Assembly (NCBI GenBank): GCA_024305105.1
Contig: JAMWZA010000004.1
Location: 7,876 to 71,875 of the forward strand
DNA from: Marinoscillum sp.
Lineage (GTDB): Bacteria > Bacteroidota > Bacteroidia > Cytophagales > Cyclobacteriaceae
Reading direction: 5' to 3'
Length of the DNA stretch: 64,000 nucleotides
Of this stretch, positions 1-64,000 are shown in pieces. Made by a program: the position numbers and the translations under genes. How positions within the stretch are numbered: position 1 is the stretch's first letter; the number at the start of each line of letters is the position of its first letter. The notes beneath the pieces are model-generated. The model saw nothing but the letters and a program-made list of their open reading frames with translations. It ran no database searches and was not told where the DNA came from.

Positions 1-572
1 TTAGTCCCTTTAGCTGCCTGCCAATAGCACCAGGGAAACTCCCCATTGGTCACATTTCTTTTCTCCCCGCTCTCGCCAAGAGGAGTCGTTTGAAATTTAT
101 AGTAGGCGTCCCAAGCCTTAGGGTCTTCATGGCTTGGATCTTTGTCATGAAAGGTCTTACCAATCCCTATGGTCTCAAAACCATTTTGCTTGAACAGGTA
201 GGGCAACGTGGGCTTATCACCCAATACCGACTGTAATGGCGTTACATTATCTAAAATCCCCAGGGTTTCCGGTCTCAATCCTGTCAAAAAAGACGATCTG
301 CTAGGTCCGCAAACTGCAAAATTACAATAGGCACGATTGAACTGAACACCCGATGCAGCAAGTCTGTCAATGTTGGGAGTAATCGCCAGGGTATCTCCGT
401 AAGTTCCCAGTGTCGGCTTGAGGTCATCTACGATGATCATTAGGACATTCTTATCCTTTGGTTGATCCGAATCATCCTGGCCTTGACTGCTACTCTGACA
501 CCCCAGCAACCAAAGAGTGCCAAATAGTATCAAAAAGAAATAAGACCGTCGTATAAGTATCGAATTTATCAT
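1..572 (-). CDS. S1 sulfatase, N-terminal part (runs off the left edge); probable lipoprotein, iduronate-2-sulfatase-like
   Basis: Manual translation from ATG at 572: MINSILIRRSYFFLILFGTLWLLGC...KNVLMIIVDDLKP...TPNIDRLA...CNFAVCGPSRSSFLTG...GKTFH. Has the CxPxR motif and an LLGC lipobox. Not in the ORF track. Confidence 0.9.
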   Translation of the reverse strand, partial: MINSILIRRSYFFLILFGTLWLLGCQSSSQGQDDSDQPKDKNVLMIIVDDLKPTLGTYGDTLAITPNIDRLAASGVQFNRAYCNFAVCGPSRSSFLTGLRPETLGILDNVTPLQSVLGDKPTLPYLFKQNGFETIGIGKTFHDKDPSHEDPKAWDAYYKFQTTPLGESGEKRNVTNGEFPWCYWQAAKGT

Positions 573-639
573 AACTTATTTAATAAGGTTAATTTTTCTA
601 CCATCGTAATTATCACGTCACCAATCGACTATACGCCTA

Positions 640-1575
640 TCACATCGTGGGTAACTCCAAAGCCACTTTTTCCCACATCGTCTCTTCATATAATCTGGTA
701 CTCCCCACTAACGCAAGTTCTTCCGTCTGATCACTAAAGGTGATTTTTACTGATACTCCATGACTATTTAACTCCTCCTCCAGGTGTCTTTTGAACAAGT
801 CAGCAGACTGGGAGATATTGCCACCAAAGCAAAGACAAGTCGGCTGGAACCTTTTTACCCATGGAGCAATTAGCTGTCCCATGTTATGTCCAAACCTGGC
901 AAATATTTCCTGTGCATGCTGATGTTTTCGTGCAGCTGCAGCAAGTGACTTTACACCATTTACTTTGACTCCATACTTCGTTTCACTTTCTTGCATGAAC
1001 CAACGAGTAGAAAAGTAGTCATCGACTATCCCTTCTTGAAATGGAAGATGCCAAAAACAGCCGTGCTCAGGCACATTCCTGTCACTGACAATAGGTACAC
1101 CACCCTTCATGAATGCAGATCCAATCCCTGTGCCCAGTGTAAAGCAAATAGACCGCTCATGTTTTTGAGCCTCCCCTTTCCAGCAGGCACCAATGGCAAA
1201 CGCGGTGGCATCATTGATGTACCGCATTGGTAACGGAGTATTCAAGCTCAACCTGTCAGATACTTCTTCAGTGATATTTAGGTTGTACAACGCATCGTAC
1301 TTGCCATTTCCCTGAAATAGTGCAATGCCATTTTTATAATCAAATGCACCTGGCATGGCAAAGGAAATTCCCAGAATATCTTCCAATTTGGCTTTATTCA
1401 TTACGCTCTTAATAGGCAAAACCCATTTCTTTAGCACATCATCAGCACTTGCTCCAGAATCGATGCGAAAATACTTGACCGTGTCGGGAACAATATCGCC
1501 AGCAGTCGTGACTAAGGCTGCCGATATATGACCACCTCCAACTTCTACTCCAATAATAAACTTTTGATTCTCCAT
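640..1575 (-). CDS. ROK family sugar kinase
   Basis: GVEVGGGHI, GISFAMPGAFDY, YINDATAFAIG and TLGTGIGSAF are typical of Bacteroidota ROK kinases. No CxCGxxGC zinc motif and no HTH. Confidence 0.85.
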   Translation of the reverse strand: MENQKFIIGVEVGGGHISAALVTTAGDIVPDTVKYFRIDSGASADDVLKKWVLPIKSVMNKAKLEDILGISFAMPGAFDYKNGIALFQGNGKYDALYNLNITEEVSDRLSLNTPLPMRYINDATAFAIGACWKGEAQKHERSICFTLGTGIGSAFMKGGVPIVSDRNVPEHGCFWHLPFQEGIVDDYFSTRWFMQESETKYGVKVNGVKSLAAAARKHQHAQEIFARFGHNMGQLIAPWVKRFQPTCLCFGGNISQSADLFKRHLEEELNSHGVSVKITFSDQTEELALVGSTRLYEETMWEKVALELPTM

Positions 1576-1606
1576 ATTTATTTAATCAATGTTATAATTA
1601 GTAAAG

Positions 1607-1653
1607 TAACTAGCAAAGTCTCACTGGATATCCAGTGAGGTCTTTGCTAGTTA
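1607..1653 (-). terminator. Long hairpin after the giant gene; terminator or mRNA stabiliser
   Basis: 12-bp outer stem taactagcaaag/ctttgctagtta encloses the perfect palindrome ctcactggatatccagtgag (1620-1639). It begins 8 nt after the stop codon. Confidence 0.7.
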
Positions 1654-1660
1654 TAGCTGG

Positions 1661-4600
1661 TTATTCAATAATAATTCTCTTGGCCACACTTTGATTGCCA
1701 GCTTGTACCTCGATCAAGTGCACACCCGACTTCAGGTACTCAACAGGGATTCTGTATCGGGTATTCGGCTGATCAAATTTTTGATCCAGCACTTTCACCC
1801 CTGCCATGTTGTACACAACTACTGATACCCCTTCTGTTGCCTCTGAACCTAACTCGATGGTCACAAACTCTGAAACCGGATTAGGGTAGATTTTCGTTTC
1901 CTTGATGGACAACTCCTGGAAATCCAACGAATTGGATGTTCTGGCACCTCCGTTGCTCACTAATTTGATGGCATCAATTCGGTTGGTCACCGATCCGGAT
2001 TTGGAATTGTAGATTCGGAACCAATTGATGGCATCCAGATCCGGTGTGCCTCCTGTTGTGCTCGCTGAGCTAACGTCCAGACTAACGAAATTCCAACCAC
2101 TTGAAAAACTGGTTAGGTTCCAGTGATACTCGTTTTGATCTGGTTGACCTCCGCTACCAAGTTCCACCTGGTTGCTGGATGTACTCATTTTAGAAGGATC
2201 AGATACATAGTACCAAAACTCTAAACGCGCATTCGAAGGTGTAAGACCTGAGACATATACTGGACTGAATACTTTATTAAACTCATTCGTACCAGACCCA
2301 ATGATTTTAACGCTATTGGTGCCCTGCTTGACAGTACCGCTTAGCACCAGATTATTAGACCCGGAGGAATTCCAACCAGTCAGCGCATCACAGTCATCCA
2401 GGAAGTTGTTGGGATCAAGAACCGTGATACTCACATTTCCTGATTGGTCACCAAACCACTCTACATTGTCCTGAACCATCTTCCACTGGAAATTGTAGGT
2501 ACCAGCTACCGACGGTGCAGTGATGTCAAAAGTGAAGGTTTTCTGAGCATTCGGACTGATGTTATCAGAATCATCCAACCAGACTCTATTCATTCCCCAG
2601 TCCGTATTGTCCTGCTCATTCTGACTTCCCAACTTGTACAGGTCAGCCTTGGTCCAGGAAGATGTTCCCGTATTCTTCATAGTCACACTCACAGTAGCCG
2701 TCTGACCGATATTAAGCGCAGTTGGCACTCCACTATTGGAGATAAATTGAGCTCCATTTTGAATGGACTGATAGTTGGCCGTAATGGTGGCCGTACCTGA
2801 AGGCATGGTCAGTGTAGTGCTGGAGGCATTCACATCTGCTATAGATGGACTTCCAGAGTCCACGGTCCAGCTAGTAAACACCTGTCCGGCCGGCGCAGCA
2901 TTGGCTGTGATATTCACTGTGGCTCCCGGAGCATAGCTTCCGCTTCCACTTCCGCTGTTCACCACCAGTGCATAGGTACTGGTCACGTAATTAGCTGTCA
3001 CCGAAACATTATTCGCACCCATCGTCAAAGTGGTGGATGAGGCAAGTAGATCTGCAATGGTAGCATTCCCGGAATCTATTGTCCATGAGTCAAACTCCTG
3101 TCCGGAAGGTGCCGCATCTGCGACAATGCTTACCGACTGGTTATACGTGAAGGTTCCGCCCCCGCTACCACTATTCACTGTTAATGAATAATCGATATTG
3201 CGATAAGTAGCCGTCACTTCGGCATTAGTAGCACCCATGGTCAGGTTGGTACTAATGGCATCCGGATCTACGATGCTCGGGGACCCTGAATCAATAACCC
3301 AGGCATCAAATTCCATACCTGTCGGTGCAGCGTTGGCCACTATGCTCACATCTGCTCCAGAAACATAAGAACCTGAACCTGAACCACTATTTACAATCAG
3401 CTCATAGTCAATATCCTTATAGGTAGCACTGATCGTCGCCCCACTATTGTTGATTGTTGCGGTGGTATTCGCTGCATTTTGGTCCGCAAAAAGGATCGTA
3501 CCGGCATCAATCGCCCAGATGTCAAACTCCTTGCCAGATGGTGGTGCATCAGCTACGATGTTCACATTGGTTCCGTCTGCATAACTGCCATCACCACTAC
3601 CACTGTTAACTGTTAGCTGATAGTTCACTCCTCCACTCGGATCAATGAGTTGAATCGCGTCAATTCGTGTGGTAATCGAAGACGATTTGAAATTGTACAA
3701 TCTAAACCAATTGATGGCATTGATATCCGGCGATCCAATCTTACTTGCTTCGCTAAGATTCAGATCAACCAAGTTCCATCCATCAGACAATGGCGGTAGG
3801 CTCCAATTATATTCCAACGAATCTGATTGTCCTGCACTACCTAGCTCCACTTGATTATTTCCTGTAAGCTGAGAAACATCAGAGACATAGTACCAAAAAC
3901 GTAATACAGCATCTGTCTCATTCAATCCTCCATTGTAGGCTGGACTAAACACCTTCTGAAACTCCATCTCCGTGGCTCCAATAAACTCTAGACTTCCAGT
4001 CCCTTGTTGTTTTTCTGTGCTTACTGTGATGGTTTGAGAGGAACCCCAACTGGTCGTGGCGTCACACTCGTCCAGGTAATTGGAGAGGTTTCCTACGGTC
4101 ACAATGACATTTTCCGTGGTGGCTCCAAACCATTCCACTTCATCCTGCACCATTCTCCATTGGAAATTGTATACCCCTGCGTTAGCTGGAGCTGAGGTGT
4201 TAAATGTAAAAGTCACTTCTTCATTTGGAGATACGCTATCACTTGCTGTTAGTTCTATCCGAGTAGACCCCCAATTATTGTTATCCTGGATATTCTGACT
4301 TCCCAGCTTGTACAGATCAGCTTGAGTCCAGGTGGTATTACCAGTATTCTTCATTGTGACTGTCGCCGTAAACGATTCACTTACATCAAGAGACGAAGGA
4401 ACGCTTTGAGAGACGAAGACTGCTCCATTTCCATTGATAGATGGTGTGATGGGGATGGTCGCTGACATTGGTATAGTACCATCCAGCATTTGCTGTGTGG
4501 CATCCGCCAATTGCAAATACCAGTCACTAGGCAAACTTTCCTGATCTTCGTCGAGAGTGACCATGGTAGACTTCAGGCCTACGGGTAAGTCAGCCTCTGT

Positions 4601-7600
4601 CTCTGCAATCTTAAACATTGCTGTACCTTCGTCTACTTCATCAAACATGGCTACATAGATGAAATCAGAACCTGCATCTATGGCATTGTAAGCTTGTTTC
4701 CAGTAGAAATCACCACCATATCTAGGATGTTGGTTGAACGTGCCTCCATGTAAGTTTAGCCAGGAGAATCCGGGCCATATGACCGGCATATAATCCACAC
4801 CATTGGTATTACAATCCGCCAAATCCGGAACAATCTTGGTGGTCTTCCAATTATCCACTCCAGTATTGCCATATCGACCTACCGTCCATGGCGAAATCAT
4901 ATCCAGGGAATGATACACAGAGGTCCACCCGCTTCCGGTTTCTGAATCCCCGGAAAGGGTTTGCCAACCGCTAGGTACTCCTCCAACCACATACATTCCA
5001 TGTGTATTCCTGAAATAGTCGATGAGAGATTGGAAAGTCGCAGTGGTAAGTCCTCTATCCTTAAATCCGATACCCCATATTGCAATAACCGGTTTACCAT
5101 TCTGATGGACATACTCTGGTGCATTTAGAATATCAAAGGTATCAATCAAATACTCCCAGTCATCAGTGATTTTAGTGAGCAAGGTTCCATCATCGGCTAC
5201 ACCTGAAACATCATACATGATCGAGAATTTGCGATCATACTCTGTCGAAGCTGATATCACATTTTCCAGCACATCATTTCGAACCTGGAAGAATCGATTG
5301 TCCTGTACTTCTCCCAAAAAGCGCTGTAAATAAACGCCGTGAACGTTATAATCTTGCATCCACTCAAAGTGTTTGCGTGTGGTGCTCAGGTCATGAGAAG
5401 AAAACAATGCCGCATTCGTACCATCAGAGTAGGTCATGTTGGTATTATGAGTATCCGTGTATTCCGACATATCGGGCCACATGTCCACCCCAATGTTGGC
5501 TGCAGAAGGATCTGTTCTTCCGGCACTGTTGAACCAGTGGCGCCATTCATTCGGTGTGGAGTTATCTGACTGTGCCAGGAACCATCCTTGATAGCCCATC
5601 ATCAGTTTATGTGTCAACTGATCCTGATCCGGTGCTGCCGTAACGGTAACTACCTTATTGGTAGACTGCTCACCAAACCACTCTACCATATCCTGTACCA
5701 TTCGCCATTGGAAATTGTATGTTCCAGCGGCACTTGGTGCTGTAATGGTGAAGGTGAACGCTTTTTGCTGACCAGGTGCAATCTCTTCCCCCTCCTCAAG
5801 CTCTACACGTTGAAAACCCCAGTCTGGATTATCCTGTGGATTTTGGCTTCCCAACTTATGCAGATCAGTTTTTCTCCATGTAGTCTGCCCGGTGTTGCTC
5901 ATCACTACAGTTACTTCCACTGAATCACCTGCCACCATCGTAGATGGCACTATTTGCGAAACAAAAGATGCTGCGTTCGTAAGATTGGTAGCAGTAAAAG
6001 TAGCAGTAATGGATACGTCTGATGCTCCCATCACCATGGTCGTACTACTTGCATTGGCATTCGTGATAGTTGGCGAACCTGAATCCACTACCCACTGGTC
6101 AAACACCTGACCCGGAGGTGCTGCATCAGCACTGATATTAACCGTGGCATCATGAGCATAATCTCCATCACCAGATCCATTGTTGACCACTAGGGTATTT
6201 GGCGAACAGGTACCTTCCTGAACTCCGCAACCACACTCACCCGGGCTCGATTTGTCAGGATCGTTCGGGCAATCATCCGTAGAAAGTGGCAATGTCGCCC
6301 AATCTACATCATAAGCTGGCCCATTGATCTCTTTGACCAGTGCCAGGGTTGGATCACCTATTCCATCGATATATCCCGTTTGAAGTTGTCGGGTACTATT
6401 ATCCTCTACATTGATGTACTGGATGACCACTCTTGGAGGGTTGTCCAATACATGAAACTCCATATATCCGTGAGTGGAACCTGTGTGACACACAGAACCG
6501 GTATTATAATGTACTGCTCCATTTGGATAGTTGACATTATATTGAGGGTAGCGCTCAAACGTATGAATGGTAGCTGAAAGACAAATATCCGCCGTAGATA
6601 ACAGCAAATTTTTTCGATAAGAATTGAAATTCGCTTCTTTCACAAAATCACCACCTCTACTATGGGCAATAACGATGATAATATCCTTATTGGTTTTTAA
6701 AGGTGCGAGTGAATCAAGCTTTTGCTGCATAAATGCTCTGGACTCCTCCTTAAAGGCAACACTGGCACTAGAAGGCTGATCAGAAAAGTGAAGCTGGATT
6801 AAGTGTATTTTAAATCCACTGTTTTGGAAATGTGCATAATAATCCACCTTATTCGGCTGCATGTCTACATTGCTGCGCCCAAAGAAGTTGTCTACATAGT
6901 TAAAAAGCGGCCAACCAGATCCCCAGTCATCTTGTCCGCTACCAAATGCCTGATTTTCACCATCAGCAATATTCGGATAGAAGTTGGTTTTCCAATAGCT
7001 GTCGTTTTGAATAAACGATAGAAAAGGATCATTTCCGTTTGAATTTACAAGATGATCTCCAGCACCGATCACAAACTCAGATCCACGGACCCAGGCATCC
7101 ATTCGCTGCATGCTGGTCAGGGATTTAGAAGCTGTGGCTGATAGCGGGCTATCCCCCTTATTATCACTCATTAGCGAAAATCGAAAAAGAGATCCATTGT
7201 CCAAATCCTCGATGCTGCTCACTGTGTAATCTGCTGAGGGGTCAACGACCTGAATTCCGTCAATCCTGGTAGTGACACTTCCTGATTTGACATTGTATAT
7301 TCTAAACCAGTCGATCGCATTGAGGTCGGGATTACCGCTGACTGAGGCTTCGCTAATGCTAAGGCTGATAAAGTTCCAACCATTTACCAGACCAGACAGG
7401 CTCCAGTGGTATTCATCCACATCCGCCTGACCGCCACTTCCGAGTTCCACTTGATTGGAACTGCCCATGACTGCAGCGTTGGATACGTAATACCAAAATT
7501 CTAATTTGGCATGAGTGGGGTTGGCTCCAGAATTGTATGGAGTGAATACTTTACGAAACTCGTCGGTTTGGCTCCCTACAAATTGAATGGAATGATCACT

Positions 7601-9229
7601 TTGTTTGGACGTAGAGCTCAGACTAAGCGATCCTGATGACGTCCACCCTGAGAGTGACTCGGCATCATCGAGAAAGTTGTAATCCCCGGCGGTAAAATTG
7701 ACCGGGCTAGATTCCTTGCTATTGCCCTGATCGTCTGTTGCCACTGCTTTAAGCGTGTAGCTTCCGTCCGTTGGGATAGCGTAAGAAACTGAATATGGGG
7801 CTGTATTGTCAGTAGCTATGAGTTGATCATTGCTATAAAATGCTACAGAGGCAACCGTACCATCACTATCGGAGGCTGTGGCATCAACATTAATGGTGGG
7901 TAATCCTTCAAAGTAACTACCATCTGCCGGAGAAATAATCGACACTACTGGCAGGGCTACATTGTTGTTTTGAATAGTGACCACTGAACCATTTGACGGG
8001 TTCCAGATGTCAAGATTACTTGGTATGGAAAATGGATTGGCGTTTGAGTTCTCCCCTACAGAAGTAGCGTTGTCCAGTTTGATTGTTCGAACTTCGATTT
8101 TGCTCTGATCCACAAAAATCCACTTAAACTGGTTAAAATTTCCTGAATTACGAGTCCATGATTTGTCGTCATCATTGGTCCTGTTGGGAGCTCCCCAGCA
8201 ACCTTCCCCTACATAAACGGTTCCATTAGCATCATCACGAATAAAACCTTCGTCGTTGCCACTGTTTGTAGATGGAATTACTGGCCAGGTGGTTTTAACG
8301 GTGTGCGCATCGCATTCTACCACGAGCTTTACGTTGTAGTCATAAAACTTCTGTGCCCAGCTATTGTACTGGCCATTTTGCTCTGGCTTACCAGCCACAT
8401 GTGGCCTTATTGGCTTGTGGTACTGAGCTGTTTTCCAGGTAACAAAGTCATTGGCTGTCAGATCATTGAGCAACCATGATTCCTGATTTCCATTCACAGC
8501 AATTTCGGTATTGAGTGTATAGGCCCTGATCAACGAGCCTCCGAAAGTCAATGCATAATAAACACTCGAATTATTCCTCGGCGTATCAAACAAGTGATAG
8601 ATGTAATCATCATTGGTTTCGTGATTTCCTCGGGCAGCCACAACAGGATACATTCTACCATCATTGCTAATGGTTAGCTGCCAGTCATCAAACCACTCCT
8701 GCCACTCGGTATTCGAACAGGTATTGGTCATGTCACCGCCAAACAATACCGCGTGAGGTTTTAATTTACTCACCAGTCTGTTACCGTTTTGACGTGGTGT
8801 TCGGTTGTTTCTGGAATCACCACCTGCGATAAAAGAAAGCCGTTCGGTCGGAACATTGGGTGCCGTCTTAAACCAAAACCTGGAGCTGGTGCTGTTAGAA
8901 TCCTTAATTACAAAATAGTAGGCAGTATTTGGTTGAAGTCCCGTTAATCTCGCAAAGTGATTGTCCATACCCGCAAAACCAACGCTTCTGGAAGCGCCTA
9001 GTGAATTGGGGTAACTGGCCCAATCGGTTCCCTGATCCACGGTGCCATAATATACGGTCACACCGGATCCGTCTATTTGATTCCAGCCGATTACTATGGA
9101 GGTGGCCGGATTATCCCTAAGAGTGAGTCGATACTTATCTGTAGATGCAGATAATCCCAATGATAGCAAGAGCGCCATCAATAACAGGGGGTATTTGTAT
9201 TTCATAACATTATCATTTAAGGTTATCAT
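1661..9229 (-). CDS. 2522-aa T9SS-secreted multidomain enzyme: purple acid phosphatase-like, second metallophosphoesterase-like and GH99/GH71-like domains plus repeated Ig/beta-sandwich modules
   Basis: Signal peptide (likely start MKYKY at 9205). PAP motifs GGDSR, GGDMTN, RGNHE, YHKP, ECDAH. GH99/71-like motifs MMGYQGWF, LQRF, IAIWGIGF, SPWTVGRY, WPGFSW, AMFDEVDEGT. C-terminal IYPNPV...KRIIIE sorting domain. Confidence 0.85.
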   Translation of the reverse strand: MITLNDNVMKYKYPLLLMALLLSLGLSASTDKYRLTLRDNPATSIVIGWNQIDGSGVTVYYGTVDQGTDWASYPNSLGASRSVGFAGMDNHFARLTGLQPNTAYYFVIKDSNSTSSRFWFKTAPNVPTERLSFIAGGDSRNNRTPRQNGNRLVSKLKPHAVLFGGDMTNTCSNTEWQEWFDDWQLTISNDGRMYPVVAARGNHETNDDYIYHLFDTPRNNSSVYYALTFGGSLIRAYTLNTEIAVNGNQESWLLNDLTANDFVTWKTAQYHKPIRPHVAGKPEQNGQYNSWAQKFYDYNVKLVVECDAHTVKTTWPVIPSTNSGNDEGFIRDDANGTVYVGEGCWGAPNRTNDDDKSWTRNSGNFNQFKWIFVDQSKIEVRTIKLDNATSVGENSNANPFSIPSNLDIWNPSNGSVVTIQNNNVALPVVSIISPADGSYFEGLPTINVDATASDSDGTVASVAFYSNDQLIATDNTAPYSVSYAIPTDGSYTLKAVATDDQGNSKESSPVNFTAGDYNFLDDAESLSGWTSSGSLSLSSTSKQSDHSIQFVGSQTDEFRKVFTPYNSGANPTHAKLEFWYYVSNAAVMGSSNQVELGSGGQADVDEYHWSLSGLVNGWNFISLSISEASVSGNPDLNAIDWFRIYNVKSGSVTTRIDGIQVVDPSADYTVSSIEDLDNGSLFRFSLMSDNKGDSPLSATASKSLTSMQRMDAWVRGSEFVIGAGDHLVNSNGNDPFLSFIQNDSYWKTNFYPNIADGENQAFGSGQDDWGSGWPLFNYVDNFFGRSNVDMQPNKVDYYAHFQNSGFKIHLIQLHFSDQPSSASVAFKEESRAFMQQKLDSLAPLKTNKDIIIVIAHSRGGDFVKEANFNSYRKNLLLSTADICLSATIHTFERYPQYNVNYPNGAVHYNTGSVCHTGSTHGYMEFHVLDNPPRVVIQYINVEDNSTRQLQTGYIDGIGDPTLALVKEINGPAYDVDWATLPLSTDDCPNDPDKSSPGECGCGVQEGTCSPNTLVVNNGSGDGDYAHDATVNISADAAPPGQVFDQWVVDSGSPTITNANASSTTMVMGASDVSITATFTATNLTNAASFVSQIVPSTMVAGDSVEVTVVMSNTGQTTWRKTDLHKLGSQNPQDNPDWGFQRVELEEGEEIAPGQQKAFTFTITAPSAAGTYNFQWRMVQDMVEWFGEQSTNKVVTVTAAPDQDQLTHKLMMGYQGWFLAQSDNSTPNEWRHWFNSAGRTDPSAANIGVDMWPDMSEYTDTHNTNMTYSDGTNAALFSSHDLSTTRKHFEWMQDYNVHGVYLQRFLGEVQDNRFFQVRNDVLENVISASTEYDRKFSIMYDVSGVADDGTLLTKITDDWEYLIDTFDILNAPEYVHQNGKPVIAIWGIGFKDRGLTTATFQSLIDYFRNTHGMYVVGGVPSGWQTLSGDSETGSGWTSVYHSLDMISPWTVGRYGNTGVDNWKTTKIVPDLADCNTNGVDYMPVIWPGFSWLNLHGGTFNQHPRYGGDFYWKQAYNAIDAGSDFIYVAMFDEVDEGTAMFKIAETEADLPVGLKSTMVTLDEDQESLPSDWYLQLADATQQMLDGTIPMSATIPITPSINGNGAVFVSQSVPSSLDVSESFTATVTMKNTGNTTWTQADLYKLGSQNIQDNNNWGSTRIELTASDSVSPNEEVTFTFNTSAPANAGVYNFQWRMVQDEVEWFGATTENVIVTVGNLSNYLDECDATTSWGSSQTITVSTEKQQGTGSLEFIGATEMEFQKVFSPAYNGGLNETDAVLRFWYYVSDVSQLTGNNQVELGSAGQSDSLEYNWSLPPLSDGWNLVDLNLSEASKIGSPDINAINWFRLYNFKSSSITTRIDAIQLIDPSGGVNYQLTVNSGSGDGSYADGTNVNIVADAPPSGKEFDIWAIDAGTILFADQNAANTTATINNSGATISATYKDIDYELIVNSGSGSGSYVSGADVSIVANAAPTGMEFDAWVIDSGSPSIVDPDAISTNLTMGATNAEVTATYRNIDYSLTVNSGSGGGTFTYNQSVSIVADAAPSGQEFDSWTIDSGNATIADLLASSTTLTMGANNVSVTANYVTSTYALVVNSGSGSGSYAPGATVNITANAAPAGQVFTSWTVDSGSPSIADVNASSTTLTMPSGTATITANYQSIQNGAQFISNSGVPTALNIGQTATVSVTMKNTGTSSWTKADLYKLGSQNEQDNTDWGMNRVWLDDSDNISPNAQKTFTFDITAPSVAGTYNFQWKMVQDNVEWFGDQSGNVSITVLDPNNFLDDCDALTGWNSSGSNNLVLSGTVKQGTNSVKIIGSGTNEFNKVFSPVYVSGLTPSNARLEFWYYVSDPSKMSTSSNQVELGSGGQPDQNEYHWNLTSFSSGWNFVSLDVSSASTTGGTPDLDAINWFRIYNSKSGSVTNRIDAIKLVSNGGARTSNSLDFQELSIKETKIYPNPVSEFVTIELGSEATEGVSVVVYNMAGVKVLDQKFDQPNTRYRIPVEYLKSGVHLIEVQAGNQSVAKRIIIE
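1952..7681 (-). repeat. Intragenic domain repeats: three ~148-aa beta-sandwich units, three NBR1-like Ig units, five ~70-aa LxVNxGSG units
   Basis: Beta-sandwich units at aa ~517-664, 1716-1864, 2274-2426 share FWYYVS..NQVELGS.G....EY.W...GWN...WFR.YN. NBR1-like units at aa ~1085-1198, 1601-1713, 2158-2271 share NTG..W...KLGSQN..DN..WG...YNFQW.MVQD.VEWFG. InlB-B-like units at aa ~1012-1080 and 1870-2155. Confidence 0.9.
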
Positions 9230-9765
9230 TTGGTCGTCAATCTTTTGGAGGTGGTGGTTTCTGGTTGTCGAATGAATACTACATAGAGCTATTTTTTTAG
9301 TTGAATAATGATCCTACTTCTTGAGAAGTATTGACTAGTAATCGCAAGTCCTCATGTTGCATTCCTTCCTTCACAACCTGAAAACCGCCATTACCTGAAC
9401 TGTTTAAAATCAGTTCGTTCAGGCACAATCCAATTTTCGCAATGAGCAGTTAATAATTGATTAATGAGTGGTAAAAAATGAATTAATCAGGGTGCTTTTT
9501 TAAAATATTTTAAAAAAAATGCTCATAAGAAAAATGCATTCTATTGAAATTAAAGTGAGATTTATCGCTCCTCTTTCACCTGGTTAATTGGCTTTTTTCA
9601 AACAAATCATTACTTTTAAATAATAGTCCAATACGGAATTGCACTTTCCTTCCTTCAGTCTCCGTTTTTGGTCGCAGAATTAATCAGTCGTTTCAAGGCA
9701 CGTGAATTCCAGCAATCTGGCTACACTTTTTTTTGTGTGTTCCGCCATCTGGGATATGAATTTAT

Positions 9766-10698
9766 ATGTCACACGTAAATAATCGAATCCAAATGGAACG
9801 ACGAAAATTACTTACTCAGGGTCTCCAATTATGTTGCTTTTTTGTCTTTACCGGACGCGCCTGGCAGCATATTGTTTGGGACGCGCCCTATAGAACCCTT
9901 TTATGGGATGAGTCGCTACTCTCCTCTATTGTGCCTTTGTTGACTGGCATGAACTGGAACGAATACGCCACTTCACCTGTAGTAGATCAAATTATCAACG
10001 GACTGATGATTTCGACAGGGATATGCTATCTCTTTATCGGACTGTTTGCTCTGGTAGCACACCAGCCATCAATGCGGAAATTTAGAAAGGTGCTACTATT
10101 TGGTAGTGCATTGTTGTTTGGTCTTGCACTTCTATATTTCAAGGAAAAGTTCTATCAGGTAGGACAACTTTTTGAATATTCGATTCAGTTCGGATCACCA
10201 TTGCTGCTTTATATGGCCTTACAATCCGAATTGAACCAAAAACGACTCCTATTTTTTATGAAAGTGGCCATTGCACTTACTTTTACTTGTCACGGCTTGT
10301 ATGCCTTGGGTTACTATCCACAGCCCGGGAATTTCGTTGCGATGACGATCAACATCCTTCCTGTAGGTGAAGGAACCGCAAGAGGTTTATTAAAAGCGTT
10401 TGGCTGGGCAGATATACTGTTAAGTGTACTGTTATTTATCCCAAAAGCAGCCAGATGGGCGCTCTTGTATGCGGCTATTTGGGGCTTAGCGACTGCTGTG
10501 GCAAGAATTTGGGCCAACGTTCAGTTGGATTTTTTATTCAGCTCGCTCAATCAGTGGTCCTTCGAAACCATCATGAGACTGCCACATGGCATACTACCCC
10601 TCCTCCTGATTAGCCCGCTGAGAGAACACTTCCACATACCTTTTATCCATTTATTTAGCGAATGGCGCGTCAACAAATATGCAGATCAAACCCATTAA
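9766..10698 (+). CDS. Multi-pass membrane protein of unknown function
   Basis: 310-aa ORF with about seven hydrophobic segments and an FTCHGLYA motif. It is the only plausible plus-strand gene. The start may be MERRK at 9793. Confidence 0.7.
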   Translation: MSHVNNRIQMERRKLLTQGLQLCCFFVFTGRAWQHIVWDAPYRTLLWDESLLSSIVPLLTGMNWNEYATSPVVDQIINGLMISTGICYLFIGLFALVAHQPSMRKFRKVLLFGSALLFGLALLYFKEKFYQVGQLFEYSIQFGSPLLLYMALQSELNQKRLLFFMKVAIALTFTCHGLYALGYYPQPGNFVAMTINILPVGEGTARGLLKAFGWADILLSVLLFIPKAARWALLYAAIWGLATAVARIWANVQLDFLFSSLNQWSFETIMRLPHGILPLLLISPLREHFHIPFIHLFSEWRVNKYADQTH

Positions 10699-10701
10699 CA
10701 A

Positions 10702-10738
10702 AAAACTCCCAAAGCTACCTTTCAGCTTTGGGAGTTTT
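10702..10738. terminator. Bidirectional intrinsic terminator between convergent genes
   Basis: aaaactcccaaagct / 7-nt loop / agctttgggagtttt: a 15-bp perfect stem with A/T tracts on both sides. Confidence 0.85.
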
Positions 10739-10768
10739 GCCTTAATCGGGTTAGAAACCTACAATCCA

Positions 10769-11782
10769 TTAATGTTGATCCGCATAATAACTTTTTACAT
10801 TGGAGAGAAACATCACATATTTTTGATCTGTCACCAATTCCAGCCAGGCCGAGTCATATAGTATCCCCCGATCAATTAATTGACTCAACTCACAAGTCAT
10901 GTAAGCTTCCTTCACCTCTCCGGTTAACTTCGAATCGATCACCTTCAACCTTTTGGCGATTTCTTCTGATCTGGATTTTTTATTGTTCGAATTTTCTTCC
11001 GAATTGAATTCGCTTTGAAAACTAATGTATTGATAAAGGAAACTCATATAATCTCGGTTACCAATCATGTCGTCGTTCTCGATTTTTAAGCCGTTATAGG
11101 GTGCACTGATCACCTCAGCAGTCGCATTACCTTCGAGATTAAGTGTCTTGATCCGGTAGAATACAGCATTCATCTTGTACCAGGCATTCAGATAATCCAT
11201 TCGGGTCTTCTCAAAATCCTTAAACCACCAAACCTGTTCTGGGCCATGGATATCAATGTATTCCTGATGAATTTGAGTGAGGCTATCGTTGAAAGCATAA
11301 ATGGCACTCAGGGCATTTTTTTGGTCTAGCATGAAGTTACTTCTTGCATTACGATCTGAATAATAAGAGTTAAAGTGGCCCGACTTCATTTCTAAAAAAT
11401 CATTCACTTCCTCAAGATTTCCCTGATAGCTGAAGACAAGTTGCTTATTAAGATTCCGGACAATAGTGACTGTATCTACTGAGCCAGGGTGCGCATACAG
11501 GTTAATGTCCTTTTCGTCTACAGACAGGTAATAATCATTTATTCCCTGGGATTTTCTAGATTCAACTCTTACTTCTCCAGGTGCCAAACGGCCCACATCG
11601 TAATTGGCCTTCTCCGGCCAAATAGCGTTATCACGAATTCTAAAATCCAGTGTGTCTTTGGTGTTATTGATCAGACACAGAGAACTCTTTCCTTCCAGGT
11701 CAAATGTCGGTTTTTGGGAATTGTCGCTACATGCAGAAAAGATGATGATACTGATTAACATTCCAATTTGAATAATACGCAT
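10769..11782 (-). CDS. Putative lipoprotein of unknown function
   Basis: Lipobox IIFSAC, a beta-rich N-terminal half and a helical C-terminal half. Loosely resembles the non-catalytic part of Bacteroidota TlpA-like lipoproteins but has no CxxC. Confidence 0.7.
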   Translation of the reverse strand: MRIIQIGMLISIIIFSACSDNSQKPTFDLEGKSSLCLINNTKDTLDFRIRDNAIWPEKANYDVGRLAPGEVRVESRKSQGINDYYLSVDEKDINLYAHPGSVDTVTIVRNLNKQLVFSYQGNLEEVNDFLEMKSGHFNSYYSDRNARSNFMLDQKNALSAIYAFNDSLTQIHQEYIDIHGPEQVWWFKDFEKTRMDYLNAWYKMNAVFYRIKTLNLEGNATAEVISAPYNGLKIENDDMIGNRDYMSFLYQYISFQSEFNSEENSNNKKSRSEEIAKRLKVIDSKLTGEVKEAYMTCELSQLIDRGILYDSAWLELVTDQKYVMFLSNVKSYYADQH

Positions 11783-11916
11783 AGGGGTTGTTTTAATGTG
11801 GTATGAAATTATCTCAATAAAAAATCTTTGATAAACCTAACATGAAACGATTAATATGGAATAAATAATGAATTAACCTCATTACTTGAAACGAAAAAAC
11901 GCTCGCAGTAAAACGA

Positions 11917-11954
11917 AAAAAGGACTCAAAACACATTCGTTTTAAGTCCTTTTT
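11917..11954 (-). terminator. Intrinsic terminator 13 nt downstream of a tRNA 3'-end-like sequence
   Basis: Stem aaaaaggact-c-aaaac / gtttt-a-agtccttttt. The c/a mismatch becomes a G-U pair on the minus strand and is followed by a U tract. Confidence 0.75.
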
Positions 11955-11967
11955 ATTCACTTTATAA

Positions 11968-12041
11968 GTAGTCCGTAGGGAACTATTCTTTACATTGATA
12001 TTCAGACAGTTACATGATTTATGTAAAACTTTTTGTAAAAC
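11968..12041 (-). mobile_element. Putative att site: tRNA(Glu)-like 3'-end duplicate with adjacent tandem repeats
   Basis: Minus strand reads TTCCCTACGGACTAC, resembling the recalled 3' end of Bacteroidota tRNA-Glu (...TTCCCCTACGGACTA). The rest of the tRNA is absent. tgtaaaac occurs at 12022 and 12034. Confidence 0.55.
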
Positions 12042-12281
12042 ATAAAATATGAATAGTTGGGACTAATTGTGACTTTCTACATCAACTAAAGGAGATCTAT
12101 TTTCTTTACATATATTCACTAAATTAGTTTTAAAACTTATCGACATTAGTAAGTCATCTAGATTTCCTTTGCCTAGCCCTTGTCTTCTAAACTCTATCAG
12201 GCTTCTAAGTCCCTTCCACCTAAAAAATGATGAAAAGAGTAAGGTCTCGTCATGGCTCTACAACGAAAATAGCCTTAATAG

Positions 12282-13691
12282 CTACTTTACAAATCGTGAT
12301 ACCGTGTCACCAAATTGGACAAGATATATACCCGGTGCGAGCGAACTAACGTCTGTCATGCGGCCACTATTCTTCAAAAGAAGCTTCCCTTGCATATCAA
12401 ATATCTGTATGGACGTATCATCATCTATACCTTTTATTCGAAGATAGTTGTTTACTGGATTAGGCACTATCTGAATTGATACATCATTAGTTCCATTTCT
12501 AATAGTTGTTTTTCTTGATGACGAATTGTTGTCTAGCTCAGATCCAGATAGAAGCACAGGATCAATCCATTTGTTTTCTGGAATAGCATCTGTTGAGCTA
12601 TGAGCACTATAGTAAGAACCCAGATCAGTGAGTGATCCGTTCTCCTTTAAATTACATCTCGCCTTTACGCTATCTACTTGAAAACACTCAAACCAGGCAT
12701 ACCTCTCTATGAAATTTTGAGATTCCAACCAAGGCAGGGCTTTTTCCATAAATCCCTTTTGTACATAAGTCCACCTCCAGGGATTGGCATTAAATTCTGT
12801 TACCCAGATTGGCAATCCATATTTGGCATGAATGGCCAAAAGGTCATTTTTAAATCGGTTAAAAATGTGATCAGGATCAGCCCCTCTTGTATTTTTCGGA
12901 TTACTATCCCAATCATACCAATGTACTGCGATATAATCCACTTTCACATCAAGATGATAAGCTTCAGATAGGAAAGGTTCAAGCCAAACACTATTTAGGT
13001 CATTATTTTGAGTAGTTACAGGCGATCCCAGTCTTAGCCCCGTAGGCAATAGTTTTTCGTATTCATCTGCAGCTGTCACGGGATTTTTCAATATGCCCCT
13101 ACTTCCGGCCTCATGGTCATTATCTGGCTCATTGAAACCAAGAAGATGACTCACTTTGTTTTTTAAATTATCAATTTTTGAGAAAACACCACTGCCCGTC
13201 CAGGTATGAACCATAGGTACAAACTCTATGGACGTAGAAGTATCACCAGTGGCTGTCCAGTTGTAATACCAGCTCGCATTCATATCCTGGGCATAGGACA
13301 CTCCACCACTAGTTTCTGTTTTTCCCACTCCCTTTTTTTGAGAAGTACTGATTGGTAGCACTCGGATAAATGATGCTTTATTATGAAGTATATCAGGTAA
13401 GTTTTCGTTGACATGCCCCACCTGGGATATATAGGTTTTACTGTATCCAGTTCCATCCTCATTTTCAGAGAAAACGACCTGATATCCAGAGAATATTTTG
13501 ATAGAGGAGATGCGGTTGTTTAAGTTGTTAGGGATTGCACTTCCGGTGTAAGTACCAACATCAAGCAGTGCATTATCAGAGTTCCACTGATTTTTGTAAT
13601 CATACACTCTCACGCCACTCTGTGCGTGCAAATGAGCCGCAACCAGTGATAAAACTAAAAGGAGTAAAGCATTTTTCATTATCATCATCAT
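12282..13691 (-). CDS. Beta/gamma-crystallin domain + GH128-like glycoside hydrolase + T9SS CTD
   Basis: Crystallin motif NNRISSIKI. GH128 motifs WYYNW, LLGFNEPD, DYIAVHWY, PIWVTEF, ERYAWF. C-terminal IVPNPVNN...YLVQ. Likely start MKNALL at 13679. Confidence 0.85.
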   Translation of the reverse strand: MMMIMKNALLLLVLSLVAAHLHAQSGVRVYDYKNQWNSDNALLDVGTYTGSAIPNNLNNRISSIKIFSGYQVVFSENEDGTGYSKTYISQVGHVNENLPDILHNKASFIRVLPISTSQKKGVGKTETSGGVSYAQDMNASWYYNWTATGDTSTSIEFVPMVHTWTGSGVFSKIDNLKNKVSHLLGFNEPDNDHEAGSRGILKNPVTAADEYEKLLPTGLRLGSPVTTQNNDLNSVWLEPFLSEAYHLDVKVDYIAVHWYDWDSNPKNTRGADPDHIFNRFKNDLLAIHAKYGLPIWVTEFNANPWRWTYVQKGFMEKALPWLESQNFIERYAWFECFQVDSVKARCNLKENGSLTDLGSYYSAHSSTDAIPENKWIDPVLLSGSELDNNSSSRKTTIRNGTNDVSIQIVPNPVNNYLRIKGIDDDTSIQIFDMQGKLLLKNSGRMTDVSSLAPGIYLVQFGDTVSRFVK

Positions 13692-13781
13692 TAAAATGAA
13701 TAGTCAAGCTCCTAAAACCAAAAGAAAGAACTGGGGTCATATCGGTCAATGATGGGTAGAAAATCATCATATCAATAAGTA

Positions 13782-14084
13782 GGGGCTGCTGAAAAAATCT
13801 CAGGAAGATCAAATACAAGGGGCGCCCCCGACAAAGTGACAATGCGGCCGGCCGGGTGCATAGTTATACTTTGAGCTGAAGCCAACAAAGTAGGTGGTCT
13901 TCCTAGCCGGATCGCATCTGAGGCTAACTCAAAATAATCAATCTATGATTATTTTGCTACACGGAAAAACGGCCTAATCTGCATAAAACACTTGCACCTT
14001 GCTGAAAAAGTATTGAATCAAAAACTCTGTTTTGAGGATCTGATCAATCAATTCAACTTAAAATAGTGGTTTGTCAGCAGCCTC
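13782..14084. mobile_element. Non-autonomous IS derivative (MITE), 303 bp
   Basis: Terminal inverted repeats ggggctgctgaaaaa (13782-13796) and tttgtcagcagcctc (14070-14084), 13/15 match. A flush direct repeat taagta lies at 13776-13781 and 14085-14090. No intact transposase. Confidence 0.75.
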
Positions 14085-14144
14085 TAAGTAAATATCCCTT
14101 TAGCGCTCAAAAAGTGAAAGTTGTTTGGACGTAAGCTTAACACC

Positions 14145-15638
14145 TCAGTGCTCTACCAATGACTCGACAAGTCCCAGGTATTTTTCCCAATATCGGAGCA
14201 ATTCTTCGTCTGATGCAGTGGTGTCCATACCCATCATTTCCATTCTGGAGATATAATTAGAAAGCATGACCCGATAGGCTTCCTCTATTCGGAGAGAGTC
14301 TTCGGGGTAGTTAGCCAAATCATAGTCCTTTAAATCTTGATCCAGTGTTTGCCTCATCTTTTCCAAACTAACTTCATTTTCATCATCGTCAGCAAGATTG
14401 TTGAGTTCATAAGGGTCATTTAAGAGATCGTATAATTCTTCTGCTGGCTTTTGTGCTGCCATGAACAATGCTTGTTCGTCAGAGAGTAGGCCTTGTTGAT
14501 TCATAACTCTCATGAGTGTCAATACTGGATAACTCGTCCTCTTGTAAGCATTAAACTGTGTATATGGAAGGTGAGGATAGTAATTTCGAATGTACTTGAA
14601 GCTGTCAGTACGTACAGCGCGCATCCGATCTGTAGTACCGTCCATTCGATCTCGCATGGTGAACACATGATCTCGCGAATTAGATAGAAAATTAATTCCC
14701 TGTATGTGATTAGGTACGTCTAATCCAGCCATAGTAAGACTTGTTGGTGCGATATCTACATTGCTCACCAGTTGGTTGGTAATCTGACCACTTCGCCGAC
14801 CATCCGGCCACCGAATCATAAGAGGTGTATTAGTACCTGGATCATATAAAAACTGCTTCGCCCGAAGATGTGGCCTACCCTGATCTCCAAAGAAGAAGAT
14901 AATTGAGTTTTCCAGTAATCCATCTTTTTCTAGTCGATCCATAATTTGACCAAATGCATGGTCGACCTCTTGAATGGTCTCCAGGTAAAGTGCCCAATCT
15001 TTTCTTGTAATCTTATGATCTGGATAATAAGGGGGAATTTCTACCCGTTTTGGATCAACAGGGTTTAAGGAATCCTTATGAAAGGGCCTATGCGGAGCAA
15101 ATAGTTGAATCTGAGCAAATACAGGCTGTCCCTCGACTGCATTTCGGTAATCAAAGTGATCAAACAGACTATCAAAATGCGTATCAAAATTGTAGTCCAT
15201 TTTACCATTACCTGTAAATTTGGCATTGGCATTACTTACATAATATCCTGCATCTTTGAAGTAAGAGGTAACCGATTGAATACCAGATGATAATGCCTCC
15301 TTTTGAAAAGTCCTGTGTTGATGGCTAGCAATACTGGTCGGATACATTCCTGTGATTAGGGAAGATCGACTAGGACTGCAAACTGGAGTTACTGTAAAAA
15401 AATTGGTGTATCGTTCAGCATTCCTGGCAAATGTATCCAGGTTGGGCGTTTGTACGGCTTTATTACCATAACATCCCAGATCTGTCCCAAGGTCATCAGA
15501 TACGATCCAGATGATATTTGGCGGGGAAACTTGATTGTTGACCTCCGTACAGGAAACAATAACCATTAGCACAACTATCGAGAAATATCTTATCATTGGA
15601 CAGGATCTAAATTCATTTTTTTTTAAAGACAACAGCAT
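14145..15638 (-). CDS. S1 sulfatase (sulfamidase-like), probable lipoprotein
   Basis: IIWIVSDDLG, CSPSRSSLITG, GKMDYNF, FFGDQG; lipobox IVSC. Likely start MIRYF at 15596. Confidence 0.92.
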   Translation of the reverse strand: MLLSLKKNEFRSCPMIRYFSIVVLMVIVSCTEVNNQVSPPNIIWIVSDDLGTDLGCYGNKAVQTPNLDTFARNAERYTNFFTVTPVCSPSRSSLITGMYPTSIASHQHRTFQKEALSSGIQSVTSYFKDAGYYVSNANAKFTGNGKMDYNFDTHFDSLFDHFDYRNAVEGQPVFAQIQLFAPHRPFHKDSLNPVDPKRVEIPPYYPDHKITRKDWALYLETIQEVDHAFGQIMDRLEKDGLLENSIIFFFGDQGRPHLRAKQFLYDPGTNTPLMIRWPDGRRSGQITNQLVSNVDIAPTSLTMAGLDVPNHIQGINFLSNSRDHVFTMRDRMDGTTDRMRAVRTDSFKYIRNYYPHLPYTQFNAYKRTSYPVLTLMRVMNQQGLLSDEQALFMAAQKPAEELYDLLNDPYELNNLADDDENEVSLEKMRQTLDQDLKDYDLANYPEDSLRIEEAYRVMLSNYISRMEMMGMDTTASDEELLRYWEKYLGLVESLVEH

Positions 15639-15684
15639 CCGCTTTAAAACCGGAACCGGCAGGCCTACCTGAATGGATTCATCA

Positions 15685-17090
15685 TTATTTCCAGGGATTA
15701 GGCCGTCTGGTTAGTGGAAACTCATCACTTTCTGTCCGGGCAGCCGAAACTATTTTTATTAAATCTACAAGAACCCCAGGGTTGTTTTTTGAAACCTCCT
15801 CTGTTTCTCCGGGGTCTTTCCGAAGATTATAGAGCTCATAATTGTTATTTTCCACCCAATGAATCAACTTCCAGTTACCCTTAACCACTGCCTGGATGGG
15901 GCCTTCACCTTCGTTGAACTCCCAATATAAATAATCATGTCTCTTTTGCTTGCCTAAACCTGAGAGTGTTGGATAAAAGGAAATTCCATCAGTAGCTGCT
16001 TCCATTGGAGCATCAGTGATATCGGCTAGTGTTGGCATTATATCCCAGAACGCTGTAATGTGCTCTGTAGAGCTTCCATGAGCTACCATTGCCGGCCAAT
16101 GAACGATAAAAGGAACACGAATCCCTCCTTCGTACAGGTCTCTCTTTCTACCTCTGAAGGGACCATTACTATTAAAGAACTCATTGGTTAGTTCATCATA
16201 CTCATGGCCATTGTCACTCGTGAAAATGATCACAGTGTTTTCTAATTCACCGCGCTGTTTCAGCAACTCAATGATCCTTCCAATATCATCATCCATCTTA
16301 GAGATCATCGATGCATAAGTGACATGGCCATTTGTGTCATGGTAGTAATGGCCTCTTTTCATTCTTCTCATGGGCCAACCCAGGCTATCATATTTTACCT
16401 TGTGTTCCGCTGGAAGGGTTAACTCAAAATGAGGAGTGGTATATGCCAGGTATAAGAAGTAAGGTGATTGCTGACTTGCCTCTATAAAGTTTAATGCCTT
16501 ATTGGTGAATAAACTTTGAACATGGTCTCCTGTTTTGTTTTTCGTATCATTTTGAGTCAATCTCAAAAGGGAATCATTTTCCCATATTTGTTCAGGATAG
16601 TAATGATGTGCTGGTAGATGCTTATTGAAACCATAGAAGTAATCAAATCCCTGGTGATTCGGCGTAGTTTTACCCATGTTTTCAGCCAAACCCCACTTAC
16701 CAATCATTCCTGTCTTGTAACCTGCGGATTTCATTAGTTTCCCCATGGTTTGTCTTTCAGAATCAAAATCCACTGGATGTCCACTCAAGGACCAACGCGG
16801 ATTACCCCGCACTGCTCCATGCCCGGTGTGTAGACCAGTGATCATACTAGCACGTGATGGGCCACATACCGTACTTCCCGCATACATGTGACTAAATACC
16901 ATTCCCCTGGCTGCCAATGAATCAATATTAGGAGTGATTATGCGTAGCTGACCATGGAACCCTACATCTCCCCAACCCAAATCATCTGCTACTATTAATA
17001 TAACGTTGGGTTGATCCTTGGATTTCACTGTCTGCTGACAGCTGCTCCAAACAGTACAAGCAGTCAGTATTAAGATATGATCAATGTATC

Positions 17091-17094
<4 letters not shown>
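15685..17094 (-). CDS. S1 arylsulfatase, probable lipoprotein
   Basis: ADDLGWGD, CGPSRASMITG, GKWGL, FTSDNG, YLYWEF; lipobox WSSC. Confidence 0.93.
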
Positions 17095-21682
<4,588 letters not shown>

Positions 21683-22093
21683 TCACTGCTACGTTGCCAT
21701 TAGGCATCACCTCTTCCATACAAAAGAGCAATTTCTGCGGCTAACATCGTGTGTCTAATTCGTTTTCCAGTGGGTTAAATCGTTCAAAAATCAATGATGG
21801 GTGTTTCTGACACGTCCTGGCAGCAACCATGAGGAATAAGGGTGCTTCATTTGAGAAATAAGTGCTCTGAAACCCATGGCTTGAAACCATCCAGACGTAG
21901 TTGCTTAACCTCGTAGTACGAGCGTACAACCGGGTGGCGCTCCACTTCACTTTGAAGTTTCCTATGTGCTGCAACTGAGACTTTCTCAGGCAGACCCTAA
22001 TTCTTGAATTTTTGTTGATGCTTGCTTAGACAATTGACTCGCAGCCAGTAATCTAACATAGTCTTTCCCAATCATTCTGAATCTCCTTCCCCA

Positions 22094-23452
22094 TCAATCC
22101 TGACCCTTTTTATGATACTCATCACGTTGCTCCAATCCGAGAAACAGAGGAGCCAAATGGCTCTTTCTCCAATCCTGATAGGTCTGTAGCATCTCCTGAA
22201 GAGTGACAGGTTGGTCCACTGGGGTTTGTTCACTTAGATCGTTCTGTAGATTAAACAGCGCATTTACCGAAGATTCTTCATTGACCAGCTTCAGATTACC
22301 AGTGCGTACCCCATAGCTGTCTTTATCAACATTGACCCACATCAAACTGGGGTGTGGAGTGCCAGAATTTTGACCATTGATATACGGAATCAGGTCAACC
22401 CCGTCCAGGGTGTCTTGCGGGATTACACCGGCATAAGTACAAGCTATCGCAAACAGGTCCATAGAACTGACAGGCTGGTCGTATTGACCGGGGGTGATCA
22501 TTTCCGGCCACATCATGGCGAATGGAACACGTACCCCACCTTCAAACATACTGCCTTTTCCTTCACGAAGTTGCCCGTTATCCGACCCATTCGCATACTC
22601 AGGACCTCCATTATCTGATAGAAATGCAACGATGGTATTGTCGAGAATCCCATTGGTCTTCAGTGACTCAAGTACGATACCAATACCATCATCCATAGCA
22701 CTGACCATAGCGGCATAGGTTCTTCGTTTTTCATCTTGGATATGGTCAAATCGGCTCAGATACTTCTCTGTGGCCTGCAGTGGGGCATGAGGAGCATTAT
22801 AAGAGAGATAAAGGAAGAAAGGATTTTCCTGATTCTGTTCTATAAAACCAACGGCTTCACGACTCAGTGCGTCAGTCAAATATTCAGTTTCCTCAACTGG
22901 CTTATTATTGCGCAAAAGTTTAGTCCGGTACCAATCCCAGTCCCTGGTGACTTCTGAAAGGTCGTTGTAAATATATTCTTCAGGAAAATAGCGATGGCCA
23001 CCTGATAGAAAGCCATAAAAGTAATCAAAACCCCTGCGGTCTGGTTTTAGTGTCTCATGTGCGCCCAAGTGCCATTTGCCGATAATCGCATTGGTGTAGC
23101 CTGCTGTCTTGAGCTCGGTGGCTAGTGTTCGTTCTGAAAGGGGTAAACCCATATTAGGGTCATTTGGAGCAATAATTGGATTACGGGCAAATCCGAAGCG
23201 ATTTTGGTATCTACCAGTGATCAATCCTGCTCTACTTGGACCACAGACCGGGTAGGTCACATATCCATTTGTAAACACTACCCCTTGGTTGGCAATCCGG
23301 TCAATATTAGGTGTTGGGATATCCTTACATCCGGTAAAACCCACATCGGCATACCCAAGATCGTCAGCCAGGATGATGATTACGTTGGGCTTTTGCTGGG
23401 ATACTGCTGCTCCACACAGGAAAAAACCAAAAACTATCAAAAGAATTTTCAT
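22094..23452 (-). CDS. S1 sulfatase, apparent paralogue of 17091-18476
   Basis: ADDLGYAD, CGPSRAGLITG, GKWHLG, YNAPHAP, LSDNGG. Shares RRTYAAMV and LRxxKG...EGGVRVPF with 17091-18476. Confidence 0.93.
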   Translation of the reverse strand: MKILLIVFGFFLCGAAVSQQKPNVIIILADDLGYADVGFTGCKDIPTPNIDRIANQGVVFTNGYVTYPVCGPSRAGLITGRYQNRFGFARNPIIAPNDPNMGLPLSERTLATELKTAGYTNAIIGKWHLGAHETLKPDRRGFDYFYGFLSGGHRYFPEEYIYNDLSEVTRDWDWYRTKLLRNNKPVEETEYLTDALSREAVGFIEQNQENPFFLYLSYNAPHAPLQATEKYLSRFDHIQDEKRRTYAAMVSAMDDGIGIVLESLKTNGILDNTIVAFLSDNGGPEYANGSDNGQLREGKGSMFEGGVRVPFAMMWPEMITPGQYDQPVSSMDLFAIACTYAGVIPQDTLDGVDLIPYINGQNSGTPHPSLMWVNVDKDSYGVRTGNLKLVNEESSVNALFNLQNDLSEQTPVDQPVTLQEMLQTYQDWRKSHLAPLFLGLEQRDEYHKKGQD

Positions 23453-23727
23453 TGTCGTAAATTTTTAATGACTCCCACCTATTTGAAATATAATTGCTCA
23501 TGTACTGAACGAATTCTTGTGCATTCATTCTTAGTTAATACTTCCAATGCAAAACTAGGACGTCAATAAAAATGGATGGGGTTTTATTGATCAGGTGATG
23601 GGTTAAATCGACCAGTATGGGCTACCCTATCATTAGTATACCAATGTTGGAGCCAGAATGCCATGAATTTGATGACCGAAAGGCTCTTCCATCCATTATC
23701 ACTAATTATACAAAGTTCTGGACTTTA

Positions 23728-24441
23728 TTATTTCATATGCTCAATTAAATGGATGGCAGTATCTGCATAGCGCCTCCCCATAATTACATATCCTTCTGCC
23801 GACATATGTAAATCATTTTTTATTGATCTACCTTCTCTATTTATTCCATCGTTAAGGTCATCAGTATTTACCCAATTAAAGCGAGGGTTTGATTCGGCTA
23901 CTTTTACCTGAATATCGCTAATCATTGTCCAATGAGGGTATTTTTCATTTAGCATATCAAAATCACTTAACCTACCTATGACAAAGTTTAAGTCTTTTCG
24001 TCCCAAGTCATGGCTAAGCTGCCTATAAAGTCCAATCAAACTTTCTTCGTAAACTTCGCCTTGCTTTTCTCTCGCATCACGTTCGCCCTGCATCCAAATG
24101 AATGTTACAGTGCCAATTCTTCTATTCTCTATAGCTGTGTAAACTTTGGTCATTAAGCTGTCATACAAATCTGGCTGTGCTTTAGGTTCATCTCCCTCAA
24201 ATGGTTCCCAATTCTTATACCAACGCCTTATGGGCTGCGCCCCTAAGGCATCTTTAATAACAATCACATTTTCTTCTCCAAATTTCTCTTTGATTATAGG
24301 AATAAAAGACTCTTCAGGTCTCAATCCTACCATATTAGATTGTCCTGAAAGAATAAATAAATGTATTCCTACTTGCCTGGATACGCAGGATGAGATTAAA
24401 ATGACTATTAGACTCACTAGCACAATTGTCTTTGCTTTCAT
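23728..24441 (-). CDS. SGNH esterase, sialate O-acetylesterase/CE6-like, probable lipoprotein
   Basis: FILSGQSNMVG (catalytic Ser), FIWMQGERDA, DLH (Asp/His); lipobox ISSC. Confidence 0.85.
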   Translation of the reverse strand: MKAKTIVLVSLIVILISSCVSRQVGIHLFILSGQSNMVGLRPEESFIPIIKEKFGEENVIVIKDALGAQPIRRWYKNWEPFEGDEPKAQPDLYDSLMTKVYTAIENRRIGTVTFIWMQGERDAREKQGEVYEESLIGLYRQLSHDLGRKDLNFVIGRLSDFDMLNEKYPHWTMISDIQVKVAESNPRFNWVNTDDLNDGINREGRSIKNDLHMSAEGYVIMGRRYADTAIHLIEHMK

Positions 24442-24610
24442 TGTCTCAATTGTTGGTTATTTATTTACAATAAATATTTGTTAACAAAGCCAGACTACAG
24501 TGATATGACATGCAATATTTAAAAAGTGATTTTGAGGACTTTTTTATCATTATCTATCAGTGTGATCCGACTAACTTTTATAACTCTTAAAAAAGTAGGT
24601 TTAAACGATA

Positions 24611-24751
24611 TGAGAAAAGATTTTTCACCGAACATGAAAACTACCGCAGCGGCGGACCGTCCCTGCCCTAAAGGGTGACTACCAAACAGTCCCTTCAGGG
24701 AATCAAAGGGTGATTTTTCAAGGGATTGTGCTTTTGAAAAATCTTTTCTCG
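24611..24751. mobile_element. 141-bp element with 16-bp perfect inverted repeats (MITE-like or structured RNA)
   Basis: gagaaaagatttttca (24612-24627) and tgaaaaatcttttctc (24735-24750). gata lies at 24607-24610 and 24752-24755. The interior is GC-richer, with aaagggtga twice. Confidence 0.55.
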
Positions 24752-24829
24752 GATACCAGTAATTATCTATTTTGGTTTTGTTACATTTTTAATCGTGAAT
24801 TTATTGACTCTATATGCAATTGGTGGGTG

Positions 24830-26650
24830 TTATTGCTTTTGAAGCCGAACTGAAAATGTCTGACCAGAAATAGTTTCCAAAATCAAGAGATAGGTTCCTG
24901 CTGAGAGGAACGAAATATCTAAACTCGATGAGTCAAGTAACTTCTTGTATACTTCTTTACCGGTATTATCAAGGATCCACGCTTTATGGATGGTAACACC
25001 TTCAATGGCAAGTATCCCTTTTACTGGATTCGGGTAGACTAATGGTTCTTCATTCGGTCTCGTAGTGTCAAGGGAAATAAGCGCTTCCTCAAAAACCCTT
25101 TGGTATAACTGATTTTTTAATTGATTTCTTATCAATCCATATTTTGGGTCATTTGCAAGGTTGGTCCATTCATTTGGATCTTTTTGATGATCATATAATT
25201 CTTCTAGACCATTTGCATAATGTGTATATCGAAAATGGTTATTCCTCAGGGACCAATGCTGTTTCTTTAGTTCATTATTACTTTCGGCACCAGCAAAGGC
25301 CATGGTTAATGCGGCATTAGGACCTTGGAATTTTTTTGACTTTACATCGTACAGAAAAGGCCTTAGAGAATACCCATCCAAAGGAGCCCCAAGATCGTTT
25401 CGACGCGTGTCGCCTTCTATACCGCAAAGGTCTGTTAGTGTTGGATATAAGTCTATAAGAGATACAGCCTCATTGCATACCTTTCCATTTTCAGGGCCAT
25501 TTGGTAACCGGATCATTAATGGCACACGTGTACTCTCTTCCCATAGAGAATTTTTAAACAAATAGTCCTTCTCCCCCATGTTCCATCCATGGTCACTAGT
25601 AATTATTACAATGGTGTTGTCCGCTAGGCCTGCAGCATCTAGTCCTGCCAATACCTCCCCGATAGCATCATCTACCGCCGCAACACTTGCCAGGTATCCC
25701 TGAGTAAAAGCACGGATACCTGATTCTTGAATGGTATAGGATTCTCCAATTAACCTAAAATACCGAAACCCTTTTTGATTGCGATCATACACCGTTTTTA
25801 GATGTGTGTCTTCATTATCTTCCTCTTTCAGAACTGGGGTTTGGACCGAATCAATAGGAAACAAATCAAAATACCTCTGAGGTACATGCAACGGAGTATG
25901 CGGTCGAATAAACCCCACAGCTAAAAAGAAGGGTGAATCAGGACTCTTGGCAAGAGTGTTCAATTGATCGCGAACCCAGAGGGCATTTCGCTCATCTGGT
26001 GTGGGATCACGATTATCCTCATCTACATACCGAAATGACTTCACTTCACCCCATCCTCCATAAATCCATCCAGAGCTTTTGAGGGTATCATTAGCATAAG
26101 GAACGTCTGAGAGTGAAGCAAATGAACCATCTACCGCTCCAATTTCTCTAAAAGGCAATGGTACGGAAGGATGACCTACACGGTTTTTACCATCGTACAC
26201 AAAAGGACCATAATCAGCCTGGTATCCGTAAGTAGAATAAATGGATCGTTCATGATGGTGGAAAAGCTTTCCAGTCCCACGAACATCATAGCCATGGTCT
26301 CGAAAGTGCTCCATCATACTTTTAGAATTGCTAAGCGTTCGGTTTTTAAACCATTTGTTCCAAAACAAATTACCTGAAGTATGAGGGTAGATTCCAGTAA
26401 ATAAGCTAGCTCTTGACGGAGCACATACAGGATTATTGCTATGAGCATTATTAAATGAAACCGCGATTTTTCGAAATTGATCAAGATGAGGAGTTTTTAC
26501 CTGAGGGTGACCATCCATTCCTTGCACATAGTCATTTAAATCATCACAAATAATGAATAATACGTTTGGTCGACTCTTTGATCCATCTATTTGAGCATTG
26601 CACTGTAAAAAAACGAGCAGACAATAAAATCTTAATAAGCTTCTTAACAT
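24830..26650 (-). CDS. S1 sulfatase (iduronate-2-sulfatase-like) with T9SS C-terminal sorting domain
   Basis: ICDDLND, CAPSRASLFTG, GKLFHH, RPHTP, TSDHGW; C-terminal VYPNPVKG...GTYLLIL...VRLQKQ. Confidence 0.92.
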   Translation of the reverse strand: MLRSLLRFYCLLVFLQCNAQIDGSKSRPNVLFIICDDLNDYVQGMDGHPQVKTPHLDQFRKIAVSFNNAHSNNPVCAPSRASLFTGIYPHTSGNLFWNKWFKNRTLSNSKSMMEHFRDHGYDVRGTGKLFHHHERSIYSTYGYQADYGPFVYDGKNRVGHPSVPLPFREIGAVDGSFASLSDVPYANDTLKSSGWIYGGWGEVKSFRYVDEDNRDPTPDERNALWVRDQLNTLAKSPDSPFFLAVGFIRPHTPLHVPQRYFDLFPIDSVQTPVLKEEDNEDTHLKTVYDRNQKGFRYFRLIGESYTIQESGIRAFTQGYLASVAAVDDAIGEVLAGLDAAGLADNTIVIITSDHGWNMGEKDYLFKNSLWEESTRVPLMIRLPNGPENGKVCNEAVSLIDLYPTLTDLCGIEGDTRRNDLGAPLDGYSLRPFLYDVKSKKFQGPNAALTMAFAGAESNNELKKQHWSLRNNHFRYTHYANGLEELYDHQKDPNEWTNLANDPKYGLIRNQLKNQLYQRVFEEALISLDTTRPNEEPLVYPNPVKGILAIEGVTIHKAWILDNTGKEVYKKLLDSSSLDISFLSAGTYLLILETISGQTFSVRLQKQ

Positions 26651-26861
26651 TTATATTGTATTCTTTAGACACATCGAAAGTAGCAAGGCCCTACAACTAA
26701 GAAGGGGCTAGATTCCTCTTTGAGATGGTTAAATTGGTCAATTGAAGTTTCAATAATCACTTAGAATGAGGCAAGCGATAATTAGTAGTTTAAGATTCTG
26801 ATTACATAGTGAAAGAGGTATCTCTATATCAAACTGAGAAGGGTTCAACAACTAAGAGCTT

Positions 26862-28025
26862 CTATGGGTTACAGTAACTTGCAATGGCTAAATCAAGCTT
26901 TGATCTAAATTTTACTATGCGGTTGAAAATGATATAATTGCTATTGTGCTGATTATCAGCACCCTCATACTCATCATCAAAGGCAGTGCGTATCACTGCC
27001 ACAATATCATGCTCATCAAACTGCCAATCGGCATATTGAAAACCATGCTTATGTACATCTGGATGATACAGTATCTCCTCGTGTACTGTCCAGTTTAAAA
27101 GATCTGGTGAGGAACTTAATGCCAGACAATTTCTTGTGCGCTCGGGGTTGTGTCCAAAATCCCTAATGTGATTCGAGAGTGTCCAATACCTCTTGCTCCT
27201 TGGGTCATAGCGAACAGTGAATTTCTTTGCTCCTCCTGGAAAATTGATAATGTCACTTTTTTCATCGAACGAAATGATGTTTTTTTCTATATCATAACGG
27301 ACCAAAGCGGCTTTTCCGCCATGTTCGAGATAGTGCAATCGTAACATATTGACAAGTTGGCTATCGGGAGTGACCACTATATTACCTTCTAACCAGGCGG
27401 AGCCCAACCAGCGTTGATCAAAATGCAGACGATTGGAAGTTTGCCAGCTATCAGCACTCAACAAATCTGAATCAACTGCAGCGGAGACAATTAATGTCTC
27501 GAAATTGGTACCCCAACCATATCCCGGATTCCTAACCTCTACTGCTCTATACAATCTTCCCTGATGCCTTACTACAGGTACAGGAGCGGAATGATACTCA
27601 AAATCATTTCTCAATAATCCAGATTGGGAATCTGCCGGTTCAGTCCAACTATATCCGTTATCAGTACTTTTTCGTATTATCAGGTCACCATACTTTTTGG
27701 ACACTCCCATTAAGTATATTTCATAATTGTGTACAAACAATCCTGACCAGCAATTGCCTTCTAAAACTGAAATTTCAGTCCAGGTTTGTCCTTTGTCAAG
27801 AGAGTGATAAATTAGGGTTTTCGGCTTTGAATTCATCTGGCTGTTTGGCCCGAACTCTGTATGAGTGCTTAAATACGTGCCATCACCGAGAATCACTACA
27901 GAAGGACCTCCAAGATATACTCCGGTATGTGCAGGCGAGTGATTAATTACAACGCCTGGTACTTTTGGCTGAGTGGACCCCTCTACAGATAAAATTATGA
28001 GTAGTACTGTTAATAGCCGTTTCAT
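26862..28025 (-). CDS. BNR/Asp-box beta-propeller protein (sialidase-fold, activity unknown)
   Basis: Asp boxes SLDKGQTW and STDNGYSW; signal peptide; no F/YRIP motif. Confidence 0.75.
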   Translation of the reverse strand: MKRLLTVLLIILSVEGSTQPKVPGVVINHSPAHTGVYLGGPSVVILGDGTYLSTHTEFGPNSQMNSKPKTLIYHSLDKGQTWTEISVLEGNCWSGLFVHNYEIYLMGVSKKYGDLIIRKSTDNGYSWTEPADSQSGLLRNDFEYHSAPVPVVRHQGRLYRAVEVRNPGYGWGTNFETLIVSAAVDSDLLSADSWQTSNRLHFDQRWLGSAWLEGNIVVTPDSQLVNMLRLHYLEHGGKAALVRYDIEKNIISFDEKSDIINFPGGAKKFTVRYDPRSKRYWTLSNHIRDFGHNPERTRNCLALSSSPDLLNWTVHEEILYHPDVHKHGFQYADWQFDEHDIVAVIRTAFDDEYEGADNQHNSNYIIFNRIVKFRSKLDLAIASYCNP

Positions 28026-28031
28026 TCATTT

Positions 28032-29354
28032 CTATTTTTTAGTTCTTCTTGATTCTATAAGGGTTGTCCATTGCTGCAAATACTGGTGCAATTCTTGAGC
28101 TTTTTTAGGGTGATCTTCTAAGAGATCTTTTTCTTCGTATGGGTCTGACACGAGGTTATATAACTGTGCTGGCCGATCAGACACATTTTTTGGAATATCT
28201 TTGGTCACATATGGACGCACATACTTCCATGCACCTAAGCGAACGGCGGCATTATGACTGTATTCTGGTATGTACCGATTCCACTGCCAATACAAGGGTC
28301 TTTGGGGTATTGCTTTATCCCTTGTTAAAGTTTTGAAAAAACTTGTACCATCTAACGGGGTTTCCAATTCATATTCCAGCGCACAAAGTTCCATTAGCGA
28401 AGGTAAAACGTCAATGAAGGTGATAGGGTAACTTTTAGAACCAGACCCCAACTTATTCCACTGTAAAACGAATGGAACTTTAATCCCCCCTTCGTTTACA
28501 GTATACTTTGTTCCATTTAATCCTAAGTTGGGACGTTTGGCAACCATTGGATCCGGGCCATTATCACTGGCGAAAATGATCATAGTATTTTCCCGAATAC
28601 CTAGGCGGTCCAATTCGGTGAGTAAAGCACCGATCCCTTCGTCCATGATCTCTATCATTGCATAGACGGTTGCTGTTTCTTTTGCTAATCCTTTATCAAG
28701 ATAGGGCTTAATTCTGTCTTCTGGAGCCCCAAGTGGACGATGAGGAGCATAATGAGCGAGATGTAAAAAAAAAGGCTTATCATGATGTCTATTGACAAAG
28801 TCGATTGCTCGTTTACTTAATTCCTCGGTCAAATATTCATTTGAAAAGTGAATATCCTGACCATTAATATTGAGATCAAAATTATGGTAGTCAGGAACAT
28901 ATTGGTAATTAAGAAACCCTTCAAACTCGTCAAATCCCCGGTCATTCGGTAAGTACCCATTTCCGAGACCAGAATGCCACTTGCCTATTAAGCCGGTTTT
29001 GTACCCATTACTTTTGAAAATATCCGCCATGGTAGGAAGCTCTTTTTTAATACGAGTTAGCTCAGGATACTTTAACATGCTTAGAGTCACCACGCCAGTA
29101 CTGTGTGGGTATAATCCAGTTAGCAATGAAGCTCTGGCTGGGGCGCATACAGGAGAAGCTGAATAGGCGTTTTCAAACCAGATGCCCTGCTCTATTAAAC
29201 CGTCAATATTAGGTGTTTTGCTTAAACCGCCGTTTAATGCAGAGATATCTCCTAGAGCCATATCATCAGCTATAATTAGGATTACATTCGGAGATGTTTG
29301 AGCTAAAGAAGATTGATAAATAATAAAGTAAAGGAGAACAATAAGTATCCGCAT
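28032..29354 (-). CDS. S1 sulfatase
   Basis: ADDMALGD, CAPARASLLTG, GKWHSG, YAPHRP, ASDNG. Confidence 0.92.
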   Translation of the reverse strand: MRILIVLLYFIIYQSSLAQTSPNVILIIADDMALGDISALNGGLSKTPNIDGLIEQGIWFENAYSASPVCAPARASLLTGLYPHSTGVVTLSMLKYPELTRIKKELPTMADIFKSNGYKTGLIGKWHSGLGNGYLPNDRGFDEFEGFLNYQYVPDYHNFDLNINGQDIHFSNEYLTEELSKRAIDFVNRHHDKPFFLHLAHYAPHRPLGAPEDRIKPYLDKGLAKETATVYAMIEIMDEGIGALLTELDRLGIRENTMIIFASDNGPDPMVAKRPNLGLNGTKYTVNEGGIKVPFVLQWNKLGSGSKSYPITFIDVLPSLMELCALEYELETPLDGTSFFKTLTRDKAIPQRPLYWQWNRYIPEYSHNAAVRLGAWKYVRPYVTKDIPKNVSDRPAQLYNLVSDPYEEKDLLEDHPKKAQELHQYLQQWTTLIESRRTKK

Positions 29355-29371
29355 GAACGTGTCGAATAAGG

Positions 29372-29419
29372 TTAGGAAAAGCCACTACCCAGAAGTTCTG
29401 GAATATGGCTTTTTCCTAA
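29372..29419 (-). terminator. Hairpin inside the PUL, between the GH128 lipoprotein and the sulfatase
   Basis: Outer stem ttaggaaaagcca / tggctttttcctaa (one bulge) with inner stem ccagaa/ttctgg. Confidence 0.6.
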
Positions 29420-29437
29420 GAAATAAATGATAATGTA

Positions 29438-30814
29438 TTAATTATTATATATAACTATTTTATCAAGGTATGGAGACTGCTCACCTTCAACAGGACTGAA
29501 TACGATCTCATTATCTCCTGCCTCCAAATTAATTTCAATTGAAATGGTAGCACTCTGTGTTTCAAAACAAAAGCCTGGCGCATCAAAACCAGTTTCCACG
29601 ATTGGCGTGCTACCGTTAATACTTATTTCTAGCTGGGTTTCTACCTTAGCAAAATAGGTTATCTCCAGATCATACGTTCCTGCTGTTTCTACGTTAACCG
29701 GTGAAAACTTCAACTCATTGTCGCCCTGACCTTCTTCAGTTCCACGCATGAAAATAAGTCCCGAACCTGACTTGTTAGCACAACCGCCAGCTACAGCATC
29801 GCCTCCTGCATTGGTCAAATCTCCATCTTCTGCTTCACTGGAATAAACAGGATCTCCTTTGTTTTCATGATCTCCGTCTCCGTCATCTCCATCTCCGTCA
29901 CCATTATCAGAATCGATACCTGAGTACCACGAGTCATCTCCCGGGCCTGCATTTACGTTAGGTGTATGATTTGCATAGAATTGACCAAGTTCGGTCAACT
30001 CATCGTTATCATCGAATAATACAGAATTTCCAAGAACACGCCCATTAGGACTACCGTTATACCAGGCATATCGGTGCACATAGGGTAATTTATCTAGTGC
30101 AGGTAGGACTTCTTTCATAAAGGCTAGGACTTCTTCCTTGGAGTAGCGATTGTCTTCAAGAGAAGCGGCACCCCAGTCAGCAACTGCAAATTCTGTTATC
30201 CAAATCGGTCGGTTGTATAGACTATATACTTTTTTTACCATATTCAAAAAAGCCATAGGATTCGAACCTCCATACCAGTGAATGGCTACATAATCTACCC
30301 TCAAACCTTTTTCTTCTACCTGACGCATAAAATTCGTCATCCATTCATTATCAGGATTAACTGGGGCAGGACTGATTAATGGCAATCCAGTTTGTTCTAA
30401 TCTAGGCCATAACTCCACTACCTCTTCCACAGAAATGTTTGATTGGTCATCCTTATCTGGTTCGTTGAAGCCGAGCAAATAGTTTATATCACCAGATAAC
30501 GCCAAGCTATCTATATATGCGATATTCTCATCATTTGGAGCCCACTTACCCCAGAACATGGGTACATATTCTACACCTGTTGGTCTTGTCGGTTGGAGTC
30601 TGAATCCCCAAGAATAATGCCAATGAGCGTTCAACCGACTTATTCGTGTAGACCAGGTCTCATTATTGTAAGTGAAAGCCACTCCCTTTTTATTAGTAGC
30701 GGAATCCATAACTAGTGGTGTTGCCTTATCTGTATCTAGAAATGATTTGAAAGATTCTTTCTCACAGCTAAAACCTACCACTGCTATTACTAGTAGTATC
30801 AGAATTCGTTTCAT
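29438..30814 (-). CDS. Surface lipoprotein GH128-like glycoside hydrolase with C-terminal CBM6/35-like module
   Basis: Lipobox GFSC; HWHYSW, LLGFNEPD (E118), DYVAIHWY, PIWITEF (E208), HRYAWY; a D/G-rich linker, then an EAEDG module at aa 322-458. Confidence 0.87.
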   Translation of the reverse strand: MKRILILLVIAVVGFSCEKESFKSFLDTDKATPLVMDSATNKKGVAFTYNNETWSTRISRLNAHWHYSWGFRLQPTRPTGVEYVPMFWGKWAPNDENIAYIDSLALSGDINYLLGFNEPDKDDQSNISVEEVVELWPRLEQTGLPLISPAPVNPDNEWMTNFMRQVEEKGLRVDYVAIHWYGGSNPMAFLNMVKKVYSLYNRPIWITEFAVADWGAASLEDNRYSKEEVLAFMKEVLPALDKLPYVHRYAWYNGSPNGRVLGNSVLFDDNDELTELGQFYANHTPNVNAGPGDDSWYSGIDSDNGDGDGDDGDGDHENKGDPVYSSEAEDGDLTNAGGDAVAGGCANKSGSGLIFMRGTEEGQGDNELKFSPVNVETAGTYDLEITYFAKVETQLEISINGSTPIVETGFDAPGFCFETQSATISIEINLEAGDNEIVFSPVEGEQSPYLDKIVIYNN

Positions 30815-30843
30815 AATATTGTAAGTTTTTAATTATTAAATAA

Positions 30844-32391
30844 TTACTCCCAAGCAGGATTTTGGATTAGGTTTTCGTTTACATCCAGTTCGCTTTGAGG
30901 GATGGGAAAAGTCTCAGATCTAACACCTAAATAAACCGGGTCGTATGGGCCAACGGGATCAGCTGATGCTCGATTGATTCCTTCTTCTATTTCACCCCAT
31001 CGCTTCAGATCCATAAATCTCAATCCTTCTAAAGCAAGCTCGACCCGACGTTCATGTCTGACAACATCCCTCATCTCATCCTGAGTTAAACTAGTTCCTT
31101 CCACATCTTCTACAGTGGGCATACTTACTCTTTCGCGAATCTGATTGATCAGTTCACGTGCTCCCGTCAAATTACCCGTTTCTACTAAAGCTTCGGCTCT
31201 CGTGAGTAAAACTTCTGCGTATCGTATTAAATAGAAGTCCTGAGAACCTTGACCACCTGGAGGATTACCCTCTTCATCTGGTCCTTGTCTTATGTATTTG
31301 CGATGACCAAATCCTGTAGCTCCATTGCCATTGTATACTTTATCAGGGTTTACCAAGAAAAGATCACCTGGGAAATAAATAGTCGCATTCGCACGGGGAT
31401 CTCTATTAAGACCTGGATTGTTAGGATCATATCTAGGGGACTCATCTATTGGAAGTCCATCAGTACAATAGAAGTCATTTACAAGATTAGGCATGGGCCT
31501 GCTGTCCACTTTAGGTGTCCCCAGGTAAGTGGCAGAAAACGTTTCTCCATTGTCCGAATCAGCACCTCGTAAGAAACGTACGGAGAACACGATCTCTGGT
31601 GAGTACTCCCCCTCAATTGAGAACAGTTGTCCGTAGTTTGGGTGAAGTGAGTAACCAAGCCCTAATAATTCTTGTGTTAATTCCAGTACGCCATTAGGAC
31701 CTTCATAGACTTTATTATAAAGCTGTACCCGTGAGAGTAATGCCAGAGCTGCACCTTTAGTAGCGTATCCGTATAGCCCACTATCGTGTTGCTCAGGTAA
31801 GTGATCTATTGCAAATAATAGGTCTTCAATTATCTGATCATTAATTTCCTGATAAGAATTCTTCGGTACATAAGCTTCTTCTAGAGTTTGGTAGCTAGTG
31901 ATAAGCGGTACTTCCTCATAGTAGAGAGCCAGGTTAAAATAAAAGAGAGCACGAAGAAACATCGCCTGACCTATATAGTTATTTTTTGTCTCGGCATCTA
32001 TCAAGGATTCGTCCATTTCAGAGATTTCGTCTATAGCGATGTTCGCCTTGCTTATCCCCGAGTAGATGCCATTCCAGCGACCACCAAATAGGCCTGCTGT
32101 AGGGTCAAGAGTCCCCTCCATGAATTGGGCTCCGCCTTCCCACTCCCATTGATTGTAAGCATTATCACTTATTACATCAAAGTGAGGAAACCCGATGACA
32201 CCATTTAGATTGCCACCATAAAGACCATCTCCTTGTAGTTGTGAGTAGATGGCATTGAGCCCTAAGCGAGCATCAGCTTCGCTTTGCCAAAAATTGTTCT
32301 CTGCGATTGAGGTGAGAGACGAGCGTTCTAGAAACTCTTCGCCACATCCCAGAAATAAACTGCCAATAATGATGATAATAAATTTCTTCAT
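30844..32391 (-). CDS. susD: SusD/RagB glycan-binding lipoprotein
   Basis: Lipobox FLGC, FLRALFYFNL, ATKGAALALLSRVQLY, IRYAEVLL..AEA, RHERRVELALEGLRFMDLKRWG; immediately downstream of susC. Confidence 0.95.
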   Translation of the reverse strand: MKKFIIIIIGSLFLGCGEEFLERSSLTSIAENNFWQSEADARLGLNAIYSQLQGDGLYGGNLNGVIGFPHFDVISDNAYNQWEWEGGAQFMEGTLDPTAGLFGGRWNGIYSGISKANIAIDEISEMDESLIDAETKNNYIGQAMFLRALFYFNLALYYEEVPLITSYQTLEEAYVPKNSYQEINDQIIEDLLFAIDHLPEQHDSGLYGYATKGAALALLSRVQLYNKVYEGPNGVLELTQELLGLGYSLHPNYGQLFSIEGEYSPEIVFSVRFLRGADSDNGETFSATYLGTPKVDSRPMPNLVNDFYCTDGLPIDESPRYDPNNPGLNRDPRANATIYFPGDLFLVNPDKVYNGNGATGFGHRKYIRQGPDEEGNPPGGQGSQDFYLIRYAEVLLTRAEALVETGNLTGARELINQIRERVSMPTVEDVEGTSLTQDEMRDVVRHERRVELALEGLRFMDLKRWGEIEEGINRASADPVGPYDPVYLGVRSETFPIPQSELDVNENLIQNPAWE

Positions 32392-32395
32392 GATC

Positions 32396-35300
32396 TTAAA
32401 ATTTCAGATTTGCACCAAATGTTACTGTTTTATAAAGGGGGGCGTTTCGGTTTCCATTACCACCACTTGCTCCTTCTGGATCGAAATCATCTACTGATGA
32501 AAATGTCAACAAATTTTGACCACCAACGAAAACTCTTAAACGATCTATTTTGATGCGCTCGGTTAGTTTTTTAGGAATGGTATAGCCAAATTCAATGTTT
32601 TTAAGTCTAAGGTAACTCGCATCACGTATGTAAAATGACGAGTTTAAAGCGTTATTTTGACCTCCAAGTCTTGGCAGATACTCACTAGGTTGTTCGGGTG
32701 TCCAGCGATTAACCCAATAGGATAAAACATTACTTCTATCATCTTCCATTGGGTATTGCCCATTACCAGTGATTAATCGATCAATATCATGTACTCCCTG
32801 GAACAAAATATCAATATCAAAACCACCAAATCGAACGTTTCCATTCAGGTTATACAACCATCCAGGGTATGGATTCCCAATAATTGTACGGTCATCGGCA
32901 TTTATCAAACCATCCGGCACACCATCTGGTCCTGATATATCTGCATACCTAATGTCACCAGGTCCGGTGTTGGCATTTCCAAACTGTGCTGGAGCTAAAA
33001 CCACTTCTTCCATTGTTTGGAAAATACCAACGGCTTGGTATCCATAATACGATCTCAGTGGATCGCCAATTCTAATGATGGTTGCTCCGCTGATGGTTTC
33101 TTCACCTCCATCTCCCAGTCCTGTTACTTCATTCGATAGGAACTTAGTAAAGTTACCTCCGATTGTATAACTAAGGCCACCAATATTATCGCGGTAGTTT
33201 ATGGCAAGTTCAATTCCCTTATTCACCATGGATGCGGCATTCTGAGCCGGAAGGTTCGTAGTACCAATAGTGCTGGGAATTGGGAAATTGTTGTATAGGA
33301 TATCGGAACTCTTACGTTCGTAATAGTCACCAGTAAGCTGAAGTTTGCTTTTGAAAAAACTGGCATCAAATCCTATATCAAATTGCTCTACCTCTTCCCA
33401 ACGTATATTGGGATTTGATAGGCCAGTCAAGGCAACTCCCCCTACATTTATATCATTGCCTAGTACGTAATCTAGGTTTGCATTGTAGGTTTGTTCATAA
33501 ATGTAATTCCCAATTCGGTCATTACCAGTTATCCCCCAGCTTCCACGAACTTTAAGGTTTGAAAGCCACGTAATATTTGCCATAAATGCTTCCTCCGAAA
33601 TACGCCATCCACCAGATGCCGAAGGAAAATAAGCATAGCGATTGCCAGGACCAAACTTCGACGATCCATCTCTTCTTAGATTAAATTCCAATAAGTATTT
33701 TCCATCATAATTGTAATTAATTCGGCCAAAATATGATTGGTAAGACTCTTCATTAGCACCACCAGAAACGGCTGGATCTAATACACCCCCGCCATTAAAT
33801 TCTTCAATATTATTAGTAGGAAACCCACTTAATGAACCAGAAAAGCCATCAGTTCGATCATATATGAACGATTGTCCAACTAAAACATCTATATTATTTT
33901 TTTCATTTATGGTTGTGCTGTATCGAAGAATGTTCTCATTGAGCAACCGATAACTGAAATTTGTACTATTGCCCAAGCTGTTAACCAAATCCTGATTGAC
34001 AATATTACCTTCCCAATCCCTAAGGACATATGTAGGGCTGAAATTAGACGATTGACCTGTTATAAAATTTAAACTCCCACTTGTCTCTAAAGTCAAGCCT
34101 TGTAAGATTTTTATTTTCAGGCCTAAGCGTTCGCTTATATTGATATTGTCATCTAAATTGTTTCCCAGAAAACCTCTACGAAGAGGATTAGTAGTTGGGA
34201 ACGAAAAATTATCACTTTCGTAAGCTCCATCAACAATTCCGTATTCACCATTACTGTAATAAACTGGAATAGTGGGAGACACTCGTTGAAAACTGTAAAT
34301 AATTCCATTATCTCCATCAAAAGCACCCCCTTGTGGACCGTTAACTCGTTTCCAAAAAGCATTAGTCACATTACTCAATGTTAGCCAATCTTTAACATCC
34401 GACTTTACATTCAAACTAAAGTTGTATCTACGTGATTTGAATTTACTTCGCACTATGGCTTCTTGTGTCAAATACCCTAATGACAACCTGTATGTAGTCT
34501 TTTCATTTCCTCCAGAAAACGATAAGCTATGGTTTTGAATAGGCGCATCCACTAGCAAGACTTTAGCCCAATCAGTATTGGAAAATTGATCAGGCATACT
34601 TCCGGTACGAATAGCTTCAATTTGATCGTCCGTATATCGGGGAGTAAAATTCGGTCCGTTTTGATTCTGGAATTTTTCATTCATCAAAGAAGCGTAGTTG
34701 TAAGCATCTAAGAACTCAGGAACGACCGTAGGACTCTGAGTACCAAAATAGTTATTATAGTTTACTTCAAACGTATTTTTCTTTCCCGTTTTAGTCGTCA
34801 CTACGATAACCCCATTGGCCCCTCTAGCTCCATAAATGGCACTGGCAGAAGCATCTTTTAAAACTGTAATTGATGCAATATCTGTTGGAGCAAGATTGTT
34901 AAATGGCCCTAAATTGTCATATTGTATATTATCAATCACCAAAAGTGGTGTGCTATTTCCAAAGGTCCCTACACCTCTAATCACAACCGATGAACCATCT
35001 TGACCTGGGGCACCAGACGTTTGTGTCAACTGAACTCCCGAGAACCTACCATATAGTAATTGACCACTATTGGTAACGGGTTGGTTTACAGCTTCTTTGA
35101 ATTCAATAGTTTCCACAGCTCCTGTAAGGTTTACCTTTTTTTGCTCACCGTAACCTACCACTACCACTTCGCTTAATTCTGCGATATCCACTTCCAGAGA
35201 AACATCAAGATATGATTTACCCGCAGTGTTCAATTCCAAGGGTTTATATCCAACATAGCTAATGCGTATTTTTGCACTAGGTTCGGAGAGGTTAAGGGAA

Positions 35301-35491
35301 AATTTACCATCAATATCGGTTACTGTACCATTTTCTGGATTTGATAGATCCAAGATTACGGCGCCAGGTATAGTAGATCCATCCTCTTCATCGGTTACCT
35401 GACCACTAATTTTAGTCTGTTCTCCTTGTGCCCACAGGCTTGTGATACCCACTAGCCAGACAATCAAGAATAGTTGTAGATGCTTCTTCAT
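32396..35491 (-). CDS. susC: SusC/RagA TonB-dependent transporter
   Basis: [65 protein letters not shown]; terminal ...GANLKF. Confidence 0.97.
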   Translation of the reverse strand: [1031 protein letters not shown]

Positions 35492-35660
35492 ATGTTTAAA
35501 ATATTTAATGATCTCGTATTTAGGAGTCTCTAAAGTGACCCATGATTACATTCGTATTATTTAAAGCTTAAATTTTTGAAATAGTTACACTTTTATAGGG
35601 AAGAGATTATTCACTTTGGGGAATATATTCACCAACTTACTGCTGGCTGAACCCAATATG

Positions 35661-35742
35661 AGTAAAGAGCAAAGATCAACCTGTTATCGCCTTAGTAGTC
35701 CATTACTTTTTATCGTAATGTGGTTGATCTTTGCTCTTTACT
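35661..35742 (-). terminator. 21-bp perfect inverted repeat overlapping the stop codon of the upstream gene
   Basis: agtaaagagcaaagatcaacc (35661-35681) and ggttgatctttgctctttact (35722-35742), with a 40-nt loop containing cattac/gtaatg. Confidence 0.6.
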
Positions 35743-37420
35743 TTATAATCAACCTCAGTGTCTCCACGTTTTTCTGATGCTTAACTTGCAGTAGATAAAA
35801 TCCCTTGGGTAGATTATTAACATGGTACAAACCATTCTCCTTATCGATCCTAAATTGCTTCCCAGTCGAGTCGAAAACCATTAGCTCGTCTATCCCCTCT
35901 TGATTTGAAAGTTGAAAATAGTCACTGGTTGGGTTCGGATAAATCTGAGGCCCGGAAACGTGGAGGTTCTGAAGAATTGTTTCTTCTACTATGTTTATCT
36001 GTAATGAACCTGAGATACCATTGGCTGTCGCAGATACGGTAACTACACCTTGTTTGATTGCCTGTAAGAGGCCATCCTGGTCGATTGTAGCTTCTCCATT
36101 TTCATTAGCTACGGACCAATTTACTTCAACATTTGTTGCATTTTCAGGCTCTATTGTAGCGGACATTTGTAAGGTCTCACCTTCGATAAGAGTAACAATG
36201 TCATCCATAGAGGAAACTAGAACATTCGTTACTGGAACTACTTTTGTATAAATTTCTATTCTGTCGAGATACGGTGATTGAATTCCTTCTACGGGACTCA
36301 AAGCCAACTTATTCTCGCCAGATTTCAGTTCAACAGGCACAACAAGCAACGCACTTGATGTAGCGAAACAAAAACCTGGAGATTGAAAGGATGAGACTAT
36401 AATTGTATCATCCTCGTTGATTATGACTTCAAGTTCGGATTGGACATTGGCAAAATAACCAATCTCCAGGTTGTATATTCCATCTGTATCTACTGTAATA
36501 CTACCAAACTCTACAACTCTATCACCTTCTCCTGCATTTAGTCCGCCCATGAATATAAGACCATCGCCTGATTTATTGCCACAACCTCCGGCTGAGATAG
36601 ATACTTCGGCATTAGACAGGTCCCCCTCCTCGGCTTCAGAGCCGAAAACAAGATCCCCTTCTCTTACCACTTCAATTGCTAGAGAATCTGTAACTCCTGA
36701 ATTGTCTTGTGCTGCGGCCACCACTGTGACCATACCAGGTTTCTCTGCTGTCAGCAATCCTTCATTTGTTATAGATGCTCTCCCTATATCATTTACCACA
36801 GACCATGTGACTTCTTTTACAGCAGCATCCTCAGGAGAAACCTCAGCAGAAAATTGCAGCGTACCTCCCAAAAGGACAGCAATGGAATCATTGGACGAAG
36901 CAACAACGATAGAGTTGACGGGTTCGCCATTCGGAAGTTCAATGATTGTCACCACGTCCAGGTAAGGCGAATTAATACCCTCAACAGGGCTCAACTTCAG
37001 GTTGTTGTCTCCTTCTTTCAGCTCTATATCAAAGGTGTATTTTGCGCTTTCAGTTTCAAAGCAAAAACCAGGGGAAGCAAAATCTTTCTCGATTATAGTG
37101 TCAGTATCGTTGATAATGATCTCTAACTGAGATTCATTCTTGGCAAAATAGGTTAATTCAAAACTATATGTTCCTGCCTTGGATACGTTGATACCCGTGT
37201 AGCTGACATATCGATCACCATCACCGGATTGGTCTCCTCTCATGAAGATCAGACCTGAACCAGATTTATTGCTACAGCCTCCGGCTGAAACAGCAACACC
37301 CGCATTCGTTAGATCTCCATCCTCGGCTTCTTGAGTAAAAACAACAGTTTGTGCAAATAGTGTATTGCTAAGCGTAGCATAACACAATGCAAAAAGGACA
37401 ATTCGTAATTTTCTTATCAT
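35738..37420 (-). CDS. Secreted non-catalytic protein: two CBM6/35-like modules, two Ig-like (Big_2) domains, T9SS CTD
   Basis: EAE(D/E)G modules at aa 26-161 and 257-392; Big_2-like units (V.PE.A....VTWSV...A.I...GLL.A...G.VTV.A); C-terminal IYPNPTSD. Confidence 0.82.
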   Translation of the reverse strand: MIRKLRIVLFALCYATLSNTLFAQTVVFTQEAEDGDLTNAGVAVSAGGCSNKSGSGLIFMRGDQSGDGDRYVSYTGINVSKAGTYSFELTYFAKNESQLEIIINDTDTIIEKDFASPGFCFETESAKYTFDIELKEGDNNLKLSPVEGINSPYLDVVTIIELPNGEPVNSIVVASSNDSIAVLLGGTLQFSAEVSPEDAAVKEVTWSVVNDIGRASITNEGLLTAEKPGMVTVVAAAQDNSGVTDSLAIEVVREGDLVFGSEAEEGDLSNAEVSISAGGCGNKSGDGLIFMGGLNAGEGDRVVEFGSITVDTDGIYNLEIGYFANVQSELEVIINEDDTIIVSSFQSPGFCFATSSALLVVPVELKSGENKLALSPVEGIQSPYLDRIEIYTKVVPVTNVLVSSMDDIVTLIEGETLQMSATIEPENATNVEVNWSVANENGEATIDQDGLLQAIKQGVVTVSATANGISGSLQINIVEETILQNLHVSGPQIYPNPTSDYFQLSNQEGIDELMVFDSTGKQFRIDKENGLYHVNNLPKGFYLLQVKHQKNVETLRLIIK

Positions 37421-37616
37421 ACTTATCAGGTTTAGTTATCAATTAAACTGGGGAGTAAGTATCCCCATCATTGTTCTGATTTGAACTGTGTGATTTGTGT
37501 ATCCCAAACTTAGATTCTGAAGAACTTTCTGACGGGGTTGAATTATGCAATCAAGGGGTCTCTTGTTGCAATTGTCATTGATATTGTGTGAAATTGATCG
37601 TGAGAGGGTCTTAGAG

Positions 37617-40600
37617 CTAGACTTCTACCTTTTTCTTTTCCTTATAGTCAGATGGAAGGCATCCAAATTGTTCTTTAAAACTACGTTTGAAATACTTGTA
37701 GTCGTTGAACCCAACTTTGTAGGCTACCTGACTTAAGTTTAAGTCCTCCTTGAGGATGATGGAGGCGGCCAGCTTCAAGCGTACAGATCGAATAAATGCG
37801 GTAATGGATAGGCCTGTCAGCGATTTGATTTTACGGTAAAGAGTGGATTGGCTCATGTGGAATTCTTCCATCAATGACTCGATTCCAAAATCTTCATTGT
37901 GAACGTTGCTCTCTACCAGTGACATGGTTCTCTGCACAAATTGCTCTTCCAGGTCTGTAACTCTAGAGTCATTTGGCTCAAATCGTACTTTTTTAAGGAG
38001 ATAGTCTCTGATTTTTTTACGATTTTCAAGCTGGCTGAAAATTCTGGATTTTACAATTTCAGGATTGAAAGGCTTTTTGATATAATCATCTGCGCCCGTC
38101 TGAAGTCCGGTGACCTCATAGACCGTGGAAGTACGTGCAGTAAGTAAAATAACGGGAATATGTGAAGTAGAAATTTGAGTCTTTACAGCCTTACAGAGGG
38201 CAATTCCGTCCATTTCAGGCATCATAATGTCACTGACAATCAAATCAGGCACCTCTAAAGAAGCCGTTTCAAGGGCTTGTTTACCATTCACGGCCTTCAA
38301 AACGTGATAATCAAGTTCCAGAATAGATTCCAGATAGTGGAGAATCTCCAAATTATCATCCACAAGCAAGATGGTGTAATCCTTTTCGTCATCTCCCAGG
38401 TTGGTTGGAATATCACTGACGGCATATCTTTCCAAGTCATCACTACCCATGAAGTTATGAATTCGTTCAGATTCTGAAAACGCCGAATTTCCATTGAAAG
38501 GCAAATGAACGGTAAAAGTCGTTCCTTGAGACTCCTTACTCATTACCTCTATTCTGCCATGGTGCAGTTCAATGATATTTTTTGTAATGGTCAATCCGAT
38601 ACCTGTCCCGACGATCTTAGCTGATTTGCTTGTGTTTATCTGGTAAAATCTGTCGAAAATCCTTTCAAGATGCTCAGCGGGAATGCCTTGTCCAGAGTCG
38701 GTAACACTGACCACACATTCGTTATCACCTGACTCTACCTTCATGACTACACGATCACCCTTATCTGAATACTTCAAGGCATTGGAAAGCAAATTACAGA
38801 GTACGATTTCCATTTTATCCCGATCGAACAAAAGTTGTATATCATTTTCAGAGATAAATTTTAACTCCACTCCTTTAGATTCAGACGCTTGTTTAAATGA
38901 AAGGTATATCTCATGTGCAAAAGCCGAAAAATCTCCCATGGCTACCTGAAGTCTTAGCATTCCATTCTCTGACTTTCTAAAATCCAACAATTGTGAGATT
39001 AGATGAAGCAGACGTTTGGTATTGCGCTCTGCGCTAATCAATTTCGTGCGAATGGCATCAGGCACATTGGACAAGGCTAAAACTTCCGTTACAGGACCCA
39101 AAATTAGGGTCAGAGGAGTCCGCAGTTCATGAGAAATGTTTGTAAAAAAGGTAAGCTTAGCCTCAGTCAATTCGTGTTCTTTTTCTTTGGCAATCCTCGC
39201 TATCTCAAGATTCGACTGAAGCCGTGTTTGTTTTTGCGAAAACCTTCTGATTAGTAGAATAATGATGAATAGCACCAGATAGTAAAAGGCATAGGCGTAC
39301 CATGAAAGCCATATTGGTGGCAAAATCCTAAGCTTGAGAATACGTGCTTTACCAAAATGCTGATTATCACGTGAAGCTTGGATTTTGAGTTGGTAAGTGC
39401 CTGCAGATAAACCAGTAAAAGTGATCTCAGAGTGATTTGCATTATAGACCCACGAATCATGAGCCCCTTCCAATTGATAACGATATGTGATATTTAATGG
39501 ATCCATGTAATCATTAGGGGTAAAATGGACTGAGAAAACTACTTCTTCATGAGTAAGGGTGATTTCATCAGTGTAAACGATACTTCTGGTTATTAAAACC
39601 CTATCATTGACCAGCTCCCCCACTTTGACCAATTTACCGTCCACCGTGAGACCTGTGAGTACAACTTCCGGAGGATTGGTATTGGACGTGATTCTACTTG
39701 GGTCAAATGCGATAATTCCCTTTTGTCCGCCAAAGAAAAGAAGGCTGTTGGATCTGAACACAGCATTGATATTGAAGGCTCCGACCTGAATACCAACCCC
39801 ATGCCCATAATTCAAAAATGTTTTAGTATCCAAGGCCATTTTAGATATCCCCTGGGGAGTACTGACCCAGAGGTTTCCGGAAAAGTCTGATGTGACAGCA
39901 GAAATAAAATCACTGGATAGACCGTCACTCATATCGTAACGATCTACCTTGCTATCTTTTGGGTCAAGATGTAGTAACCCAGAGGGTGTCCCAGCCCACA
40001 GAGTTCCATCACTATGTGGATGTAGCGCGTGTATGATTACACTCAAAAACTTCTCTTTAAATAAGTCATTGTGGTGAGTAAATCGGTTATACAAAGGATT
40101 GTAAAGAAATAGTCCATTATAGGTTCCTATCCATAAATTTCCTGTAGAGTCAACTTCGATAGCACTGATTCTTTCGCCCGTCAAATCGGTATCAAACCAA
40201 TTTGCACGCTCTAATCTATTGGTATCTTTTCCACTAAATATTATCTCGGAATTGATTACTGCTAACCCATTTTGTTGGGTTCCAATCCACAAATAGCCTT
40301 GATCGTCGTAATGCAGCACCATTACTTTATATTGAGGCGATGATATTCGCTCAAACATCATTTTTCCACGAACAAGTTTTGCAATAAATAGTCCTCTGGA
40401 CGTCCCTACCAGTAAATAGTCACTTACTTCCAGAAATGCATTGACTTTTAGTGGATAAGGTTTCAACTCTACTTTTTTAAAAGAAGCTTGATGTTCACTG
40501 AACCATATCCCTCCCCGATTTCTTCCACTCCAGTAACGTCCGTAACGGTCGACATGGAAGGCATGGACGTTGTGGTCTTGATTTGACTCGTCTTCAGATA

Positions 40601-41606
40601 AGTTGTTCTCTAAATTGGTGAACCCATTTGATGGTGAGATTTTTATTATACCGGCAAATCCTGTGGCGATCCAAACCAAATTGTGGCTATCAATATGTAT
40701 GTCCAGAATAACCCCATGATTGACTCCGTTTACACCAAAATTGTCCGGTGAGAGCTTAGCGGGTGATGGAAGATCATGAGGCTTGACAACATAAACACTA
40801 CTTCCCCAACTTCCGATCCAAAGCTGCCCCTCTTTATCAAAGGCAAGACAAGTGACATAAGATTTATCCTTAAAATAGTCGTTATAACGACCTGATATTA
40901 AGCCACTTTTCGTATCAAGACAATAAACTCCTCCTTGACCTCCAAGTAGATACTGGTTCTTCACGGTATCCTTAACAATGCAATGAATATATTTTTTCTT
41001 CGGAAAGACTTGAACTTGCTTACCTGAGAGATTCCATTTACTCACGCTTGTACTGGAGACCACAAATACCTCATCGTCATCCACCAGAATATCTAAAACC
41101 CGTCCATCAAAGGGATGCTCTTTTAACGTAGAGTTTGTCGGATCTATAATGTAAAGACCCCTGCTCCATGTACCTACCCAAATCAGTCCATTGGGAGCTT
41201 CTCCTATGGACGTTACACGTACAGGAATTTCCTCATTAATCACCTGATTGAAATTGGTAAACCTGTCTTCTATTGGATCATACAAGCTCAACCCTCCGCT
41301 TTTGGTACCTACCCAAATTTTACCTCTTGAGTCCTTAAATACCGTTTCGATGTTTTCATTCTCAAGACCTGGATAATCATTTCCCGGCTTGTACAATCTA
41401 AACCCTGAACCATCAAATCTATTAAGACCTCCTTCGGTTGCAATCCATTTCAGCCCTTTATCATCTTCTATGATTTTTGACACATAGTTATTTGAAAGAC
41501 CAGATGAAACATCAATATAACTTCTGTTAGGTGATGAGACCTGCTGAGCCCAAAGGTTGTAGCAGGTCATAATCAAAAGAAGGAATATGTAACAATAAGC
41601 TCTCAA
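37617..41606 (-). CDS. Hybrid two-component system (beta-propeller sensor, Y_Y_Y, His kinase, receiver, AraC HTH)
   Basis: Reg_prop repeats (GLSNNYV, IWVGT), FFTNISHELRTPLT, NLLSNALKY, GTGIGL, PDLIVSDIMMP, GADDYIKKPF, YFKRSFKEQFG. TTG start. Confidence 0.97.
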   Translation of the reverse strand: MRAYCYIFLLLIMTCYNLWAQQVSSPNRSYIDVSSGLSNNYVSKIIEDDKGLKWIATEGGLNRFDGSGFRLYKPGNDYPGLENENIETVFKDSRGKIWVGTKSGGLSLYDPIEDRFTNFNQVINEEIPVRVTSIGEAPNGLIWVGTWSRGLYIIDPTNSTLKEHPFDGRVLDILVDDDEVFVVSSTSVSKWNLSGKQVQVFPKKKYIHCIVKDTVKNQYLLGGQGGVYCLDTKSGLISGRYNDYFKDKSYVTCLAFDKEGQLWIGSWGSSVYVVKPHDLPSPAKLSPDNFGVNGVNHGVILDIHIDSHNLVWIATGFAGIIKISPSNGFTNLENNLSEDESNQDHNVHAFHVDRYGRYWSGRNRGGIWFSEHQASFKKVELKPYPLKVNAFLEVSDYLLVGTSRGLFIAKLVRGKMMFERISSPQYKVMVLHYDDQGYLWIGTQQNGLAVINSEIIFSGKDTNRLERANWFDTDLTGERISAIEVDSTGNLWIGTYNGLFLYNPLYNRFTHHNDLFKEKFLSVIIHALHPHSDGTLWAGTPSGLLHLDPKDSKVDRYDMSDGLSSDFISAVTSDFSGNLWVSTPQGISKMALDTKTFLNYGHGVGIQVGAFNINAVFRSNSLLFFGGQKGIIAFDPSRITSNTNPPEVVLTGLTVDGKLVKVGELVNDRVLITRSIVYTDEITLTHEEVVFSVHFTPNDYMDPLNITYRYQLEGAHDSWVYNANHSEITFTGLSAGTYQLKIQASRDNQHFGKARILKLRILPPIWLSWYAYAFYYLVLFIIILLIRRFSQKQTRLQSNLEIARIAKEKEHELTEAKLTFFTNISHELRTPLTLILGPVTEVLALSNVPDAIRTKLISAERNTKRLLHLISQLLDFRKSENGMLRLQVAMGDFSAFAHEIYLSFKQASESKGVELKFISENDIQLLFDRDKMEIVLCNLLSNALKYSDKGDRVVMKVESGDNECVVSVTDSGQGIPAEHLERIFDRFYQINTSKSAKIVGTGIGLTITKNIIELHHGRIEVMSKESQGTTFTVHLPFNGNSAFSESERIHNFMGSDDLERYAVSDIPTNLGDDEKDYTILLVDDNLEILHYLESILELDYHVLKAVNGKQALETASLEVPDLIVSDIMMPEMDGIALCKAVKTQISTSHIPVILLTARTSTVYEVTGLQTGADDYIKKPFNPEIVKSRIFSQLENRKKIRDYLLKKVRFEPNDSRVTDLEEQFVQRTMSLVESNVHNEDFGIESLMEEFHMSQSTLYRKIKSLTGLSITAFIRSVRLKLAASIILKEDLNLSQVAYKVGFNDYKYFKRSFKEQFGCLPSDYKEKKKVEV

Positions 41607-41631
41607 ATACGACTGGTTTTATATCAGGGGG

Positions 41632-43188
41632 TTATGGCATGATGCCACGCTCACTTCGCTGCTTAATCTCTTCAATCTTGTTTTTCATTTCACTTAAAAG
41701 TTCGGGATACTCATTTGCTATATTGTGTGATTCATTGACATCTAAGGACAAATTATAGAGCTGCTCATCACGAGAAAGTCCCGACTCTACTTGTTTGTTA
41801 TTTATCCATGTGGGAAGTTGTTTCCCCTCAAGAGGAGAAATATATTTCCAATTATTCTTTCTTAAAGATAATGTAAACGACTCTTCCAACATGAATGTAC
41901 GTCCTTTACTTTCACCCATAAGTGTTTCCAAAAGTCCCTGACTATCTATGGCTTCTGTGTTTGCAAGCTGCTGACCGGTGAGTTGAGCTAGTGAAGCATA
42001 GATATCCACCTGAGATATTAGAGCGTTATTGATTTTTGGTTCATTGATTTTAGAAGGAAAGGAGACAATCATAGGTACTCTGGTTCCCGCTTCGAATGCA
42101 CTGTACTTACCCCCTCTGTAGGCTCCACCAGGACTGTGACTTCCCAGCATTTCTACAGCGAGATCTTCATAACCATCATTAAGTACTGGGCCGTTATCAC
42201 TCGTGAAAATAATCAGGGTATTTTCAGCAACCCCCAGTTCATCCAGACTTCTCATTACTTCCCCAGTCATCCAATCCATCTGCGCTATGGCATCTCCTCT
42301 GACACCCATCTCGCTTTTGCCTTTGAATCGTTCGTGAGGCAATCGAGGAACATGTATATCGTGAAAAGAGAAAAACAGGAAGAAAGGTTGGTCTTTTGAG
42401 GTCTCGATAAACTCTTTAGCTTTTCCAGTGAACACGTCAGGAAAATCCTCATCTACCCAAACTGCTGACTGTCCACCCCCCATAGTTCCTATCCTGCTCA
42501 CGCCATTTATAATCGTCTGACTATGCTGAGTATCCGCTTTCACCCGGAGCAGATCCGGACGTTCAAGTCCTGTTGGTCGATCACCCACCTTTTCTTCGTA
42601 ACTCACTACCAGGGGATCATTCGAAGACAGATTAACTACCCTGTGGTTTTCCAAATACACTGTAGGAACCCGATCTCCTGTAGCTGGAAGCAGGAAACTG
42701 TAATCAAAACCTACTTCGAGAGGTCCTGGTTTTACCTGATCGTTCCAGTCCACATCTCCTAAACCCAAACCAAGGTGCCATTTTCCAACTACTGCAGTAC
42801 GATACCCTGCTTGTTGTAGCATAGCAGGGAGTGTGGGTCTATCCATATTTATTAATAGTGGTGCATCCCCCGGCAGGATAGCTGCATTGCTTCTGAAGGC
42901 ATATTCTCCTGTGAGTAAAGAATACCGAGAAGGTGTACAAGTGGCCGCCGTAGAGTGTGCATCTGTGAACTGAATACCATTAGTTGCCAACCGGTCTACC
43001 GCTGGGGTTTTGACCCCCTGAGCACCGTAACATCCCAGATCTCCGTATCCAAGATCATCCACATAAAAAATAACAATATTGGGTAAATCAGGAGAGCTAG
43101 ATTCCCTGGTGGGAGAACTAGGTTGATTACTACATGAGTAAAAAAATAATGCGATTGTAAATAAAACAAAAAGTGATAAGTTTTTCAT
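41632..43188 (-). CDS. S1 arylsulfatase (S1_15-like), probable lipoprotein
   Basis: VDDLGYGD, CTPSRYSLLTG, GKWHLG, TGDRVP, DIHVPR; lipobox FYSC. The subfamily call is from recalled motifs. Confidence 0.92.
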   Translation of the reverse strand: MKNLSLFVLFTIALFFYSCSNQPSSPTRESSSPDLPNIVIFYVDDLGYGDLGCYGAQGVKTPAVDRLATNGIQFTDAHSTAATCTPSRYSLLTGEYAFRSNAAILPGDAPLLINMDRPTLPAMLQQAGYRTAVVGKWHLGLGLGDVDWNDQVKPGPLEVGFDYSFLLPATGDRVPTVYLENHRVVNLSSNDPLVVSYEEKVGDRPTGLERPDLLRVKADTQHSQTIINGVSRIGTMGGGQSAVWVDEDFPDVFTGKAKEFIETSKDQPFFLFFSFHDIHVPRLPHERFKGKSEMGVRGDAIAQMDWMTGEVMRSLDELGVAENTLIIFTSDNGPVLNDGYEDLAVEMLGSHSPGGAYRGGKYSAFEAGTRVPMIVSFPSKINEPKINNALISQVDIYASLAQLTGQQLANTEAIDSQGLLETLMGESKGRTFMLEESFTLSLRKNNWKYISPLEGKQLPTWINNKQVESGLSRDEQLYNLSLDVNESHNIANEYPELLSEMKNKIEEIKQRSERGIMP

Positions 43189-43305
43189 GTTTGGTGCTTG
43201 CTGATAAATTAATCTGTCGGATGAAAAATAAGTCTACAATTCCGGTCAAAAATAAAGTAGTAGGCATGTAGCAGGGGTCACGCTCTGGTCACTATGGGGG
43301 ACAGA

Positions 43306-44985
43306 TCATTCAGAAAAAGACTCCTGCCATTCAATAGCTCCTATATCAGGGAGGTTGTCTATTGGATTACCCAAAATATCCTGTGATACATTAAGGCCAT
43401 CCTTCAAGCCTATGGCGTCCCCCGGAATTCGATGTATTTCGATACCCTTATTTGAAATCTTAGCCCCTTTTTTAGGTATAAAGGAATTCAGCCGTGTGCT
43501 CACAATACCAAACATATCTGCATCAATAATTGGTTCAGAATCCTGAATAGGGGCTGTCGATGGCCAACTATCTGCTTGCTGGTAAAGGTTGTTACTGAAG
43601 ATCACTGAATTACCTTCATTGTGTGTACTTGAATTCCACTTACTTTGATCATCCATGACCAATCTGGATTTACCAACATAAAATATGTTGTTGGCAATAA
43701 GTATCCCTGAGGCTGTAGGACTGATGGCTATCTTAGATTCGATTGAATCGCTCAAATAAATTGTGTTATTGTAGAAGTAGGTATTATATGGGCCTACACG
43801 TTCCTGATTATTACCTACATAACCACTCAACCAAAATATTTTACCATCCTGAAAGGCTCCATCTATTCCTTTTTGCCGACTGCCATCATTAAAACTAATA
43901 TTGTACCTGTACGCACAGTTTCGATTATTCCCAAGAACTTCACAGAAACCACCGGCATTGAAAGCACTGAAATTATATTGGAGAATAACATCTTTACAAT
44001 TGAAGTCAATGTGAGCTCCAGCTGAATCACCAGGACCCTGGGCGTACATTAGATGGTTATGTTCTATGAGAGCAGTGTGAGTGCCCCAAGTCCATAGACC
44101 ACTACCGCGCCCCCACATCCTACCATCCTCACTATTTCCTGAATGACTCACGTAGTTTCTTGCCACGTACAAATCCTCTACAAGGCTAAACTGCAAGCCA
44201 GGTCCGCCGACCCTTTTCACACTGCAATTGGTCACTTGGACATCACGGATTTTTTCTTTACCTCCAGTAAATTTTATACCAGTATGGGCTACATTCTCTA
44301 CAACGCATCCTTCGATTGCGACATGTGCAATCGAGGCTCCTTCTTTGTTGCTAATAACCCTTATTCCCCAACCGTAGGCTTGTGTGCCATTAGCTGTTTG
44401 TACTTCCTTTTTTCCTCTCTTCAATCCTGGGTTGTGATAAAAGATGTTCCTTATGTGCAAATTACGCATTTTAATGTGACTTGTCGATTGAGCTCCTGTT
44501 GCTTCTACCTTAATACCACATCGCATTCCCTCATCGTTACCTCTTCCCCCATCGGCTTGAACTCGAAGAGATTCTACAAGGATGTAGCTACAATTAATTA
44601 GGTGAATTCCATTAGAAAACGACAGGGCATCTACTGTGGCTAATGAGTCTGCCGTTTTCTCAGGAAAATAACTGGTCAATCGTATCGGAGCATTGGCATT
44701 TCCATGCATATCCTTTAGTACGATTGCTCCATGATACATCTGTCCTGCGGCCAGCATTATGTTATCTCCCGGATTCAGAGATAGGTCTTGCAGGTTTGAA
44801 AGCGTTTGCCATGGAGCACCTTCGGTTCCAGGATTCCTATCAGATCCTGCTTCACTATGGATATAATAGTCCGTGCAATATGAGTAATAGTGCCAAATTA
44901 GAAATGTAAGTACGAATAGAAAGCGCATCTTTTTTTTAACAAAAGTCCTACTTCGGGTATTAAAGTGCGGGGACGTATTGATCAT
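43306..44985 (-). CDS. Right-handed parallel beta-helix protein, unclassified (putative GH/PL)
   Basis: Repeating N/C ladder strands; N-terminal YYI...GSD.NPG...PWQTL; motif GPGDSAGAHIDF...QYN...GGFCEVLGNN. Likely start MRFLF at 44928. Confidence 0.8.
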   Translation of the reverse strand: MINTSPHFNTRSRTFVKKKMRFLFVLTFLIWHYYSYCTDYYIHSEAGSDRNPGTEGAPWQTLSNLQDLSLNPGDNIMLAAGQMYHGAIVLKDMHGNANAPIRLTSYFPEKTADSLATVDALSFSNGIHLINCSYILVESLRVQADGGRGNDEGMRCGIKVEATGAQSTSHIKMRNLHIRNIFYHNPGLKRGKKEVQTANGTQAYGWGIRVISNKEGASIAHVAIEGCVVENVAHTGIKFTGGKEKIRDVQVTNCSVKRVGGPGLQFSLVEDLYVARNYVSHSGNSEDGRMWGRGSGLWTWGTHTALIEHNHLMYAQGPGDSAGAHIDFNCKDVILQYNFSAFNAGGFCEVLGNNRNCAYRYNISFNDGSRQKGIDGAFQDGKIFWLSGYVGNNQERVGPYNTYFYNNTIYLSDSIESKIAISPTASGILIANNIFYVGKSRLVMDDQSKWNSSTHNEGNSVIFSNNLYQQADSWPSTAPIQDSEPIIDADMFGIVSTRLNSFIPKKGAKISNKGIEIHRIPGDAIGLKDGLNVSQDILGNPIDNLPDIGAIEWQESFSE

Positions 44986-45086
44986 TACAATGGTGTATTT
45001 TGGTCAAATGTTTGGCTAGTAACAAATCTGCATCTATCACAAACAACTTATCTTCATTCCATTTATAAGATCAATTACTCATAGTA

Positions 45087-47723
45087 TCAATCTACATCGT
45101 TTGACTCAACTTTAATTAGTCTTTGATTAAAAACCCTACCAGATATGGTGATTGCTCTTACTATATAATGCCCGGGTTTCATTCCTGAGCAATCTAGCAT
45201 GGACGTTTGCGAGTTGTAGGTGGCTTTCACCAGTTTACCAGAAACGTTATACACTTCTAACTTAAGTAGGGGTAAGTCTGGATGATCGATGTGACACTGA
45301 ACTGTCGCTGGATTTGGATAAAGTCGCAACGCCTGTTCCTTAGAAGAGAGGTTCATAACATACGCAAAGCCTTCACCGTTAGAGGCTCCCAGGCTCGTCG
45401 GTTCGGATAAGTTCACGGGATTCCCAAAGTAGTCAAATGACACCTTTTCAGTAATATTTTCAAAAATCCTCTTTCCCGCCATCGGAAATACGGGTTCACC
45501 AAAAACATTCACCGACTTCTTTTCCGCTGGGCTACCTTTTACCAAGTGATAGCCTTTCGCATACAAGGCCCCAGGCTCTGTATATCCTGGATTTTCAAAA
45601 ATGGCCTGATTGTCCTTTCCCGTCAAACGATCAGCAATACGCCCATGATACAGATTTGCTTTTATGTAGACCTGTCCCCCCATTTGCTTGAAAGTGGTTT
45701 CCTGACCTATCTCTGCCCCTGAGGCAGCATACAAAATATTGTTGAAGATAAAGGTATTGGCTCCTTGCAAGAATATATCAGTATCGAGGTTATCCCCTAA
45801 GTATATTGAATTATTGTAGATGTAATTGCTATCAGATGCGATGCGATTTTGCCCTGCAAAAGAAGAAATCCAAAAGGTACGCGCATCTTCCCTGAGCCCG
45901 TCATTTACACTGACATTGTATCGATAGGTGGCGTAGGTATTGTTACCCAGAATCTCCACAAATCCACCCTCACTATCCTCACTATAGTTGTATTGAAGGA
46001 TCACATATTTGTTTCCAAAGTCTATGTGCATACCATAAGAGTCTTTGGGCCCTCTGATATGCAGAGATTTGTTATATTGGGCTACGACATTTCTACAGCC
46101 GAAAAACCAAGCCCCGCTGCCCCTGGCAGCCATTCGGGGGTCTACATCAGATCCAGGGTATTCAAAGGTATTACCCTCTACCAGACAATTGTAAGTTCTA
46201 CCTGGAGTGATCCCTGACCCGCCGGTTTCAAATGTGTGATTGTCTCGAAAAATGAAGTCCATGTTTCGATTTAGGCTATCATTTCCTATCCCAGGGTCGC
46301 CCCCTGCATGTTGAGACCATATGCCAAACTTTCCTGTGTGCGTAATGTAGCAATTTTCCACAATCACATCCCGGATATGTTTCTCTTTTCCTCTGGTTGA
46401 ATTCTTCTCGCTTCGGAGATAAATTCCAGCGACTGTCAATGCGTCAAAGTCCAATCCATTGGTACTTATCGCAAAGATTTCTTTTATCGTCAAATCCCTG
46501 AAACGGAAGTTGCGCATTATTTTATCTCCATCATTGTGAACAAAAATTCCATATCCCTCCTGATCATTTTCACCCTGTCTTGTGAAGCGTCGATCGTTCG
46601 TGATAGACAGTCCTTCCATGACTATACCTTCCTGATTCCGGATCAAGATAGCACTTGTATAAGCGCCTCCTTCTGCCCGAGCACCATCAATAATGGGTTT
46701 TGGGCCACTACCATATCTGCCATAAATGATTGGCACCTCTGCAGAACCGGAGCTATTGACCCTCAATTGGCCAATGAACGTATCACCACCCTTGAACAAT
46801 ATGGAATCTCCAGGTAAAAACCTTAACTCACTTATCATCTCCAAGGAGCGAAGTGGGGCCTCCGGACTTAGGCCATTTAATGTATCATTTCCATTTTGGC
46901 TAACGTAAAATGTACCAGGCCCTGATACCACATAAATTGGGACGGACTTTGGAACCGTTTGACTCAGTCCTTCCGAGCGGTTTGTCAAACGCATAACGCC
47001 TTCCGCTGATCCAGAACCTGTGCTCACAAATGTGGTAGTTGCCTCACGTTGTCCAGCTGGAATTCTGATCGTCGTAGATAGCAGTTCAAACGAGTTCTTG
47101 TCAATCCCACTAACTTCCAGTTCAAAAGACAACTCTTCCATAACAATAGAATTGGTCCTGAATGTCAGCACCTGTGAATCCCCTGGAGTAAGGCGAATCC
47201 AGCGAGGAAGGATCTCTATTGATGGTAGCTCTGCTTCAACAATAATTAGTTTATCCAAAAACGGCGAATTACTTCCCTCTATTGGTGAAAACTGGAGAAC
47301 ATTAAGGCCAGCCTTCAGAGGAATCTGTATGGATATTTCGTGAGCAGAACCCTGATAGCACCAATTTGCAGAAGGAAAATCAAGCGTAAATGAACTATCG
47401 TTGACTGAAACCTTTAGAGAATTGGTCGAATGATTAAAATAGTCCAGCCTAAGTTCAAAAATTCCAGACTTGTCGACATCCACATCATTAAATTCTAGGA
47501 TGTTCGCCCCTTCAGAACCAAGTTTTACAAACCCACCTCCACTGGCATTTTCACAACCATATGACACTTCCGAAGTACTTCCAGTAAGTTTACCACTTTC
47601 GGCTTCCGATTGAAACCAAACATTTGAGTACGACAATCGGTCTATTAAAGCAGCAGACTGGGCGTAAACCAGGCAACTGATCAAAAACAGTCCGAATCCG
47701 AGAGAATAACCTAATAACTTCAT
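45087..47723 (-). CDS. CBM6/35-like module + Ig/Calx-like domain + beta-helix + T9SS CTD
   Basis: EAESG module at aa 35-163; beta-helix from aa ~270 with GPKDSYGMHIDF...QYN...GGFVEILGNN; C-terminal LYPNPA...GHYIV. Confidence 0.82.
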   Translation of the reverse strand: MKLLGYSLGFGLFLISCLVYAQSAALIDRLSYSNVWFQSEAESGKLTGSTSEVSYGCENASGGGFVKLGSEGANILEFNDVDVDKSGIFELRLDYFNHSTNSLKVSVNDSSFTLDFPSANWCYQGSAHEISIQIPLKAGLNVLQFSPIEGSNSPFLDKLIIVEAELPSIEILPRWIRLTPGDSQVLTFRTNSIVMEELSFELEVSGIDKNSFELLSTTIRIPAGQREATTTFVSTGSGSAEGVMRLTNRSEGLSQTVPKSVPIYVVSGPGTFYVSQNGNDTLNGLSPEAPLRSLEMISELRFLPGDSILFKGGDTFIGQLRVNSSGSAEVPIIYGRYGSGPKPIIDGARAEGGAYTSAILIRNQEGIVMEGLSITNDRRFTRQGENDQEGYGIFVHNDGDKIMRNFRFRDLTIKEIFAISTNGLDFDALTVAGIYLRSEKNSTRGKEKHIRDVIVENCYITHTGKFGIWSQHAGGDPGIGNDSLNRNMDFIFRDNHTFETGGSGITPGRTYNCLVEGNTFEYPGSDVDPRMAARGSGAWFFGCRNVVAQYNKSLHIRGPKDSYGMHIDFGNKYVILQYNYSEDSEGGFVEILGNNTYATYRYNVSVNDGLREDARTFWISSFAGQNRIASDSNYIYNNSIYLGDNLDTDIFLQGANTFIFNNILYAASGAEIGQETTFKQMGGQVYIKANLYHGRIADRLTGKDNQAIFENPGYTEPGALYAKGYHLVKGSPAEKKSVNVFGEPVFPMAGKRIFENITEKVSFDYFGNPVNLSEPTSLGASNGEGFAYVMNLSSKEQALRLYPNPATVQCHIDHPDLPLLKLEVYNVSGKLVKATYNSQTSMLDCSGMKPGHYIVRAITISGRVFNQRLIKVESNDVD

Positions 47724-48008
47724 CAGTCAAAAATGATCTCAAAATGACAGATCAAGGGGTACAGTTTATTAGGAGAAAGGGACTAATCAATCAAACCTGT
47801 TTTCCCAACTAGAAAACGACTGGGAACATACGTTTTTGGTATCGCTGATTCTGATCGGGGTAGAATTTCCAAACGTACCGTTGACGATACCTGCTTCCAT
47901 AAAAAAGTAAAGCCTCCGTCCATATGGGAACGAGTGACTTTTGATCGAATATGAGAAATCAGAAACATATATAAAAGGGATGCTTTAACTGCCACCCTGT
48001 TAGAGTCT

Positions 48009-49676
48009 CTATTTCATATTTTCTACAAACAACCCGAGTCTCAAATAGTCTCCGTGTCTGTTTTTATAGTACTTCACCATTTCATCTTCTGGATAATATA
48101 TTTTAACAATGGGTTTAAGCATTCTCTCTTGAGCAGCTAACGTATCCGGGTATAATCCTGCAGCAATGGATGCAAGTATTGCAGAACCTAAAGCGGCTGT
48201 ATGATCAGAATCGCGAATTTTTATAGGCATATTGAGCACATTAGCCAAGGTCTGCATTATAAATGGAGATTTCTTAGAAATTCCTCCTACCCCCAAAACC
48301 GTATCAATCCGTACGCCCTCATCTTTCAATCTCTCAACAATCTCCTTTGCTCCAAAACACATGGCTTCAATCAAGGCTCTGTAAATGTAAGGAGCAGTAT
48401 TCCCAAGGGATAATCCCATTATCGCTGCTCTCAATGAATAATTCGTATCAGGTGTTCGTCTACCGTTAATCCAGTCGACTGCAACAGGTAAGCTTTCTTT
48501 GGGGTCGATACGTTCTGCATGTTTTTCTAAGTGTATAAATGTCAGGTCAACTAGCTCTTTTTGAAGTCGCTCAATTTGGTCTGGCTCCATCCACTTGACA
48601 GCACTAAGTGTATGCTTAACTGGCCAAAGAACCAACTCATTAAACCATTTCAACAGATCTCCAAACGCAGATTGACCCGCCTCGATTCCTATGCTTCCAG
48701 GGATAATAGAGCCGTTTACCTGACCACAAATTCCAGATATCGGCTTATCTAGAATTGAGTTATTGGTAGCTATGGTCATGTCACAAGTGGATGTCCCCAT
48801 TACTTTGACCAGTACCCCCTCTGCAACACCGGCTCCAATGGCCTCTGCATGTGCGTCCAGAAGACCTACACAAACTGGTATTCCCGTTTGCAACCCCAAT
48901 TTATTAGCCCAATATTCATTTAAGTGTCCCGCAATTTGTTCTGAAGTATGAGTAGTTTGAAATAAATTTGACTTTACCTGAACCAGGTATGGGTCTAACT
49001 CATGGAAGAAATCATCGCTCGGAAAGCCATCCCAGCTTTCATGCCACATAGCCTTATGACCTGCCGCACACCTACTTCCTTTGAAATTAGAAAAGTCTTT
49101 ATTGCCAGTCAGCTCCATGGTCATCCAATCACAGTGCTCTAACCACGTATAAGAAGCATCTCTCACATAGGTATCTTTTCGGCCAATGTGCAAGATTTTA
49201 GCCCAAAACCACTCTGAAGAATAACTTCCCCCAGAATAGATGGTATAATCTAATTCATACCGACGAGCAACACGATTGATCTCATCTGCCTCTGCAATAG
49301 CTGTGTGATCTTTCCAGAGAATCATCATGGCGTTTGGGTTAGCTTCAAACTCAGGCAACATCGCTAAAGGCACTCCTTCTGCATTCAATGCCAGAGGTGA
49401 AGAACCAGTAGTGTCCACACATATGGCCAGAATATCTCTAGAGGATACACTACCTTCAGTTATAGCACCAACCACTGCGTTCTCCAGACTTTCCAGGTGG
49501 TCCAATGGGTGTTGTCTGAACTGATTGGAAGGTGCATGACAAAACTCCTGAGTGGCCCACCTCCTATAGTGATCCACATGTGATGACACTACCTCACCAT
49601 TGGTTGCGTCAATGATCGCACAACGAACAGAGTCCGTTCCAAAATCAATCCCTAAACACAGTTTTCTTGTTTGCAT
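48009..49676 (-). CDS. araB: Ribulokinase (FGGY family)
   Basis: LGIDFGTDSVR, RQHPLDH, ILWKDHTA, YSSEWFWAK, CAAGHKAMW, VMGTSTCD, GIEAGQSAFGD, DWINGRRTP. Confidence 0.9.
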   Translation of the reverse strand: MQTRKLCLGIDFGTDSVRCAIIDATNGEVVSSHVDHYRRWATQEFCHAPSNQFRQHPLDHLESLENAVVGAITEGSVSSRDILAICVDTTGSSPLALNAEGVPLAMLPEFEANPNAMMILWKDHTAIAEADEINRVARRYELDYTIYSGGSYSSEWFWAKILHIGRKDTYVRDASYTWLEHCDWMTMELTGNKDFSNFKGSRCAAGHKAMWHESWDGFPSDDFFHELDPYLVQVKSNLFQTTHTSEQIAGHLNEYWANKLGLQTGIPVCVGLLDAHAEAIGAGVAEGVLVKVMGTSTCDMTIATNNSILDKPISGICGQVNGSIIPGSIGIEAGQSAFGDLLKWFNELVLWPVKHTLSAVKWMEPDQIERLQKELVDLTFIHLEKHAERIDPKESLPVAVDWINGRRTPDTNYSLRAAIMGLSLGNTAPYIYRALIEAMCFGAKEIVERLKDEGVRIDTVLGVGGISKKSPFIMQTLANVLNMPIKIRDSDHTAALGSAILASIAAGLYPDTLAAQERMLKPIVKIYYPEDEMVKYYKNRHGDYLRLGLFVENMK

Positions 49677-49707
49677 AGAATATCGTTAATCTCTTTTATT
49701 ATCAATA

Positions 49708-51117
49708 TCATTCAATACTTGCTTTCGTAGACATTAACCATTTATCATAGGCCCCCAGCATGTCTACCAATATCTCAGGCTCCTCTTTGCTTAAGTCATT
49801 GATTTCAGCCAAGTCAGTTTCCAGATTGTACAGTTCTGATTCGCCGGTATCAAAAAATGAAATCAATTTCCACTTGCCTCTTCGCATTGCTCCTGAGGAA
49901 CGACCACCCAAAAAATGCCTTTTATCAAGAGGATAATACCAATAGAGTGGTCTGATTATGTCAACCGTGCTGTCCTCCAGAGTTTTGACAAGAGATATAC
50001 CATCAAGCAATTGGTGCTTGGAAAGTGACGTACCTGTCATTTCACAAATTGTAGGGTAGAAGTCGAAATTTGAAGTGATGAACGATGAGGTGCGAAGCTG
50101 CACATCGCTTTGAGGATTATAAATGACCAGTGGCACCCGAATTCCTCCCTCGTATGTAGTGCTCTTTCCAGCTCTCAGAGGCTGATTTGAAGTAACACGA
50201 GATTCACCGCCATTGTCACTAGTGAAAATAATGATCGTATTTTCCGCTAAACCCAATTCATCCAGCCGGGTGCGGATCATATCCACACCTTCATCAATTA
50301 CCTTCAGTTGTGCTGCCAGATGAGGATTGTTTTGACTGGCCATGTAGTCAGCAGGTCGTTTTTCATAAGGGTCGTTCTTTTCATTTTTCTTCGATGGAGG
50401 ACTCGATCCACATTCATCTTTACTCCTAAAATGGTTTACCCATTCAGGTTCACCATGGAGCATGGTATGCACAGCATAATGGCTTAGGTACAAAAAGAAG
50501 GGCTGATCCTTATTACGTTCTATAAACCCAAGAGCCTCCTGATTCATCCGATCTATTAGGAATTCCTTTGGTTCTTCAAGCATCTTGGGCAGGTCTGGAT
50601 TGAAATGATACGGGTGGAAGTAACTGCCATTGGCGATTCCTGTGGTTTCAGAGGAAATGACCTCTTCAAAACCATGAAGCGCTGGCCCTATTTCTACGGG
50701 CGCATCTGCTGCCAGGTATCCGGTCAGATGCCATTTCCCGATTATACCGGTATGGTAACCATTTGATCGCAATGCTTCGGCCAACGTATAGTGAGCTGTA
50801 TCAAGTGGACTCGCCGTCCAGGATCTTAAGTAATCATTGATCCCGATTCTGACTGGATATTGACCAGTCATGAATGCTGCTCGGTATGGTGAGCAAACTG
50901 GAGCTGAGGCATAAGCCTGGGTGAACCTCGTACCGTCCATAGCTAACTGATCCAGGTTTGGTGTTTCATTAAAGGAATTTCCAAAGCAACCCAATTCACC
51001 ATAACCAAGGTCATCGGCTAAAATAAAGATGACATTAGGTTTATCGGATTGAGCCTGACCAACGGATTGGATTAGACCCAAAACAATGACGAATAAAAAG
51101 GAATAATAACTATTCAT
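49708..51117 (-). CDS. S1 sulfatase
   Basis: ADDLGYGE, CSPYRAAFMTG, GKWHL, YAVH, FTSDNGG, YWYYP. Confidence 0.92.
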   Translation of the reverse strand: MNSYYSFLFVIVLGLIQSVGQAQSDKPNVIFILADDLGYGELGCFGNSFNETPNLDQLAMDGTRFTQAYASAPVCSPYRAAFMTGQYPVRIGINDYLRSWTASPLDTAHYTLAEALRSNGYHTGIIGKWHLTGYLAADAPVEIGPALHGFEEVISSETTGIANGSYFHPYHFNPDLPKMLEEPKEFLIDRMNQEALGFIERNKDQPFFLYLSHYAVHTMLHGEPEWVNHFRSKDECGSSPPSKKNEKNDPYEKRPADYMASQNNPHLAAQLKVIDEGVDMIRTRLDELGLAENTIIIFTSDNGGESRVTSNQPLRAGKSTTYEGGIRVPLVIYNPQSDVQLRTSSFITSNFDFYPTICEMTGTSLSKHQLLDGISLVKTLEDSTVDIIRPLYWYYPLDKRHFLGGRSSGAMRRGKWKLISFFDTGESELYNLETDLAEINDLSKEEPEILVDMLGAYDKWLMSTKASIE

Positions 51118-51144
51118 CTCCTTTGAATTAAATTAATGTGATAG

Positions 51145-52317
51145 CTATTTCCCGGATTGAATTATTTGTTCTATAAACTGAACCTCCTTTTTACTGTATG
51201 GCTCTCCGTTAGCTTTAAAAATGTCATGAAACCAAGGATCAGGCTCCTGTTCGTAAGGTTTTTCCCACGAGTCCCATGGGTAGATCGTATTGGTTTTCCC
51301 ATTTACAAACCCCCAGTTATAAGAGGCTACCTTGTGCTTTTTGGCTATAGGCAAAATGTACTCGAATGTGCTGTTTCTAGGCCTGGCCATATATTCTGTA
51401 CACAAAAGTGGCCTATTGTATCGCTGTAGATAGGTTACCCGCTGTTCGTACTCTTCAGGGCCATGATAGCTATGAAAGGAAATCACATCAGAGTTTTGAA
51501 CCAAAAACAGATCCATCTTAGTCATGCGCTCTTCACTGCTCCAATCACCAAGCCATATGCCTGATGTAATGGGCTGAGATGGCAACATCTCGCGTGCCCA
51601 GCGAAAAGAGGCTTTCAGTAAAGACAGTCCATATTCCATCTTATTGTCTGGTTCCTGGGCTACATAGCTGCTTCGGTTTCTGTTGTCAGCTTCATTGACC
51701 AAATCCCAAACCAACACTCTTGAATCATGCGCAAAGCGACCTACTATTCCTTTCACATAATGCTCCAACCTGGGATAGGAGTTGACAGTATCCATTAATG
51801 CGGCAAGTCCTGGACTCTGTACCCACCCGGAGTTGTGGACTCCCTTTTTAGGCATTCGCTGAGTGCCCAATTGTGGTTTTGGATCCCACACAGAGTCGAA
51901 TAGTACCAGCATTACTTTAATGCCATGCTTATCTGCTACGTTTAAAAAAGCATCTATCCGTTTTAAGAACGATTCTCTATCTTGTTCCCATAGCAGATCA
52001 TGCAAAAAAACCCGCGCAGTATTAAAACCCAGCTTCTCTGCCCACTGCAATTCCTTCTCGATCGCCTGGAGATCGAAGGTTTCAGCTTGCCACATCTCTA
52101 ATTGATTGATTGCATAAGCCGGAGTGTAATTCATGCCTACTAACCAGGGCTGACTGCTATACCATGTATTTGCTGCTGTCTCACTCCAGATGCCTAAAGA
52201 GTTGTACTGAGGTTGTGCTATTGTAGTGCCATACTGTAGCAGAAGCCATAGTACCGAGAGGCTTAGTAGTCGATTTTTTGTGGATTTCATATTCTTTGGG
52301 TCTGGTGACAAAATCAT
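51145..52317 (-). CDS. GH5 glycoside hydrolase (GH5_13-like)
   Basis: AINQLEMWQ, RVFLHD, VWDLVNE (acid/base), DVISFHSY, CTEYMAR (nucleophile), YNWGFVNGK, WFHDI. ATGA coupling with the upstream gene. Confidence 0.82.
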   Translation of the reverse strand: MILSPDPKNMKSTKNRLLSLSVLWLLLQYGTTIAQPQYNSLGIWSETAANTWYSSQPWLVGMNYTPAYAINQLEMWQAETFDLQAIEKELQWAEKLGFNTARVFLHDLLWEQDRESFLKRIDAFLNVADKHGIKVMLVLFDSVWDPKPQLGTQRMPKKGVHNSGWVQSPGLAALMDTVNSYPRLEHYVKGIVGRFAHDSRVLVWDLVNEADNRNRSSYVAQEPDNKMEYGLSLLKASFRWAREMLPSQPITSGIWLGDWSSEERMTKMDLFLVQNSDVISFHSYHGPEEYEQRVTYLQRYNRPLLCTEYMARPRNSTFEYILPIAKKHKVASYNWGFVNGKTNTIYPWDSWEKPYEQEPDPWFHDIFKANGEPYSKKEVQFIEQIIQSGK

Positions 52318-53321
52318 TGGAATAACTCTGACATCACATCGCCCTGACCAGTGGGCATGTCAAAGCCTAATAAATAGGCAATTGTCGCCGGGATATCTAT
52401 TTGTTCCCTTTTCATTTTTTCTATGTGCCCTTGTTTAAAATCTGGCCCAAATGCGAAAAGGTTGATATGTCGGCATCCATCACAACTGCACCCATGGGAG
52501 AAAAAACCATTTTTGACATCATCGAGATGTCTACCATGATCATTGGTAATAAAAAGTGACGTTTTACCAGCGTATATGCTGTCTTGTTGGATGAATTGGT
52601 ACAATTCGTAGACATACTGGTCAGTATCTCTGATCCCCTGAAGGTAGCCCTCCCAGTTCTTTTTATGACCGGACCTATCCGGTTCACGGAAATTCACGAG
52701 CATTAATTTAGGGTGGTGAGTAGCCATTACGTCCAGTACTCTTTCCATGGTAGCACTGTCATGGCGATAACCACTACCTACACCAAGACCGCCTACCCCA
52801 GAGTTCACAGAGGGGTTGTAAGTACCCTGCCATGCACTATCCTGGCAATCCGATAATATCTCGAGTTTGTCTTTGCTGGTTACCACCCATGCCTTGAATT
52901 CACTCTCCCGTGAATTTTTAAGCCAGTACTGAAAAAAAGACGGATTTTGTGCCAACTCTTTTCCGCTGTTATCAATTTCCTGATAATTACCCGTAGTGAT
53001 GGCTGAATGCCCGGCATTTGTGTAGGTTGGGCCATTGTTATAAAACTCAGTGTAATAGACTCCATGAGGTGCAAGGTCATTGGCCAATCGTGGTAAATAA
53101 GTATGATTAGGGTCTCCCCACGTTTCAGAGTAACGCGGGCCATCTATAACCACTACTATTACATTTTCCGTTTTGTGTACTTTGTTCTTTGTTTGTTGGT
53201 TTATACAACCAGAACCGAAGATCAAAAGGAATAATACGAAAGCAACTCGAGTACAAGGGAGGGATATATTATCTGTTTTCATAATTAAGATTGTTAGAAT
53301 GAAGAATGGGATCAAATCCAT
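52314..53321 (-). CDS. Alkaline phosphatase-superfamily metalloenzyme, probable lipoprotein
   Basis: VVVIDGPR, TYTNAGHSAITTG, EPD..GH, ITNDHGRH; lipobox GSGC. No CxPxR. Likely start MKTDN at 53282. Confidence 0.75.
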   Translation of the reverse strand: MDLIPFFILTILIMKTDNISLPCTRVAFVLFLLIFGSGCINQQTKNKVHKTENVIVVVIDGPRYSETWGDPNHTYLPRLANDLAPHGVYYTEFYNNGPTYTNAGHSAITTGNYQEIDNSGKELAQNPSFFQYWLKNSRESEFKAWVVTSKDKLEILSDCQDSAWQGTYNPSVNSGVGGLGVGSGYRHDSATMERVLDVMATHHPKLMLVNFREPDRSGHKKNWEGYLQGIRDTDQYVYELYQFIQQDSIYAGKTSLFITNDHGRHLDDVKNGFFSHGCSCDGCRHINLFAFGPDFKQGHIEKMKREQIDIPATIAYLLGFDMPTGQGDVMSELFQ

Positions 53322-54714
53322 ATAACCAGGAATGAAATTCTTCCTTCAGCTCGTTAACCAATTTCTGTTTTTTTGAACTTAGGTCCGTAGTTTCACCTAA
53401 GTCTTTACTTAAATCAAATAATTCTATTGACGGGGGGTCATAATGCCCTATTAGTTTAAAATTGCCCTTGCGGATAGCATACCCTGGCATCTTTGCCTGA
53501 GGACTGTAATGAGGATAATACCAGTGAAGTGTTTTTCGATTTAAGGACCCAATGTTTTTTAAAACAGGAATAAGTGAGACCCCATCTACCTGGCCTGCAC
53601 TCGCACCTACCATTTCAGCTATTGTAGGCAGTATATCATCAGTGATGACTAGCTCATCAGTTGATGTAGATTCCTCCACTTCTCCAGGCCATTTCACAAT
53701 CATGGGTATTCTTATCCCCCCCTCATAAAGATAGCCTTTGCCTTCTCTAAGAGGTTTGTTATTGGTTACTTTCCCTTCGCCTCCATTATCACTACTGAGA
53801 ATAACAATGGTATTGTTCGATAACCCCATAGTAGAAATGCTTTCTAAAACACGGCCCACATTCCAATCCATGTTTTCCACCATGGCGCCATAAATGGCGT
53901 TCTTTTGTTCATCTTGACCCTCTATTCTATGCTTATACTTTGCTACCAAAGTATCGGGTGCTTCTAATGGAAGATGTACGGCATAATGGGAAAGGTATAA
54001 GAAAAAGGGACGTTCCTTATTATCACTTATGAATCGGATTGCTTCATTTGTGAGTCTATCAGTTAGGTATTCTCCTGAATCTCTCGGGGAGAGGTTTTTG
54101 ATCACAGGATTCCATGTTTTTTCAGATTGGTAGGGACCCCAATATGTGGGCGGGCTGCCATGCTCATAACCTGCAATATTGGTATCAAAACCCTGATGAG
54201 TTGGGAAATACTTCTCATTATCACCCACATGCCATTTACCTATGCTTGCGGAAGCATACCCTAACCCTTGCAGCATTTCTGGAATCATTGTCTCTTCCAA
54301 AGACACATGCATATAATCATCCGGAGGAACAATTCTTCCTTTTTCAGGATACCTGTGCCGTCCGATTGCGGTAATATGTCCGGTAAACCCCAGATTTACC
54401 GGATTCTTTCCTGTGAGAATACTTGCTCTGGAAGGCGAGCAGACAGGACTTGCGGAATACGCATTGGTAAAAAGCATCCCTTCTCTGCTTAACTGATCAA
54501 TATTGGGGGTATCATAGAATGTGCTTCCATAGCAGCCTAAATCCTTCCATCCCAAGTCATCAATCAATATAAATACCACATTCGGATGACTTTGTCCTTG
54601 AACTTCCAGCAAAGAAGTTGTCAACAATAAGACTATTAAAAAGGACGGTATATGATTTACCTGTTTAACCATTTGCTTAACGTTTGTACAAGTATAAAAT
54701 GGGCTCTCGCTCAC
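53269..54714 (-). CDS. S1 sulfatase (S1_16-like)
   Basis: IDDLGWKD, CSPSRASILTG, GKWHVG, YAVHLP, SSDNGG, WYYPHY. The start is probably downstream of 54714. Confidence 0.92.
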   Translation of the reverse strand: MSESPFYTCTNVKQMVKQVNHIPSFLIVLLLTTSLLEVQGQSHPNVVFILIDDLGWKDLGCYGSTFYDTPNIDQLSREGMLFTNAYSASPVCSPSRASILTGKNPVNLGFTGHITAIGRHRYPEKGRIVPPDDYMHVSLEETMIPEMLQGLGYASASIGKWHVGDNEKYFPTHQGFDTNIAGYEHGSPPTYWGPYQSEKTWNPVIKNLSPRDSGEYLTDRLTNEAIRFISDNKERPFFLYLSHYAVHLPLEAPDTLVAKYKHRIEGQDEQKNAIYGAMVENMDWNVGRVLESISTMGLSNNTIVILSSDNGGEGKVTNNKPLREGKGYLYEGGIRIPMIVKWPGEVEESTSTDELVITDDILPTIAEMVGASAGQVDGVSLIPVLKNIGSLNRKTLHWYYPHYSPQAKMPGYAIRKGNFKLIGHYDPPSIELFDLSKDLGETTDLSSKKQKLVNELKEEFHSWLYGFDPILHSNNLNYENR

Positions 54715-57412
54715 TAATCGTCACATACCCCGAGCCATCACGGAGCCAGGTAATTGCCTCCCCCTGGGGCTCCTCAACATAAGGTAAAGAGGTAACAGAA
54801 CGTGCTAGAGCATCTATAACTGATTCACCTTCACCACGTTTCCAATAGAACACATTGTCCTTGTTTTTTATAAGTATTTCGGATCCATCAGGTGAGATAT
54901 CGCCTCCATTCGTCAATCGAAATGGTAGGGTAACGTTGGACTTGATAAGATTTAGTGTGTCTTCCGTAGGTTGAGGGAATGGCATGGAATAAATCTGCAC
55001 ATGAGTCTCCCGTTTTGTGACAAGATACAATTCTCTGGTCTCAGGGTCTATCATTAGAATTTCGGCATCCCTGGGTCCATCTGCGTAGGTAAATGTGAAT
55101 GAAGAAACCTCACTTTTGGCCAAACTGAGATTTTGATTTAAACTGGTGATATCAACAGCTGGCTCAGCAACCCGGTAAATGTACTTGTACTTGTTATCCG
55201 CGCCATTATCTCCAATGTCGGCAACGTACAGGTAGGACAGTTCCTGATCAGGCCCAGGCCCTAATGTGATGTCCTCCCAGTCTCTGCTTGTAATGTTGTC
55301 AATGGTTATTCTAGCTACAGTTTGTCCATTTTCATTCACCAGGTACACATTGGCATCATCTCCACTATCATTATGTACCCAAAAGTGGTTTGGATATCTA
55401 ACACTTGCAGCAATACCAGATATTTCGTCCAAACGACCATCTGAAAATTCAGTCAAAACTATTCCCATTTCTTCAAAAAACTCAGGTGGATCCATGATGA
55501 GGGTAATGTTCTTTTCAAAGTTATTTCCGACATCTCTCAGGGTGAGCAGTGCCGTGTCACGTTGCATGCTAGAGGGTACCAGAGCGATCTTTTTATTAGG
55601 AAGCACCTCGATATTAAACGCCTTTTCGCTACTCAATTCCCAAGTATATTGAGGTGCATTGGCTCCCTGATAAGTAGATGGATTCAAAGTAAGGTTATCC
55701 TTTGAATAGAAATCTTGAAAGGTGGGATCATCAGTAAAATAGAAATAAGGCCGGCGTACAAAACAGTGTATCGTATCTACTCCATAAATAGCCGTATCCA
55801 CGGCATTTAGGAATACACCCGGTTGTGTGTCAGTGAAACCATTTGCATCATAAGATTCTGTAAATGTCCCATTAACTTCACTATTGGTGTTTCCGTTTAT
55901 GGCTAATGAAACATTTTGTTCACCCTCCCTGTGTAACGATTGATACCTAAGGTTATAAATGCTATAAGAGCGTTTGACAATGTCTGCTTGAATCCTATTG
56001 ATGGCACTTTCCAGCTCGCTATCGTCGCTGATAGGGATGAACCTCTCAGGGCTGACCAGTTTAGGTTTGGTGAAACTATCAGCTATACTATCCATACTAA
56101 TTAAGTACACCCATTTATCACCACGTTCATTAATAACTTCCTCCAGCCACTCACTACTGGCCTGCTCACTGCTGCCAGCTGAAAACACTATTACAGCGCC
56201 CTGTGATACGCTCAAAGGAGCATGTTCGTCCTGCCAACTATTAAGAGCGAGAGGCAGTGACACGGCTAAATTAGATTTCCCTTCATTTTGTGGTTCAATT
56301 CTGCTGATATAATACTCGAGATTAAGTTTATTGTCCATGAAGTGATTAACTAATTCTGCAGAATCCGCATAAGCATAAATAGCTATTTGCTGATTGACTG
56401 CCATTATGTCTACCAAGTGATTGGCTGCCCTTTGGAAAGACTGGAGATGGTCCGTAGTATTTTGACCTCTATCAATAAGTAAAACAGTATTGATAAAAGT
56501 GGATGATTGGTTTGTCTTCTTGATGCTTAGAAAAGTAGCTTCCGGAGAGGCAGGTTCGCCATTTTCGTAAACAACAAAGTCCTCACCATCTAAAAAGTCT
56601 ACTCCTCCTTTGTGCCTGTCTGTAACTGTAAACCAAGCATTGACCAAGCCTGGTATATGTGATTGAAAATCGACATTGCTAAAGGCAAAGTGTCGGTCTT
56701 CAAACTCAAAAGAATAATTTTTACTCCTGTAAAGGATATCATACTCCGTGTCTATATGTAAGCCAGAATAAGCGTTAAAATGGAGTATGTCTCCAATAGT
56801 CATTTCCAATTCGTTACTAGTTGCTCGATGGATTGTTTTTGCCTGAAGACCTGTTGTGGTATCGTCGACCTCAACAGCTTGTAACCCAAAATAAGTAATG
56901 TCTGCCACCTCTCCACTTCCTTGGGTACACTGCATCCGATAAGTCTTAACAGACAGTCCGTTTGTTACTTTCAACAGATAAATACCTACCAATCCAACCT
57001 CTATTTGAAACGTATTCTTCCCCTTAGATGCATACTGTGTTCTCCTGATTAGTTGTCTGCCGGAAAGGTCAAAAACAGCTAGACTAATTGGTCCGGAGAC
57101 CTCACTAACCCACTCAAAGCTTGTGGATTTACTAAATGGGTTCGGATATAAGTAGGACTCTAAATATACCCTTGATGACAAAACTTGCTCAGACAACGTG
57201 TCTGGTGAATCTGTCTCAAAAATGATATCATAATAATCCGACTCAATAACCTTTGAATACCCATTTGTTAAATTTGTGATCTTCACGCTATCGAGTGCCT
57301 CAGAAGACCCGAATGTAAGCCGAATATTCTCCTGTGCGGATAGTGAAAACGAACAGATTATAAACCCGATGACAGTGAAGGGGTTTATCTTAGATAACAT
57401 CAGCTGTATCAT
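54677..57412 (-). CDS. Secreted protein with an internal T9SS-CTD-like domain, a degenerate vWA domain and a C-terminal beta-propeller
   Basis: aa 87-161 YLYPNPF...VFDLSGR...GIYLLKV; aa 307-490 vWA-like (TVLLIDRGQN, AVIVFSAG); from aa ~650 EISGIAAS..WVHNDSGD..DWEDI..LYVADIGDN..EPQGEAI. Confidence 0.7.
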   Translation of the reverse strand: MIQLMLSKINPFTVIGFIICSFSLSAQENIRLTFGSSEALDSVKITNLTNGYSKVIESDYYDIIFETDSPDTLSEQVLSSRVYLESYLYPNPFSKSTSFEWVSEVSGPISLAVFDLSGRQLIRRTQYASKGKNTFQIEVGLVGIYLLKVTNGLSVKTYRMQCTQGSGEVADITYFGLQAVEVDDTTTGLQAKTIHRATSNELEMTIGDILHFNAYSGLHIDTEYDILYRSKNYSFEFEDRHFAFSNVDFQSHIPGLVNAWFTVTDRHKGGVDFLDGEDFVVYENGEPASPEATFLSIKKTNQSSTFINTVLLIDRGQNTTDHLQSFQRAANHLVDIMAVNQQIAIYAYADSAELVNHFMDNKLNLEYYISRIEPQNEGKSNLAVSLPLALNSWQDEHAPLSVSQGAVIVFSAGSSEQASSEWLEEVINERGDKWVYLISMDSIADSFTKPKLVSPERFIPISDDSELESAINRIQADIVKRSYSIYNLRYQSLHREGEQNVSLAINGNTNSEVNGTFTESYDANGFTDTQPGVFLNAVDTAIYGVDTIHCFVRRPYFYFTDDPTFQDFYSKDNLTLNPSTYQGANAPQYTWELSSEKAFNIEVLPNKKIALVPSSMQRDTALLTLRDVGNNFEKNITLIMDPPEFFEEMGIVLTEFSDGRLDEISGIAASVRYPNHFWVHNDSGDDANVYLVNENGQTVARITIDNITSRDWEDITLGPGPDQELSYLYVADIGDNGADNKYKYIYRVAEPAVDITSLNQNLSLAKSEVSSFTFTYADGPRDAEILMIDPETRELYLVTKRETHVQIYSMPFPQPTEDTLNLIKSNVTLPFRLTNGGDISPDGSEILIKNKDNVFYWKRGEGESVIDALARSVTSLPYVEEPQGEAITWLRDGSGYVTISEREPILYLYKR

Positions 57413-57461
57413 ATCATAAAAAACTCTTAGCTATTACTATCAATTTATCCTTTGAAGCAAT

Positions 57462-58706
57462 TCAGTTGGTTTTCGGGTCCCATATTGTTGCATGGATTTG
57501 TCCTTGTCGCTCCTTGGTAGAATAATAAAATATAGCCACCATTTTACCATCTGATCTGGTAATGACACGCGGATAGCCCAAATCATTTAATTCCATATCC
57601 TCAGACCAGAAAGCATCGTACAAAATCTGAGGCTCGCTCCAGGTACGTCCTTCGTCTGAACTATATGCAATTTGTATCGTTCCTTCGTCGCGCTCACCAT
57701 AGACAGCACACAGCCTGCCATCTTGCATTAGTGCCAAAGCAGGCGGATTCCCATTACCACTTCCAGCATCGCCCACTTGTGATTGAAATGTCCATGTCTT
57801 CCCTCCATCAGTTGAAGCATAGGCGTCTACCCAATTTCTACTTTTTACTCCTTTTCCAGAATACTTTCTGCGCATAACTGTAAGCATCTTCCCATCAGAA
57901 AGCAAAAACGATTCAGACATTACTGCACGACATTGTGTAGACCATGGGTTTAAGGATTCATCATCATAGAGTGGCACCTTAACTGCACTCGCTACTTCAT
58001 CAGCATGGAAGGGCTTCACCACCCAACCGTGAAACTGAAAGGTTTTCCCTCCATCTGTAGTTTTGATACAGAACAACCGATCCTTGGCAAATTTGCCTTT
58101 AGGCCTGGCAGACATAAAAATAATGCACTCCTTTTTACCCAGAATGATGTAATCAGTCCGTGGAGTAATCTCAACTTCATCCCAATATTTTTTGAGCTCT
58201 GGATGATTCTGAAAATCTCCAAAGGTGTGAGGTCCTCTCCATTTCTTACCACGATTCGTCGTATAAAAAAAATGTCCTCTTGGGTCTTCCGCTCCGTGAT
58301 ATGCAGTACCTACTACCCGCATTGCAAAACCATTTTGCGTGAAATCAACCTCCTTTTTGAGATCAGTCAGTTCTGGTTGATCTCCAAAATCACCTACATA
58401 GTTTTTTGGGTTCCATGCTTTCCAGGTGAGGCCTCCATCATTACTACGTGACAACCAACTTGTTTGATCTTCACCCAGATTATGCCCCTCTTGAAGTACA
58501 TACTCCGCCTCTGTAAAGCCAACCAAAATATTATCTCCATCAAAAATCCATGCACCATTATTGGCCGGCCAACCTGCAAAACGGCCTTGCTGATGGTATG
58601 CAACTGCCTGTTCAGCTCCTTGTACCTCCTTTAATTGCTGCGCGTCCACACTCCCAATTGCAATCAGTGTACAAACTATTAGTAATCTGTTCTTGATATG
58701 TTCCAC
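57462..58706 (-). CDS. BNR/Asp-box beta-propeller protein (sialidase-fold, activity unknown)
   Basis: Five Asp boxes: SNDGGLTW, TTNRGKKW, TTDGGKTF, STDGGKTW, SSDEGRTW; DLGYP near the C-terminus; no F/YRIP. Confidence 0.8.
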   Translation of the reverse strand: MEHIKNRLLIVCTLIAIGSVDAQQLKEVQGAEQAVAYHQQGRFAGWPANNGAWIFDGDNILVGFTEAEYVLQEGHNLGEDQTSWLSRSNDGGLTWKAWNPKNYVGDFGDQPELTDLKKEVDFTQNGFAMRVVGTAYHGAEDPRGHFFYTTNRGKKWRGPHTFGDFQNHPELKKYWDEVEITPRTDYIILGKKECIIFMSARPKGKFAKDRLFCIKTTDGGKTFQFHGWVVKPFHADEVASAVKVPLYDDESLNPWSTQCRAVMSESFLLSDGKMLTVMRRKYSGKGVKSRNWVDAYASTDGGKTWTFQSQVGDAGSGNGNPPALALMQDGRLCAVYGERDEGTIQIAYSSDEGRTWSEPQILYDAFWSEDMELNDLGYPRVITRSDGKMVAIFYYSTKERQGQIHATIWDPKTN

Positions 58707-58902
58707 TCGTTAATTATTTATAAAGCTCATTCATAGACGAACTTCGGTTTAAAATGAATAATTAAATTTAGTTGCGTTTTAGAAGAGTGGATTGGCCGAT
58801 TTTGCAGATAAAGTATAGTATATTGACTATTTTGGCAAAATCGTTGATGAATCTATCGGCCGGATAAGGGTACAAGTACGACATGCCTAATAATATGTCA
58901 GC

Positions 58903-59784
58903 TTAAACACGCTCGTTACTTTGGTTTTCAAGATTTTTTAGGTTCTTCCTGTATTTACCTGGAGACACCCCGCAGATTTCCTTAAACTGATTATTAAAGT
59001 GTGCCAGATTGTTATAACCTGACTGATAGCAAACACTTGTAATGGAATACTCAGAGTCCTGAAGCAGCTTACAGGCATAACCAATCCTAACACCTTTTAG
59101 ATAATTGAATAGCGTGGTTCCAGTGGCACTTTCAAAAAACCTGCAAAAAGCACTTGGTGACATATGGCAGATTTCAGCTACATCTTTCAAATACACTTTT
59201 TCAGTGAAATTGACCATTATAAACTGAAAGACTTTATTCAGTTTATCACTTTGAGTTCTCTTGGTATCTTCAAAAAAGCCAGGTCTGGCAAGAACCTTCC
59301 ATTCTCTGGCCCCAATCAGTATTTCAAAAATTTCGAACAGATAAATCAGGCGTCTGAGATTGGTAGCATCTGTCATTTTATACATAATGTGACCTACCTT
59401 AGTGGCAAACTCCCCTGAAAACTGAATGCCAGAATAAGAGTCATTCAATAGCCCAATTACCGGCTTAAGTTCGGGAGACTTCATGATGTTTTGGCCAATG
59501 AAATCTTCTTGAAAATGAATAGTGATGCATTCGGGGTTCAGTCCCTTCCTAACGCTCTTTACCTCCCAACAATGTGGTAGATCTGGGCCAAGCAACACCA
59601 AGTCACCACGGGAGAAACTTTCAATATTATCACCAACAATCCGTGTTCCTGATCCATTAACAATGTAGTTGAGCTCAAAATTTTTGTGAGAATGAATTTT
59701 GTATGTCTCTGGGGACAGCATCGTCTTTTTCAAACCAAAAGATGAAGTTTCGGGGACGACTATGTGGGCTTTTACATGCTTCAT
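58903..59784 (-). CDS. AraC family transcriptional regulator (cupin + HTH)
   Basis: IHSHKNFELNYI..GSGTRIVGD; HMSPSAFCRFF; SGYNNLAHFNNQFK..GVSPGKYR. Confidence 0.95.
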   Translation of the reverse strand: MKHVKAHIVVPETSSFGLKKTMLSPETYKIHSHKNFELNYIVNGSGTRIVGDNIESFSRGDLVLLGPDLPHCWEVKSVRKGLNPECITIHFQEDFIGQNIMKSPELKPVIGLLNDSYSGIQFSGEFATKVGHIMYKMTDATNLRRLIYLFEIFEILIGAREWKVLARPGFFEDTKRTQSDKLNKVFQFIMVNFTEKVYLKDVAEICHMSPSAFCRFFESATGTTLFNYLKGVRIGYACKLLQDSEYSITSVCYQSGYNNLAHFNNQFKEICGVSPGKYRKNLKNLENQSNERV

Positions 59785-59857
59785 TTTTTATATAGGCTAA
59801 TTCAACCTCAATCAATGATCGTTAAATTGACAGTTAATAAACTACAATATAACTTTT

Positions 59858-61354
59858 CTATACTATTTCCCTGTCTTTGGGGTCCCAGTAAACCTTACGA
59901 TTTTCTCGAAGTGACTGAGTAGCCATATGACAGGTAATTCCCTCCTGGAATGCTTCCATAATATTACAACTTGTAAGACCACCATTTCGAATATGATACA
60001 ACCAATCAAAAAGGTGTAAATGCGTGGCATCCATTACACGACCGTTGAGGTCCATGAGTGTAAGGCCGCGATTCTGATAATAGGAGCTGGTAGCTCCCGA
60101 AACAGCATCGATTTCATTTTCTGATGACACTAATTTGTTCTTATGACCAGTCTGTACTTCATCTGCATATTTTTTTGAGTTACGATCAAAAGTCAACAAC
60201 AACGATTGCCCCAATTTCATGGAAGCTTCATTTCCCAAAAACATCGTATTTCTTTCGTCTCCACTTGCGAGATTTCCAGCGTAGGTAATCATTTTCTTCT
60301 GTTTTGGGTAATTGAAAACTGCATTGATGATATCTGGTGTTTCACGATCATCCTGGTAGTGATAAATTCCTCCTGATGCCGTTACCTCAGCGGGTATTCC
60401 GAGTCTTGTAATTTGATTGACTATATCAAACTCGTGTGAAAACAACTGGCCAACCATCCCCGTACTATACTCCCAGTAATGGGTCCAATTATAGAAACGC
60501 CGAATATCAAAAGGCACAGGGCTGGCCTTACCCAAAAATGCCTTCCAGTTTATAGTCTTTAAATCCCCCGGCTTATTTAAATGTCTTATCCATGCCCCAT
60601 GGTCTGTATTTCGATTGGAATAGGTCTCTATGCTTGTTACCTGACCAAGTGCTCCCTCCTGATACATCTTATATGCCAGCTGCACAGAAGTATGTTGCCT
60701 ATTTTGATGACCTAATTGGAAAACTATTTCGCTACTAGATACTTTGTCGAAAACAGCTACAGCTTCTTCTGCCGTTCGGGTTAGACACTTTTCACAGTAC
60801 ACATGCTTACCTGACTCTACGGCATCCAAAACCATCTGAGCATGCCAATGGTCAGGAGTAGCTATAATGACAGCATCCACTTGATCGCTAGACAGCAGAT
60901 CCTGATAATGTTCATATTTCTTTGGTGCATTTTTCAGACGGCCACTTCCATGTAATGGATCTAATACCATCTCTTCAGCACGATCTCTATGCAATTCAAA
61001 CACATCACAGATGGCTGTGACTGTTACATTAAGATCATATTGATTCTTATAAGCCTGATATTTTAAGGTCTCCTGTTCTTGGCTGCGCCAATTACTACCA
61101 GCAAACCCACATGCTCTTAGTAGTGATGAGCCCCTGGCGCCAACCCCTATGATTCCAAGGCGGATGGATTGTTTCATTCCTTCCAACGCTGGCTCTTCTT
61201 GTCCATTTTTAGAAGCTAATACTTCAAGAATGTCATTTTCCAAAACTGATCGATCTCGGATTTCCAATCCGCCAACACCTAAGCTACGAAGGATCGGAAC
61301 TCCTGCAAGTCCTCTTAAAAAATTTCGTCGATTCCAGTTTTTGATGTTACGCAT
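59858..61354 (-). CDS. Tat-exported Gfo/Idh/MocA family NAD(P) oxidoreductase
   Basis: Twin-arginine NRRNFL; GIIGVGARG; DAVIIATPDHWHA; HVYCEK; FQLGHQ.R. Confidence 0.88.
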   Translation of the reverse strand: MRNIKNWNRRNFLRGLAGVPILRSLGVGGLEIRDRSVLENDILEVLASKNGQEEPALEGMKQSIRLGIIGVGARGSSLLRACGFAGSNWRSQEQETLKYQAYKNQYDLNVTVTAICDVFELHRDRAEEMVLDPLHGSGRLKNAPKKYEHYQDLLSSDQVDAVIIATPDHWHAQMVLDAVESGKHVYCEKCLTRTAEEAVAVFDKVSSSEIVFQLGHQNRQHTSVQLAYKMYQEGALGQVTSIETYSNRNTDHGAWIRHLNKPGDLKTINWKAFLGKASPVPFDIRRFYNWTHYWEYSTGMVGQLFSHEFDIVNQITRLGIPAEVTASGGIYHYQDDRETPDIINAVFNYPKQKKMITYAGNLASGDERNTMFLGNEASMKLGQSLLLTFDRNSKKYADEVQTGHKNKLVSSENEIDAVSGATSSYYQNRGLTLMDLNGRVMDATHLHLFDWLYHIRNGGLTSCNIMEAFQEGITCHMATQSLRENRKVYWDPKDREIV

Positions 61355-61383
61355 AATGTGATTTTTTAAATCACTATGAGTGT

Positions 61384-63444
61384 CTAAGAAGAAGAAAACT
61401 CAATAGTGACTATCTCAAAAAAGGCTTTGTTCATCCAAATAACCAATTGGTCGGACCCCTGTTCGTACCCTACCCGGTACTCTGATCTTTTCAAAAGGTC
61501 ACCGTTTACCTTCAAGTCAAACACATGATTCCCCGACCTCCAGTTGGTAATAACAAAAGCCGGATGGATAAGCGGGCTTTTTGCACTCGCCGTAATACGG
61601 ACCTCTATTTTATTTTTTGGTAAAGCACACTGAATCACATATGCACGTTGATGCTTTTGATAGTAGACTGAATCCACGTTATCAGAATATGAACTGACCT
61701 TGGGGGCATGATTCCAGGACCGTGAGAGGTTTACAAGCCATTCTATAGAGTGCTGGGTCATACCCGTGAGAGAAACGGCACTAAAAGTACCATCTTCATG
61801 AGCATGTATTACTGGAGAATTCTCCATACCCTGTGACAGAGAGGAGTGTGATGGTCGGTCAGCATCCAATGCCTGTCGTCCATCATTGGGCAATTGGGCA
61901 ACAGGCCAATGATTCCACCAGGGAAACCTAGAAATGGAAGGACGAATCCCGCCAGTAAATGGCTTGATTTTTACTTCATTTTCAAAAATTATAAAGGGCT
62001 TAAATCTGGACTTGATATTCACCAACTGAACGTTCACATCGGCAGGATTTTCAAATGTTTTGGGTACCCCATTACTCCAGGAGTAGGTCATGTGCTCTCC
62101 GGCTTCATTGGCAAGAGTGAGCGCATCTGATTCGATGTTGTCTTCAGGCCTTTGGCCTGGTTGGTGTATGACGATGGTCTCTTGCCACTCGTGACTTAGG
62201 TAATCTGACCATAGCTTTTGGAATCTGGTGGATACACCATCGGGATATATATAATAATATTCTTCTGCCCACTCGCCCCAGTCGGTAGTAGATTCAGCTC
62301 CATAAACATTGTATAAAATATCGGACAATGCGTACCTCCAATGCAACACGATTCTTGCATCCGTTTTCTCAATGATTTTTACCTGAGAATAGCGTGTTTG
62401 TTTGTCTGACATATGTTCTGAACAGCCAAGTGGTGACTTCCCTTTGCCTGCCCGCTCCAAACTCTGATCAGCCATCCATATTCCTGATTCGCTCACCCAG
62501 ACACCTCCATAGCCTGTTCCACGCCAAAAGACATACTTAACAGGTAATTGATCAAATGACACCACTATATCCGGGTGGTCACCGACTCGCCAGGTATGCT
62601 CCCACTCTTGCGCGTATTCTAACCTCGTATAATATGCACGAAATACAGAATCATTGGAGGGTATCGGAAGTGCATAATAGTTGAGCGGTTGCCTATTTGT
62701 GGGTAATTGGGTCTCATAACTGGACGATATCTGCTGCTGAGTAAGCGCTTCTGCATATAGGGATATCTCATCCAATAGCCCGTGAATGATCATTTTGGAT
62801 CCGATCTCAAAACTCGCGGAGCGCTCGGAGCCTATCGGACCCAGGTCCTGAAGATTACGTCCTATCCATAATGTTTCATTTTCAAATTTAGGGAGTTCCC
62901 CAGTGACATCCACATGCTCTACCATGTTGGCATTGACATAAAGATGTATGCCCTTATCTGAGTGATAAGTGGCTGTAATTTGCTGCCATGAATGAAGGGG
63001 CAGCTTTTCTTGAGATACCAGGTGAATGAGCGTATCTTTTAATTGCAGTTTAAAACCAATGTAACCATAGGCATTGACTCCTAAGAAAAAGTCATGGACA
63101 AAATCGCTCTTAACAGGAGTTTGAGCTGAAGGTGTTCCCTGGTTGATTATTGCAGTCCAATTCCATGGATAGGTTTGCAATGCTACCCATGAGCTTACGG
63201 TAAATCCATTACTTAACTTCTCACTATCAATTGGCTCGGAAATAATGGTAGAAGTATACCCATCTAAAAACGCTGCCTTACCCTCTACTCCCTGCCTCCA
63301 AGTTAAATAACCCGCTTTACGGAAACTTTCACCCTTGTTGCCTTCAAAGCTCCACTGAATGTGGTTACCCCATGACTGATTCACTTGTGCTGAGAGCGAA
63401 AGTGAGATAATCATTATGATACCATTTAGCAAGTAAAGCTTCAT
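61384..63444 (-). CDS. LamG/ConA-like domain protein with a large uncharacterised C-terminal domain
   Basis: LamG signatures FTVSSWV, WQQITATY, HLYVN, LWIG, GLLDEISLYAEALT..QI; signal peptide. The C-terminal ~430 aa is unassigned. Confidence 0.75.
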   Translation of the reverse strand: MKLYLLNGIIMIISLSLSAQVNQSWGNHIQWSFEGNKGESFRKAGYLTWRQGVEGKAAFLDGYTSTIISEPIDSEKLSNGFTVSSWVALQTYPWNWTAIINQGTPSAQTPVKSDFVHDFFLGVNAYGYIGFKLQLKDTLIHLVSQEKLPLHSWQQITATYHSDKGIHLYVNANMVEHVDVTGELPKFENETLWIGRNLQDLGPIGSERSASFEIGSKMIIHGLLDEISLYAEALTQQQISSSYETQLPTNRQPLNYYALPIPSNDSVFRAYYTRLEYAQEWEHTWRVGDHPDIVVSFDQLPVKYVFWRGTGYGGVWVSESGIWMADQSLERAGKGKSPLGCSEHMSDKQTRYSQVKIIEKTDARIVLHWRYALSDILYNVYGAESTTDWGEWAEEYYYIYPDGVSTRFQKLWSDYLSHEWQETIVIHQPGQRPEDNIESDALTLANEAGEHMTYSWSNGVPKTFENPADVNVQLVNIKSRFKPFIIFENEVKIKPFTGGIRPSISRFPWWNHWPVAQLPNDGRQALDADRPSHSSLSQGMENSPVIHAHEDGTFSAVSLTGMTQHSIEWLVNLSRSWNHAPKVSSYSDNVDSVYYQKHQRAYVIQCALPKNKIEVRITASAKSPLIHPAFVITNWRSGNHVFDLKVNGDLLKRSEYRVGYEQGSDQLVIWMNKAFFEIVTIEFSSS

Positions 63445-63536
63445 AACACTTAATTAAAGGCACTCATCTATTCAATAGGCTACCGAATTCACAGCCTGCC
63501 AGTTCTCTTTTCTAACTCTTCATTGGATGCCAAAGG

Positions 63537-64000
63537 TTACTCCAAAATCCATGAAAGGTTGAATGTATACACCATCTTACCATCGGTCAGGTAAATCAAT
63601 CCATCAGGACTTTGAATAATAGACATATAGCCTATTTCCTGACCTTGATTTTTAGTTAGTGTATTGATTTTTTGCCAGGGTGCTACTCCAATCTGTTTAG
63701 AATTAGCTCCATTAATATTACTTATTACTCTTCTATGTTCCTCCGGCCAAGTTTTTCCCTCATCCCAAGAAAGCGCAACAAAAAGTCCTTTTACCTTATC
63801 TGGATCTGCCTCTGAATTCTTTGCTTCAAACTCCTCATTGGCAAAACCTACAAAAAGCAATGGCTTTGAATCAGTTGCTGCATATTGCAACCGCAATAAG
63901 CCAAACCTTTGCTCACCTTTAATTGAAGGAAAAATGGAAGCCTTCCTACTCCAGGTGCTACCCCCATCTATAGATAAACTAATGGGAGCCATACCATCAT
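63537..64000 (-). CDS. BNR/Asp-box protein, C-terminal fragment (runs off the right edge)
   Basis: Frame is open to the window edge; Asp boxes SIDGGSTW and SWDEGKTW; ends GYMSIIQSPDGLIYL...FNLSWILE. Confidence 0.75.
   Translation of the reverse strand, partial: DGMAPISLSIDGGSTWSRKASIFPSIKGEQRFGLLRLQYAATDSKPLLFVGFANEEFEAKNSEADPDKVKGLFVALSWDEGKTWPEEHRRVISNINGANSKQIGVAPWQKINTLTKNQGQEIGYMSIIQSPDGLIYLTDGKMVYTFNLSWILE

What the first reader, a model, noticed from the sequence alone, without database searches (positions are those of the whole stretch)
1661..9229. 2522-aa secreted mosaic with three putative catalytic domains
Seen order: signal peptide, FN3+PAP (nt ~8075-9142), Ig, beta-sandwich 1, second phosphoesterase-like domain (~6395-7192), Cys/Asp motif DDCPNDPDKSSPGECGCG, InlB-B-like unit, NBR1-like Ig, GH99/71-like domain (~4460-5617), NBR1-like Ig, beta-sandwich 2, four InlB-B-like units, NBR1-like Ig, beta-sandwich 3, T9SS CTD. 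I do not know of a described polypeptide joining phosphoesterases to a GH99/71-like domain. Inference: a surface enzyme that removes phosphate from and cleaves a phosphorylated alpha-glycan (phosphomannan- or teichoic-like), feeding the adjacent ROK kinase.
Basis: partly seen in the sequence, partly recalled or inferred. Interest (0 to 1): 0.75.

Follow-up and report, generated by a model that had tools for sequence, protein, structure and literature searches.

The report
Giant secreted phosphoesterase–mannanase fusion enzyme
A marine gliding bacterium encodes a real, conserved 2,500-residue secreted enzyme that joins two phosphate-ester-cleaving domains to a domain of the newly described GH195 family, whose known members cut diatom mannan, so it probably strips charged groups from an algal mannan before cutting it, though no activity has been tested.

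Summary
ORF 1661..9229 (-) encodes a signal peptide, a purple-acid-phosphatase-like module, a second metallophosphoesterase-fold domain, a GH99-like domain, 13 non-catalytic beta-sandwich/Ig modules and a T9SS sorting domain. It is not a misassembly: contigs from two other isolates are collinear. Full-length orthologues exist in Marinoscillum furvescens (72% identity) and Reichenbachiella ulvae.

The GH99/71-like domain belongs to GH195, a family described in 2026. Its founding enzyme is a Polaribacter T9SS protein that fuses a sulfatase to GH195. The sulfatase must remove a C6-sulfate before GH195 cuts diatom alpha-1,3-mannan. The window domain is 39% identical (E 2e-80) to that enzyme's positional orthologue and keeps the catalytic Glu-x-x-Glu pair.

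The second phosphoesterase domain belongs to a rare family (154 clusters in 1.84 billion). Its closest free-standing relatives sit beside GH92, GH99, sulfatase and Metallophos genes.

The mannan link and the tandem logic have support. Phosphate as the leaving group is inferred. The ROK link is weak.

This is a new variant of a known kind: phosphoesterases take the place of the sulfatase. No activity was tested, and a multi-tool enzyme with unrelated substrates remains possible.

The parts
1661..9229 (-). Whole ORF, 2522 codons. The likely true start is M9 at nt 9205, giving 2514 aa.
   Evidence: Orthologues P0146 and P0147 begin 8 residues later.
9143..9205 (-). Signal peptide (MKYKYPLLLMALLLSLGLSAS).
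   Evidence: Read from the sequence. No signal-peptide predictor was run.
7955..9142 (-). FN3-like N-domain plus purple-acid-phosphatase-like metallophosphoesterase (aa 30-425). Putative metal ligands are D138, D166, N202 (H203), H271, D307 and H309. The PAP tyrosine ligand is absent.
   Evidence: Pfam PF16656 scores 46.4 bits and PF00149 scores 29.3 bits, both above cut-off. The family profile hits wheat PAP 6gja at E 2.5e-10, aligning GNHE, the motif IV His, and D-x-H against GHVH.
7691..7951 (-). Big_7 Ig domain (aa 427-513).
7205..7690 (-). Beta-sandwich copy 1 (aa 514-675), a module of unknown family.
   Evidence: It is 49-59% identical to copies 2 and 3. It has no Pfam match and no PDB sequence match. 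Its fold was not modelled.
6278..7204 (-). Domain A (aa 676-984), a divergent metallophosphoesterase-fold domain from a rare family. Conserved residues are D689, K691, D725, H726, N759, H809, H814, D817, H856, T887 and H889.
6224..6277 (-). Cys/Asp linker DDCPNDPDKSSPGECGCG (aa 985-1002). It resembles a thrombospondin type-3 calcium-binding repeat.
   Evidence: Sequence. Pfam TSP_3 is not detected here. A true TSP_3 repeat precedes the GH195-like domain in L066. The linker is kept in M. furvescens and lost in R. ulvae.
5975..6217 (-). InlB B-repeat-like unit 1 (aa 1005-1085).
5630..5974 (-). NBR1-like Ig domain 1 (aa 1086-1200).
4430..5632 (-). Domain B (aa 1200-1600), a GH195-family (GH99-like) (beta/alpha)8 glycosidase domain. 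The putative catalytic pair is E1531/E1534, in FDEVDEGT at nt 4628-4639.
4085..4432 (-). NBR1-like Ig domain 2 (aa 1600-1715).
3605..4087 (-). Beta-sandwich copy 2 (aa 1715-1875).
2735..3607 (-). Four InlB B-repeat-like units (aa 1875-2165), with a 216-nt period.
2405..2737 (-). NBR1-like Ig domain 3 (aa 2165-2275).
1895..2404 (-). Beta-sandwich copy 3 (aa 2276-2445).
1664..1894 (-). T9SS type A C-terminal sorting domain (aa 2446-2522).
   Evidence: PF18962 at 46.7 bits and TIGR04183 at 41.1 bits.
640..1575 (-). ROK-family sugar kinase or regulator, 85 nt downstream on the same strand. No terminator-like site lies between the two genes.
   Evidence: The adjacency is not conserved.
9766..10698 (+). 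Divergently transcribed 310-aa multi-pass membrane protein, syntenic with the big gene in all three genomes.
   Evidence: It is 68% and 55% identical to the neighbours in L001 and L002. It gives only a sub-threshold DoxX_3 hit.
10769..11782 (-). 337-aa putative lipoprotein of unknown function, also syntenic in all three genomes.
   Evidence: It is 54% and 44% identical in L001 and L002. It has no Pfam match.

Best explanation
The gene encodes a T9SS-exported, cell-surface or released multi-enzyme from a Marinoscillum-like member of the Bacteroidota. It attacks an anionic alpha-mannan. The central GH195-family domain is the endo-acting backbone cutter. The N-terminal PAP-like binuclear phosphoesterase and the second, divergent phosphoesterase-fold domain A act first on the same chain. 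They remove ester substituents that block the mannanase, most likely phosphate mono- or di-esters such as mannose-6-phosphate. This parallels the Polaribacter enzyme, where the sulfatase domain must act before the GH195 domain. The thirteen beta-sandwich/Ig modules space the catalytic domains and probably bind the glycan. What is shown: the architecture, the folds, the family assignments, conservation across genera, and the gene neighbourhoods. What is inferred: catalytic competence, the substrate, phosphate as the leaving group, and the order of action.
For: Architecture and integrity.

Conservation of all three enzyme domains in M. furvescens (72% identity, 100% coverage) and R. ulvae.

Domain B belongs to the GH195 family:
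- It is 39% identical over 400 aa (E 2e-80) to the sulfatase-GH99-like-CTD protein directly upstream of the exact Pb1060 primer match.
- A near-match to the Pb1059 reverse primer (3 mismatches) lies just before that protein's CTD.
- The domain-B family profile scores that protein at 398 bits, against 18-20 bits for classical GH99.
- The paper reports only 36% identity between its two active GH195 enzymes.
- The catalytic Glu pair aligns with BtGH99 E329/E332.

Support for a mannan target:
- The R. ulvae orthologue is flanked by three GH92 genes, MFS transporters and a sulfatase.
- The closest free-standing domain-A homologue sits directly after two GH92 genes.
- In L066 a GH195-like gene carries a D-mannose-binding lectin domain.

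Links between phosphoesterases and these glycosidases:
- One operon reads Metallophos, GH99, sulfatase, then a domain-A homologue.
- In one PUL, Metallophos genes flank a GH195-like gene on both sides, alongside two GH99 genes, a GH92 and a sulfatase.
- The small Metallophos gene of that PUL is homologous to the gene just downstream of the M. furvescens orthologue.
- Metallophos genes lie directly upstream of GH195-like genes in L032 and L066.
- The PAP module is independently fused to a GH92 in Haloferula.
- Domain A recurs in one polypeptide with PAP-type modules (P0298, P0305, P0369).

The PAP module keeps five of the seven canonical metal ligands unchanged, and Asp replaces a sixth.

A candidate natural substrate exists. 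Mannose-6-phosphate has been isolated from diatom biosilica, and an unidentified phosphorylated mannan is proposed there (review PMC11733937).
Against: - No activity of any domain was tested.
- Domain A has no detectable sequence relationship to known phosphoesterases. It replaces two canonical ligand positions: His to Lys691 and His to Thr887.
- The PAP module by itself is a widespread T9SS cargo with no glycan context. In Winogradskyella it sits next to SprB and PorP genes.
- Some domain-A relatives carry a 5'-nucleotidase C-terminal domain, which points to nucleotides rather than glycans.
- Across 80 metagenomic GH195-like loci, many of them from soil, phosphoesterase neighbours are sporadic (3 of 80). 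That is similar to GH92 (4 of 80) and sulfatase (3 of 80).
- Another giant protein fuses a GH195-like domain to GH16 and a pectate-lyase-like domain, so fusion partners need not share one substrate.
- In this window the gene is not inside a mannan PUL, and no GH92 gene is present.
- At 39% identity, specificity is not guaranteed.
Confidence: 0.5

Rival explanations
1. The protein is a multi-tool with unrelated substrates. The PAP module and domain A scavenge phosphate from dissolved organic phosphorus (nucleotides, extracellular DNA, other esters). The GH195 domain separately cuts a mannan, probably a sulfated one. The fusion only shares the T9SS export signal and a surface scaffold.
For: - The PAP module is found in hundreds of T9SS proteins that have no glycosidase. 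In Winogradskyella it lies among gliding and adhesin genes.
- Domain-A relatives have a 5'-nucleotidase C-terminal domain.
- P0149 keeps the PAP module and the NBR1/InlB/beta-sandwich scaffold but lacks both domain A and the GH195 domain.
- The L013 mosaic combines a GH195-like domain with GH16 and a pectate-lyase-like domain.
- S1 sulfatase genes lie directly downstream of the orthologues and could supply the de-esterification that GH195 needs.
Against: - All three enzyme domains stay in the same order across two genera at 72% identity.
- Metallophos genes are embedded in GH99, GH92 and GH195 loci in unrelated contigs.
- The PAP module is independently fused to an alpha-mannosidase family, GH92.
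- The closest domain-A homologues sit beside GH92 or GH99 genes.
Confidence: 0.25
2. The glycosidase domain acts on something other than alpha-mannan. GH195-like proteins are a very large family, partly from soil, with several specificities. This clade may cut another alpha-linked glycan, such as an alpha-glucan or a bacterial exopolysaccharide. The phosphoesterases would then match that other polymer.
For: - The family has at least 3907 relatives across many phyla and more than 545 metagenome loci, many from soil samples.
- Most of those loci have no GH92 or sulfatase nearby.
- Identity to the characterised clade is only 39%.
- GH71 alpha-1,3-glucanases are also structural neighbours.
Against: - GH92 genes flank the R. 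ulvae orthologue and the closest relatives.
- One family member carries a mannose-binding lectin domain.
- The two characterised GH195 enzymes, only 36% identical to each other, share one specificity.
Confidence: 0.15
3. One or both phosphoesterase-fold domains are not phosphatases. Domain A may be a pseudo-enzyme that binds anionic sugar esters. Alternatively, the metal centres may hydrolyse sulfate esters, directly replacing the S1_51 sulfatase of the Polaribacter enzyme.
For: - Two ligand positions are substituted in domain A, and it has no sequence link to active families.
- The only proven GH195 substrate is sulfated, and cleavage needs prior desulfation.
- The genomic surroundings are rich in sulfatase genes.
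Against: - The remaining ligand positions and several extra His and Asp residues are invariant across the free-standing, signal-peptide-bearing members of the domain-A family. That pattern is typical of an enzyme.
- To my knowledge no sulfatase with this fold is known.
- The PAP module keeps a near-complete binuclear site.
Confidence: 0.1

Closest known systems
PbSulf1-GH195 (Pb1059) of Polaribacter sp. Hel1_33_78, and OpGH195 of Ochrovirga pacifica (PMC13063451, Microbiome 2026)
   Same: Both are T9SS-exported Bacteroidota enzymes with an N-terminal ester-hydrolysing domain followed by a GH195 (GH99-like) endo-mannanase domain and a C-terminal sorting domain. The window domain is 39% identical (E 2e-80) to the positional orthologue of that GH195 domain.
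   Different: The ester-hydrolysing partner here is not an S1_51 sulfatase. It is two metallophosphoesterase-fold domains. The window protein is about 1100 residues longer and carries 13 extra non-catalytic modules in place of a beta-helix. Its substrate and activity are untested.
GH99 endo-alpha-1,2-mannosidases/mannanases (BtGH99 4acy, BxGH99 6zj6, human MANEA 6zdf)
   Same: They are the best structural match (E 6e-16, TM 0.67/0.75). The catalytic motif aligns, FNEWHEGT against FDEVDEGT.
   Different: Identity is about 15%. The Pfam GH99 score is 21 bits, below the 33-bit cut-off. Profile scores are about 18-20 bits, against 398 bits for GH195. It is therefore a sister family, not a member.
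Purple acid phosphatases (for example the wheat PAP phytase 6gja, or kidney-bean PAP)
   Same: The N-terminal module has the FN3-like N-domain plus a metallophosphoesterase core. The GD, GD, GNHE, H and x-H motifs sit in register.
   Different: The chromophoric Tyr ligand is missing, and the first His of GHxH is Asp307. It belongs to a bacterial T9SS-cargo subfamily of unknown substrate.
UshA-type 5'-nucleotidases and other calcineurin-like phosphoesterases (1ush, Rv0805 3ib7, SMPDL3)
   Same: They are the top structural matches of domain A. Some domain-A family members carry a 5'-nucleotidase C-terminal domain.
   Different: No sequence-level relationship is detectable. Two metal-ligand positions are changed. 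The window copy has no nucleotide-binding C-domain.
Phosphatases of the Bacteroides thetaiotaomicron yeast-mannan loci (BT2630/BT3783, Cuskin et al. 2015). Recalled from memory, not checked here.
   Same: The concept is the same: a phosphatase works alongside GH92 and GH99 enzymes to strip mannose-6-phosphate from an alpha-mannan.
   Different: Those enzymes are separate periplasmic proteins of the endonuclease/exonuclease/phosphatase fold. They are not metallophosphoesterases and are not fused to the glycosidase.

Membership tests
GH195 (CAZy family founded on PbSulf1-GH195) | Significant full-length sequence similarity of the catalytic domain to a characterised member. | tested here: met
   The window domain is 39% identical over 400 aa (E 2e-80) to L003:671-4918. 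The family HMM scores it at 398 bits. Caveat: the comparator is the positional orthologue in a Polaribacter MAG, identified through the Pb1060 primer. It is not the deposited Pb1059 sequence.
GH195 | GH99-like (beta/alpha)8 fold with the conserved Glu-x-x-Glu catalytic pair. | tested here: met
   Foldseek finds GH99 at E 6e-16. E1531 and E1534 are invariant in 35 homologues and align with BtGH99 E329/E332.
GH195 | Endo-alpha-1,3-mannanase activity on (partly desulfated) C6-sulfated mannan. | not testable with these tools
   This needs enzymology.
GH195 | Assignment by CAZy or the dbCAN family model. | not tested
GH99 (classical) | Pfam PF16317 match above the gathering score. | tested here: not met
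   The score is 21.3 bits against a cut-off of 33. There is no hit at all in the whole-protein scan.
GH71 | Sequence or close structural match to alpha-1,3-glucanases. | tested here: not met
   There is no Pfam GH71 hit. Foldseek matches to Agn1 and AnGH71C reach only TM 0.44-0.45.
Purple acid phosphatase (N-terminal module) | Pur_ac_phosph_N plus Metallophos domains above the Pfam cut-offs. | tested here: met
   Scores are 46.4 against 30 bits, and 29.3 against 21.5 bits.
Purple acid phosphatase (N-terminal module) | Seven invariant metal ligands (D, D, Y, N, H, H, H), including the Tyr that gives the colour. | tested here: not met
   D138, D166, N202, H271 and H309 are present. The Tyr position is variable across the family, and the first His of GHxH is an invariant Asp307. 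The module is PAP-like rather than a true purple enzyme.
Calcineurin-like metallophosphoesterase superfamily (domain A) | Sequence-profile match (Pfam PF00149 or a profile-profile match to a member). | tested here: not met
   There is no Pfam hit even at E<=10 and no PDB hit with the profile. hhalign against the PAP module gives probability 0.2.
Calcineurin-like metallophosphoesterase superfamily (domain A) | The four-layer alpha/beta sandwich fold. | tested here: met
   The model has pLDDT 91.9. 115 PDB matches at E<=1e-3 were found, and the 50 listed are almost all metallophosphoesterases (UshA, Rv0805, PAP, SMPDL3, GpdQ, Mre11).
Calcineurin-like metallophosphoesterase superfamily (domain A) | Five motifs (DxH, GD, GNH[DE], H, GHxH) at the strand ends. 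| tested here: inconclusive
   Conserved D689-x-K691, GD725-H726, N759, H856 and T887-x-H889 follow strands in the expected order. Two ligand positions differ. No structural superposition could be inspected.
T9SS type A cargo | An N-terminal signal peptide and a C-terminal type A sorting domain. | tested here: met
   PF18962 and TIGR04183 are above their cut-offs. The signal peptide was read from the sequence only.
Tandem de-esterase plus GH195 enzyme (PbSulf1-GH195 type) | An S1_51 formylglycine sulfatase domain N-terminal to the GH195 domain. | tested here: not met
   There is no sulfatase domain in the protein. Phosphoesterase-fold domains occupy that place.
Polysaccharide utilisation locus component | A SusC/SusD pair in the same gene cluster. 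| tested here: inconclusive
   The nearest SusC/D pair is at 30.8-35.5 kb, in a separate sulfatase-rich locus. There is none within 10 kb in L001 or L002. L007 and L008 relatives do sit in PULs.

The most novel reading that the evidence does not exclude
The protein is the first phosphate-specific counterpart of the sulfatase-GH195 tandem. On this reading it is a surface enzyme whose two phosphoesterase domains act as a glycan phosphodiesterase and phosphomonoesterase, with domain A founding a new enzyme family. They would strip phosphate from a still-uncharacterised phosphorylated alpha-mannan, such as the Man-6-P-containing polymer inferred in diatom biosilica, so that GH195 can cut it. That would reveal a marine route that recycles carbon and phosphorus from one polymer.
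Probability: 0.2. Interest if true: 0.8.

Novelty: new variant of a known kind. Interest (0 to 1): 0.55.

Why it matters
GH195 was defined in 2026 on a single substrate, the diatom C6-sulfated alpha-1,3-mannan. In that system an appended sulfatase is essential for cleavage. The window protein shows the same family wired to a different class of ester hydrolase. Gene neighbourhoods repeat that pairing in unrelated bacteria.

If the phosphoesterases act on the glycan, this points to phosphorylated alpha-mannans as a marine carbon and phosphorus source. It would also give a handle on the phosphorylated mannan suspected in diatom silica walls, which has never been characterised. In addition, it would assign a first function to a rare, unannotated phosphoesterase-fold family of 154 clusters.

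If they do not, the protein is still a clear example of how T9SS cargo proteins are assembled from interchangeable catalytic and scaffold modules.

Tried and rejected
- Direct sequence searches of domains A and B against the PDB found nothing. The domain-A profile also found nothing, and the domain-B profile gave only a marginal GH99 hit.
- Profile-profile comparison of domain A with the PAP module was not significant. Domain A cannot be called a phosphoesterase by sequence.
- The three beta-sandwich copies have no Pfam match and no PDB profile match.
- The NCBIfam scan added nothing beyond the CTD.
- The Pb1059 primers from the paper do not match L003 exactly. Only the Pb1060 primer does. The comparator is therefore an orthologue, not the published clone.
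- Literature searches for phosphatase or metallophosphoesterase with mannan loci returned nothing.
- No RNA runs were found, so there is no evidence on expression.
- Misassembly was rejected.
- A functional link to the ROK gene was rejected because the adjacency is not conserved.
- Membership of the adjacent sulfatase-rich PUL was rejected. In the two other genomes the gene travels with a different conserved pair of genes and different neighbours.
- A family-wide association of GH195-like genes with phosphoesterases was tested on 80 metagenome loci. It is only sporadic.
Full report

The minus-strand ORF 1661..9229 is open for 2522 codons.
- Pur_ac_phosph_N, aa 32-122
- Metallophos, aa 151-304
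- Big_7, aa 427-495
- five InlB B-repeat-like units (Flg_new_2)
- three NBR1-like Ig domains
- a T9SS type A sorting domain, aa 2447-2522

Self-comparison confirms three ~160-aa beta-sandwich copies, 49-59% identical to each other. The orthologues start at the second Met, so the real product is probably 2514 aa.

The internal repeats are only 60-77% identical at DNA level. One exact contig of the source run spans nt 2000-9145. Single contigs from two other isolates, about 95% identical, are collinear over nt 1-9285. This is not a misassembly.

**2. The two domains without a family name**

Neither aa 676-960 (domain A) nor aa 1200-1600 (domain B) matches Pfam above threshold or any PDB sequence.

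AlphaFold models built on homologue alignments are confident, with pLDDT 91.9 and 90.9.
- Domain A's listed PDB matches are almost all calcineurin-like metallophosphoesterases: UshA, Rv0805, PAPs and SMPDL3 (E down to 6e-9, TM 0.5-0.62).
- Domain B matches GH99 endo-alpha-mannosidases best (E 6e-16, TM 0.67/0.75). GH71 is far weaker.

**3. Domain B is GH195**

Its relatives number in the thousands. Most are free-standing proteins of 400-700 aa that NCBI calls "GH71/99-like".

A 2026 paper (PMC13063451) defines the new CAZy family GH195, distantly related to GH99. It is based on PbSulf1-GH195, a T9SS-exported Polaribacter enzyme. Its S1_51 sulfatase domain must remove a C6-sulfate before the GH195 domain cuts diatom alpha-1,3-mannan.

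I located the locus with a cloning primer from the paper's supplement. The gene upstream of the exact Pb1060 match encodes sulfatase + GH99-like + beta-helix + CTD. A near-match to the Pb1059 reverse primer lies just before its CTD.

Domain B compares with that GH domain as follows:
- It is 39% identical over its whole length, at E 2e-80.
- The profile of domain B's family scores that protein at 398 bits, against 18-20 bits for classical GH99.
- The two characterised GH195 enzymes are themselves only 36% identical.
- E1531 and E1534, in FDEVDEGT, are invariant and align with the GH99 catalytic glutamates.

**4. The phosphoesterase domains**

The N-terminal module belongs to a bacterial PAP-like subfamily. 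Its profile aligns with wheat PAP at E 2.5e-10. D138, D166, N202/H203, H271 and H309 are in place, Asp307 replaces the first His of GHxH, and there is no Tyr ligand. A binuclear site is plausible, but this is not a true purple enzyme.

Domain A belongs to a rare family. There are 25 word-indexed hits and 154 clusters among 1.84 billion representatives. Most members are secreted proteins of 300-470 aa.

The domain-A family conserves D-x-K, GDH, N, H and T-x-H after successive strands. That is five of seven canonical ligand positions, plus further invariant His and Asp residues. No sequence method links it to known phosphoesterases.

Other members are fused to Metallophos, Pur_ac_phosph_N, a 5'-nucleotidase C-domain, or PA14/F5-8C lectin-like domains.

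**5. Conservation and context**

The complete three-enzyme architecture is found in a 98%-identical strain, in Marinoscillum furvescens (2525 aa, 72%) and in Reichenbachiella ulvae (2181 aa, with fewer spacer modules). A 1644-aa relative keeps the PAP module and the scaffold but lacks both other enzyme domains.

Two unknown genes upstream travel with the gene in all three genomes. The ROK gene does not.

In R. ulvae the gene lies among three GH92 genes, MFS transporters and a sulfatase. In M. furvescens a small Metallophos gene and a sulfatase follow it. In the window itself the neighbouring 12-58 kb region is a separate sulfatase-rich PUL with no GH92.

**6. Do phosphoesterases and these glycosidases go together elsewhere?**

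Evidence that they do:
- One operon reads Metallophos, GH99, sulfatase, then a domain-A homologue.
- The closest free-standing domain-A homologue directly follows two GH92 genes.
- In one PUL, Metallophos genes flank a GH195-like gene on both sides, with two GH99 genes, a GH92 and a sulfatase nearby.
- One of those Metallophos genes is homologous to the M. furvescens neighbour.
- The PAP module is fused to a GH92 in Haloferula.
- In L066 a Metallophos gene precedes a gene with mannose lectin + TSP3 + GH195-like domains. In L032 another Metallophos gene precedes two GH195-like genes.

Evidence against a general link:
- Across 80 metagenomic GH195-like loci, many from soil, phosphoesterase neighbours occur in only 3. 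That is about as often as GH92 (4) or sulfatase (3).
- A Winogradskyella PAP-module protein has no glycan context.
- Another giant protein joins a GH195-like domain to GH16 and a pectate-lyase-like domain.

**7. Interpretation**

The best-supported reading is a surface multi-enzyme for an anionic alpha-mannan. Ester removal by the two phosphoesterase-fold domains would precede or assist backbone cleavage by GH195, by analogy with the sulfatase-GH195 tandem.

Phosphate as the group removed is an inference from fold and motifs. A candidate substrate exists in the Man-6-P-containing polymer reported from diatom biosilica (PMC11733937).

Three rivals remain:
- independent phosphate scavenging and mannan cleavage on one scaffold
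- a non-mannan substrate
- non-phosphatase roles for the phosphoesterase-fold domains

None of these is excluded without enzymology.

**8. Novelty**

Uncharacterised orthologues are already in public databases under generic names. The tandem principle of an esterase plus GH195 was published in 2026. What is new is the replacement of the sulfatase by two phosphoesterase-fold domains, one of them from an undescribed family. This makes it a new variant of a known kind, of moderate interest and directly testable.

Noticed in passing
window 12282-58706: A large sulfatase-rich polysaccharide utilisation locus. It holds a SusD/SusC pair (30844-35491), a hybrid two-component regulator (37617-41606) and eleven S1 sulfatase-family ORFs. 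It also holds a GH2 beta-galactosidase (18473-21649), two PF11790 glycosidases (12282-13691 and 29438-30814), a SASA esterase, an FGGY kinase, and several T9SS cargo proteins of unknown function. It contains no GH92, so it appears to target a different sulfated glycan from the big gene.
   Followed up: partly
window 9766-10698 (+) and 10769-11782 (-): A 310-aa multi-pass membrane protein (sub-threshold DoxX-like hit) and a 337-aa putative lipoprotein, both without a family. They are syntenic with the big gene in Marinoscillum furvescens and Reichenbachiella ulvae (44-68% identity). They may be functionally tied to it.
   Followed up: partly
outside the window, about 51 kb left of position 1 (seen in run X7, record positions 63442-65878): The contig of a related isolate carries a second locus. 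Short pieces of it are identical to parts of the PAP module and of domain A, with the same spacing. This suggests a paralogous PAP-to-domain-A protein elsewhere in these genomes.
   Followed up: no
L013:4919-11932: Another giant mosaic protein (at least 2338 aa, cut by the contig end). It joins a pectate-lyase-like domain, F5/8C, CBM6/35, GH16, a GH195-like domain 63% identical to domain B, Calx-beta and CBM9. GH195-like domains therefore recur in multi-catalytic giants.
   Followed up: partly
L008:1-19166: A metagenomic PUL containing SusD, two GH99 genes, a sulfatase, a GH92, and a GH195-like T9SS protein flanked on both sides by Metallophos genes (282 aa and 706 aa). It is a good unfused counterpart of the window protein for experiments.
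   Followed up: partly
P0149 (1644 aa, metagenome): A relative that keeps the PAP module (77% identity) and the NBR1/InlB/beta-sandwich/CTD scaffold. It carries two unrelated, unannotated inserts (aa ~411-615 and ~726-947) where domain A and GH195 sit in the window protein. This is evidence of cassette-like module exchange.
   Followed up: no
window 54677-57412 and 57462-58706 (-): Pfam finds a T9SS sorting-domain match at residues 88-154 of the mechanical ORF 54677..57412. That position is immediately downstream of the BNR-repeat ORF 57462..58706. This looks like a frameshift, or a mis-set start that splits a BNR protein from its own sorting domain. ORFs 52314-53321, 53269-54714 and 54677-57412 also overlap by 38-53 nt.
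   Followed up: no
metagenome loci L014-L090: Most GH195-like genes retrieved from metagenomes are 41-51% identical to domain B. By their record names they appear to come from soil and rhizosphere samples, and they rarely have GH92, sulfatase or phosphoesterase neighbours. The family is probably much broader in habitat and substrate than its marine founding members suggest.
   Followed up: partly

Follow-up and report, generated by a model that had tools for sequence, protein, structure and literature searches.

A large SusC/SusD-type polysaccharide utilization locus of Marinoscillum sp. with nine sulfatases and two GH136-like beta-helix enzymes, possibly directed at a sulfated beta-1,3-linked galactan

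The locus runs from position 12282 to the end of the window (the whole stretch of 64,000 nucleotides that was analysed) and consists of 29 co-oriented genes, whose families were called with Pfam and NCBIfam (Table 1). All of them lie on the minus strand, as does every ORF of at least 150 aa between 12282 and 64000. The 3' end is likely marked by a terminator-like hairpin, while the ORF at 63537-64000 is open at the window end, and therefore the locus extends past 64000. It comprises a conserved-core part (about 12.3-47.7 kb) and a colinear, densely packed right-hand extension (48 kb to beyond 64 kb). The region is a real, large SusC/SusD-type PUL of an alga-associated member of the Bacteroidota, and algae metagenomes contain the same DNA. 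The first-pass annotation had listed an HTCS, SusCD, nine sulfatases, two GH128 enzymes, a GH2, an acetylesterase, a LamG protein, an oxidoreductase and a ribulokinase in one co-oriented cluster, all of which were borne out by the ORFs and by family matches (SASA for the esterase, GFO/IDH/MocA for the oxidoreductase, NF003154 for the ribulokinase). It had also counted three BNR proteins; one is clear (57462-58706), and the other two (26862-28025 and 63537-64000) reach sub-threshold signals only. Its list did not contain the alkaline-phosphatase-superfamily protein, the AraC regulator, the 911-aa VWA protein or the 560-aa CBM35-like protein.

Table 1. Genes and features of the locus, in order of position within the window.
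Feature	Position	Strand	Characteristics
Terminator-like hairpin	11917..11954	-	17-bp stem, then T run; just downstream of last PUL gene
GH128b	12282..13691	-	catalytic core residues 134-361; NEP and TEF glutamates; T9SS C-terminal sorting domain
S1 sulfatase, S1_8-like	14145..15638	-	CSPSR motif; nearest solved Gal-2-sulfate sulfatases S1_8A/B/C
S1 sulfatase, S1_20-like	15685..17094	-	CGPSR motif; nearest solved 7ANA and 7AN1
S1 sulfatase, S1_19-like (a)	17091..18476	-	nearest solved carrageenan Gal-4-sulfatases 6PRM, 6B0J, 9HH3
GH2, LacZ-type beta-galactosidase	18473..21649	-	five GH2 domains incl. Bgal_small_N; NF052611 1022.5 bits (cut-off 999)
S1 sulfatase, S1_19-like (b)	22094..23452	-	core partner of GH136-like gene
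SASA-family (sialate-O-acetylesterase-like) carbohydrate esterase	23728..24441	-	lipoprotein-type signal
S1 sulfatase, 606 aa	24830..26650	-	T9SS sorting domain
387-aa secreted protein	26862..28025	-	BNR/sialidase-like signals, sub-threshold only
S1 sulfatase, 440 aa	28032..29354	-	CAPAR motif
GH128a	29438..30814	-	lipoprotein signal; catalytic core 44-280; NEP and TEF glutamates
SusD-like glycan-binding lipoprotein	30844..32391	-	Pfam/NCBIfam
SusC-like TonB-dependent transporter	32396..35491	-	Pfam/NCBIfam
560-aa T9SS-sorted protein	35738..37420	-	two CBM35-like modules and two Big_2 domains
HTCS	37617..41606	-	Reg_prop/Y_Y_Y, HisKA, HATPase, receiver, AraC-type HTH
S1_15 sulfatase, exo Gal/GalNAc-6-sulfatase type	41632..43188	-	686 bits to S1_15A (9BAS)
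BH559, GH136-like right-handed beta-helix glycosidase	43306..44985	-	invariant motif GPGDSAGxHIDF (D320, D327)
BH878, second GH136-like beta-helix enzyme	45087..47723	-	D561, D568; N-terminal CBM35-like module; T9SS sorting domain
AraB L-ribulokinase	48009..49676	-	NF003154 659 bits (cut-off 428)
S1 sulfatase, 469 aa	49708..51117	-	CSPYR motif; nearest solved 7STT
Clan GH-A (beta/alpha)8 glycosidase	51145..52317	-	invariant NEP (E209) and TEY (E308)
Alkaline-phosphatase-superfamily protein	52314..53321	-	tenth of its superfamily in locus; sulfatase Cys motif absent
S1 sulfatase, S1_16-like	53269..54714	-	nearest solved 9FO1, named 'k-carrageenan sulfatase S1_16'
911-aa VWA protein	54677..57412	-	signal peptide; Por_Secre_tail-like segment 88-154 (internal); VWA_2 309-411
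BNR/Asp-box beta-propeller protein, 414 aa	57462..58706	-	sialidase-like fold family; Pfam/NCBIfam
AraC-family regulator	58903..59784	-	cupin-like N-terminal domain; second regulator of locus
GFO/IDH/MocA oxidoreductase	59858..61354	-	twin-arginine (TAT) signal; nearest relatives 8TDH/8TDF
686-aa LamG protein	61384..63444	-	N-terminal LamG/ConA-like domain 76-240
BNR_2-like protein, C-terminal part	63537..64000	-	ORF open at window end

All nine proteins with a Sulfatase domain have the formylglycine motif CxPxR (full pattern C-x-P/A-x-R-x4-TG). Their S1 subfamilies were assigned by the nearest solved structure only, using concatenated queries, and six of the nine were classifiable. The nearest solved relatives are galactose/GalNAc sulfatases for 2-O, 3-O, 4-O and 6-O sulfate. 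For example, 7ANA and 7AN1 are presumably Bacteroides S1_20 Gal-3-sulfatases, S1_8A/B/C belong to the lambda-carrageenan cascade, and 9BAS is a Gal-6-sulfate sulfatase with its function given in PMC12549532. The 606-aa sulfatase is a candidate for a secreted, polymer-acting enzyme.

The two PF11790/GH128 proteins score 151 (GH128b) and 178 bits (GH128a) against a cut-off of 21, and their best PDB matches are GH128 beta-1,3-glucanases throughout. GH128b, which also has an N-terminal domain of no recognised family, is probably secreted and endo-acting. In GH128a a Gly/Asp-rich linker joins the catalytic core to a CBM35-like module at the C terminus. BH878 and the 560-aa protein carry the same module, and the latter probably binds glycans at the surface or as a secreted protein. 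The clan GH-A protein, labelled GH5_13-like in the first-pass annotation, has both catalytic Glu and resembles GH5 at the fold level only, with marginal GH5/GH10 Pfam matches (24.8 and 28.6 bits); its family is very large and keeps about 60% identity across phyla. The usual endo-enzymes had been reported missing, which holds as far as Pfam shows, with no match in the locus to GH16, GH29, GH95, GH78, GH105 or GH43/GH117.

Both beta-helix proteins, which the first-pass annotation had left unclassified, are distant relatives of GH136 (lacto-N-biosidase) as judged by sequence and modelled fold. The phmmer E-values were 1e-18 against 6KQS and 2e-12 against 7V6M, and the top six Foldseek matches of an AlphaFold model (pLDDT 88) were all GH136 structures (E 2e-20 to 7e-15). 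The next fold followed at 1e-7, and GH82 and GH110 structures were absent from the top 50 matches. Both proteins retain an Asp-x6-Asp pair; that of BH559 is unchanged across 39 homologues and has the same spacing as D568 (acid/base) and D575 (nucleophile) of ErLnb136. The GH136-I/LnbY domain is absent from both, whereas canonical GH136 enzymes require it for activity. BH878 is probably secreted because it carries a T9SS sorting domain.

BH559 is the signature gene of a conserved core, which was surveyed in 80 related loci, from marine and non-marine Bacteroidota, found via the BH559 family. Its members are HTCS–SusCD, the GH136-like enzyme and two sulfatases, one S1_19-like and one S1_15; GH128 and GH2 are frequent additions. 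In 54 of the 80 loci an orthologue of the S1_19-like (b) sulfatase, mostly with 53-65% identity, is found no more than 10 kb from the GH136-like gene and often adjoins it; next come SusC (36), S1_15 (35), HTCS (26), GH2 (17), GH128b-like (14) and GH128a-like genes (11). Further neighbours are GH43 (17 loci), GH16 (11), the SASA esterase (11) and, next to the core, a GH29 fucosidase (6). The same set of GH43, GH16 and SASA enzymes is seen in Bacteroides PULs for beta-1,3-galactan/AGP, the GH43 and GH16 here being known to family level only. Hundreds of Bacteroidota from marine, freshwater and soil habitats carry the two sulfatases together with the GH136-like enzyme; genera with the core include Pedobacter, Parapedobacter, Emticicia, Runella, Lacibacter and Flavihumibacter. 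The gene set matches no characterised PUL that we found in the literature; nor did we find a paper characterising the core, the only mention being of "enigmatic" PULs that pair GH136 with sulfatase and GH128 with sulfatase.

Among the right-hand genes, the VWA protein has a C-terminal half of no recognised family, and the other roughly 440 residues of the LamG protein gave no family match. The relatives of the oxidoreductase are of the glycoside 3-dehydrogenase type, and its NF058561 score of 113 bits is far under that model's cut-off.

From enzyme class and predicted location we infer a substrate and an order of steps. Our leading candidate, held with slightly less than even confidence, is a beta-1,3-linked galactan or arabinogalactan-type glycan with heavy and heterogeneous sulfation, handled by a single PUL. 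To our knowledge all characterised GH128 enzymes are beta-1,3-glucanases and all characterised GH136 enzymes are lacto-N-biosidases, and so an enzyme acting on galactan would be a first in either family. Outside the cell, GH128b, BH878, the 606-aa sulfatase, the 560-aa protein and the lipoprotein GH128a would bind and nick the polymer; SusC/SusD would take up the sulfated oligosaccharides and the HTCS would sense them. At least six kinds of periplasmic exo-sulfatase would desulfate the non-reducing-end galactose, with S1_15 removing 6-O sulfate, the two S1_19-like enzymes and the S1_16-like enzyme 4-O sulfate, the S1_20-like enzyme 3-O sulfate and the S1_8-like enzyme 2-O sulfate, while the SASA esterase would take off acetyl groups. 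BH559, a putative retaining enzyme with Asp-x6-Asp as its catalytic pair, would then cut at the desulfated end and, by analogy with lacto-N-biosidase, probably free a beta-1,3-linked disaccharide. The GH2 would release galactose, and AraB would pass freed L-arabinose into the pentose pathway. Counting against this galactan reading are the new specificity that it requires of GH128 and GH136, the absence of GH43 and GH16 from the window, the missing GH136-I/LnbY domain of BH559, and the core in Pedobacter, Runella and others, from habitats where algal sulfated galactans are not expected.

The interpretation offered by the first-pass annotation is thus partly supported. That the PUL serves a sulfated glycan containing galactose agrees with the Gal/GalNAc 2-, 3-, 4- and 6-O-sulfatase relatives, and beta-1,3 chemistry is plausible from GH128 and from the GH136-like enzymes, whose relatives release Gal-beta1,3-HexNAc. 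Calling the glycan undescribed was an overstatement; descriptions exist of Codium-type sulfated galactans and of AGPs, bacteria have been proven to use a sulfated Codium AGP (PMC8406133), and it is the degradation route that is undescribed. Arabinose in the target was also claimed too firmly, its sole basis being araB, with neither araA nor araD found within the window. A substrate specific to green seaweeds is too narrow because the core is present in freshwater and soil Bacteroidota.

Two other substrates have to be weighed. A red-algal carrageenan-family galactan (lambda-type or a non-gelling, highly sulfated hybrid), attacked by non-canonical backbone enzymes replacing GH16, GH82 and GH150, would account for the carrageenan sulfatases among the closest solved relatives of five of the six classifiable sulfatases (S1_19, S1_16, S1_8, S1_15), those of S1_8 and S1_15 coming from the lambda cascade, for the GH2 as the final step common to carrageenan pathways, and for the locus DNA in algae metagenomes. 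We nevertheless consider it improbable: the locus has no candidate for GH16, GH82, GH150, GH110, GH127/129 or GH167 and showed no genes (dau) for 3,6-anhydro-galactose, the beta-helix proteins are closest to GH136, the beta-1,3 chemistry of GH128/GH136 misfits an alternating alpha-1,3/beta-1,4 backbone, and the core extends to freshwater and soil. That last distribution, where animal glycans are available, suits a core directed at mucin/keratan-type chains with Gal-beta1,3-HexNAc or at chondroitin sulfate, from which, once 4-O and 6-O sulfate had been removed, the GH136-like enzyme would free a beta-1,3 disaccharide (lacto-N-biose, galacto-N-biose or chondrobiose-like). GH136 enzymes liberate Gal-beta1,3-GlcNAc, the locus has a SASA esterase and BNR proteins, GH29 lies beside some cores, and S1_15, S1_16 and S1_20 are Gal/GalNAc sulfatase subfamilies that also act on mucin O-glycans and chondroitin. 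One such sulfatase, BT3333, is mentioned in PMC12549532. However, the window lacks GH20, GH29, GH95, a GH33-grade sialidase, GH84/89, PL8 and GH88, and animal glycans would leave unexplained the two GH128 enzymes, the LacZ-type GH2, AraB and, in other genomes, the nearby GH43 and GH16 genes; we give this view little credence.

The 52 kb could be two units, the HTCS-controlled PUL and an AraC-controlled cluster (AraB, two sulfatases, GH-A, AP-like, VWA, BNR, GFO and LamG) for a different glycan or for side chains, which is compatible with every substrate hypothesis. The second regulator hints at separate control, the right-hand genes other than sulfatases are never found with BH559 in the 80 loci (BNR, LamG, GFO, GH-A and VWA may serve another substrate), araB is close to sulfatase genes in just one of 80 relatives, and the GH-A family occurs elsewhere in unrelated, sulfatase-free contexts, once beside a GH51-like arabinofuranosidase. 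We still regard two units as rather unlikely, though deserving real weight, since the genes share one strand with tight packing (gaps of 28-286 bp, overlaps), no strong terminator was found between 44.5 and 64 kb, the right-hand part holds two more S1 sulfatases, and a related organism keeps its gene order colinear on a 6.8-kb contig that covers araB to the S1_16-like sulfatase. A recently integrated island, as first proposed, is very unlikely: the window contains no tRNA, its ORFs include no integrase, transposase or phage gene (the right boundary lies outside it), GC stays at 0.38-0.44 with no break at 12.3 kb, and related strains (about 85-92% identity) have both the left flank and the locus in colinear arrangement. 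PUL core genes nevertheless reach 60-70% identity with counterparts from other classes and phyla (Saprospiraceae, Balneolaceae), and araB only 54% to anything, which suggests that the core moved horizontally at some time.

The window holds 33 large ORFs, and from position 12282 to its end all of them lie on the minus strand. These co-oriented genes have the make-up of a PUL: adjacent SusC and SusD genes, a dedicated hybrid two-component regulator (HTCS), CAZymes (two GH128, one GH2, two GH136-like enzymes and an esterase) and nine sulfatases. We read the locus as a PUL for a sulfated β-1,3-linked galactan or arabinogalactan-type glycan, a tentative assignment to which we give slightly less than an even chance. 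The first-pass annotation, made from the sequence without database searches, had listed the HTCS, SusCD, nine sulfatases, two GH128 enzymes, a GH2, an esterase, a LamG protein, an oxidoreductase and AraB, and the Pfam and NCBIfam scans bear this inventory out. Its remark that the usual endo-enzymes are absent also holds as far as Pfam reaches, with no match to GH16, GH29, GH95, GH78, GH105 or GH43 in the window; of its three BNR proteins one stands, whereas the other two match BNR models below threshold only. Four genes come in addition to that list: a 335-aa alkaline-phosphatase-superfamily protein, an AraC regulator, a 911-aa VWA protein and a 560-aa T9SS-sorted protein. The window end cuts through the final ORF, and so the locus runs on past 64000.

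Features of the locus and its left flank, with the matches on which each label rests
Feature	Position	Strand	Evidence or remark
2522-aa T9SS-sorted protein	1661-9229	-	Just outside the PUL
Hairpin	10702-10738		16-bp stem; between convergent genes 9766-10698 and 10769-11782
Terminator-like hairpin	11917-11954		Directly downstream of the last PUL gene
GH128b	12282-13691	-	PF11790, 151 bits (cut-off 21); 6UAQ, E 6e-25
S1_8-like sulfatase	14145-15638	-	Nearest: S1_8 Gal-2-sulfatases
Sulfatase near 7ANA and 7AN1	15685-17094	-	Nearest solved structures
S1_19-like sulfatase	17091-18476	-	Nearest: S1_19 carrageenan Gal-4-sulfatases
LacZ-type GH2	18473-21649	-	NF052611, 1022 bits, over its cut-off
S1_19-like sulfatase	22094-23452	-	Nearest: S1_19 carrageenan Gal-4-sulfatases
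GH128a	29438-30814	-	PF11790, 178 bits (cut-off 21); 6UAQ, E 3e-36
SusD-like lipoprotein	30844-32391	-	SusD_RagB, 178 bits
SusC-like TonB-dependent transporter	32396-35491	-	Plug and CarboxypepD_reg domains
HTCS	37617-41606	-	Pfam
S1_15 sulfatase	41632-43188	-	686 bits to 9BAS (S1_15A), 630 to 9BAU, 541 to 6S20; residues 30-513
BH559, GH136-like	43306-44985	-	7V6M, E 2e-12 (phmmer against PDB)
BH878, GH136-like	45087-47723	-	6KQS, E 1e-18 (phmmer against PDB)
AraB L-ribulokinase	48009-49676	-	NF003154, 659 bits (cut-off 428, equivalog level)
GH-A protein	51145-52317	-	Cellulase 24.8 bits (cut-off 23.5), GH10 28.6 bits (Pfam)
335-aa alkaline-phosphatase-superfamily protein	52314-53321	-	Between glycosidase and sulfatase genes
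S1_16-like sulfatase	53269-54714	-	Nearest: S1_16 'k-carrageenan sulfatase'
911-aa VWA protein	54677-57412	-	Por_Secre_tail-like segment, residues 88-154
Final ORF	63537-64000	-	Open at window end
SASA esterase		-	Pfam/NCBIfam
Twin-arginine GFO/IDH/MocA oxidoreductase		-	Pfam/NCBIfam
LamG protein; BNR protein		-	Pfam/NCBIfam

All nine S1 sulfatases score 134-218 bits against PF00884 and carry the motif C-x-P/A-x-R-x4-TG at residues 70-92. They are only 23-41% identical to each other and are therefore nine distinct enzymes, not recent duplicates. Specificities were taken from the nearest solved structures in concatenated PDB queries, the subfamily labels coming from these structures and not from SulfAtlas, and 6 of the 9 could be placed in this manner. 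The structures 7ANA and 7AN1 we take to be Bacteroides S1_20 Gal-3-sulfatases. S1_15A is the Gal-6-sulfate sulfatase of the lambda-carrageenan cascade (PMC12549532). As far as sequence comparison places them, all assignable sulfatase relatives have sulfated galactose or GalNAc as substrate. The galactose-directed sulfatases, which between them would cover four ring positions, and the LacZ-type GH2 are one of three lines that together fit a sulfated β-1,3-linked galactan or arabinogalactan-type glycan best.

The two β-helix proteins BH559 (559 aa) and BH878 (878 aa), which are 30% identical, had been called unclassified. This label has to be dropped, since their sole PDB sequence matches are GH136 lacto-N-biosidases and the fold comparison ranks GH136 first. 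When the AlphaFold model of BH559 (built on 39 homologues, pLDDT 88) was searched with Foldseek, ranks 1-6 were all GH136 structures (7V6I, 7V6M, 5GQC, 6KQS/T; E 2e-20 to 7e-15, TM up to 0.68), unrelated β-helix lyases came only after them at E ~1e-7 (9e-8), and no GH82 or GH110 structure appeared among the top 50 matches. Both proteins carry the motif GPxDSxGxHIDF, and its two Asp residues (D320/D327 in BH559, D561/D568 in BH878) are invariant across the family; the phmmer match of BH878 (residues 271-608 against 246-617 of 6KQS) spans this pair. In ErLnb136 of Eubacterium ramulus seven residues separate D568 (acid/base) from D575 (nucleophile) (PMC7335108), which is the spacing found here, the equivalence being one of motif and spacing and not of residue-level structure alignment. 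BH559 and BH878 resemble the GH136 lacto-N-biosidases (LnbX/LnbY of Bifidobacterium longum; ErLnb136, PMC7335108) in the right-handed β-helix, and their Asp pair is a putative counterpart of the GH136 catalytic pair. The GH136-I (LnbY-like) domain or partner subunit is needed for canonical GH136 activity (PMC7335108). This helical domain is absent: the β-helix of BH559 starts at about residue 38, and the matches to 6KQS begin at residue 246 of that structure, past GH136-I. There is also no LnbY-like partner gene nearby among the Pfam-scanned ORFs of the window. Identity to GH136 structures is only 18-20%, and BH559 reaches 46 bits against NCBIfam LnbX (cut-off 2500), the match being limited to its N-terminal 76 residues. 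The setting differs as well, with BH559 and BH878 in sulfatase-rich PULs of environmental Bacteroidota and GH136 in HMO/mucin loci of gut Firmicutes/Actinobacteria. Judged from sequence and model, BH559 and BH878 are relatives of GH136 and not canonical GH136 enzymes.

GH128 enzymes cleave β-1,3-glucan, and the best solved relatives of both GH128 proteins are indeed GH128 β-1,3-glucanases; the other top named matches were Glyco_hydro_cc/GH128 entries. Both proteins contain GFNEPD and W(I/V)TEF, whose catalytic role is assigned by clan GH-A convention and not by structure alignment. Their sulfatase-rich setting argues for a putative substrate that is other than plain β-1,3-glucan, or sulfated. 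GH136 releases Gal-β1,3-GlcNAc (PMC7335108), and the known β-1,3 chemistry of GH128 and GH136 is the second of the three lines towards a sulfated β-1,3-galactan or arabinogalactan. The GH-A protein, which the first-pass annotation called GH5_13-like, is a barrel of clan GH-A in which the NEP and TEY glutamates are invariant. It has no PDB sequence match, and its model finds generic GH5/GH1-type barrels only, the best being GH5_18 and GH5 mannanases at TM ~0.55; these matches point to no particular subfamily, GH5_13 included. It belongs to a very large family, whose members in different phyla, soil taxa included, are still ~60% identical. At L178, a locus in another genome, a homologue of this 390-aa protein adjoins a GH51-like α-L-arabinofuranosidase and lies ~4.5 kb from a ~500-aa GFO/IDH/MocA oxidoreductase, with no sulfatases around; this context gives a weak hint of an arabinose-related role.

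Where the proteins are likely to act was read from their signals. GH128b, the 606-aa sulfatase, the 560-aa protein and BH878 have T9SS sorting domains and are predicted to be secreted, and lipoprotein-type signals are present on GH128a and on several of the sulfatases. Three proteins have a divergent CBM35-like module in common: of its four copies, one is C-terminal in GH128a, two are in the 560-aa protein and one is N-terminal in BH878. The copies are below the Pfam threshold (E 7e-4 to 5e-3); a Balneolaceae GH128 (locus L001) has the corresponding module at its C-terminus, and to this they are 36-59% identical. By its sequence, this common module would tie GH128a, the 560-aa protein and BH878 to a single extracellular polymer.

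The nearest genes in species-representative genomes are 50-70% identical to those of the window. The BH559 family forms 209 clusters at 50% identity (E<=1e-30), and its members are encoded at ~300 places in these genomes. For the best 80 of the ~300 loci, homologues of window proteins were counted within +/-10 kb. The S1_19-like orthologue of 22094-23452 was the most frequent neighbour (54/80 loci, mostly at 53-65% identity), followed by SusC (36), the S1_15 sulfatase (35), the HTCS (26), GH2 (17), GH128b-like (14) and GH128a-like (11) genes. Marinifilum species have the order SusCD–GH128–GH43–sulfatase–BH559–sulfatase–GH2–three sulfatases, and Flavilitoribacter has the minimal unit HTCS–SusCD–S1_15–BH559. 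The hosts of the core are marine (Marinifilum, Leeuwenhoekiella, Cellulophaga, Polaribacter, Flammeovirga, Algoriphagus) as well as from freshwater and soil (Pedobacter, Parapedobacter, Emticicia, Runella, Lacibacter, Flavihumibacter); Marinifilum flexuosum, Leeuwenhoekiella parthenopeia, Algoriphagus hitonicola and Pedobacter glucosidilyticus are among those in culture. Among the commonest neighbours without a window counterpart in the same 80 loci (L018-L097) were GH43 (17 loci), SASA esterase and GH16 (11 each), GH29 fucosidase (6) and GH116 (4); the NCBIfam search assigned none of the GH43 and GH16 genes to a subfamily. These GH43, GH16 and esterase neighbours are the third line towards the galactan or arabinogalactan reading.

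The right-hand genes (GH-A, BNR, LamG, GFO, VWA), from 48 kb onward, do not go with the core in the 80 loci, and the locus could be a composite of two adjacent units, an explanation compatible with any substrate. In public runs, however, related organisms have these right-hand genes in colinear order. The 335-aa protein among them is without the sulfatase Cys motif, and its gene overlaps the glycosidase gene on one side by 4 nt and the sulfatase gene on the other by 53 nt, an arrangement suggestive of translational coupling. For the TAT-signal oxidoreductase, GH109 was considered and rejected, the best matches being glycoside-3-dehydrogenase-type enzymes. A concatenated PDB query of ten unassigned proteins returned GFO-family and Ig-domain matches only, with none for the 911-aa, BNR, LamG, 387-aa and AP-like proteins. 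Por_Secre_tail domains are normally C-terminal. In the 911-aa ORF such a segment stands near the N-terminus, followed by a VWA domain and a long unmatched region. Either a small T9SS protein and a VWA protein may have been fused in frame, or the start of the ORF may have been extended wrongly.

When compared with known systems, the locus is like PUL13/PUL5 of B. plebeius (sulfated Codium and wine AGP; PMC8406133) in being a SusC/SusD PUL with an S1_8-type sulfatase and a GH2. B. plebeius uses sulfated Codium AGP and, unexpectedly, wine AGP with an enzyme set of GH43_24, S1_8 and S1_14, including two sulfatases in the PUL, and desulfation must come before backbone cleavage (PMC8406133). Import of a β-1,3-galactan-type glycan and desulfation before backbone cleavage would be shared by our locus, for which both are proposals. 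The Bacteroides AGP PULs obtain exo- and endo-β-1,3-galactanases from GH43 and GH16, families that adjoin the core in related genomes. In the window itself, however, no Pfam match to GH43 or GH16 was found, GH43_24 and/or GH16 being the signature of AGP/β-1,3-galactan PULs; it is also without GH27, GH145 and GH105, and has GH128 and GH136-like enzymes instead, nine sulfatases against the two of B. plebeius, and T9SS-secreted components.

A carrageenan-family galactan would agree with the sulfatase relatives, as the S1_19, S1_16, S1_8 and S1_15 relatives of the window are a feature also of the carrageenan PULs of Zobellia galactanivorans and the Pseudoalteromonas kappa/iota and lambda CarPULs (PMC12549532). 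Our locus would be comparable also in the cyclic exo-desulfation that readies the non-reducing-end galactose for exo-glycosidases and in the GH2 β-galactosidase as last step. Yet every signature GH of these systems is missing: the window has no GH16/GH82/GH150 carrageenase, GH110, GH127, GH129, GH167 or anhydrogalactose catabolism (dau) genes, and the Pfam scans of it gave no PF00722 match or other candidate. Animal-type sulfated glycans would suit the GH136 chemistry and the non-marine distribution, but they would leave GH128 and AraB unexplained, and the window is without hexosaminidases, fucosidases, lyases and GH88. Fucoidan, ulvan, agar/porphyran and α-mannan were rejected because their signature families are absent, and a plain laminarin PUL was rejected on account of the nine sulfatases and the absence of GH16, GH17, GH30 and GH3.

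Two PULs from surveys of marine Flavobacteriia likewise combine sulfatases with GH136 or GH128, which is an unusual association, the likeness being one of description and not of sequence. They are an 'enigmatic' GH136 and sulfatase PUL of Winogradskyella forsetii (PMC9723794) and, in Polaribacter clade 3-b, a PUL with GH128 and four sulfatases (PMC7242417); SusC/D of the Polaribacter PUL have been detected during a spring bloom. Both are without an assigned substrate. They are probably of the same PUL type as our locus, or fragments of that type, our locus being larger, with both GH families together and nine sulfatases. PULs as such are a well-known paradigm. For the present set of genes, the literature on GH128, GH136, GH43_24 and sulfatases and on Codium sulfated galactan PULs yielded no characterised example.

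If the target is a sulfated β-1,3-galactan or arabinogalactan, the polymer would be bound and nicked outside the cell and imported by SusC/SusD. Stepwise exo-desulfation and deacetylation in the periplasm would follow, after which the GH136-like enzyme would make an exo-cleavage, GH2 would hydrolyse the product to galactose, and AraB would deal with released arabinose. The enzyme classes and their locations rest on our analysis; the substrate and the order of steps we infer.

A wider proposal, which we regard as doubtful at present, is that the LnbY-independent, GH136-related BH559 family, with S1_19-like and S1_15 sulfatases as its obligatory partners, forms a new pan-Bacteroidota pathway for sulfated β-1,3-galactan/arabinogalactan, in which the GH136-like enzyme would be of exo-β-1,3-galactobiohydrolase type and a GH128 subgroup would be an endo-β-1,3-galactanase. 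Should this be true, each of the two families would gain an activity new to it, and the soil and freshwater carriers would mean that sulfated galactans and AGPs are far commoner in non-marine habitats than has been assumed. As a carbon pool, sulfated algal glycans are large and turn over slowly, and for most of the PULs that attack them no substrate is known. No surprise in principle, the locus is a concrete example, found widely and open to experiment, of the PUL type that surveys call enigmatic. Its core (S1_19-like sulfatase, GH136-like glycosidase, S1_15 sulfatase) is common in Bacteroidota of sea, sediments, freshwater and soil. Assigning the substrate would annotate hundreds of loci together. 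It would also provide glycosidases and position-specific galactose sulfatases with which sulfated galactans could be tailored, and probably new GH128 and GH136 specificities.

The first-pass annotation had further suggested an integrated island, for which we found no sign within the window, the right border lying beyond it: there is no tRNA and no integrase or transposase among the window ORFs, and GC is even. Related strains (~85-92% identity; two public runs) have both the left flank and the locus. SusC, SusD, GH128a and S1_15 reach 60-71% identity with genes from Saprospiraceae, Cellulophaga, Leeuwenhoekiella and Balneolaceae, and araB is at most 54% identical to any genome. The core genes being nearer to distant lineages than araB is to anything, these sequence identities suggest an ancient horizontal spread of the PUL. 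Such spread is common for PULs, and that of the core is no evidence for an integrated island. DNA identical to the window occurs in one public run, and DNA of 97-100% identity in an algae metagenome (run X2) and a marine metagenome (X3); two more algae metagenomes (X4, X5) share part of the window's sequence words. The run search found no RNA-seq runs containing window sequence, and window proteins looked up by exact sequence had no match.

Promoter and terminator scans of the window were at chance level except for two strong hairpins, that of the PUL terminator and that between the convergent genes to its left. A short segment (~11948-12017) adjoining the PUL terminator has unusually high depth in the public run X6, and it may be a repeated element. 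At the N-terminus of the 2522-aa protein of the left flank stands a purple-acid-phosphatase/metallophosphoesterase module, after which come many Ig-like and InlB-B-type repeats.

What the first reader, a model, noticed from the sequence alone, without database searches (positions are those of the whole stretch)
29438..30814. GH128 as the SusCD-linked surface enzyme of a sulfatase-rich PUL
Seen: a GH128-like lipoprotein with both catalytic Glu, directly after susD and followed by a sulfatase. Known: characterised GH128s act on unsulfated beta-1,3-glucans, and laminarin PULs typically use GH16/GH17/GH3 without sulfatases. No GH3, GH16 or GH17 is in this window. Inference: a new GH128 specificity such as sulfated beta-1,3-galactan or a related clan-A substrate.
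Basis: partly seen in the sequence, partly recalled or inferred. Interest (0 to 1): 0.7.

Follow-up and report, generated by a model that had tools for sequence, protein, structure and literature searches.

The report
GH128 enzyme in a sulfated-galactan locus
A cell-surface enzyme from a family known only to cut beta-1,3-glucans sits at the entrance of a widely conserved marine gene cluster whose other enzymes all point to a sulfated beta-1,3-galactan, so it probably has a new, still untested substrate.

Summary
Window 29438-30814 (- strand) encodes a 458-aa lipoprotein. It has a full-length GH128 domain (Pfam 3.7e-52), both catalytic Glu (E118, E208), an Asp/Gly linker and a CBM35-like module. 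It lies 29 bp after susD and 83 bp before a sulfatase. No GH3, GH16 or GH17 is in the window.

The arrangement is a conserved locus type. In 34 non-redundant genomes whose GH128 falls in the same clade, the gene follows susD in 34/34, and 29/34 have sulfatases within 10 kb. The recurrent partners are all galactose-directed:
- S1_19 sulfatases (Gal-4-sulfate type) and an S1_15 sulfatase (Gal-6-sulfate type)
- a LacZ-type GH2
- a GH136-like beta-helix enzyme
- in five loci, a GH43_24 exo-beta-1,3-galactanase, directly after the GH128 in Marinifilum

The window also carries an L-ribulokinase.

Best reading: this is the surface endo-enzyme of a PUL for a sulfated beta-1,3-(arabino)galactan, such as Codium-type arabinogalactan. 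The active-site residues match a proven beta-1,3-glucanase, no clade-specific basic residues exist, and nothing was assayed. It is a new variant of a known kind, of moderate to high interest.

The parts
29438..30814 (-). Target gene: a 458-aa lipoprotein made of a GH128 catalytic domain, an Asp/Gly-rich linker and a CBM35-like module.
   Evidence: ORF. Pfam PF11790 at 3.7e-52. Best PDB match by sequence is 6UAQ at 3e-36. AF2 model has pLDDT 82; Foldseek gives AmGH128_I TMt 0.84-0.86 and CBM6E 1.8e-23.
30764..30814 (-). Signal peptide with lipobox Cys17 (MKRILILLVIAVVGFSC), followed by the acidic stretch EKES. Surface lipoprotein inferred.
   Evidence: Read directly from the sequence. The Cys is at least 90% conserved in alignment A1. 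Surface exposure is an inference from the position after SusD.
29930..30703 (-). GH128 (alpha/beta)8 catalytic domain, residues about 38-295. The acid/base E118 is at 30461-30463 and the nucleophile E208 at 30191-30193.
   Evidence: K42, K43, G44, W65, Y67, W69, W88, N117, E118, Q124, H179, Y181, E208 and W251 are conserved across clades and shared with AmGH128_I.
29849..29929 (-). Asp/Gly-rich flexible linker (WYSGIDSDNGDGDGDDGDGDHENKGDP).
   Evidence: Sequence. pLDDT is below 50 for residues 299-318.
29441..29848 (-). C-terminal beta-sandwich, CBM35-like (residues about 323-458).
   Evidence: Pfam CBM_35 at 0.0091, which is below the gathering score. Profile search: 2WZ8 at 0.0014 and 2VZP at 0.025. 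Foldseek: 2WZ8 TMt 0.81; CBM35 of the exo-beta-1,3-galactanase 7BYV/7BYS at rmsd 2.1-2.3 A, E 4e-9.
30844..32391 (-). SusD-like outer-membrane glycan-binding lipoprotein.
   Evidence: PF07980 at 5e-52 and PF14322 at 3e-25.
32396..35491 (-). SusC-like TonB-dependent transporter.
   Evidence: CarbopepD_reg_2 and Plug domains. Syntenic in all related loci.
35738..37420 (-). Big_2 protein with a T9SS sorting tail; possible secreted or surface glycan-binding protein.
   Evidence: Weakly similar (26% over 181 aa) to the roughly 270-aa T9SS CBM-like protein that follows the GH128 in 19/34 related loci.
37617..41606 (-). Hybrid two-component sensor/regulator (HTCS, AraC-type output); the likely regulator of the PUL.
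   Evidence: Present upstream of SusC in 22/34 related loci.
41632..43188 (-). S1_15 sulfatase, galactose-6-sulfate type.
   Evidence: PDB 9BAS (S1_15A) at 5.4e-206 and 9BAU at 4e-189. S1_15A and S1_15B are exo-galactose-6-sulfate 6-O-sulfohydrolases (PMC12549532). Homologs occur in 12/34 related loci.
28032..29354 (-). Sulfatase immediately downstream of the GH128, S1_16/S1_19-like (Gal/GalNAc-4-sulfate type).
   Evidence: PDB 9FO1 (kappa-carrageenan sulfatase S1_16) at 3e-59 and 6PRM (exo-4S kappa-carrageenan sulfatase) at 2e-57.
26862..28025 (-). 387-aa BNR/beta-propeller-like protein of unknown function, 6 bp after the sulfatase.
   Evidence: Only weak BNR hits. No significant PDB match.
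24830..26650 (-). Sulfatase with a T9SS sorting tail; secreted or surface-bound, and a possible extracellular desulfation step.
   Evidence: PF00884 at 1.8e-44 and Por_Secre_tail at 3.8e-07.
22094..23452 (-). S1_19 sulfatase (beta-D-galactose-4-sulfate type); the most conserved sulfatase of this PUL family.
   Evidence: PDB 6BIA at 1e-103, 6B0J (iota-carrageenan sulfatase) at 7e-101 and 6PRM at 1.7e-100. It is the best match of sulfatases in 25/34 related loci, up to 72% identity.
18473..21649 (-). GH2 LacZ-type beta-galactosidase.
   Evidence: Pfam GH2 domains. NCBIfam NF052611 'beta-galactosidase, LacZ type' at 1022.5 bits, cut-off 999. GH2 homologs occur in 9/34 related loci.
14145..18476 (-). 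Three further S1 sulfatases in a row: 17091-18476, 15685-17094 and 14145-15638.
   Evidence: PF00884 at 7e-63, 9e-61 and 1e-38.
12282..13691 (-). Second GH128, carrying a T9SS sorting tail (secreted paralog; 28.7% identical to the target).
   Evidence: PF11790 at 6.6e-44 and Por_Secre_tail. It groups in a separate clade D with other GH128s, several of them T9SS-tailed. Identity.
43306..44985 (-). GH136-like beta-helix glycosidase, a member of the lacto-N-biosidase family.
   Evidence: Family profile A4 against PDB: 6KQS at 2e-50, 7V6M at 8e-48 and 5GQC (LnbX) at 8e-43. 48% identical to orthologs in related PULs. The family is present in 17/34 related loci.
45087..47723 (-). Second GH136-like beta-helix protein, with a T9SS tail.
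   Evidence: Beta_helix and Por_Secre_tail. 30% identical over 554 aa to the conserved family.
48009..49676 (-). L-ribulokinase (AraB), an L-arabinose catabolism enzyme.
   Evidence: NCBIfam NF003154 ribulokinase at 659 bits, cut-off 428.

Best explanation
The gene encodes the outer-membrane, surface-anchored endo-glycanase of a Sus-like polysaccharide utilization locus that targets a sulfated galactan with a beta-1,3-linked backbone. The most likely substrate is a sulfated (arabino)galactan of the kind made by the green alga Codium and other marine plants and algae.

**Proposed sequence of events**
1. A T9SS-secreted GH128 paralog, a T9SS-tailed GH136-like enzyme and a T9SS-tailed sulfatase begin work on the polymer outside the cell.
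2. The lipoprotein GH128, held on the glycan by its CBM35-like module, cuts the curved beta-1,3 backbone by the retaining double-displacement mechanism of clan GH-A. E118 is the acid/base and E208 the nucleophile.
3. SusD and SusC bind and import the oligosaccharides.
4. In the periplasm, S1_19 and S1_16-like sulfatases remove 4-O-sulfate and S1_15 removes 6-O-sulfate.
5. The GH136-like enzyme and the GH2 beta-galactosidase release galactose. In other genomes a GH43_24 exo-beta-1,3-galactanase also takes part.
6. Arabinose enters catabolism through ribulokinase.
7. The hybrid two-component sensor switches the locus on.

**Shown here:** gene content, family membership, intact catalytic residues, and conserved synteny.

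**Inferred:** the surface location, endo action, the galactan substrate, and the order of the steps.
For: 1. **Intact GH128 with the fold and catalytic pair of a retaining endo-beta-1,3-glycanase.** The aromatic platform is conserved: W65/Y67/W69, W88 and W251, which by motif spacing correspond to W117, W141 and F310 of CBM6E.
2. **Position and lipobox.** In 34/34 clade-A loci the gene directly follows susD, and the Cys lipobox is conserved.
3. **Sulfatase linkage is conserved.** 29/34 loci have sulfatases within 10 kb, and three of the five exceptions are contigs under 12 kb. Some PVC-phylum loci with more distant relatives also carry sulfatases (L040, L049, L051, L070, L074). The Bacteroidota loci from non-marine genera lack them, apart from one weak match in L060.
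4. **The conserved sulfatases are galactose-directed.** S1_19 matches PDB 6BIA/6B0J/6PRM at about 1e-100, and S1_15 matches 9BAS at 5e-206, a Gal-6S sulfohydrolase.
5. **GH43_24 exo-beta-1,3-galactanase is linked.** The L027 enzyme matches 6EUG at 1.5e-124, plus 3VSF and 7BYS. A homolog lies directly after the GH128 in three Marinifilum genomes, in L027 and L030, and directly after a T9SS-tailed GH128 in Pedobacter cryophilus. [quoted passage not shown]
6. **Other galactose and arabinose markers.** LacZ-type GH2 is in the window and in 9/34 loci, galactose mutarotase is in two loci, and ribulokinase is in the window.
7. **GH136-like enzymes.** Known members release Gal-beta-1,3-GlcNAc. The family is in 17/34 loci and twice in the window.
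8. **S1_19 sulfatase-GH16 fusions** occur in five related loci.
9. **No recurrent beta-glucan enzyme.** None appeared among the families reported for 44 further flank ORFs, and none is in the window.
10. **A matching natural substrate exists.** Codium fragile AGP has a sulfated beta-1,3-galactan backbone with sulfated side chains, and a sulfatase is needed before GH43_24 can act (PMC8406133).
11. **Habitat.** DNA nearly identical to the locus is found in 'algae metagenome' runs.
Against: - Every characterised GH128 acts on beta-1,3-glucan; 94 papers from 2021 onward were listed and none of those read reports another substrate.
- The target is 34.7% identical to AmGH128_I, and all residues that contact the -1 and -2 sugars in CBM6E/AmGH128_I are unchanged: N117, E118, Q124, H179, Y181, E208 and W251.
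- No position separates the sulfatase-linked clade from the sulfatase-free soil clade with a gained Arg, Lys or His. The catalytic domain has a net charge of -14, so nothing suggests sulfate binding by the GH128 itself.
- GH43_24 is absent from the window and from 29/34 loci.
- The GH16s in related loci match laminarinases best, though weakly at 2e-12.
- A GH128-containing PUL in Alkalitalea is induced by laminarin (PMC13591233).
- Substrate assignment from gene neighbourhood is indirect.
Confidence: 0.5

Rival explanations
1. It is an ordinary endo-beta-1,3-glucanase. It cuts laminarin, or a beta-1,3-glucan portion of a composite or decorated (possibly sulfated or galactosylated) algal glycan. 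The sulfatases and galactosidases handle other parts of the same material or a different co-regulated substrate.
For: - All characterised GH128 enzymes are beta-1,3-glucan-active, and the nearest solved relative is the endo-beta-1,3-glucanase AmGH128_I.
- The active-site residues are identical, with no clade-specific changes.
- The GH128+CBM architecture mirrors the curdlan-specific CBM6E (PMC10956234).
- GH16s in related loci are nearest to laminarinases.
- The Alkalitalea PUL 10 (GH128, two GH16_3, GH2_1) is induced by laminarin (PMC13591233).
- The sulfatase-free variants L027 and L030 exist.
Against: - No GH3, GH17 or GH30 is in the window.
- None of these, and no GH1, GH149 or beta-glucosidase, appeared among the families reported for the flanks of 34 related loci. 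Only the first 25 of 65 families were listed there.
- The recurring partner enzymes are galactose-specific: S1_19, S1_15, LacZ-type GH2, GH43_24 and galactose mutarotase.
- No natural sulfated beta-1,3-glucan that would explain the tight sulfatase linkage is known to me (my own knowledge).
- The sulfatase-free variants L027 and L030 carry GH43_24, a galactan enzyme and not a glucan one.
Confidence: 0.25
2. It cleaves a different galacto-configured linkage in which the -1 sugar is 3-substituted. One candidate is the beta-1,4 bond of carrageenan- or agar-like alternating sulfated galactans, as GH16 kappa-carrageenases evolved from laminarinase-like ancestors. Another is a Gal-beta-1,3-HexNAc-containing sulfated glycoconjugate of animal or microbial origin.
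For: - The conserved sulfatases are closest to carrageenan-pathway enzymes: S1_19 from kappa/iota-carrageenan degradation and S1_15A from lambda-carrageenan degradation.
- GH136 enzymes are known only as lacto-N-biosidases.
- A SASA-type esterase and BNR-like proteins are in the window.
- The L005-type GH16 also matches an endo-beta-galactosidase (1UPS) at 3e-9.
Against: - No GH16_13, GH82, GH150 or GH167 carrageenase, no GH127/GH129 anhydrogalactosidase, no GH110 alpha-galactosidase and no GH20, GH29, GH33 or GH95 was found in the window. Only a single GH127 turned up among the families reported for 44 flank ORFs.
- GH43_24 points to a beta-1,3-galactan backbone.
- Related loci occur in what appear to be inland brine and sediment MAGs, where red macroalgae would not be expected. 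That origin is read only from isolate names such as 'T5-Br10' and 'T3Sed10' (L024, L036).
Confidence: 0.15
3. It is a non-catalytic surface glycan-binding protein derived from a GH128, like the oligosaccharide-binding GH128 subgroup VII proteins.
For: - GH128 subgroup VII members are binding proteins (Foldseek descriptions of 6UBC and 6UBD).
- The position after SusD is typical of SGBPs. This point rests on general knowledge of PULs.
Against: - Both catalytic Glu, the preceding Asn, the His-x-Tyr motif and the Thr before the nucleophile are invariant, or nearly so (T207 at least 95% within each clade), in over 100 relatives.
- The nearest structures are active endo-enzymes.
Confidence: 0.03

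Closest known systems
AmGH128_I, the GH128 subgroup I endo-beta-1,3-glucanase of Amycolatopsis mediterranei (PDB 6UAQ and mutants)
   Same: It is the closest solved relative by sequence (34.7% identity over 225 aa, phmmer 3e-36) and matches the predicted catalytic domain closely (Foldseek TMt 0.84-0.86). It shares the NEP(D) acid/base and TE nucleophile motifs and the KKG, WxYxW, MxW, HxY and YAW motifs.
   Different: AmGH128_I is a single-domain actinobacterial enzyme acting on unsulfated beta-1,3-glucan. The target is a Bacteroidota-type lipoprotein with a CBM35-like module, sits inside a SusCD PUL, and is linked to galactose-directed sulfatases and galactosidases. Whether it belongs inside subgroup I as originally defined could not be tested.
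CBM6E of Saccharophagus degradans (GH128 subgroup II + CBM6; PDB 8J3X; PMC10956234)
   Same: It has the same two-module layout, a GH128 followed by a C-terminal beta-sandwich CBM of the CBM6/35 fold. It is the top Foldseek hit for the whole model at 1.8e-23. The -1 and -2 subsite residues correspond by motif spacing.
   Different: CBM6E is curdlan-specific, and its CBM packs rigidly against the GH128. In the target the two domains are joined by a roughly 27-residue Asp/Gly linker predicted to be disordered. The whole-chain superposition is poor (rmsd about 19 A), so the relative domain orientation is not shared.
Arabinogalactan-protein PULs of gut Bacteroides. [quoted passage not shown] B. plebeius PUL13/PUL5 adds the sulfatase BpS1_8 for sulfated Codium and wine AGP (PMC8406133 and its reference 20).
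   Same: The logic is the same: SusCD, a surface endo-enzyme for a beta-1,3 backbone, periplasmic exo-galactanases/galactosidases, and sulfatases needed before the backbone enzymes can act. GH43_24, GH2 and GH16 occur in related marine loci.
   Different: [quoted passage not shown] Here the SusD-adjacent enzyme is a GH128. The sulfatases differ: S1_19, S1_15 and S1_16-like here, against S1_8 and S1_14 there. GH136-like enzymes are an addition. No GH145, GH105 or GH43 is in this window.
The GH128-containing PUL of Polaribacter clade 3-b in North Sea blooms (Avci et al. 2020, PMC7242417)
   Same: [quoted passage not shown] Polaribacter loci L008 and L017 have the same arrangement as the window.
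   Different: That paper only recorded the gene content and labelled the GH128 a beta-glucanase. No substrate was proposed and no enzyme was studied.
Canonical marine laminarin PULs (GH16_3, GH17, GH30, GH3, sometimes GH149/GH158)
   Same: Both are SusCD-based and both target a beta-1,3-linked algal glycan with a surface endo-enzyme.
   Different: Laminarin PULs have no sulfatases and rely on beta-glucosidases. None of those families is in the window or recurs in the related loci.

Membership tests
CAZy family GH128 (Pfam PF11790 Glyco_hydro_cc) | Significant match to the family profile over the full catalytic domain. | tested here: met
   PF11790 at E 3.7e-52, 177.7 bits (cut-off 21), covering profile positions 1-237 of 237.
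CAZy family GH128 (Pfam PF11790 Glyco_hydro_cc) | Clan GH-A (alpha/beta)8 barrel fold like the solved GH128 structures. | tested here: met
   In the AF2 model the catalytic domain has pLDDT mostly 85-98. Foldseek gives AmGH128_I TMt 0.84-0.86 at rmsd 2.6-3.0 A, and subgroups IV, VI and VII are also hit.
CAZy family GH128 (Pfam PF11790 Glyco_hydro_cc) | Two catalytic glutamates: the acid/base in N-E-P and the nucleophile in T-E. | tested here: met
   E118 and E208 align with E102 and E199 of AmGH128_I, the residues mutated in 6UAT, 6UFL and 6UAS. Both are invariant in 102 aligned relatives.
CAZy family GH128 (Pfam PF11790 Glyco_hydro_cc) | Hydrolysis of beta-1,3-glucans, the only activity described for the family. 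| not testable with these tools
   This needs an enzyme assay. The gene context argues for a galactan, while the active-site conservation argues for no change.
GH128 subgroup I (Santos et al. 2020) | Clustering with AmGH128_I in the sequence-similarity network that defines the subgroups. | tested here: inconclusive
   Subgroup I is the nearest solved subgroup (3e-36, against 1e-24 for subgroup II), but identity is only 34.7%. In my NJ tree AmGH128_I served as the outgroup. The original network and paper were not available.
Sus-like polysaccharide utilization locus (PUL) | An adjacent susC/susD pair with co-oriented CAZyme genes and a regulator. | tested here: met
   HTCS, SusC, SusD, GH128 and the sulfatase are all on the - strand. 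The gaps from SusC through the sulfatase are 4, 29 and 83 bp, and a Big_2/T9SS gene lies between the HTCS and SusC. The same order is seen in most of the clade-A loci.
Sus-like polysaccharide utilization locus (PUL) | Substrate-dependent co-regulation of the genes. | not tested
   No RNA data exist for this organism. The only related data point is SusC/D protein expression of the Polaribacter 3-b PUL in a bloom (PMC7242417).
CBM35 | Match to the family profile above threshold. | tested here: not met
   Pfam CBM_35 gives 16.7 bits against a cut-off of 28, E 0.0091. The profile against PDB gives 2WZ8 at 0.0014.
CBM35 | Beta-sandwich fold superposable on solved CBM35 modules. | tested here: met
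   Foldseek gives 2WZ8 TMt 0.81 at rmsd 2.9 A, 2W1W TMt 0.73, and the Pc1,3Gal43A CBM35 at rmsd 2.1-2.3 A over 135 columns. Ligand specificity was not tested.
Sulfated arabinogalactan (beta-1,3-galactan) PUL, B. plebeius/B. thetaiotaomicron type | A GH43_24 exo-beta-1,3-galactanase in the locus. | tested here: not met
   There is no GH43 in the window. It is present in 5/34 related clade-A loci and in Pedobacter cryophilus L058, adjacent to the GH128.
Sulfated arabinogalactan (beta-1,3-galactan) PUL, B. plebeius/B. thetaiotaomicron type | Sulfatase(s) and beta-galactosidase encoded alongside the backbone enzymes. | tested here: met
   Nine S1 sulfatases and a LacZ-type GH2 are in the window, plus a weaker sulfatase/phosphodiesterase-like ORF at 52314-53321. 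The sulfatase subfamilies (S1_19, S1_15, S1_16-like) differ from BpS1_8.
GH136 (lacto-N-biosidase family), for 43306-44985 and 45087-47723 | Significant full-length similarity to solved GH136 beta-helix catalytic domains. | tested here: met
   Family profile A4 gives 6KQS at 2e-50, 7V6M at 8e-48 and 5GQC at 8e-43. Two invariant Asp seven residues apart (D320 and D327 in GDSAGAHIDFN) match my recollection of the LnbX catalytic pair, which I did not verify.

The most novel reading that the evidence does not exclude
The SusD-linked clade of GH128 enzymes contains the first endo-beta-1,3-galactanases of the family, able to cut sulfated (arabino)galactan backbones. These enzymes would define a widespread, so far uncharacterised marine PUL type for algal sulfated beta-1,3-galactans. 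In that PUL, GH136-like enzymes (known only as lacto-N-biosidases) would act as exo-beta-1,3-galactobiohydrolases, and S1_19 and S1_15 sulfatases would act outside carrageenan metabolism.
Probability: 0.4. Interest if true: 0.72.

Novelty: new variant of a known kind. Interest (0 to 1): 0.6.

Why it matters
**Annotation.** GH128 genes are routinely counted as 'laminarinases' in marine metagenomic and metatranscriptomic surveys, for example PMC11573768 and PMC13251894. If a large, SusD-linked marine clade instead works on sulfated galactans, those carbon-flux assignments are partly wrong.

**Missing pathway.** No marine bacterial pathway for sulfated beta-1,3-galactans or arabinogalactans turned up in the open literature I could search. 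These polymers are made by green algae such as Codium, and possibly by seagrasses and microalgae. This locus type would fill that gap. It is present in Polaribacter, Leeuwenhoekiella, Algibacter, Marinifilum, Draconibacterium, Saprospiraceae and Balneolaceae.

**Enzymology.** It would add a second specificity to GH128, mirroring GH16, in which laminarinase-like scaffolds gave rise to galactanases. It would also provide candidate enzymes (GH128, GH136-like, S1_19, S1_15) for tailoring bioactive sulfated galactans.

**Testability.** The hypothesis is directly testable, because several cultured type strains carry the locus.

Tried and rejected
- **Specificity-determining positions.** I compared the SusD/sulfatase-linked clade (37 sequences) with the soil clade (14), the PVC and other clade (40) and AmGH128_I. 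No clade-specific substitutions appeared near the catalytic motifs and no basic residues were gained. Net charge is uninformative: clade A has a median of -16, which is probably marine adaptation.
- **The GH128 reference paper.** I tried to read Santos et al. 2020 to map the O4 and O6 contacts. It is not held. Cartmell et al. 2018 is also not held.
- **Promoter and terminator scan of 21.5-38 kb.** Counts equal the shuffled expectation, so it is uninformative for a Bacteroidota-type locus.
- **BNR-like protein at 26862-28025.** No significant PDB or NCBIfam match.
- **Clan GH-A-like protein at 51145-52317.** It has no homolog in any related locus, so it is not part of the conserved module.
- **Soil Pedobacter/Chitinophaga relatives.** Their PUL (GH5, SusCD, PKD protein, 943-aa protein, GH128, T9SS protein) did not reveal a substrate.
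- **Exact-sequence look-up of the window protein.** Not on record. The nearest full-length relatives are 65-67% identical, from a Balneolaceae MAG and metagenome contigs.
- **RNA runs.** None was found for this locus.
- **First GH16 seed search.** It was contaminated by shared CBM4_9 and T9SS domains. I repeated it with catalytic domains only.
- **Carrageenan, mucin and keratan readings.** I considered these because of the S1_19, S1_15, GH136, SASA and BNR content. I ranked them lower because the specific backbone enzymes of those pathways are absent and GH43_24 is present in relatives.


Full report
**1. The observation**

The ORF at 29438-30814 on the - strand encodes 458 aa. Pfam's GH128 model (PF11790) matches residues 44-280 over its full length, with E 3.7e-52. 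The best solved relative is the subgroup I endo-beta-1,3-glucanase AmGH128_I (6UAQ, 3e-36; 34.7% identity over 225 aa).

The acid/base E118 (GFNEPD) and the nucleophile E208 (WITEF) line up with the residues mutated in the AmGH128_I E102A, E199Q and E199A crystal forms. The N-terminus, MKRILILLVIAVVGFSC, is a lipoprotein signal, and its Cys is conserved in relatives.

An Asp/Gly-rich linker (residues 296-322, pLDDT below 50 for 299-318) leads to a beta-sandwich module. That module is below Pfam's CBM35 threshold but superposes on CBM35 structures. The matches are 2WZ8 (TMt 0.81) and the CBM35 of the exo-beta-1,3-galactanase Pc1,3Gal43A (rmsd 2.1-2.3 A).

SusD ends 29 bp upstream and a sulfatase starts 83 bp downstream. 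SusC and a hybrid two-component regulator lie further upstream. None of the 33 gene-sized window ORFs scanned belongs to GH3, GH16 or GH17.

**2. The rest of the window**

All genes from about 12 kb to 59 kb are on the - strand. They include:
- nine S1 sulfatases, plus a weaker sulfatase/phosphodiesterase-like ORF
- a second GH128 with a T9SS tail (12282-13691)
- a LacZ-type GH2 beta-galactosidase (18473-21649; NCBIfam equivalog above cut-off)
- a SASA-type esterase
- two BNR-like proteins
- two paralogous beta-helix proteins (43306-44985 and 45087-47723)
- an L-ribulokinase (48009-49676, above cut-off)

**3. Is the arrangement conserved?**

The protein has more than 1,100 relatives at E no greater than 1e-10 in the large protein collection. 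The closest full-length ones are 60-68% identical. Most of the listed relatives are roughly 445-aa GH128+CBM4_9 proteins; the few that carry a source name come from marine Flavobacteriaceae and Marinilabiliales genera.

Contigs for five of these relatives show the same order. That order is: [sulfatase] HTCS, SusC, SusD, GH128, [small T9SS protein], sulfatase(s), [GH2], [GH16], [beta-helix].

A scan of one genome per species returned 80 loci. I annotated them with HMMs built from the window proteins. I then made a neighbour-joining tree of 102 catalytic domains. The tree contains four groups:
- **Clade A** has 37 leaves from 34 non-redundant loci plus the window, and it contains the target.
- **Clade B** holds the Pedobacter and Chitinophaga sequences, all from non-marine genera.
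- **Clade C** holds the Planctomycetota and Verrucomicrobiota sequences plus a mix of others.
- **Clade D** holds other paralogs, several T9SS-tailed, including the window's second GH128.

In clade A the GH128 directly follows susD in 34/34 loci. Sulfatases are within 10 kb in 29/34. Of the five exceptions, three are contigs shorter than 12 kb.

The genera include Polaribacter, Leeuwenhoekiella, Algibacter, Aestuariivivens, Gaetbulibacter, Yeosuana, Lutibacter, Mangrovimonas, Psychroflexus, Marinifilum, Marinilabilia and Labilibacter. Saprospiraceae, Balneolaceae and a brine Chitinophagaceae MAG are also represented.

Some relatives in Planctomycetota and Verrucomicrobiota sit next to sulfatases, without SusCD. 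Pedobacter and Chitinophaga relatives have SusCD nearby but lack sulfatases, apart from one weak match. The pairing is therefore a conserved locus type.

**4. What the partners indicate**

*Sulfatases.* The sulfatases shared most widely across the loci are orthologs of two window genes.
- 22094-23452 is an S1_19 sulfatase. It matches 6BIA, 6B0J and 6PRM at about 1e-100; those are beta-galactose-4-sulfate sulfatases of carrageenan degradation.
- 41632-43188 is an S1_15 sulfatase. It matches 9BAS at 5e-206. S1_15A and S1_15B are structurally defined exo-galactose-6-sulfate 6-O-sulfohydrolases (PMC12549532).
- The sulfatase directly after the target is S1_16/S1_19-like.

*Beta-helix family.* This family is present in 17/34 loci and twice in the window. 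It is GH136, the lacto-N-biosidase family. A profile of 19 members hits 6KQS at 2e-50, 7V6M at 8e-48 and LnbX 5GQC at 8e-43. Known GH136 enzymes release the disaccharide Gal-beta-1,3-GlcNAc.

*GH43.* The GH43 in related loci is GH43_24. The L027 enzyme matches 6EUG at 1.5e-124 and the exo-beta-1,3-galactanases 3VSF, 7BYS and 5FLW. Homologs lie:
- directly after the GH128 in three Marinifilum genomes
- in Marinilabilia rubra and Labilibacter sediminis
- directly after a T9SS-tailed GH128, and before a GH16, in Pedobacter cryophilus

*Other partners.* GH2 is found in 9/34 loci and galactose mutarotase in two. Five loci encode an S1_19 sulfatase fused to a GH16 domain. Among the families reported for 44 further flank ORFs, no beta-glucan-specific family recurs.

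Together with the ribulokinase, the content points to a sulfated, galactose-rich and probably arabinose-bearing glycan with a beta-1,3-galactan backbone. Codium fragile arabinogalactan is such a polymer. In Bacteroides plebeius a sulfatase must act before GH43_24 can cut its backbone (PMC8406133). DNA nearly identical to the locus occurs in 'algae metagenome' runs.

**5. What the enzyme itself indicates**

Here the evidence does not favour a change of specificity. Residues reported to contact the -1 and -2 glucoses and to form the aromatic platform in CBM6E are W117, W141, N167, E168, Q174, H245, Y247, E272 and F310 (PMC10956234). By motif spacing they correspond to W65/Y67/W69, W88, N117, E118, Q124, H179, Y181, E208 and W251. 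All are invariant in clades A, B and C (Y181 is 97% in clade C) and shared with AmGH128_I.

No position distinguishes the sulfatase-linked clade by a gained basic residue, and the catalytic domain carries a net charge of -14. The one local peculiarity is K121, three residues after the acid/base and equivalent to the +1-subsite F171 of CBM6E. It is Lys or Arg only in the target and its four closest relatives.

The conserved platform fits any curved beta-1,3 backbone, whether glucan or galactan. It neither supports nor excludes galactan. The enzyme may cut unsulfated stretches, or cut only after the T9SS-tailed sulfatase has acted. Both ideas are inferences.

**6. Counter-evidence from relatives and the literature**

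- Two full-length clade-A loci (L027, L030) have no sulfatase within 10 kb, although both carry GH43_24 and GH16 or GH136.
- The L005-type GH16 matches laminarinases best, but weakly at 2e-12.
- In Alkalitalea saponilacus, a PUL with a GH128, two GH16_3 and a GH2_1 is induced by laminarin. There the GH128 lies six locus tags from SusC, and its clade is unknown (PMC13591233).
- All characterised GH128 enzymes act on beta-1,3-glucan.

**7. Comparison with what is known**

The gene is a member of GH128 by profile, fold and catalytic residues. The family's only known activity could not be tested.

The locus works like the arabinogalactan PULs of gut Bacteroides but is not the same system. The SusD-adjacent endo-enzyme is a GH128, whereas as I recall it is a GH16 in the gut systems. 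The sulfatase subfamilies also differ, and GH136-like enzymes are added.

The co-occurrence of a GH128 with four sulfatases was recorded once before, in Polaribacter clade 3-b, where the GH128 was labelled a beta-glucanase. SusC/D proteins of that PUL were detected in a 2009 bloom (PMC7242417). I found no paper that assigns a substrate or tests an enzyme.

**8. Verdict**

| Item | Verdict |
|---|---|
| Observation | confirmed |
| Main explanation (surface endo-enzyme for sulfated beta-1,3-galactan) | about 0.5 |
| Ordinary beta-1,3-glucanase | about 0.25 |
| Another galacto-type linkage | about 0.15 |
| Non-catalytic binding protein | about 0.03 |
| Novelty | new variant of a known kind |
| Interest | 0.6 |

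The interest score reflects a testable and ecologically relevant prediction: that a widely mis-annotated enzyme clade opens an uncharacterised pathway for sulfated galactans.

Noticed in passing
window 43306-44985 and 45087-47723 (- strand): Two paralogous beta-helix proteins belong to GH136, the lacto-N-biosidase family (profile against PDB 2e-50). One carries a T9SS tail. The family recurs in 17/34 related sulfatase-rich marine PULs. Two invariant Asp lie seven residues apart (GDSAGAHIDFN). A marine GH136 outside milk and mucin glycan use would be a finding in its own right.
   Followed up: partly
window 12282-13691 (- strand): A second GH128 has an N-terminal extension and a T9SS sorting tail. 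It is 28.7% identical to the target and falls in a separate clade with other GH128s, several of them T9SS-tailed, from Polaribacter, Marinilabilia and Labilibacter.
   Followed up: partly
L013:15607-17829 (also L011:18356-20587, L012:15493-17715, L014:15608-17830, L024:2402-4705): A single ORF of about 741 aa fuses an S1_19-type sulfatase (PF00884 2e-65) to a C-terminal GH16 domain (PF00722 1e-15). This is a sulfatase-glycosidase fusion within the related PULs.
   Followed up: partly
L058:9800-14363 (Pedobacter cryophilus): A non-marine locus has a T9SS-tailed GH128, a GH43 (GH43_24-like) and a GH16 in a row, with a GH2 upstream and no sulfatase. This suggests the link between GH128 and beta-1,3-galactan enzymes is not limited to the sulfated marine case.
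   Followed up: partly
window 29441-29848; L001:10001-12789 and L033:9950-12753: The C-terminal module has been swapped within the clade. The target and its five or so closest relatives carry a CBM35-like module, while most other members carry CBM4_9 (PF02018). In L001 and L033 one gene of each type sits in tandem after susD.
   Followed up: partly
window 30452-30454 (residue K121): The residue three positions after the acid/base Glu is equivalent to the +1-subsite F171 of CBM6E. It is Lys or Arg only in the target and its four closest relatives. It is mostly Gly in the rest of clade A and Leu in the soil clade and AmGH128_I. It could be a sulfate contact.
   Followed up: no
window 48009-49676 (- strand): An L-ribulokinase (AraB, NCBIfam 659 bits, above cut-off) is embedded among the sulfatases. 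No arabinose isomerase, epimerase or arabinofuranosidase was seen in the window.
   Followed up: no
window 54677-57412 (- strand): A 911-aa ORF with a VWA domain carries a T9SS sorting-domain match at residues 88-154. That is near the N-terminus, whereas sorting domains are normally C-terminal. The ORF also overlaps the next gene (53269-54714) by 38 bp. This may be a mis-called start or a gene fusion.
   Followed up: no
window 1661-9229 (- strand): A giant 2,522-aa T9SS-tailed protein has an N-terminal purple-acid-phosphatase/metallophosphoesterase domain, followed by many Ig-like and InlB B-repeat domains.
   Followed up: no
window 59858-61354 (- strand): A GFO/IDH/MocA oxidoreductase has weak similarity (113 bits, below cut-off) to the BT_2158-type glycoside 3-dehydrogenase family. 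It lies next to an AraC regulator and a LamG-domain protein.
   Followed up: no

What the first reader, a model, noticed from the sequence alone, without database searches (positions are those of the whole stretch)
43306..47723. Tandem paralogous beta-helix proteins with a shared D/H/D/E motif: candidate new CAZyme family
Seen: both share R..RGSG.W..G...N...GP.DS.G.HIDF....VILQYN.S....GGF.E.LGNN....YRYN.S.NDG (D320/H325/D327/E349 in the 559-aa ORF; D561/H566/D568/E590 in the 878-aa ORF). One is stand-alone with a signal peptide; the other has the locus CBM and a T9SS CTD. Known: beta-helix GHs and PLs (GH28, GH82, GH110, PL1, PL6, PL9) favour anionic glycans and use clustered acidic residues. 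I cannot place this motif in a named family. Inference: extracellular and periplasmic versions of a new depolymerase for a sulfated polymer.
Basis: partly seen in the sequence, partly recalled or inferred. Interest (0 to 1): 0.72.

Follow-up and report, generated by a model that had tools for sequence, protein, structure and literature searches.

The report
Sulfatase-linked GH136-type beta-helix glycosidase pair
The two neighbouring beta-helix proteins are real paralogs, but they are distant, uncharacterised relatives of an existing enzyme family (GH136, the lacto-N-biosidases), not a new family, and they belong to a large branch that almost always sits beside, or is fused to, sulfatases and so probably cuts a sulfated algal sugar polymer.

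Summary
Both ORFs exist at the stated coordinates, are paralogs (30% identity over 420 aa, E 2e-45), and carry D/H/D/E at exactly the stated residues. All four residues are invariant in 120 of 120 relatives of the 559-aa protein. A family profile hits only GH136 lacto-N-biosidase structures in the PDB (E 1e-31 to 1e-37, end to end on LnbX). A confident AlphaFold model (pLDDT 92.9) has GH136 as its best folds by about seven orders of magnitude or more. A profile built from three characterised GH136 enzymes hits A and B at about 1e-18 and no other ORF in the window. D320/D327 (D561/D568 in B) align with the published GH136 acid/base and nucleophile. H325 and E349 are specific to this clade, where the lacto-N-biosidases have Asp and Met. 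Unlike characterised GH136 enzymes, this clade shows no LnbY/GH136-I helper. In 56 of 79 genomes a sulfatase is directly adjacent, and some B-type members are fused to a sulfatase. Usual partners are S1_15 and S1_19-like sulfatases, GH2, GH43 exo-beta-1,3-galactanase-like and GH128-like enzymes. Most likely these are retaining beta-glycosidases for a sulfated galactose-rich algal glycan: B secreted by the T9SS with a CBM35-like module, A periplasmic. The substrate is unproven.

The parts
45087..47723 (-). ORF B, 878 aa: signal peptide, CBM35-like module, Ig-like linker, GH136-type beta-helix, T9SS type A CTD
47229..47624 (-). B aa ~34-165: CBM35-like 'locus CBM', also present at 29438-30814 and twice in 35738-37420
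   Evidence: blastp E 1e-19 to 1e-23. A profile of the four copies hits CBM35 structures 2wz8 at 8.8e-5 and 2vzp at 2.4e-3. The orthologous region of P0139 hits Pfam CBM_35 at 8.2e-6. Present in 44 of 56 B-family proteins.
45399..46916 (-). B aa ~270-775: GH136-type right-handed beta-helix catalytic domain
   Evidence: phmmer against 6kqs 9.8e-19 over aa 271-608 and against 7v6m 5.9e-15. Canonical GH136 mini-profile 2.6e-18.
45888..46127 (-). B aa 533-612: catalytic block with D561 (predicted acid/base), H566, D568 (predicted nucleophile), E590
45111..45323 (-). B aa 801-871: T9SS type A C-terminal sorting domain
   Evidence: PF18962 4.5e-9 and TIGR04183 8e-11
43306..44985 (-). ORF A, 559 aa as listed (probable true start M20 at nt 44928): signal peptide plus stand-alone GH136-type beta-helix
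43876..44121 (-). A aa 289-370: catalytic block with R293, W298, W300, D320 (predicted acid/base), H325, D327 (predicted nucleophile), QYN336-338, E349, R360
41632..43188 (-). S1_15 sulfatase directly downstream of A (117-bp gap): predicted galactose/GalNAc-6-O-sulfatase, a conserved partner of the A family
   Evidence: 9bas S1_15A 5.4e-206 and 9bau 4e-189. Activity described in PMC12549532. This type is present in 38 of 80 homologous loci.
37617..41606 (-). Hybrid two-component sensor/regulator (HTCS) of the locus
   Evidence: translation. Orthologous HTCS genes flank A homologs and occur in 31 of 80 loci.
30844..35491 (-). SusC (32396-35491) and SusD (30844-32391) outer-membrane import pair
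   Evidence: 38 of 80 loci
35738..37420 (-). Surface glycan-binding candidate: two CBM35-like modules, Big_2, T9SS CTD
29438..30814 (-). GH128-like (Glyco_hydro_cc) glycosidase with a C-terminal CBM35-like module; a second copy with a T9SS CTD lies at 12282-13691
   Evidence: PF11790 3.7e-52. GH128 structures 6uaq 3e-36. Co-occurs in 15 and 14 of 80 loci.
22094..23452 (-). S1_19-like sulfatase, the commonest neighbour of A homologs and the type fused to B homologs
   Evidence: 6bia, 6b0k, 9hh3 and 6prm at about 1e-100. Present in 52 of 80 loci. Fusions shown.
18473..21649 (-). GH2 LacZ-type beta-galactosidase, a frequent partner (29 of 80 loci)

Best explanation
A and B are two diverged copies of a GH136-type right-handed beta-helix glycoside hydrolase. 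They belong to a large, uncharacterised, mostly Bacteroidota branch of that family, marked by an invariant His and Glu beside the catalytic pair. By homology they should hydrolyse a beta-glycosidic bond with retention. D320 (B: D561) would act as general acid/base and D327 (B: D568) as nucleophile, with a Trp/Phe platform (W298/W300; B: W539/F541) holding the sugar on the non-reducing side. They work within a SusC/SusD locus that degrades a sulfated, galactose-rich algal glycan. B is exported by the type IX secretion system and targeted by a CBM35-like module, and makes the first cuts outside the cell. Fragments enter through SusC/SusD. A then acts in the periplasm in alternation with exo-sulfatases (S1_15 Gal/GalNAc-6-sulfatase next door, S1_19-like sulfatase) and with GH2 beta-galactosidase. 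Shown: homology, conservation of the catalytic residues, domain architecture, gene neighbourhood and fusions. Inferred: hydrolytic activity, stereochemistry, order of action, cellular location of A, and the substrate. My best guess for the substrate, a sulfated beta-1,3-linked galactan or arabinogalactan-like polymer, is only about 30% likely.
For: Homology to GH136. Single-sequence phmmer: B against 6kqs 9.8e-19, A against 7v6m 2.1e-12. The family profile hits only GH136 chains in the PDB: 6kqs and 7v6m 8.5e-37, 5gqc 2.4e-33 covering profile positions 18-545 of 546, 7v6i 1.3e-31, 24mr 1.7e-31. In the reciprocal test, a profile of LnbX, ErLnb136 and BsaX hits B at 2.6e-18 and A at 8.9e-18, no other window ORF, and 120/120 A-family and 56/56 B-family proteins. 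Fold: the model with pLDDT 92.9 and pTM 0.92 has GH136 as its top six Foldseek hits (4e-21 to 4e-14, TM up to 0.67), and the next fold is PL6 at 2e-7. Catalytic residues: ErLnb136 acid/base D568, nucleophile D575 and stacking W548 (PMC7335108) align with A D320, D327 and W300. These residues are invariant. Coupling to sulfatases: a sulfatase is immediately adjacent in 56 of 79 loci and within two genes in 66 of 79, and 25% of neighbouring ORFs are sulfatases. Flavilitoribacter has a minimal locus of HTCS-SusC-SusD-sulfatase-A. Single polypeptides combine sulfatase, CBM35-like module, GH136-like domain and CTD in at least nine 90%-identity clusters. Substrate hints: the S1_15 neighbour matches a Gal-6-sulfatase at 5e-206. 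The S1_19-like type matches carrageenan Gal-4-sulfatases. GH2 is in 29 of 80 loci. A GH43 closest to exo-beta-1,3-galactanases is in 23 of 80 loci. GH128-like and GH16 enzymes also recur. The same gene set recurs in L087. The window's DNA is found in algae and marine metagenome runs. Export: T9SS CTD on B.
Against: No member of this branch has been assayed, and the literature calls such loci 'enigmatic' (PMC9723794). Identity to characterised GH136 enzymes is only 17-21%. All characterised GH136 enzymes need the LnbY/GH136-I helper, which also contributes to the active site; it is absent here, so activity without it is assumed, not shown. H325 replaces an Asp that is conserved in the four lacto-N-biosidases compared, so the sugar bound at the -1 subsite may differ in unknown ways. 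The family also occurs in soil and freshwater Bacteroidota (Pedobacter, Parapedobacter, Flavihumibacter), so a purely seaweed substrate cannot explain the whole clade. The window itself has no GH43, and it does have SASA-type esterase and BNR genes that would also fit an animal-type glycan. Whether cleavage is exo or endo could not be judged, because the tools return no model coordinates.
Confidence: 0.7

Rival explanations
1. They are ordinary GH136 enzymes in function as well: exo-acting biosidases that release lacto-N-biose or galacto-N-biose type disaccharides (Gal-beta-1,3-HexNAc) from sulfated animal-type glycans such as mucin O-glycans, keratan-sulfate-like chains or invertebrate glycoconjugates, after desulfation.
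For: This is the only activity known in the family. S1_15 sulfatases also act on GalNAc-6S and Gal-6S of host glycans (6s20 and 7p26; BT3333 is cited). The window has a SASA sialate-O-acetylesterase-family gene, two BNR/sialidase-like ORFs and a ROK kinase. The GH16 neighbours are closest to 6t2n. GH29 and GH95 fucosidases occur in some related loci.
Against: No GH20, GH33, GH112 or amino-sugar catabolic gene was found in the window. The Asp conserved in all four lacto-N-biosidases compared is His in every clade member, and the Met is Glu. There is no helper subunit. Frequent partners are GH43 exo-beta-1,3-galactanase-like and GH128-like enzymes, not hexosaminidases. The DNA comes from algae-associated samples.
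Confidence: 0.13
2. They found a genuinely new CAZy family, related to GH136 only at the level of fold or clan.
For: Pfam and NCBIfam give only generic or far sub-threshold hits. NCBI names the homologs simply 'right-handed parallel beta-helix repeat-containing protein'. The canonical mini-profile matches only two blocks, the N-terminal cap and the catalytic block. The clade also has its own signature residues and partners.
Against: Sequence similarity to characterised GH136 enzymes is significant without any structural information (1e-12 to 1e-19 with single sequences, 1e-37 with a profile). It extends end to end on LnbX. Both catalytic residues and the QYN and RYN.S.ND blocks are shared. Published dbCAN surveys already label genes in sulfatase PULs of marine flavobacteria as GH136.
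Confidence: 0.07
3. They are beta-helix polysaccharide lyases acting on a uronic-acid-containing sulfated polymer.
For: PL6, PL9 and PL31 structures are the next-best folds. Some solved CBM35 modules bind uronic acids (my own knowledge of the proteins hit). There are weak Pfam hints to DUF4957 and DUF5123.
Against: The lyase fold matches are at least seven orders of magnitude weaker than the GH136 matches. There is no sequence hit to any PL. The conserved acidic pair matches a glycosidase nucleophile and acid/base. No GH88, GH105 or uronate-catabolism gene was seen in the window or among recurrent neighbours.
Confidence: 0.05
4. They are non-catalytic glycan-binding or adhesin-like beta-helix proteins.
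For: Beta-helices often serve as binding scaffolds, and the locus holds other non-catalytic CBM/Ig/T9SS proteins.
Against: Both catalytic Asp residues are invariant across several hundred diverged sequences. They are fused to sulfatases and CBMs in the manner of enzymes.
Confidence: 0.03

Closest known systems
GH136 lacto-N-biosidases: LnbX (Bifidobacterium longum, 5GQC), ErLnb136 (Eubacterium ramulus, 6KQS/6KQT), BsaX (7V6I), TnX (7V6M)
   Same: Right-handed beta-helix catalytic domain that aligns end to end. Same Asp acid/base and Asp nucleophile seven residues apart. Same Trp platform, and shared QYN, RYN.S.ND and C-terminal PDxGA.E blocks.
   Different: Identity is 17-21%. His replaces the Asp two residues before the nucleophile, Glu replaces Met on the next coil, and Gly-Ser replaces Ala-Ala before the Trp platform. 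There is no LnbY/GH136-I helper. The hosts are Bacteroidota SusC/SusD loci with T9SS export and CBM35-like modules, not Firmicutes or Actinobacteria HMO loci. The genes are linked or fused to sulfatases. The substrate is unknown and probably not a human-milk oligosaccharide.
[quoted passage not shown]
   Same: A marine flavobacterial locus combining dbCAN-annotated GH136 genes with sulfatases and having no assignable substrate. This is very probably the same clade.
   Different: I did not compare the sequences. That paper gives only an annotation, with no analysis of residues, architecture or partners.
Lambda-carrageenan cascade of Pseudoalteromonas distincta U2A (PMC12549532)
   Same: It uses a closely related S1_15 Gal-6-sulfatase (5e-206 to the window's enzyme) and a GH2 exo-beta-galactosidase, with glycosidases and exo-sulfatases acting in strict alternation.
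   Different: That pathway uses GH150 and GH110 glycosidases and S1_8 sulfatases. It has no GH136-like or GH128-like enzyme.
   Same: The general right-handed parallel beta-helix scaffold.
   Different: No sequence similarity was detected. PL6 and PL9 appear only as weak fold matches (about 1e-6 to 1e-7), and GH28, GH82 and GH110 are not among the top 50.

Membership tests
GH136 (CAZy glycoside hydrolase family 136) | Significant sequence similarity of the catalytic module to a biochemically characterised member | tested here: met
   phmmer gives B against 6kqs 9.8e-19 and A against 7v6m 2.1e-12. The family profile gives 8.5e-37 to 6kqs and 7v6m and 2.4e-33 to 5gqc, end to end. A profile of LnbX, ErLnb136 and BsaX hits B at 2.6e-18 and A at 8.9e-18.
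GH136 (CAZy glycoside hydrolase family 136) | Right-handed beta-helix fold closest to GH136 structures | tested here: met
   The pLDDT 92.9 model has 7v6i, 7v6m, 5gqc and 6kqt as its top hits (4e-21 to 4e-14). The next fold is at 2e-7.
GH136 (CAZy glycoside hydrolase family 136) | Catalytic Asp (acid/base) and Asp (nucleophile) seven residues apart, plus an aromatic stacking platform | tested here: met
   D320/D327 in A and D561/D568 in B align with ErLnb136 D568/D575. W300 in A aligns with W548, and B has F541 there. The residues are invariant in the clade.
GH136 (CAZy glycoside hydrolase family 136) | Score above threshold with the CAZy/dbCAN GH136 model | not testable with these tools
   No dbCAN or CAZy library is available here. 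The surrogate mini-profile matches in two blocks of about 20% of the model each, so a coverage rule could fail. Indirect support comes from published dbCAN GH136 calls in sulfatase PULs.
GH136 as characterised so far (lacto-N-biosidase type) | Obligate GH136-I / LnbY helper subunit or N-terminal helical domain | tested here: not met
   The minimal locus HTCS-SusC-SusD-sulfatase-A has no extra gene. No recurrent unknown neighbour in 80 loci fits a helper. N-terminal extensions of relatives are CBM-like. Unannotated window ORFs give no hit. No LnbY sequence was available for a direct search. This is a property of the characterised members, not part of the CAZy definition.
GH136 as characterised so far (lacto-N-biosidase type) | Active-site residues conserved in the four lacto-N-biosidases compared: Asp of the W-D-x-D motif and Met on the next coil | tested here: not met
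   The clade has His and Glu at these positions: H325 and E349 in A, H566 and E590 in B.
GH136 as characterised so far (lacto-N-biosidase type) | Retaining release of lacto-N-biose (EC 3.2.1.140) | not testable with these tools
   This needs enzyme assays.
Beta-helix polysaccharide lyases (PL1, PL6, PL9, PL31) | Sequence similarity to a PL family and lyase-type catalytic residues | tested here: not met
   There is no PL hit by sequence. Only generic fold matches of about 1e-6 to 1e-7 were found.
GH28 / GH82 / GH110 beta-helix hydrolases | Sequence or best-fold similarity to these families | tested here: not met
   They are absent from the PDB sequence hits and from the top 50 fold hits.
T9SS type A cargo | C-terminal Por_Secre_tail sorting domain | tested here: met
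   B aa 801-871 matches PF18962 at 4.5e-9 and TIGR04183 at 8e-11, both above their cut-offs. A has none.
CBM35 | Sequence similarity of B's N-terminal module to CBM35 | tested here: inconclusive
   A profile of the four window copies hits 2wz8 at 8.8e-5 and 2vzp at 2.4e-3. The ortholog P0139 hits Pfam CBM_35 at 8.2e-6, just below the gathering score. B itself gives no direct Pfam hit.

The most novel reading that the evidence does not exclude
The H/E-signature clade would be a helper-independent, sulfatase-coupled subfamily of GH136 with a new activity: a retaining beta-galactan-active enzyme, for example one releasing sulfated beta-1,3-galacto-oligosaccharides or galactobiose. If so, A and B would be the key depolymerases of a widespread but unassigned class of sulfatase-rich PULs in marine and soil Bacteroidota. 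The His-Glu pair and nearby invariant basic residues would then adapt the GH136 active site to a sulfated galactose in place of GlcNAc.
Probability: 0.3. Interest if true: 0.7.

Novelty: new variant of a known kind. Interest (0 to 1): 0.45.

Why it matters
GH136 is known only from gut bacteria that feed on human-milk and mucin glycans, and every characterised member needs a dedicated helper protein. This work shows a much larger environmental branch: 565 clusters at 50% identity at E ≤ 1e-30, and 366 hits among species-representative genomes. It keeps the catalytic pair, has dropped the helper, has its own His/Glu signature, and is wired or fused to sulfatases. Assigning its activity would explain PULs that marine surveys currently call enigmatic. 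It would add a degradation step for a sulfated algal glycan relevant to marine carbon turnover, and it would broaden the known chemistry of a CAZy family. For the scan itself, the lesson is that 'no named domain' in Pfam or NCBI does not mean a new family.

Tried and rejected
- Direct Pfam and NCBIfam scans of A and B gave only Beta_helix, the T9SS tail and sub-threshold hits, which is not enough to name the family.
- The first structure model, from 13 sequences, was poor (pLDDT 68.8, disordered C-terminus). I replaced it with a 120-sequence model.
- The promoter and terminator scan of 41000-48600 found no more sites than its shuffled controls, so I draw no operon boundaries from it.
- The search for an LnbY-type helper was negative. 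It covered recurrent neighbour clusters, N-terminal extensions of relatives and unannotated window ORFs.
- I considered the lyase hypothesis and GH28/GH82/GH110 membership and rejected both for lack of any sequence signal.
- With default HMMER filters, the canonical GH136 mini-profile skipped A and B. This turned out to be the bias filter, not a lack of similarity.
- Literature searches for GH136 together with galactan, sulfated, sulfatase or marine found no functional study.
- The Thalassotalea B-like gene sits alone beside a ribosomal operon and gave no substrate clue.
- Groove or pocket mapping of the conserved residues was not possible, because the structure tool returns no coordinates.

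Full report
**Observation.** They are paralogs, with 30% identity over 420 residues and E 2e-45, and they are the only such pair in the window. Direct indexing confirms D320/H325/D327/E349 in A and D561/H566/D568/E590 in B within the quoted motif. B ends in a T9SS type A sorting domain at aa 801-871. It starts with a module (aa ~24-183) that recurs at the C-terminus of the Glyco_hydro_cc protein at 29438-30814 and twice in the protein at 35738-37420. That module is CBM35-like. A is a signal peptide followed directly by the beta-helix. Alignments with homologs begin at M20, so the listed ORF is probably 19 codons too long.

**What the proteins are.**
- Comparison with solved structures does place it. 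B matches the GH136 lacto-N-biosidase ErLnb136 (6KQS) at 9.8e-19 over aa 271-608, and A matches TnX (7V6M) at 2.1e-12.
- A profile of 13 family members hits only GH136 chains in the whole PDB: 6KQS and 7V6M at 8.5e-37, LnbX (5GQC) at 2.4e-33 covering profile positions 18-545 of 546, 7V6I at 1.3e-31 and 24MR at 1.7e-31.
- For a reciprocal test I rebuilt the aligned parts of LnbX, ErLnb136 and BsaX from that output (the lengths checked out) and made a small canonical GH136 profile. It hits B at 2.6e-18, A at 8.9e-18, no other window ORF, and all 120 A-family and 56 B-family sequences in hand. HMMER's default bias filter hides the hits to A and B themselves.
- An AlphaFold model of A from a 120-sequence alignment is confident (pLDDT 92.9, pTM 0.92). 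Its six best Foldseek matches are all GH136 (4e-21 to 4e-14, TM up to 0.67), and the next fold, PL6 lyases, is at 2e-7.

**The motif.** Pichler et al. 2020 (PMC7335108) identify D568 as acid/base, D575 as nucleophile and W548 as the platform stacking the galactose of bound lacto-N-biose in ErLnb136. In the HMMER alignments, the only Asp pair seven residues apart in that region of the 6KQS chain is at indices 570 and 577, an offset of +2 that also fits W548. That pair aligns with A D320/D327 and B D561/D568, and the Trp aligns with A W300 and B F541. The same columns hold Asp in LnbX, where chain indices 382/389 would be D411/D418 if the construct offset is 29, as I recall from the LnbX structure paper, which I did not read here.

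Aligning A, B and the four characterised enzymes to the family model gives two groups:
- Shared by all: W298, W300 (Phe in B), N310, D320, D327, Q336-Y337-N338, R360, N362 and D367.
- Specific to this clade: H325 (Asp in all four GH136 enzymes), E349 (Met) and G294-S295 (Ala-Ala).

So half of the "D/H/D/E" motif is the GH136 catalytic pair, and the other half is a signature that separates this branch from the lacto-N-biosidases. Conservation is extreme. All four residues are present in 120 of 120 A-family sequences. In the B family D, H and D are in 55 of 55 and E in 53 of 55. Among the top 150 representatives the counts are 132/132, 131/132, 131/132 and 113/131. In the model, H325 and E349 each sit in the middle of short strands 24 residues apart, which is one coil. 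This suggests they stack on the same outward-facing ladder as D327. That is an inference from periodicity, since no coordinates were available.

**Size and spread of the family.**
- The word-indexed search found more than 1,900 relatives of A at about 50% identity, all unnamed or called "right-handed parallel beta-helix repeat-containing protein".
- An exhaustive profile search of 1.84 billion cluster representatives found 565 at E ≤ 1e-30 and 4,331 at E ≤ 1e-10.
- Among 185,579 species-representative genomes there are 366 relatives. They are almost all Bacteroidota and cover marine genera (Leeuwenhoekiella, Polaribacter, Marinifilum, Carboxylicivirga, Flammeovirga) and soil or freshwater genera (Pedobacter, Parapedobacter, Flavihumibacter, Runella).
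- The B type is rarer, with 74 hits.
- The window's own DNA occurs in algae and marine metagenome runs.

**Context.** The window is one large SusC/SusD locus, almost entirely on the minus strand. It holds at least eleven S1 sulfatases, a LacZ-type GH2, two GH128-like enzymes, a SASA-family esterase, BNR proteins, an HTCS, an AraC regulator, sugar kinases and several T9SS-tagged proteins.

Across 79 homologous loci from different species:
- A sulfatase is immediately adjacent to the A homolog in 56 loci (same strand in 52) and within two genes in 66. Sulfatases make up 25% of all neighbouring ORFs.
- Two sulfatase types dominate. One is like window 22094-23452, in 52 of 80 loci, and is closest to S1_19 carrageenan galactose-4-sulfatases at about 1e-100. 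The other is like 41632-43188, the gene directly downstream of A, in 38 of 80 loci. It matches the S1_15A galactose-6-sulfatase of the lambda-carrageenan cascade at 5e-206.
- Other recurrent partners are SusC/SusD (38 loci), HTCS (31), GH2 (29), a GH43 closest to exo-beta-1,3-galactanases (23 loci; 6EUF 3e-60, 7BYS, 3VSF, 5FLW), GH128-like (15 and 14), SASA-like esterase (11), GH29 (7) and GH16 (6).
- Flavilitoribacter nigricans has a minimal locus of HTCS-SusC-SusD-sulfatase-A followed by the ribosomal protein operon.
- The tandem arrangement of B-type next to A-type recurs in 10 of 80 loci and in L087.

The most telling finding is that at least nine 90%-identity clusters of the B family are single polypeptides with the order sulfatase (S1_19-like), CBM35-like, Ig-like, GH136-like, T9SS CTD. 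A fusion of this kind argues strongly that the glycosidase and the sulfatase act on the same molecule.

**The missing helper.** Every characterised GH136 enzyme needs LnbY or the fused GH136-I helical domain, which wraps the helix and contributes to the active site. I found no counterpart:
- The minimal locus has no spare gene.
- None of the recurrent unknown neighbour clusters fits a helper. They resolve to GH43, an esterase, a small CBM-CTD protein, GH29, GH16, SusD and a large GH116-like protein.
- N-terminal extensions in wider relatives are CBM_4_9 or similar beta-rich modules.
- The window's unannotated ORFs give no hit.

No LnbY sequence was available for a direct search, so this negative result is strong but not absolute.

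**Mechanism proposed.**
- Shown: homology to a retaining beta-glycosidase family, with both catalytic carboxylates and the aromatic platform conserved; export signals; CBM; neighbourhood and fusions.
- Inferred: B is secreted or surface-anchored by the T9SS, binds the polymer through its CBM35-like module and makes the initial cuts. Oligosaccharides enter via SusC/SusD. A, in the periplasm, alternates with exo-sulfatases (6-O and probably 4-O) and GH2 beta-galactosidase. The HTCS senses an intermediate.
- Substrate: the partner set (Gal-6S and Gal-4S type sulfatases, beta-galactosidase, exo-beta-1,3-galactanase-like GH43, beta-1,3-glycanase-like GH128 and GH16) points to a sulfated galactose-rich glycan, perhaps with a beta-1,3-linked backbone. 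I put this at only about 30%. An animal-type sulfated glycan releasing LNB or GNB-like units remains a serious rival (about 13%), given the SASA and BNR genes in the window. The lyase, new-family and non-catalytic readings are unlikely.

**Comparison with the literature.** No paper in the library reports activity for a GH136 outside human-milk and mucin glycans. Marine genome surveys list dbCAN GH136 hits. [quoted passage not shown] The existence of such genes is therefore known at annotation level, but their distinct signature, helper independence, sulfatase fusions and partner set have not been described in the library I could search.

**Verdict.** Interest is moderate (0.45). It is not a new fold or family, but it is a large, coherent, uncharacterised clade whose assay is straightforward and would resolve a recurring unknown in marine PUL annotation.

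Noticed in passing
P0123, P0139, P0145-P0150, P0173 (relatives of window 45087-47723); L087 10001-14368: B-type GH136-like domains occur fused in one polypeptide to an N-terminal S1 sulfatase. The order is sulfatase, CBM35-like, Ig-like, beta-helix, T9SS CTD, and the proteins are 1,180-1,455 aa long.
   Followed up: yes
L002 11653-13869 (Labilibaculum antarcticum): Directly downstream of the A homolog lies a 738-aa protein that combines a sulfatase domain with a GH16 domain. This is another glycosidase-sulfatase fusion in the same kind of locus.
   Followed up: no
window 54677-57412 (minus strand): This 911-aa ORF has its own signal peptide, then a Por_Secre_tail-like segment at aa 88-154 near the N-terminus instead of the C-terminus, then a VWA domain. 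It also overlaps the next ORF (53269-54714). It may be two genes run together or a mis-set stop.
   Followed up: partly
window 43306-44985 and 45087-47723: With default HMMER filters, a profile of three characterised GH136 enzymes reports most family members but silently drops A and B themselves. With --nobias or --max they score 60-62 bits. Routine pipelines could miss them for this reason.
   Followed up: yes
window 15685-21649 (minus strand): The GH2 gene and two sulfatase genes overlap by 4 bases at each junction (18473-21649 / 17091-18476 / 15685-17094). This suggests a translationally coupled glycosidase-sulfatase operon.
   Followed up: no
window 1661-9229 (minus strand): A 2,522-aa T9SS cargo protein has a purple-acid-phosphatase/metallophosphoesterase head followed by many Ig-like and InlB-B-type repeats. 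Its function in a glycan locus is unclear.
   Followed up: no
window 44929-44985: The first 19 codons of ORF A are probably not translated. Homolog alignments and a typical signal peptide begin at M20.
   Followed up: partly
L001 10001-12626 and L086 7153-12388: In Flavilitoribacter (Bacteroidota) and in Thalassotalea (Gammaproteobacteria), the GH136-like gene lies right beside the rpoA-rplQ end of the ribosomal protein operon. This is probably coincidence. In Thalassotalea the gene has no sulfatase or PUL neighbours.
   Followed up: no
window 1-64000: Thirty-one of the 32 ORFs of 200 aa or more are on the minus strand, and GC skew is negative in every 2-kb bin. The whole 64 kb looks like one co-oriented carbohydrate-utilisation island.
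   Followed up: no
window 26862-28025 and 57462-58706 (minus strand): Two BNR/sialidase-like beta-propeller ORFs, one with only weak hits, sit in a locus otherwise suggestive of algal galactan use. They may be new glycosidases, or they may hint at a sialic-acid-like or Kdo-like sugar in the substrate.
   Followed up: no
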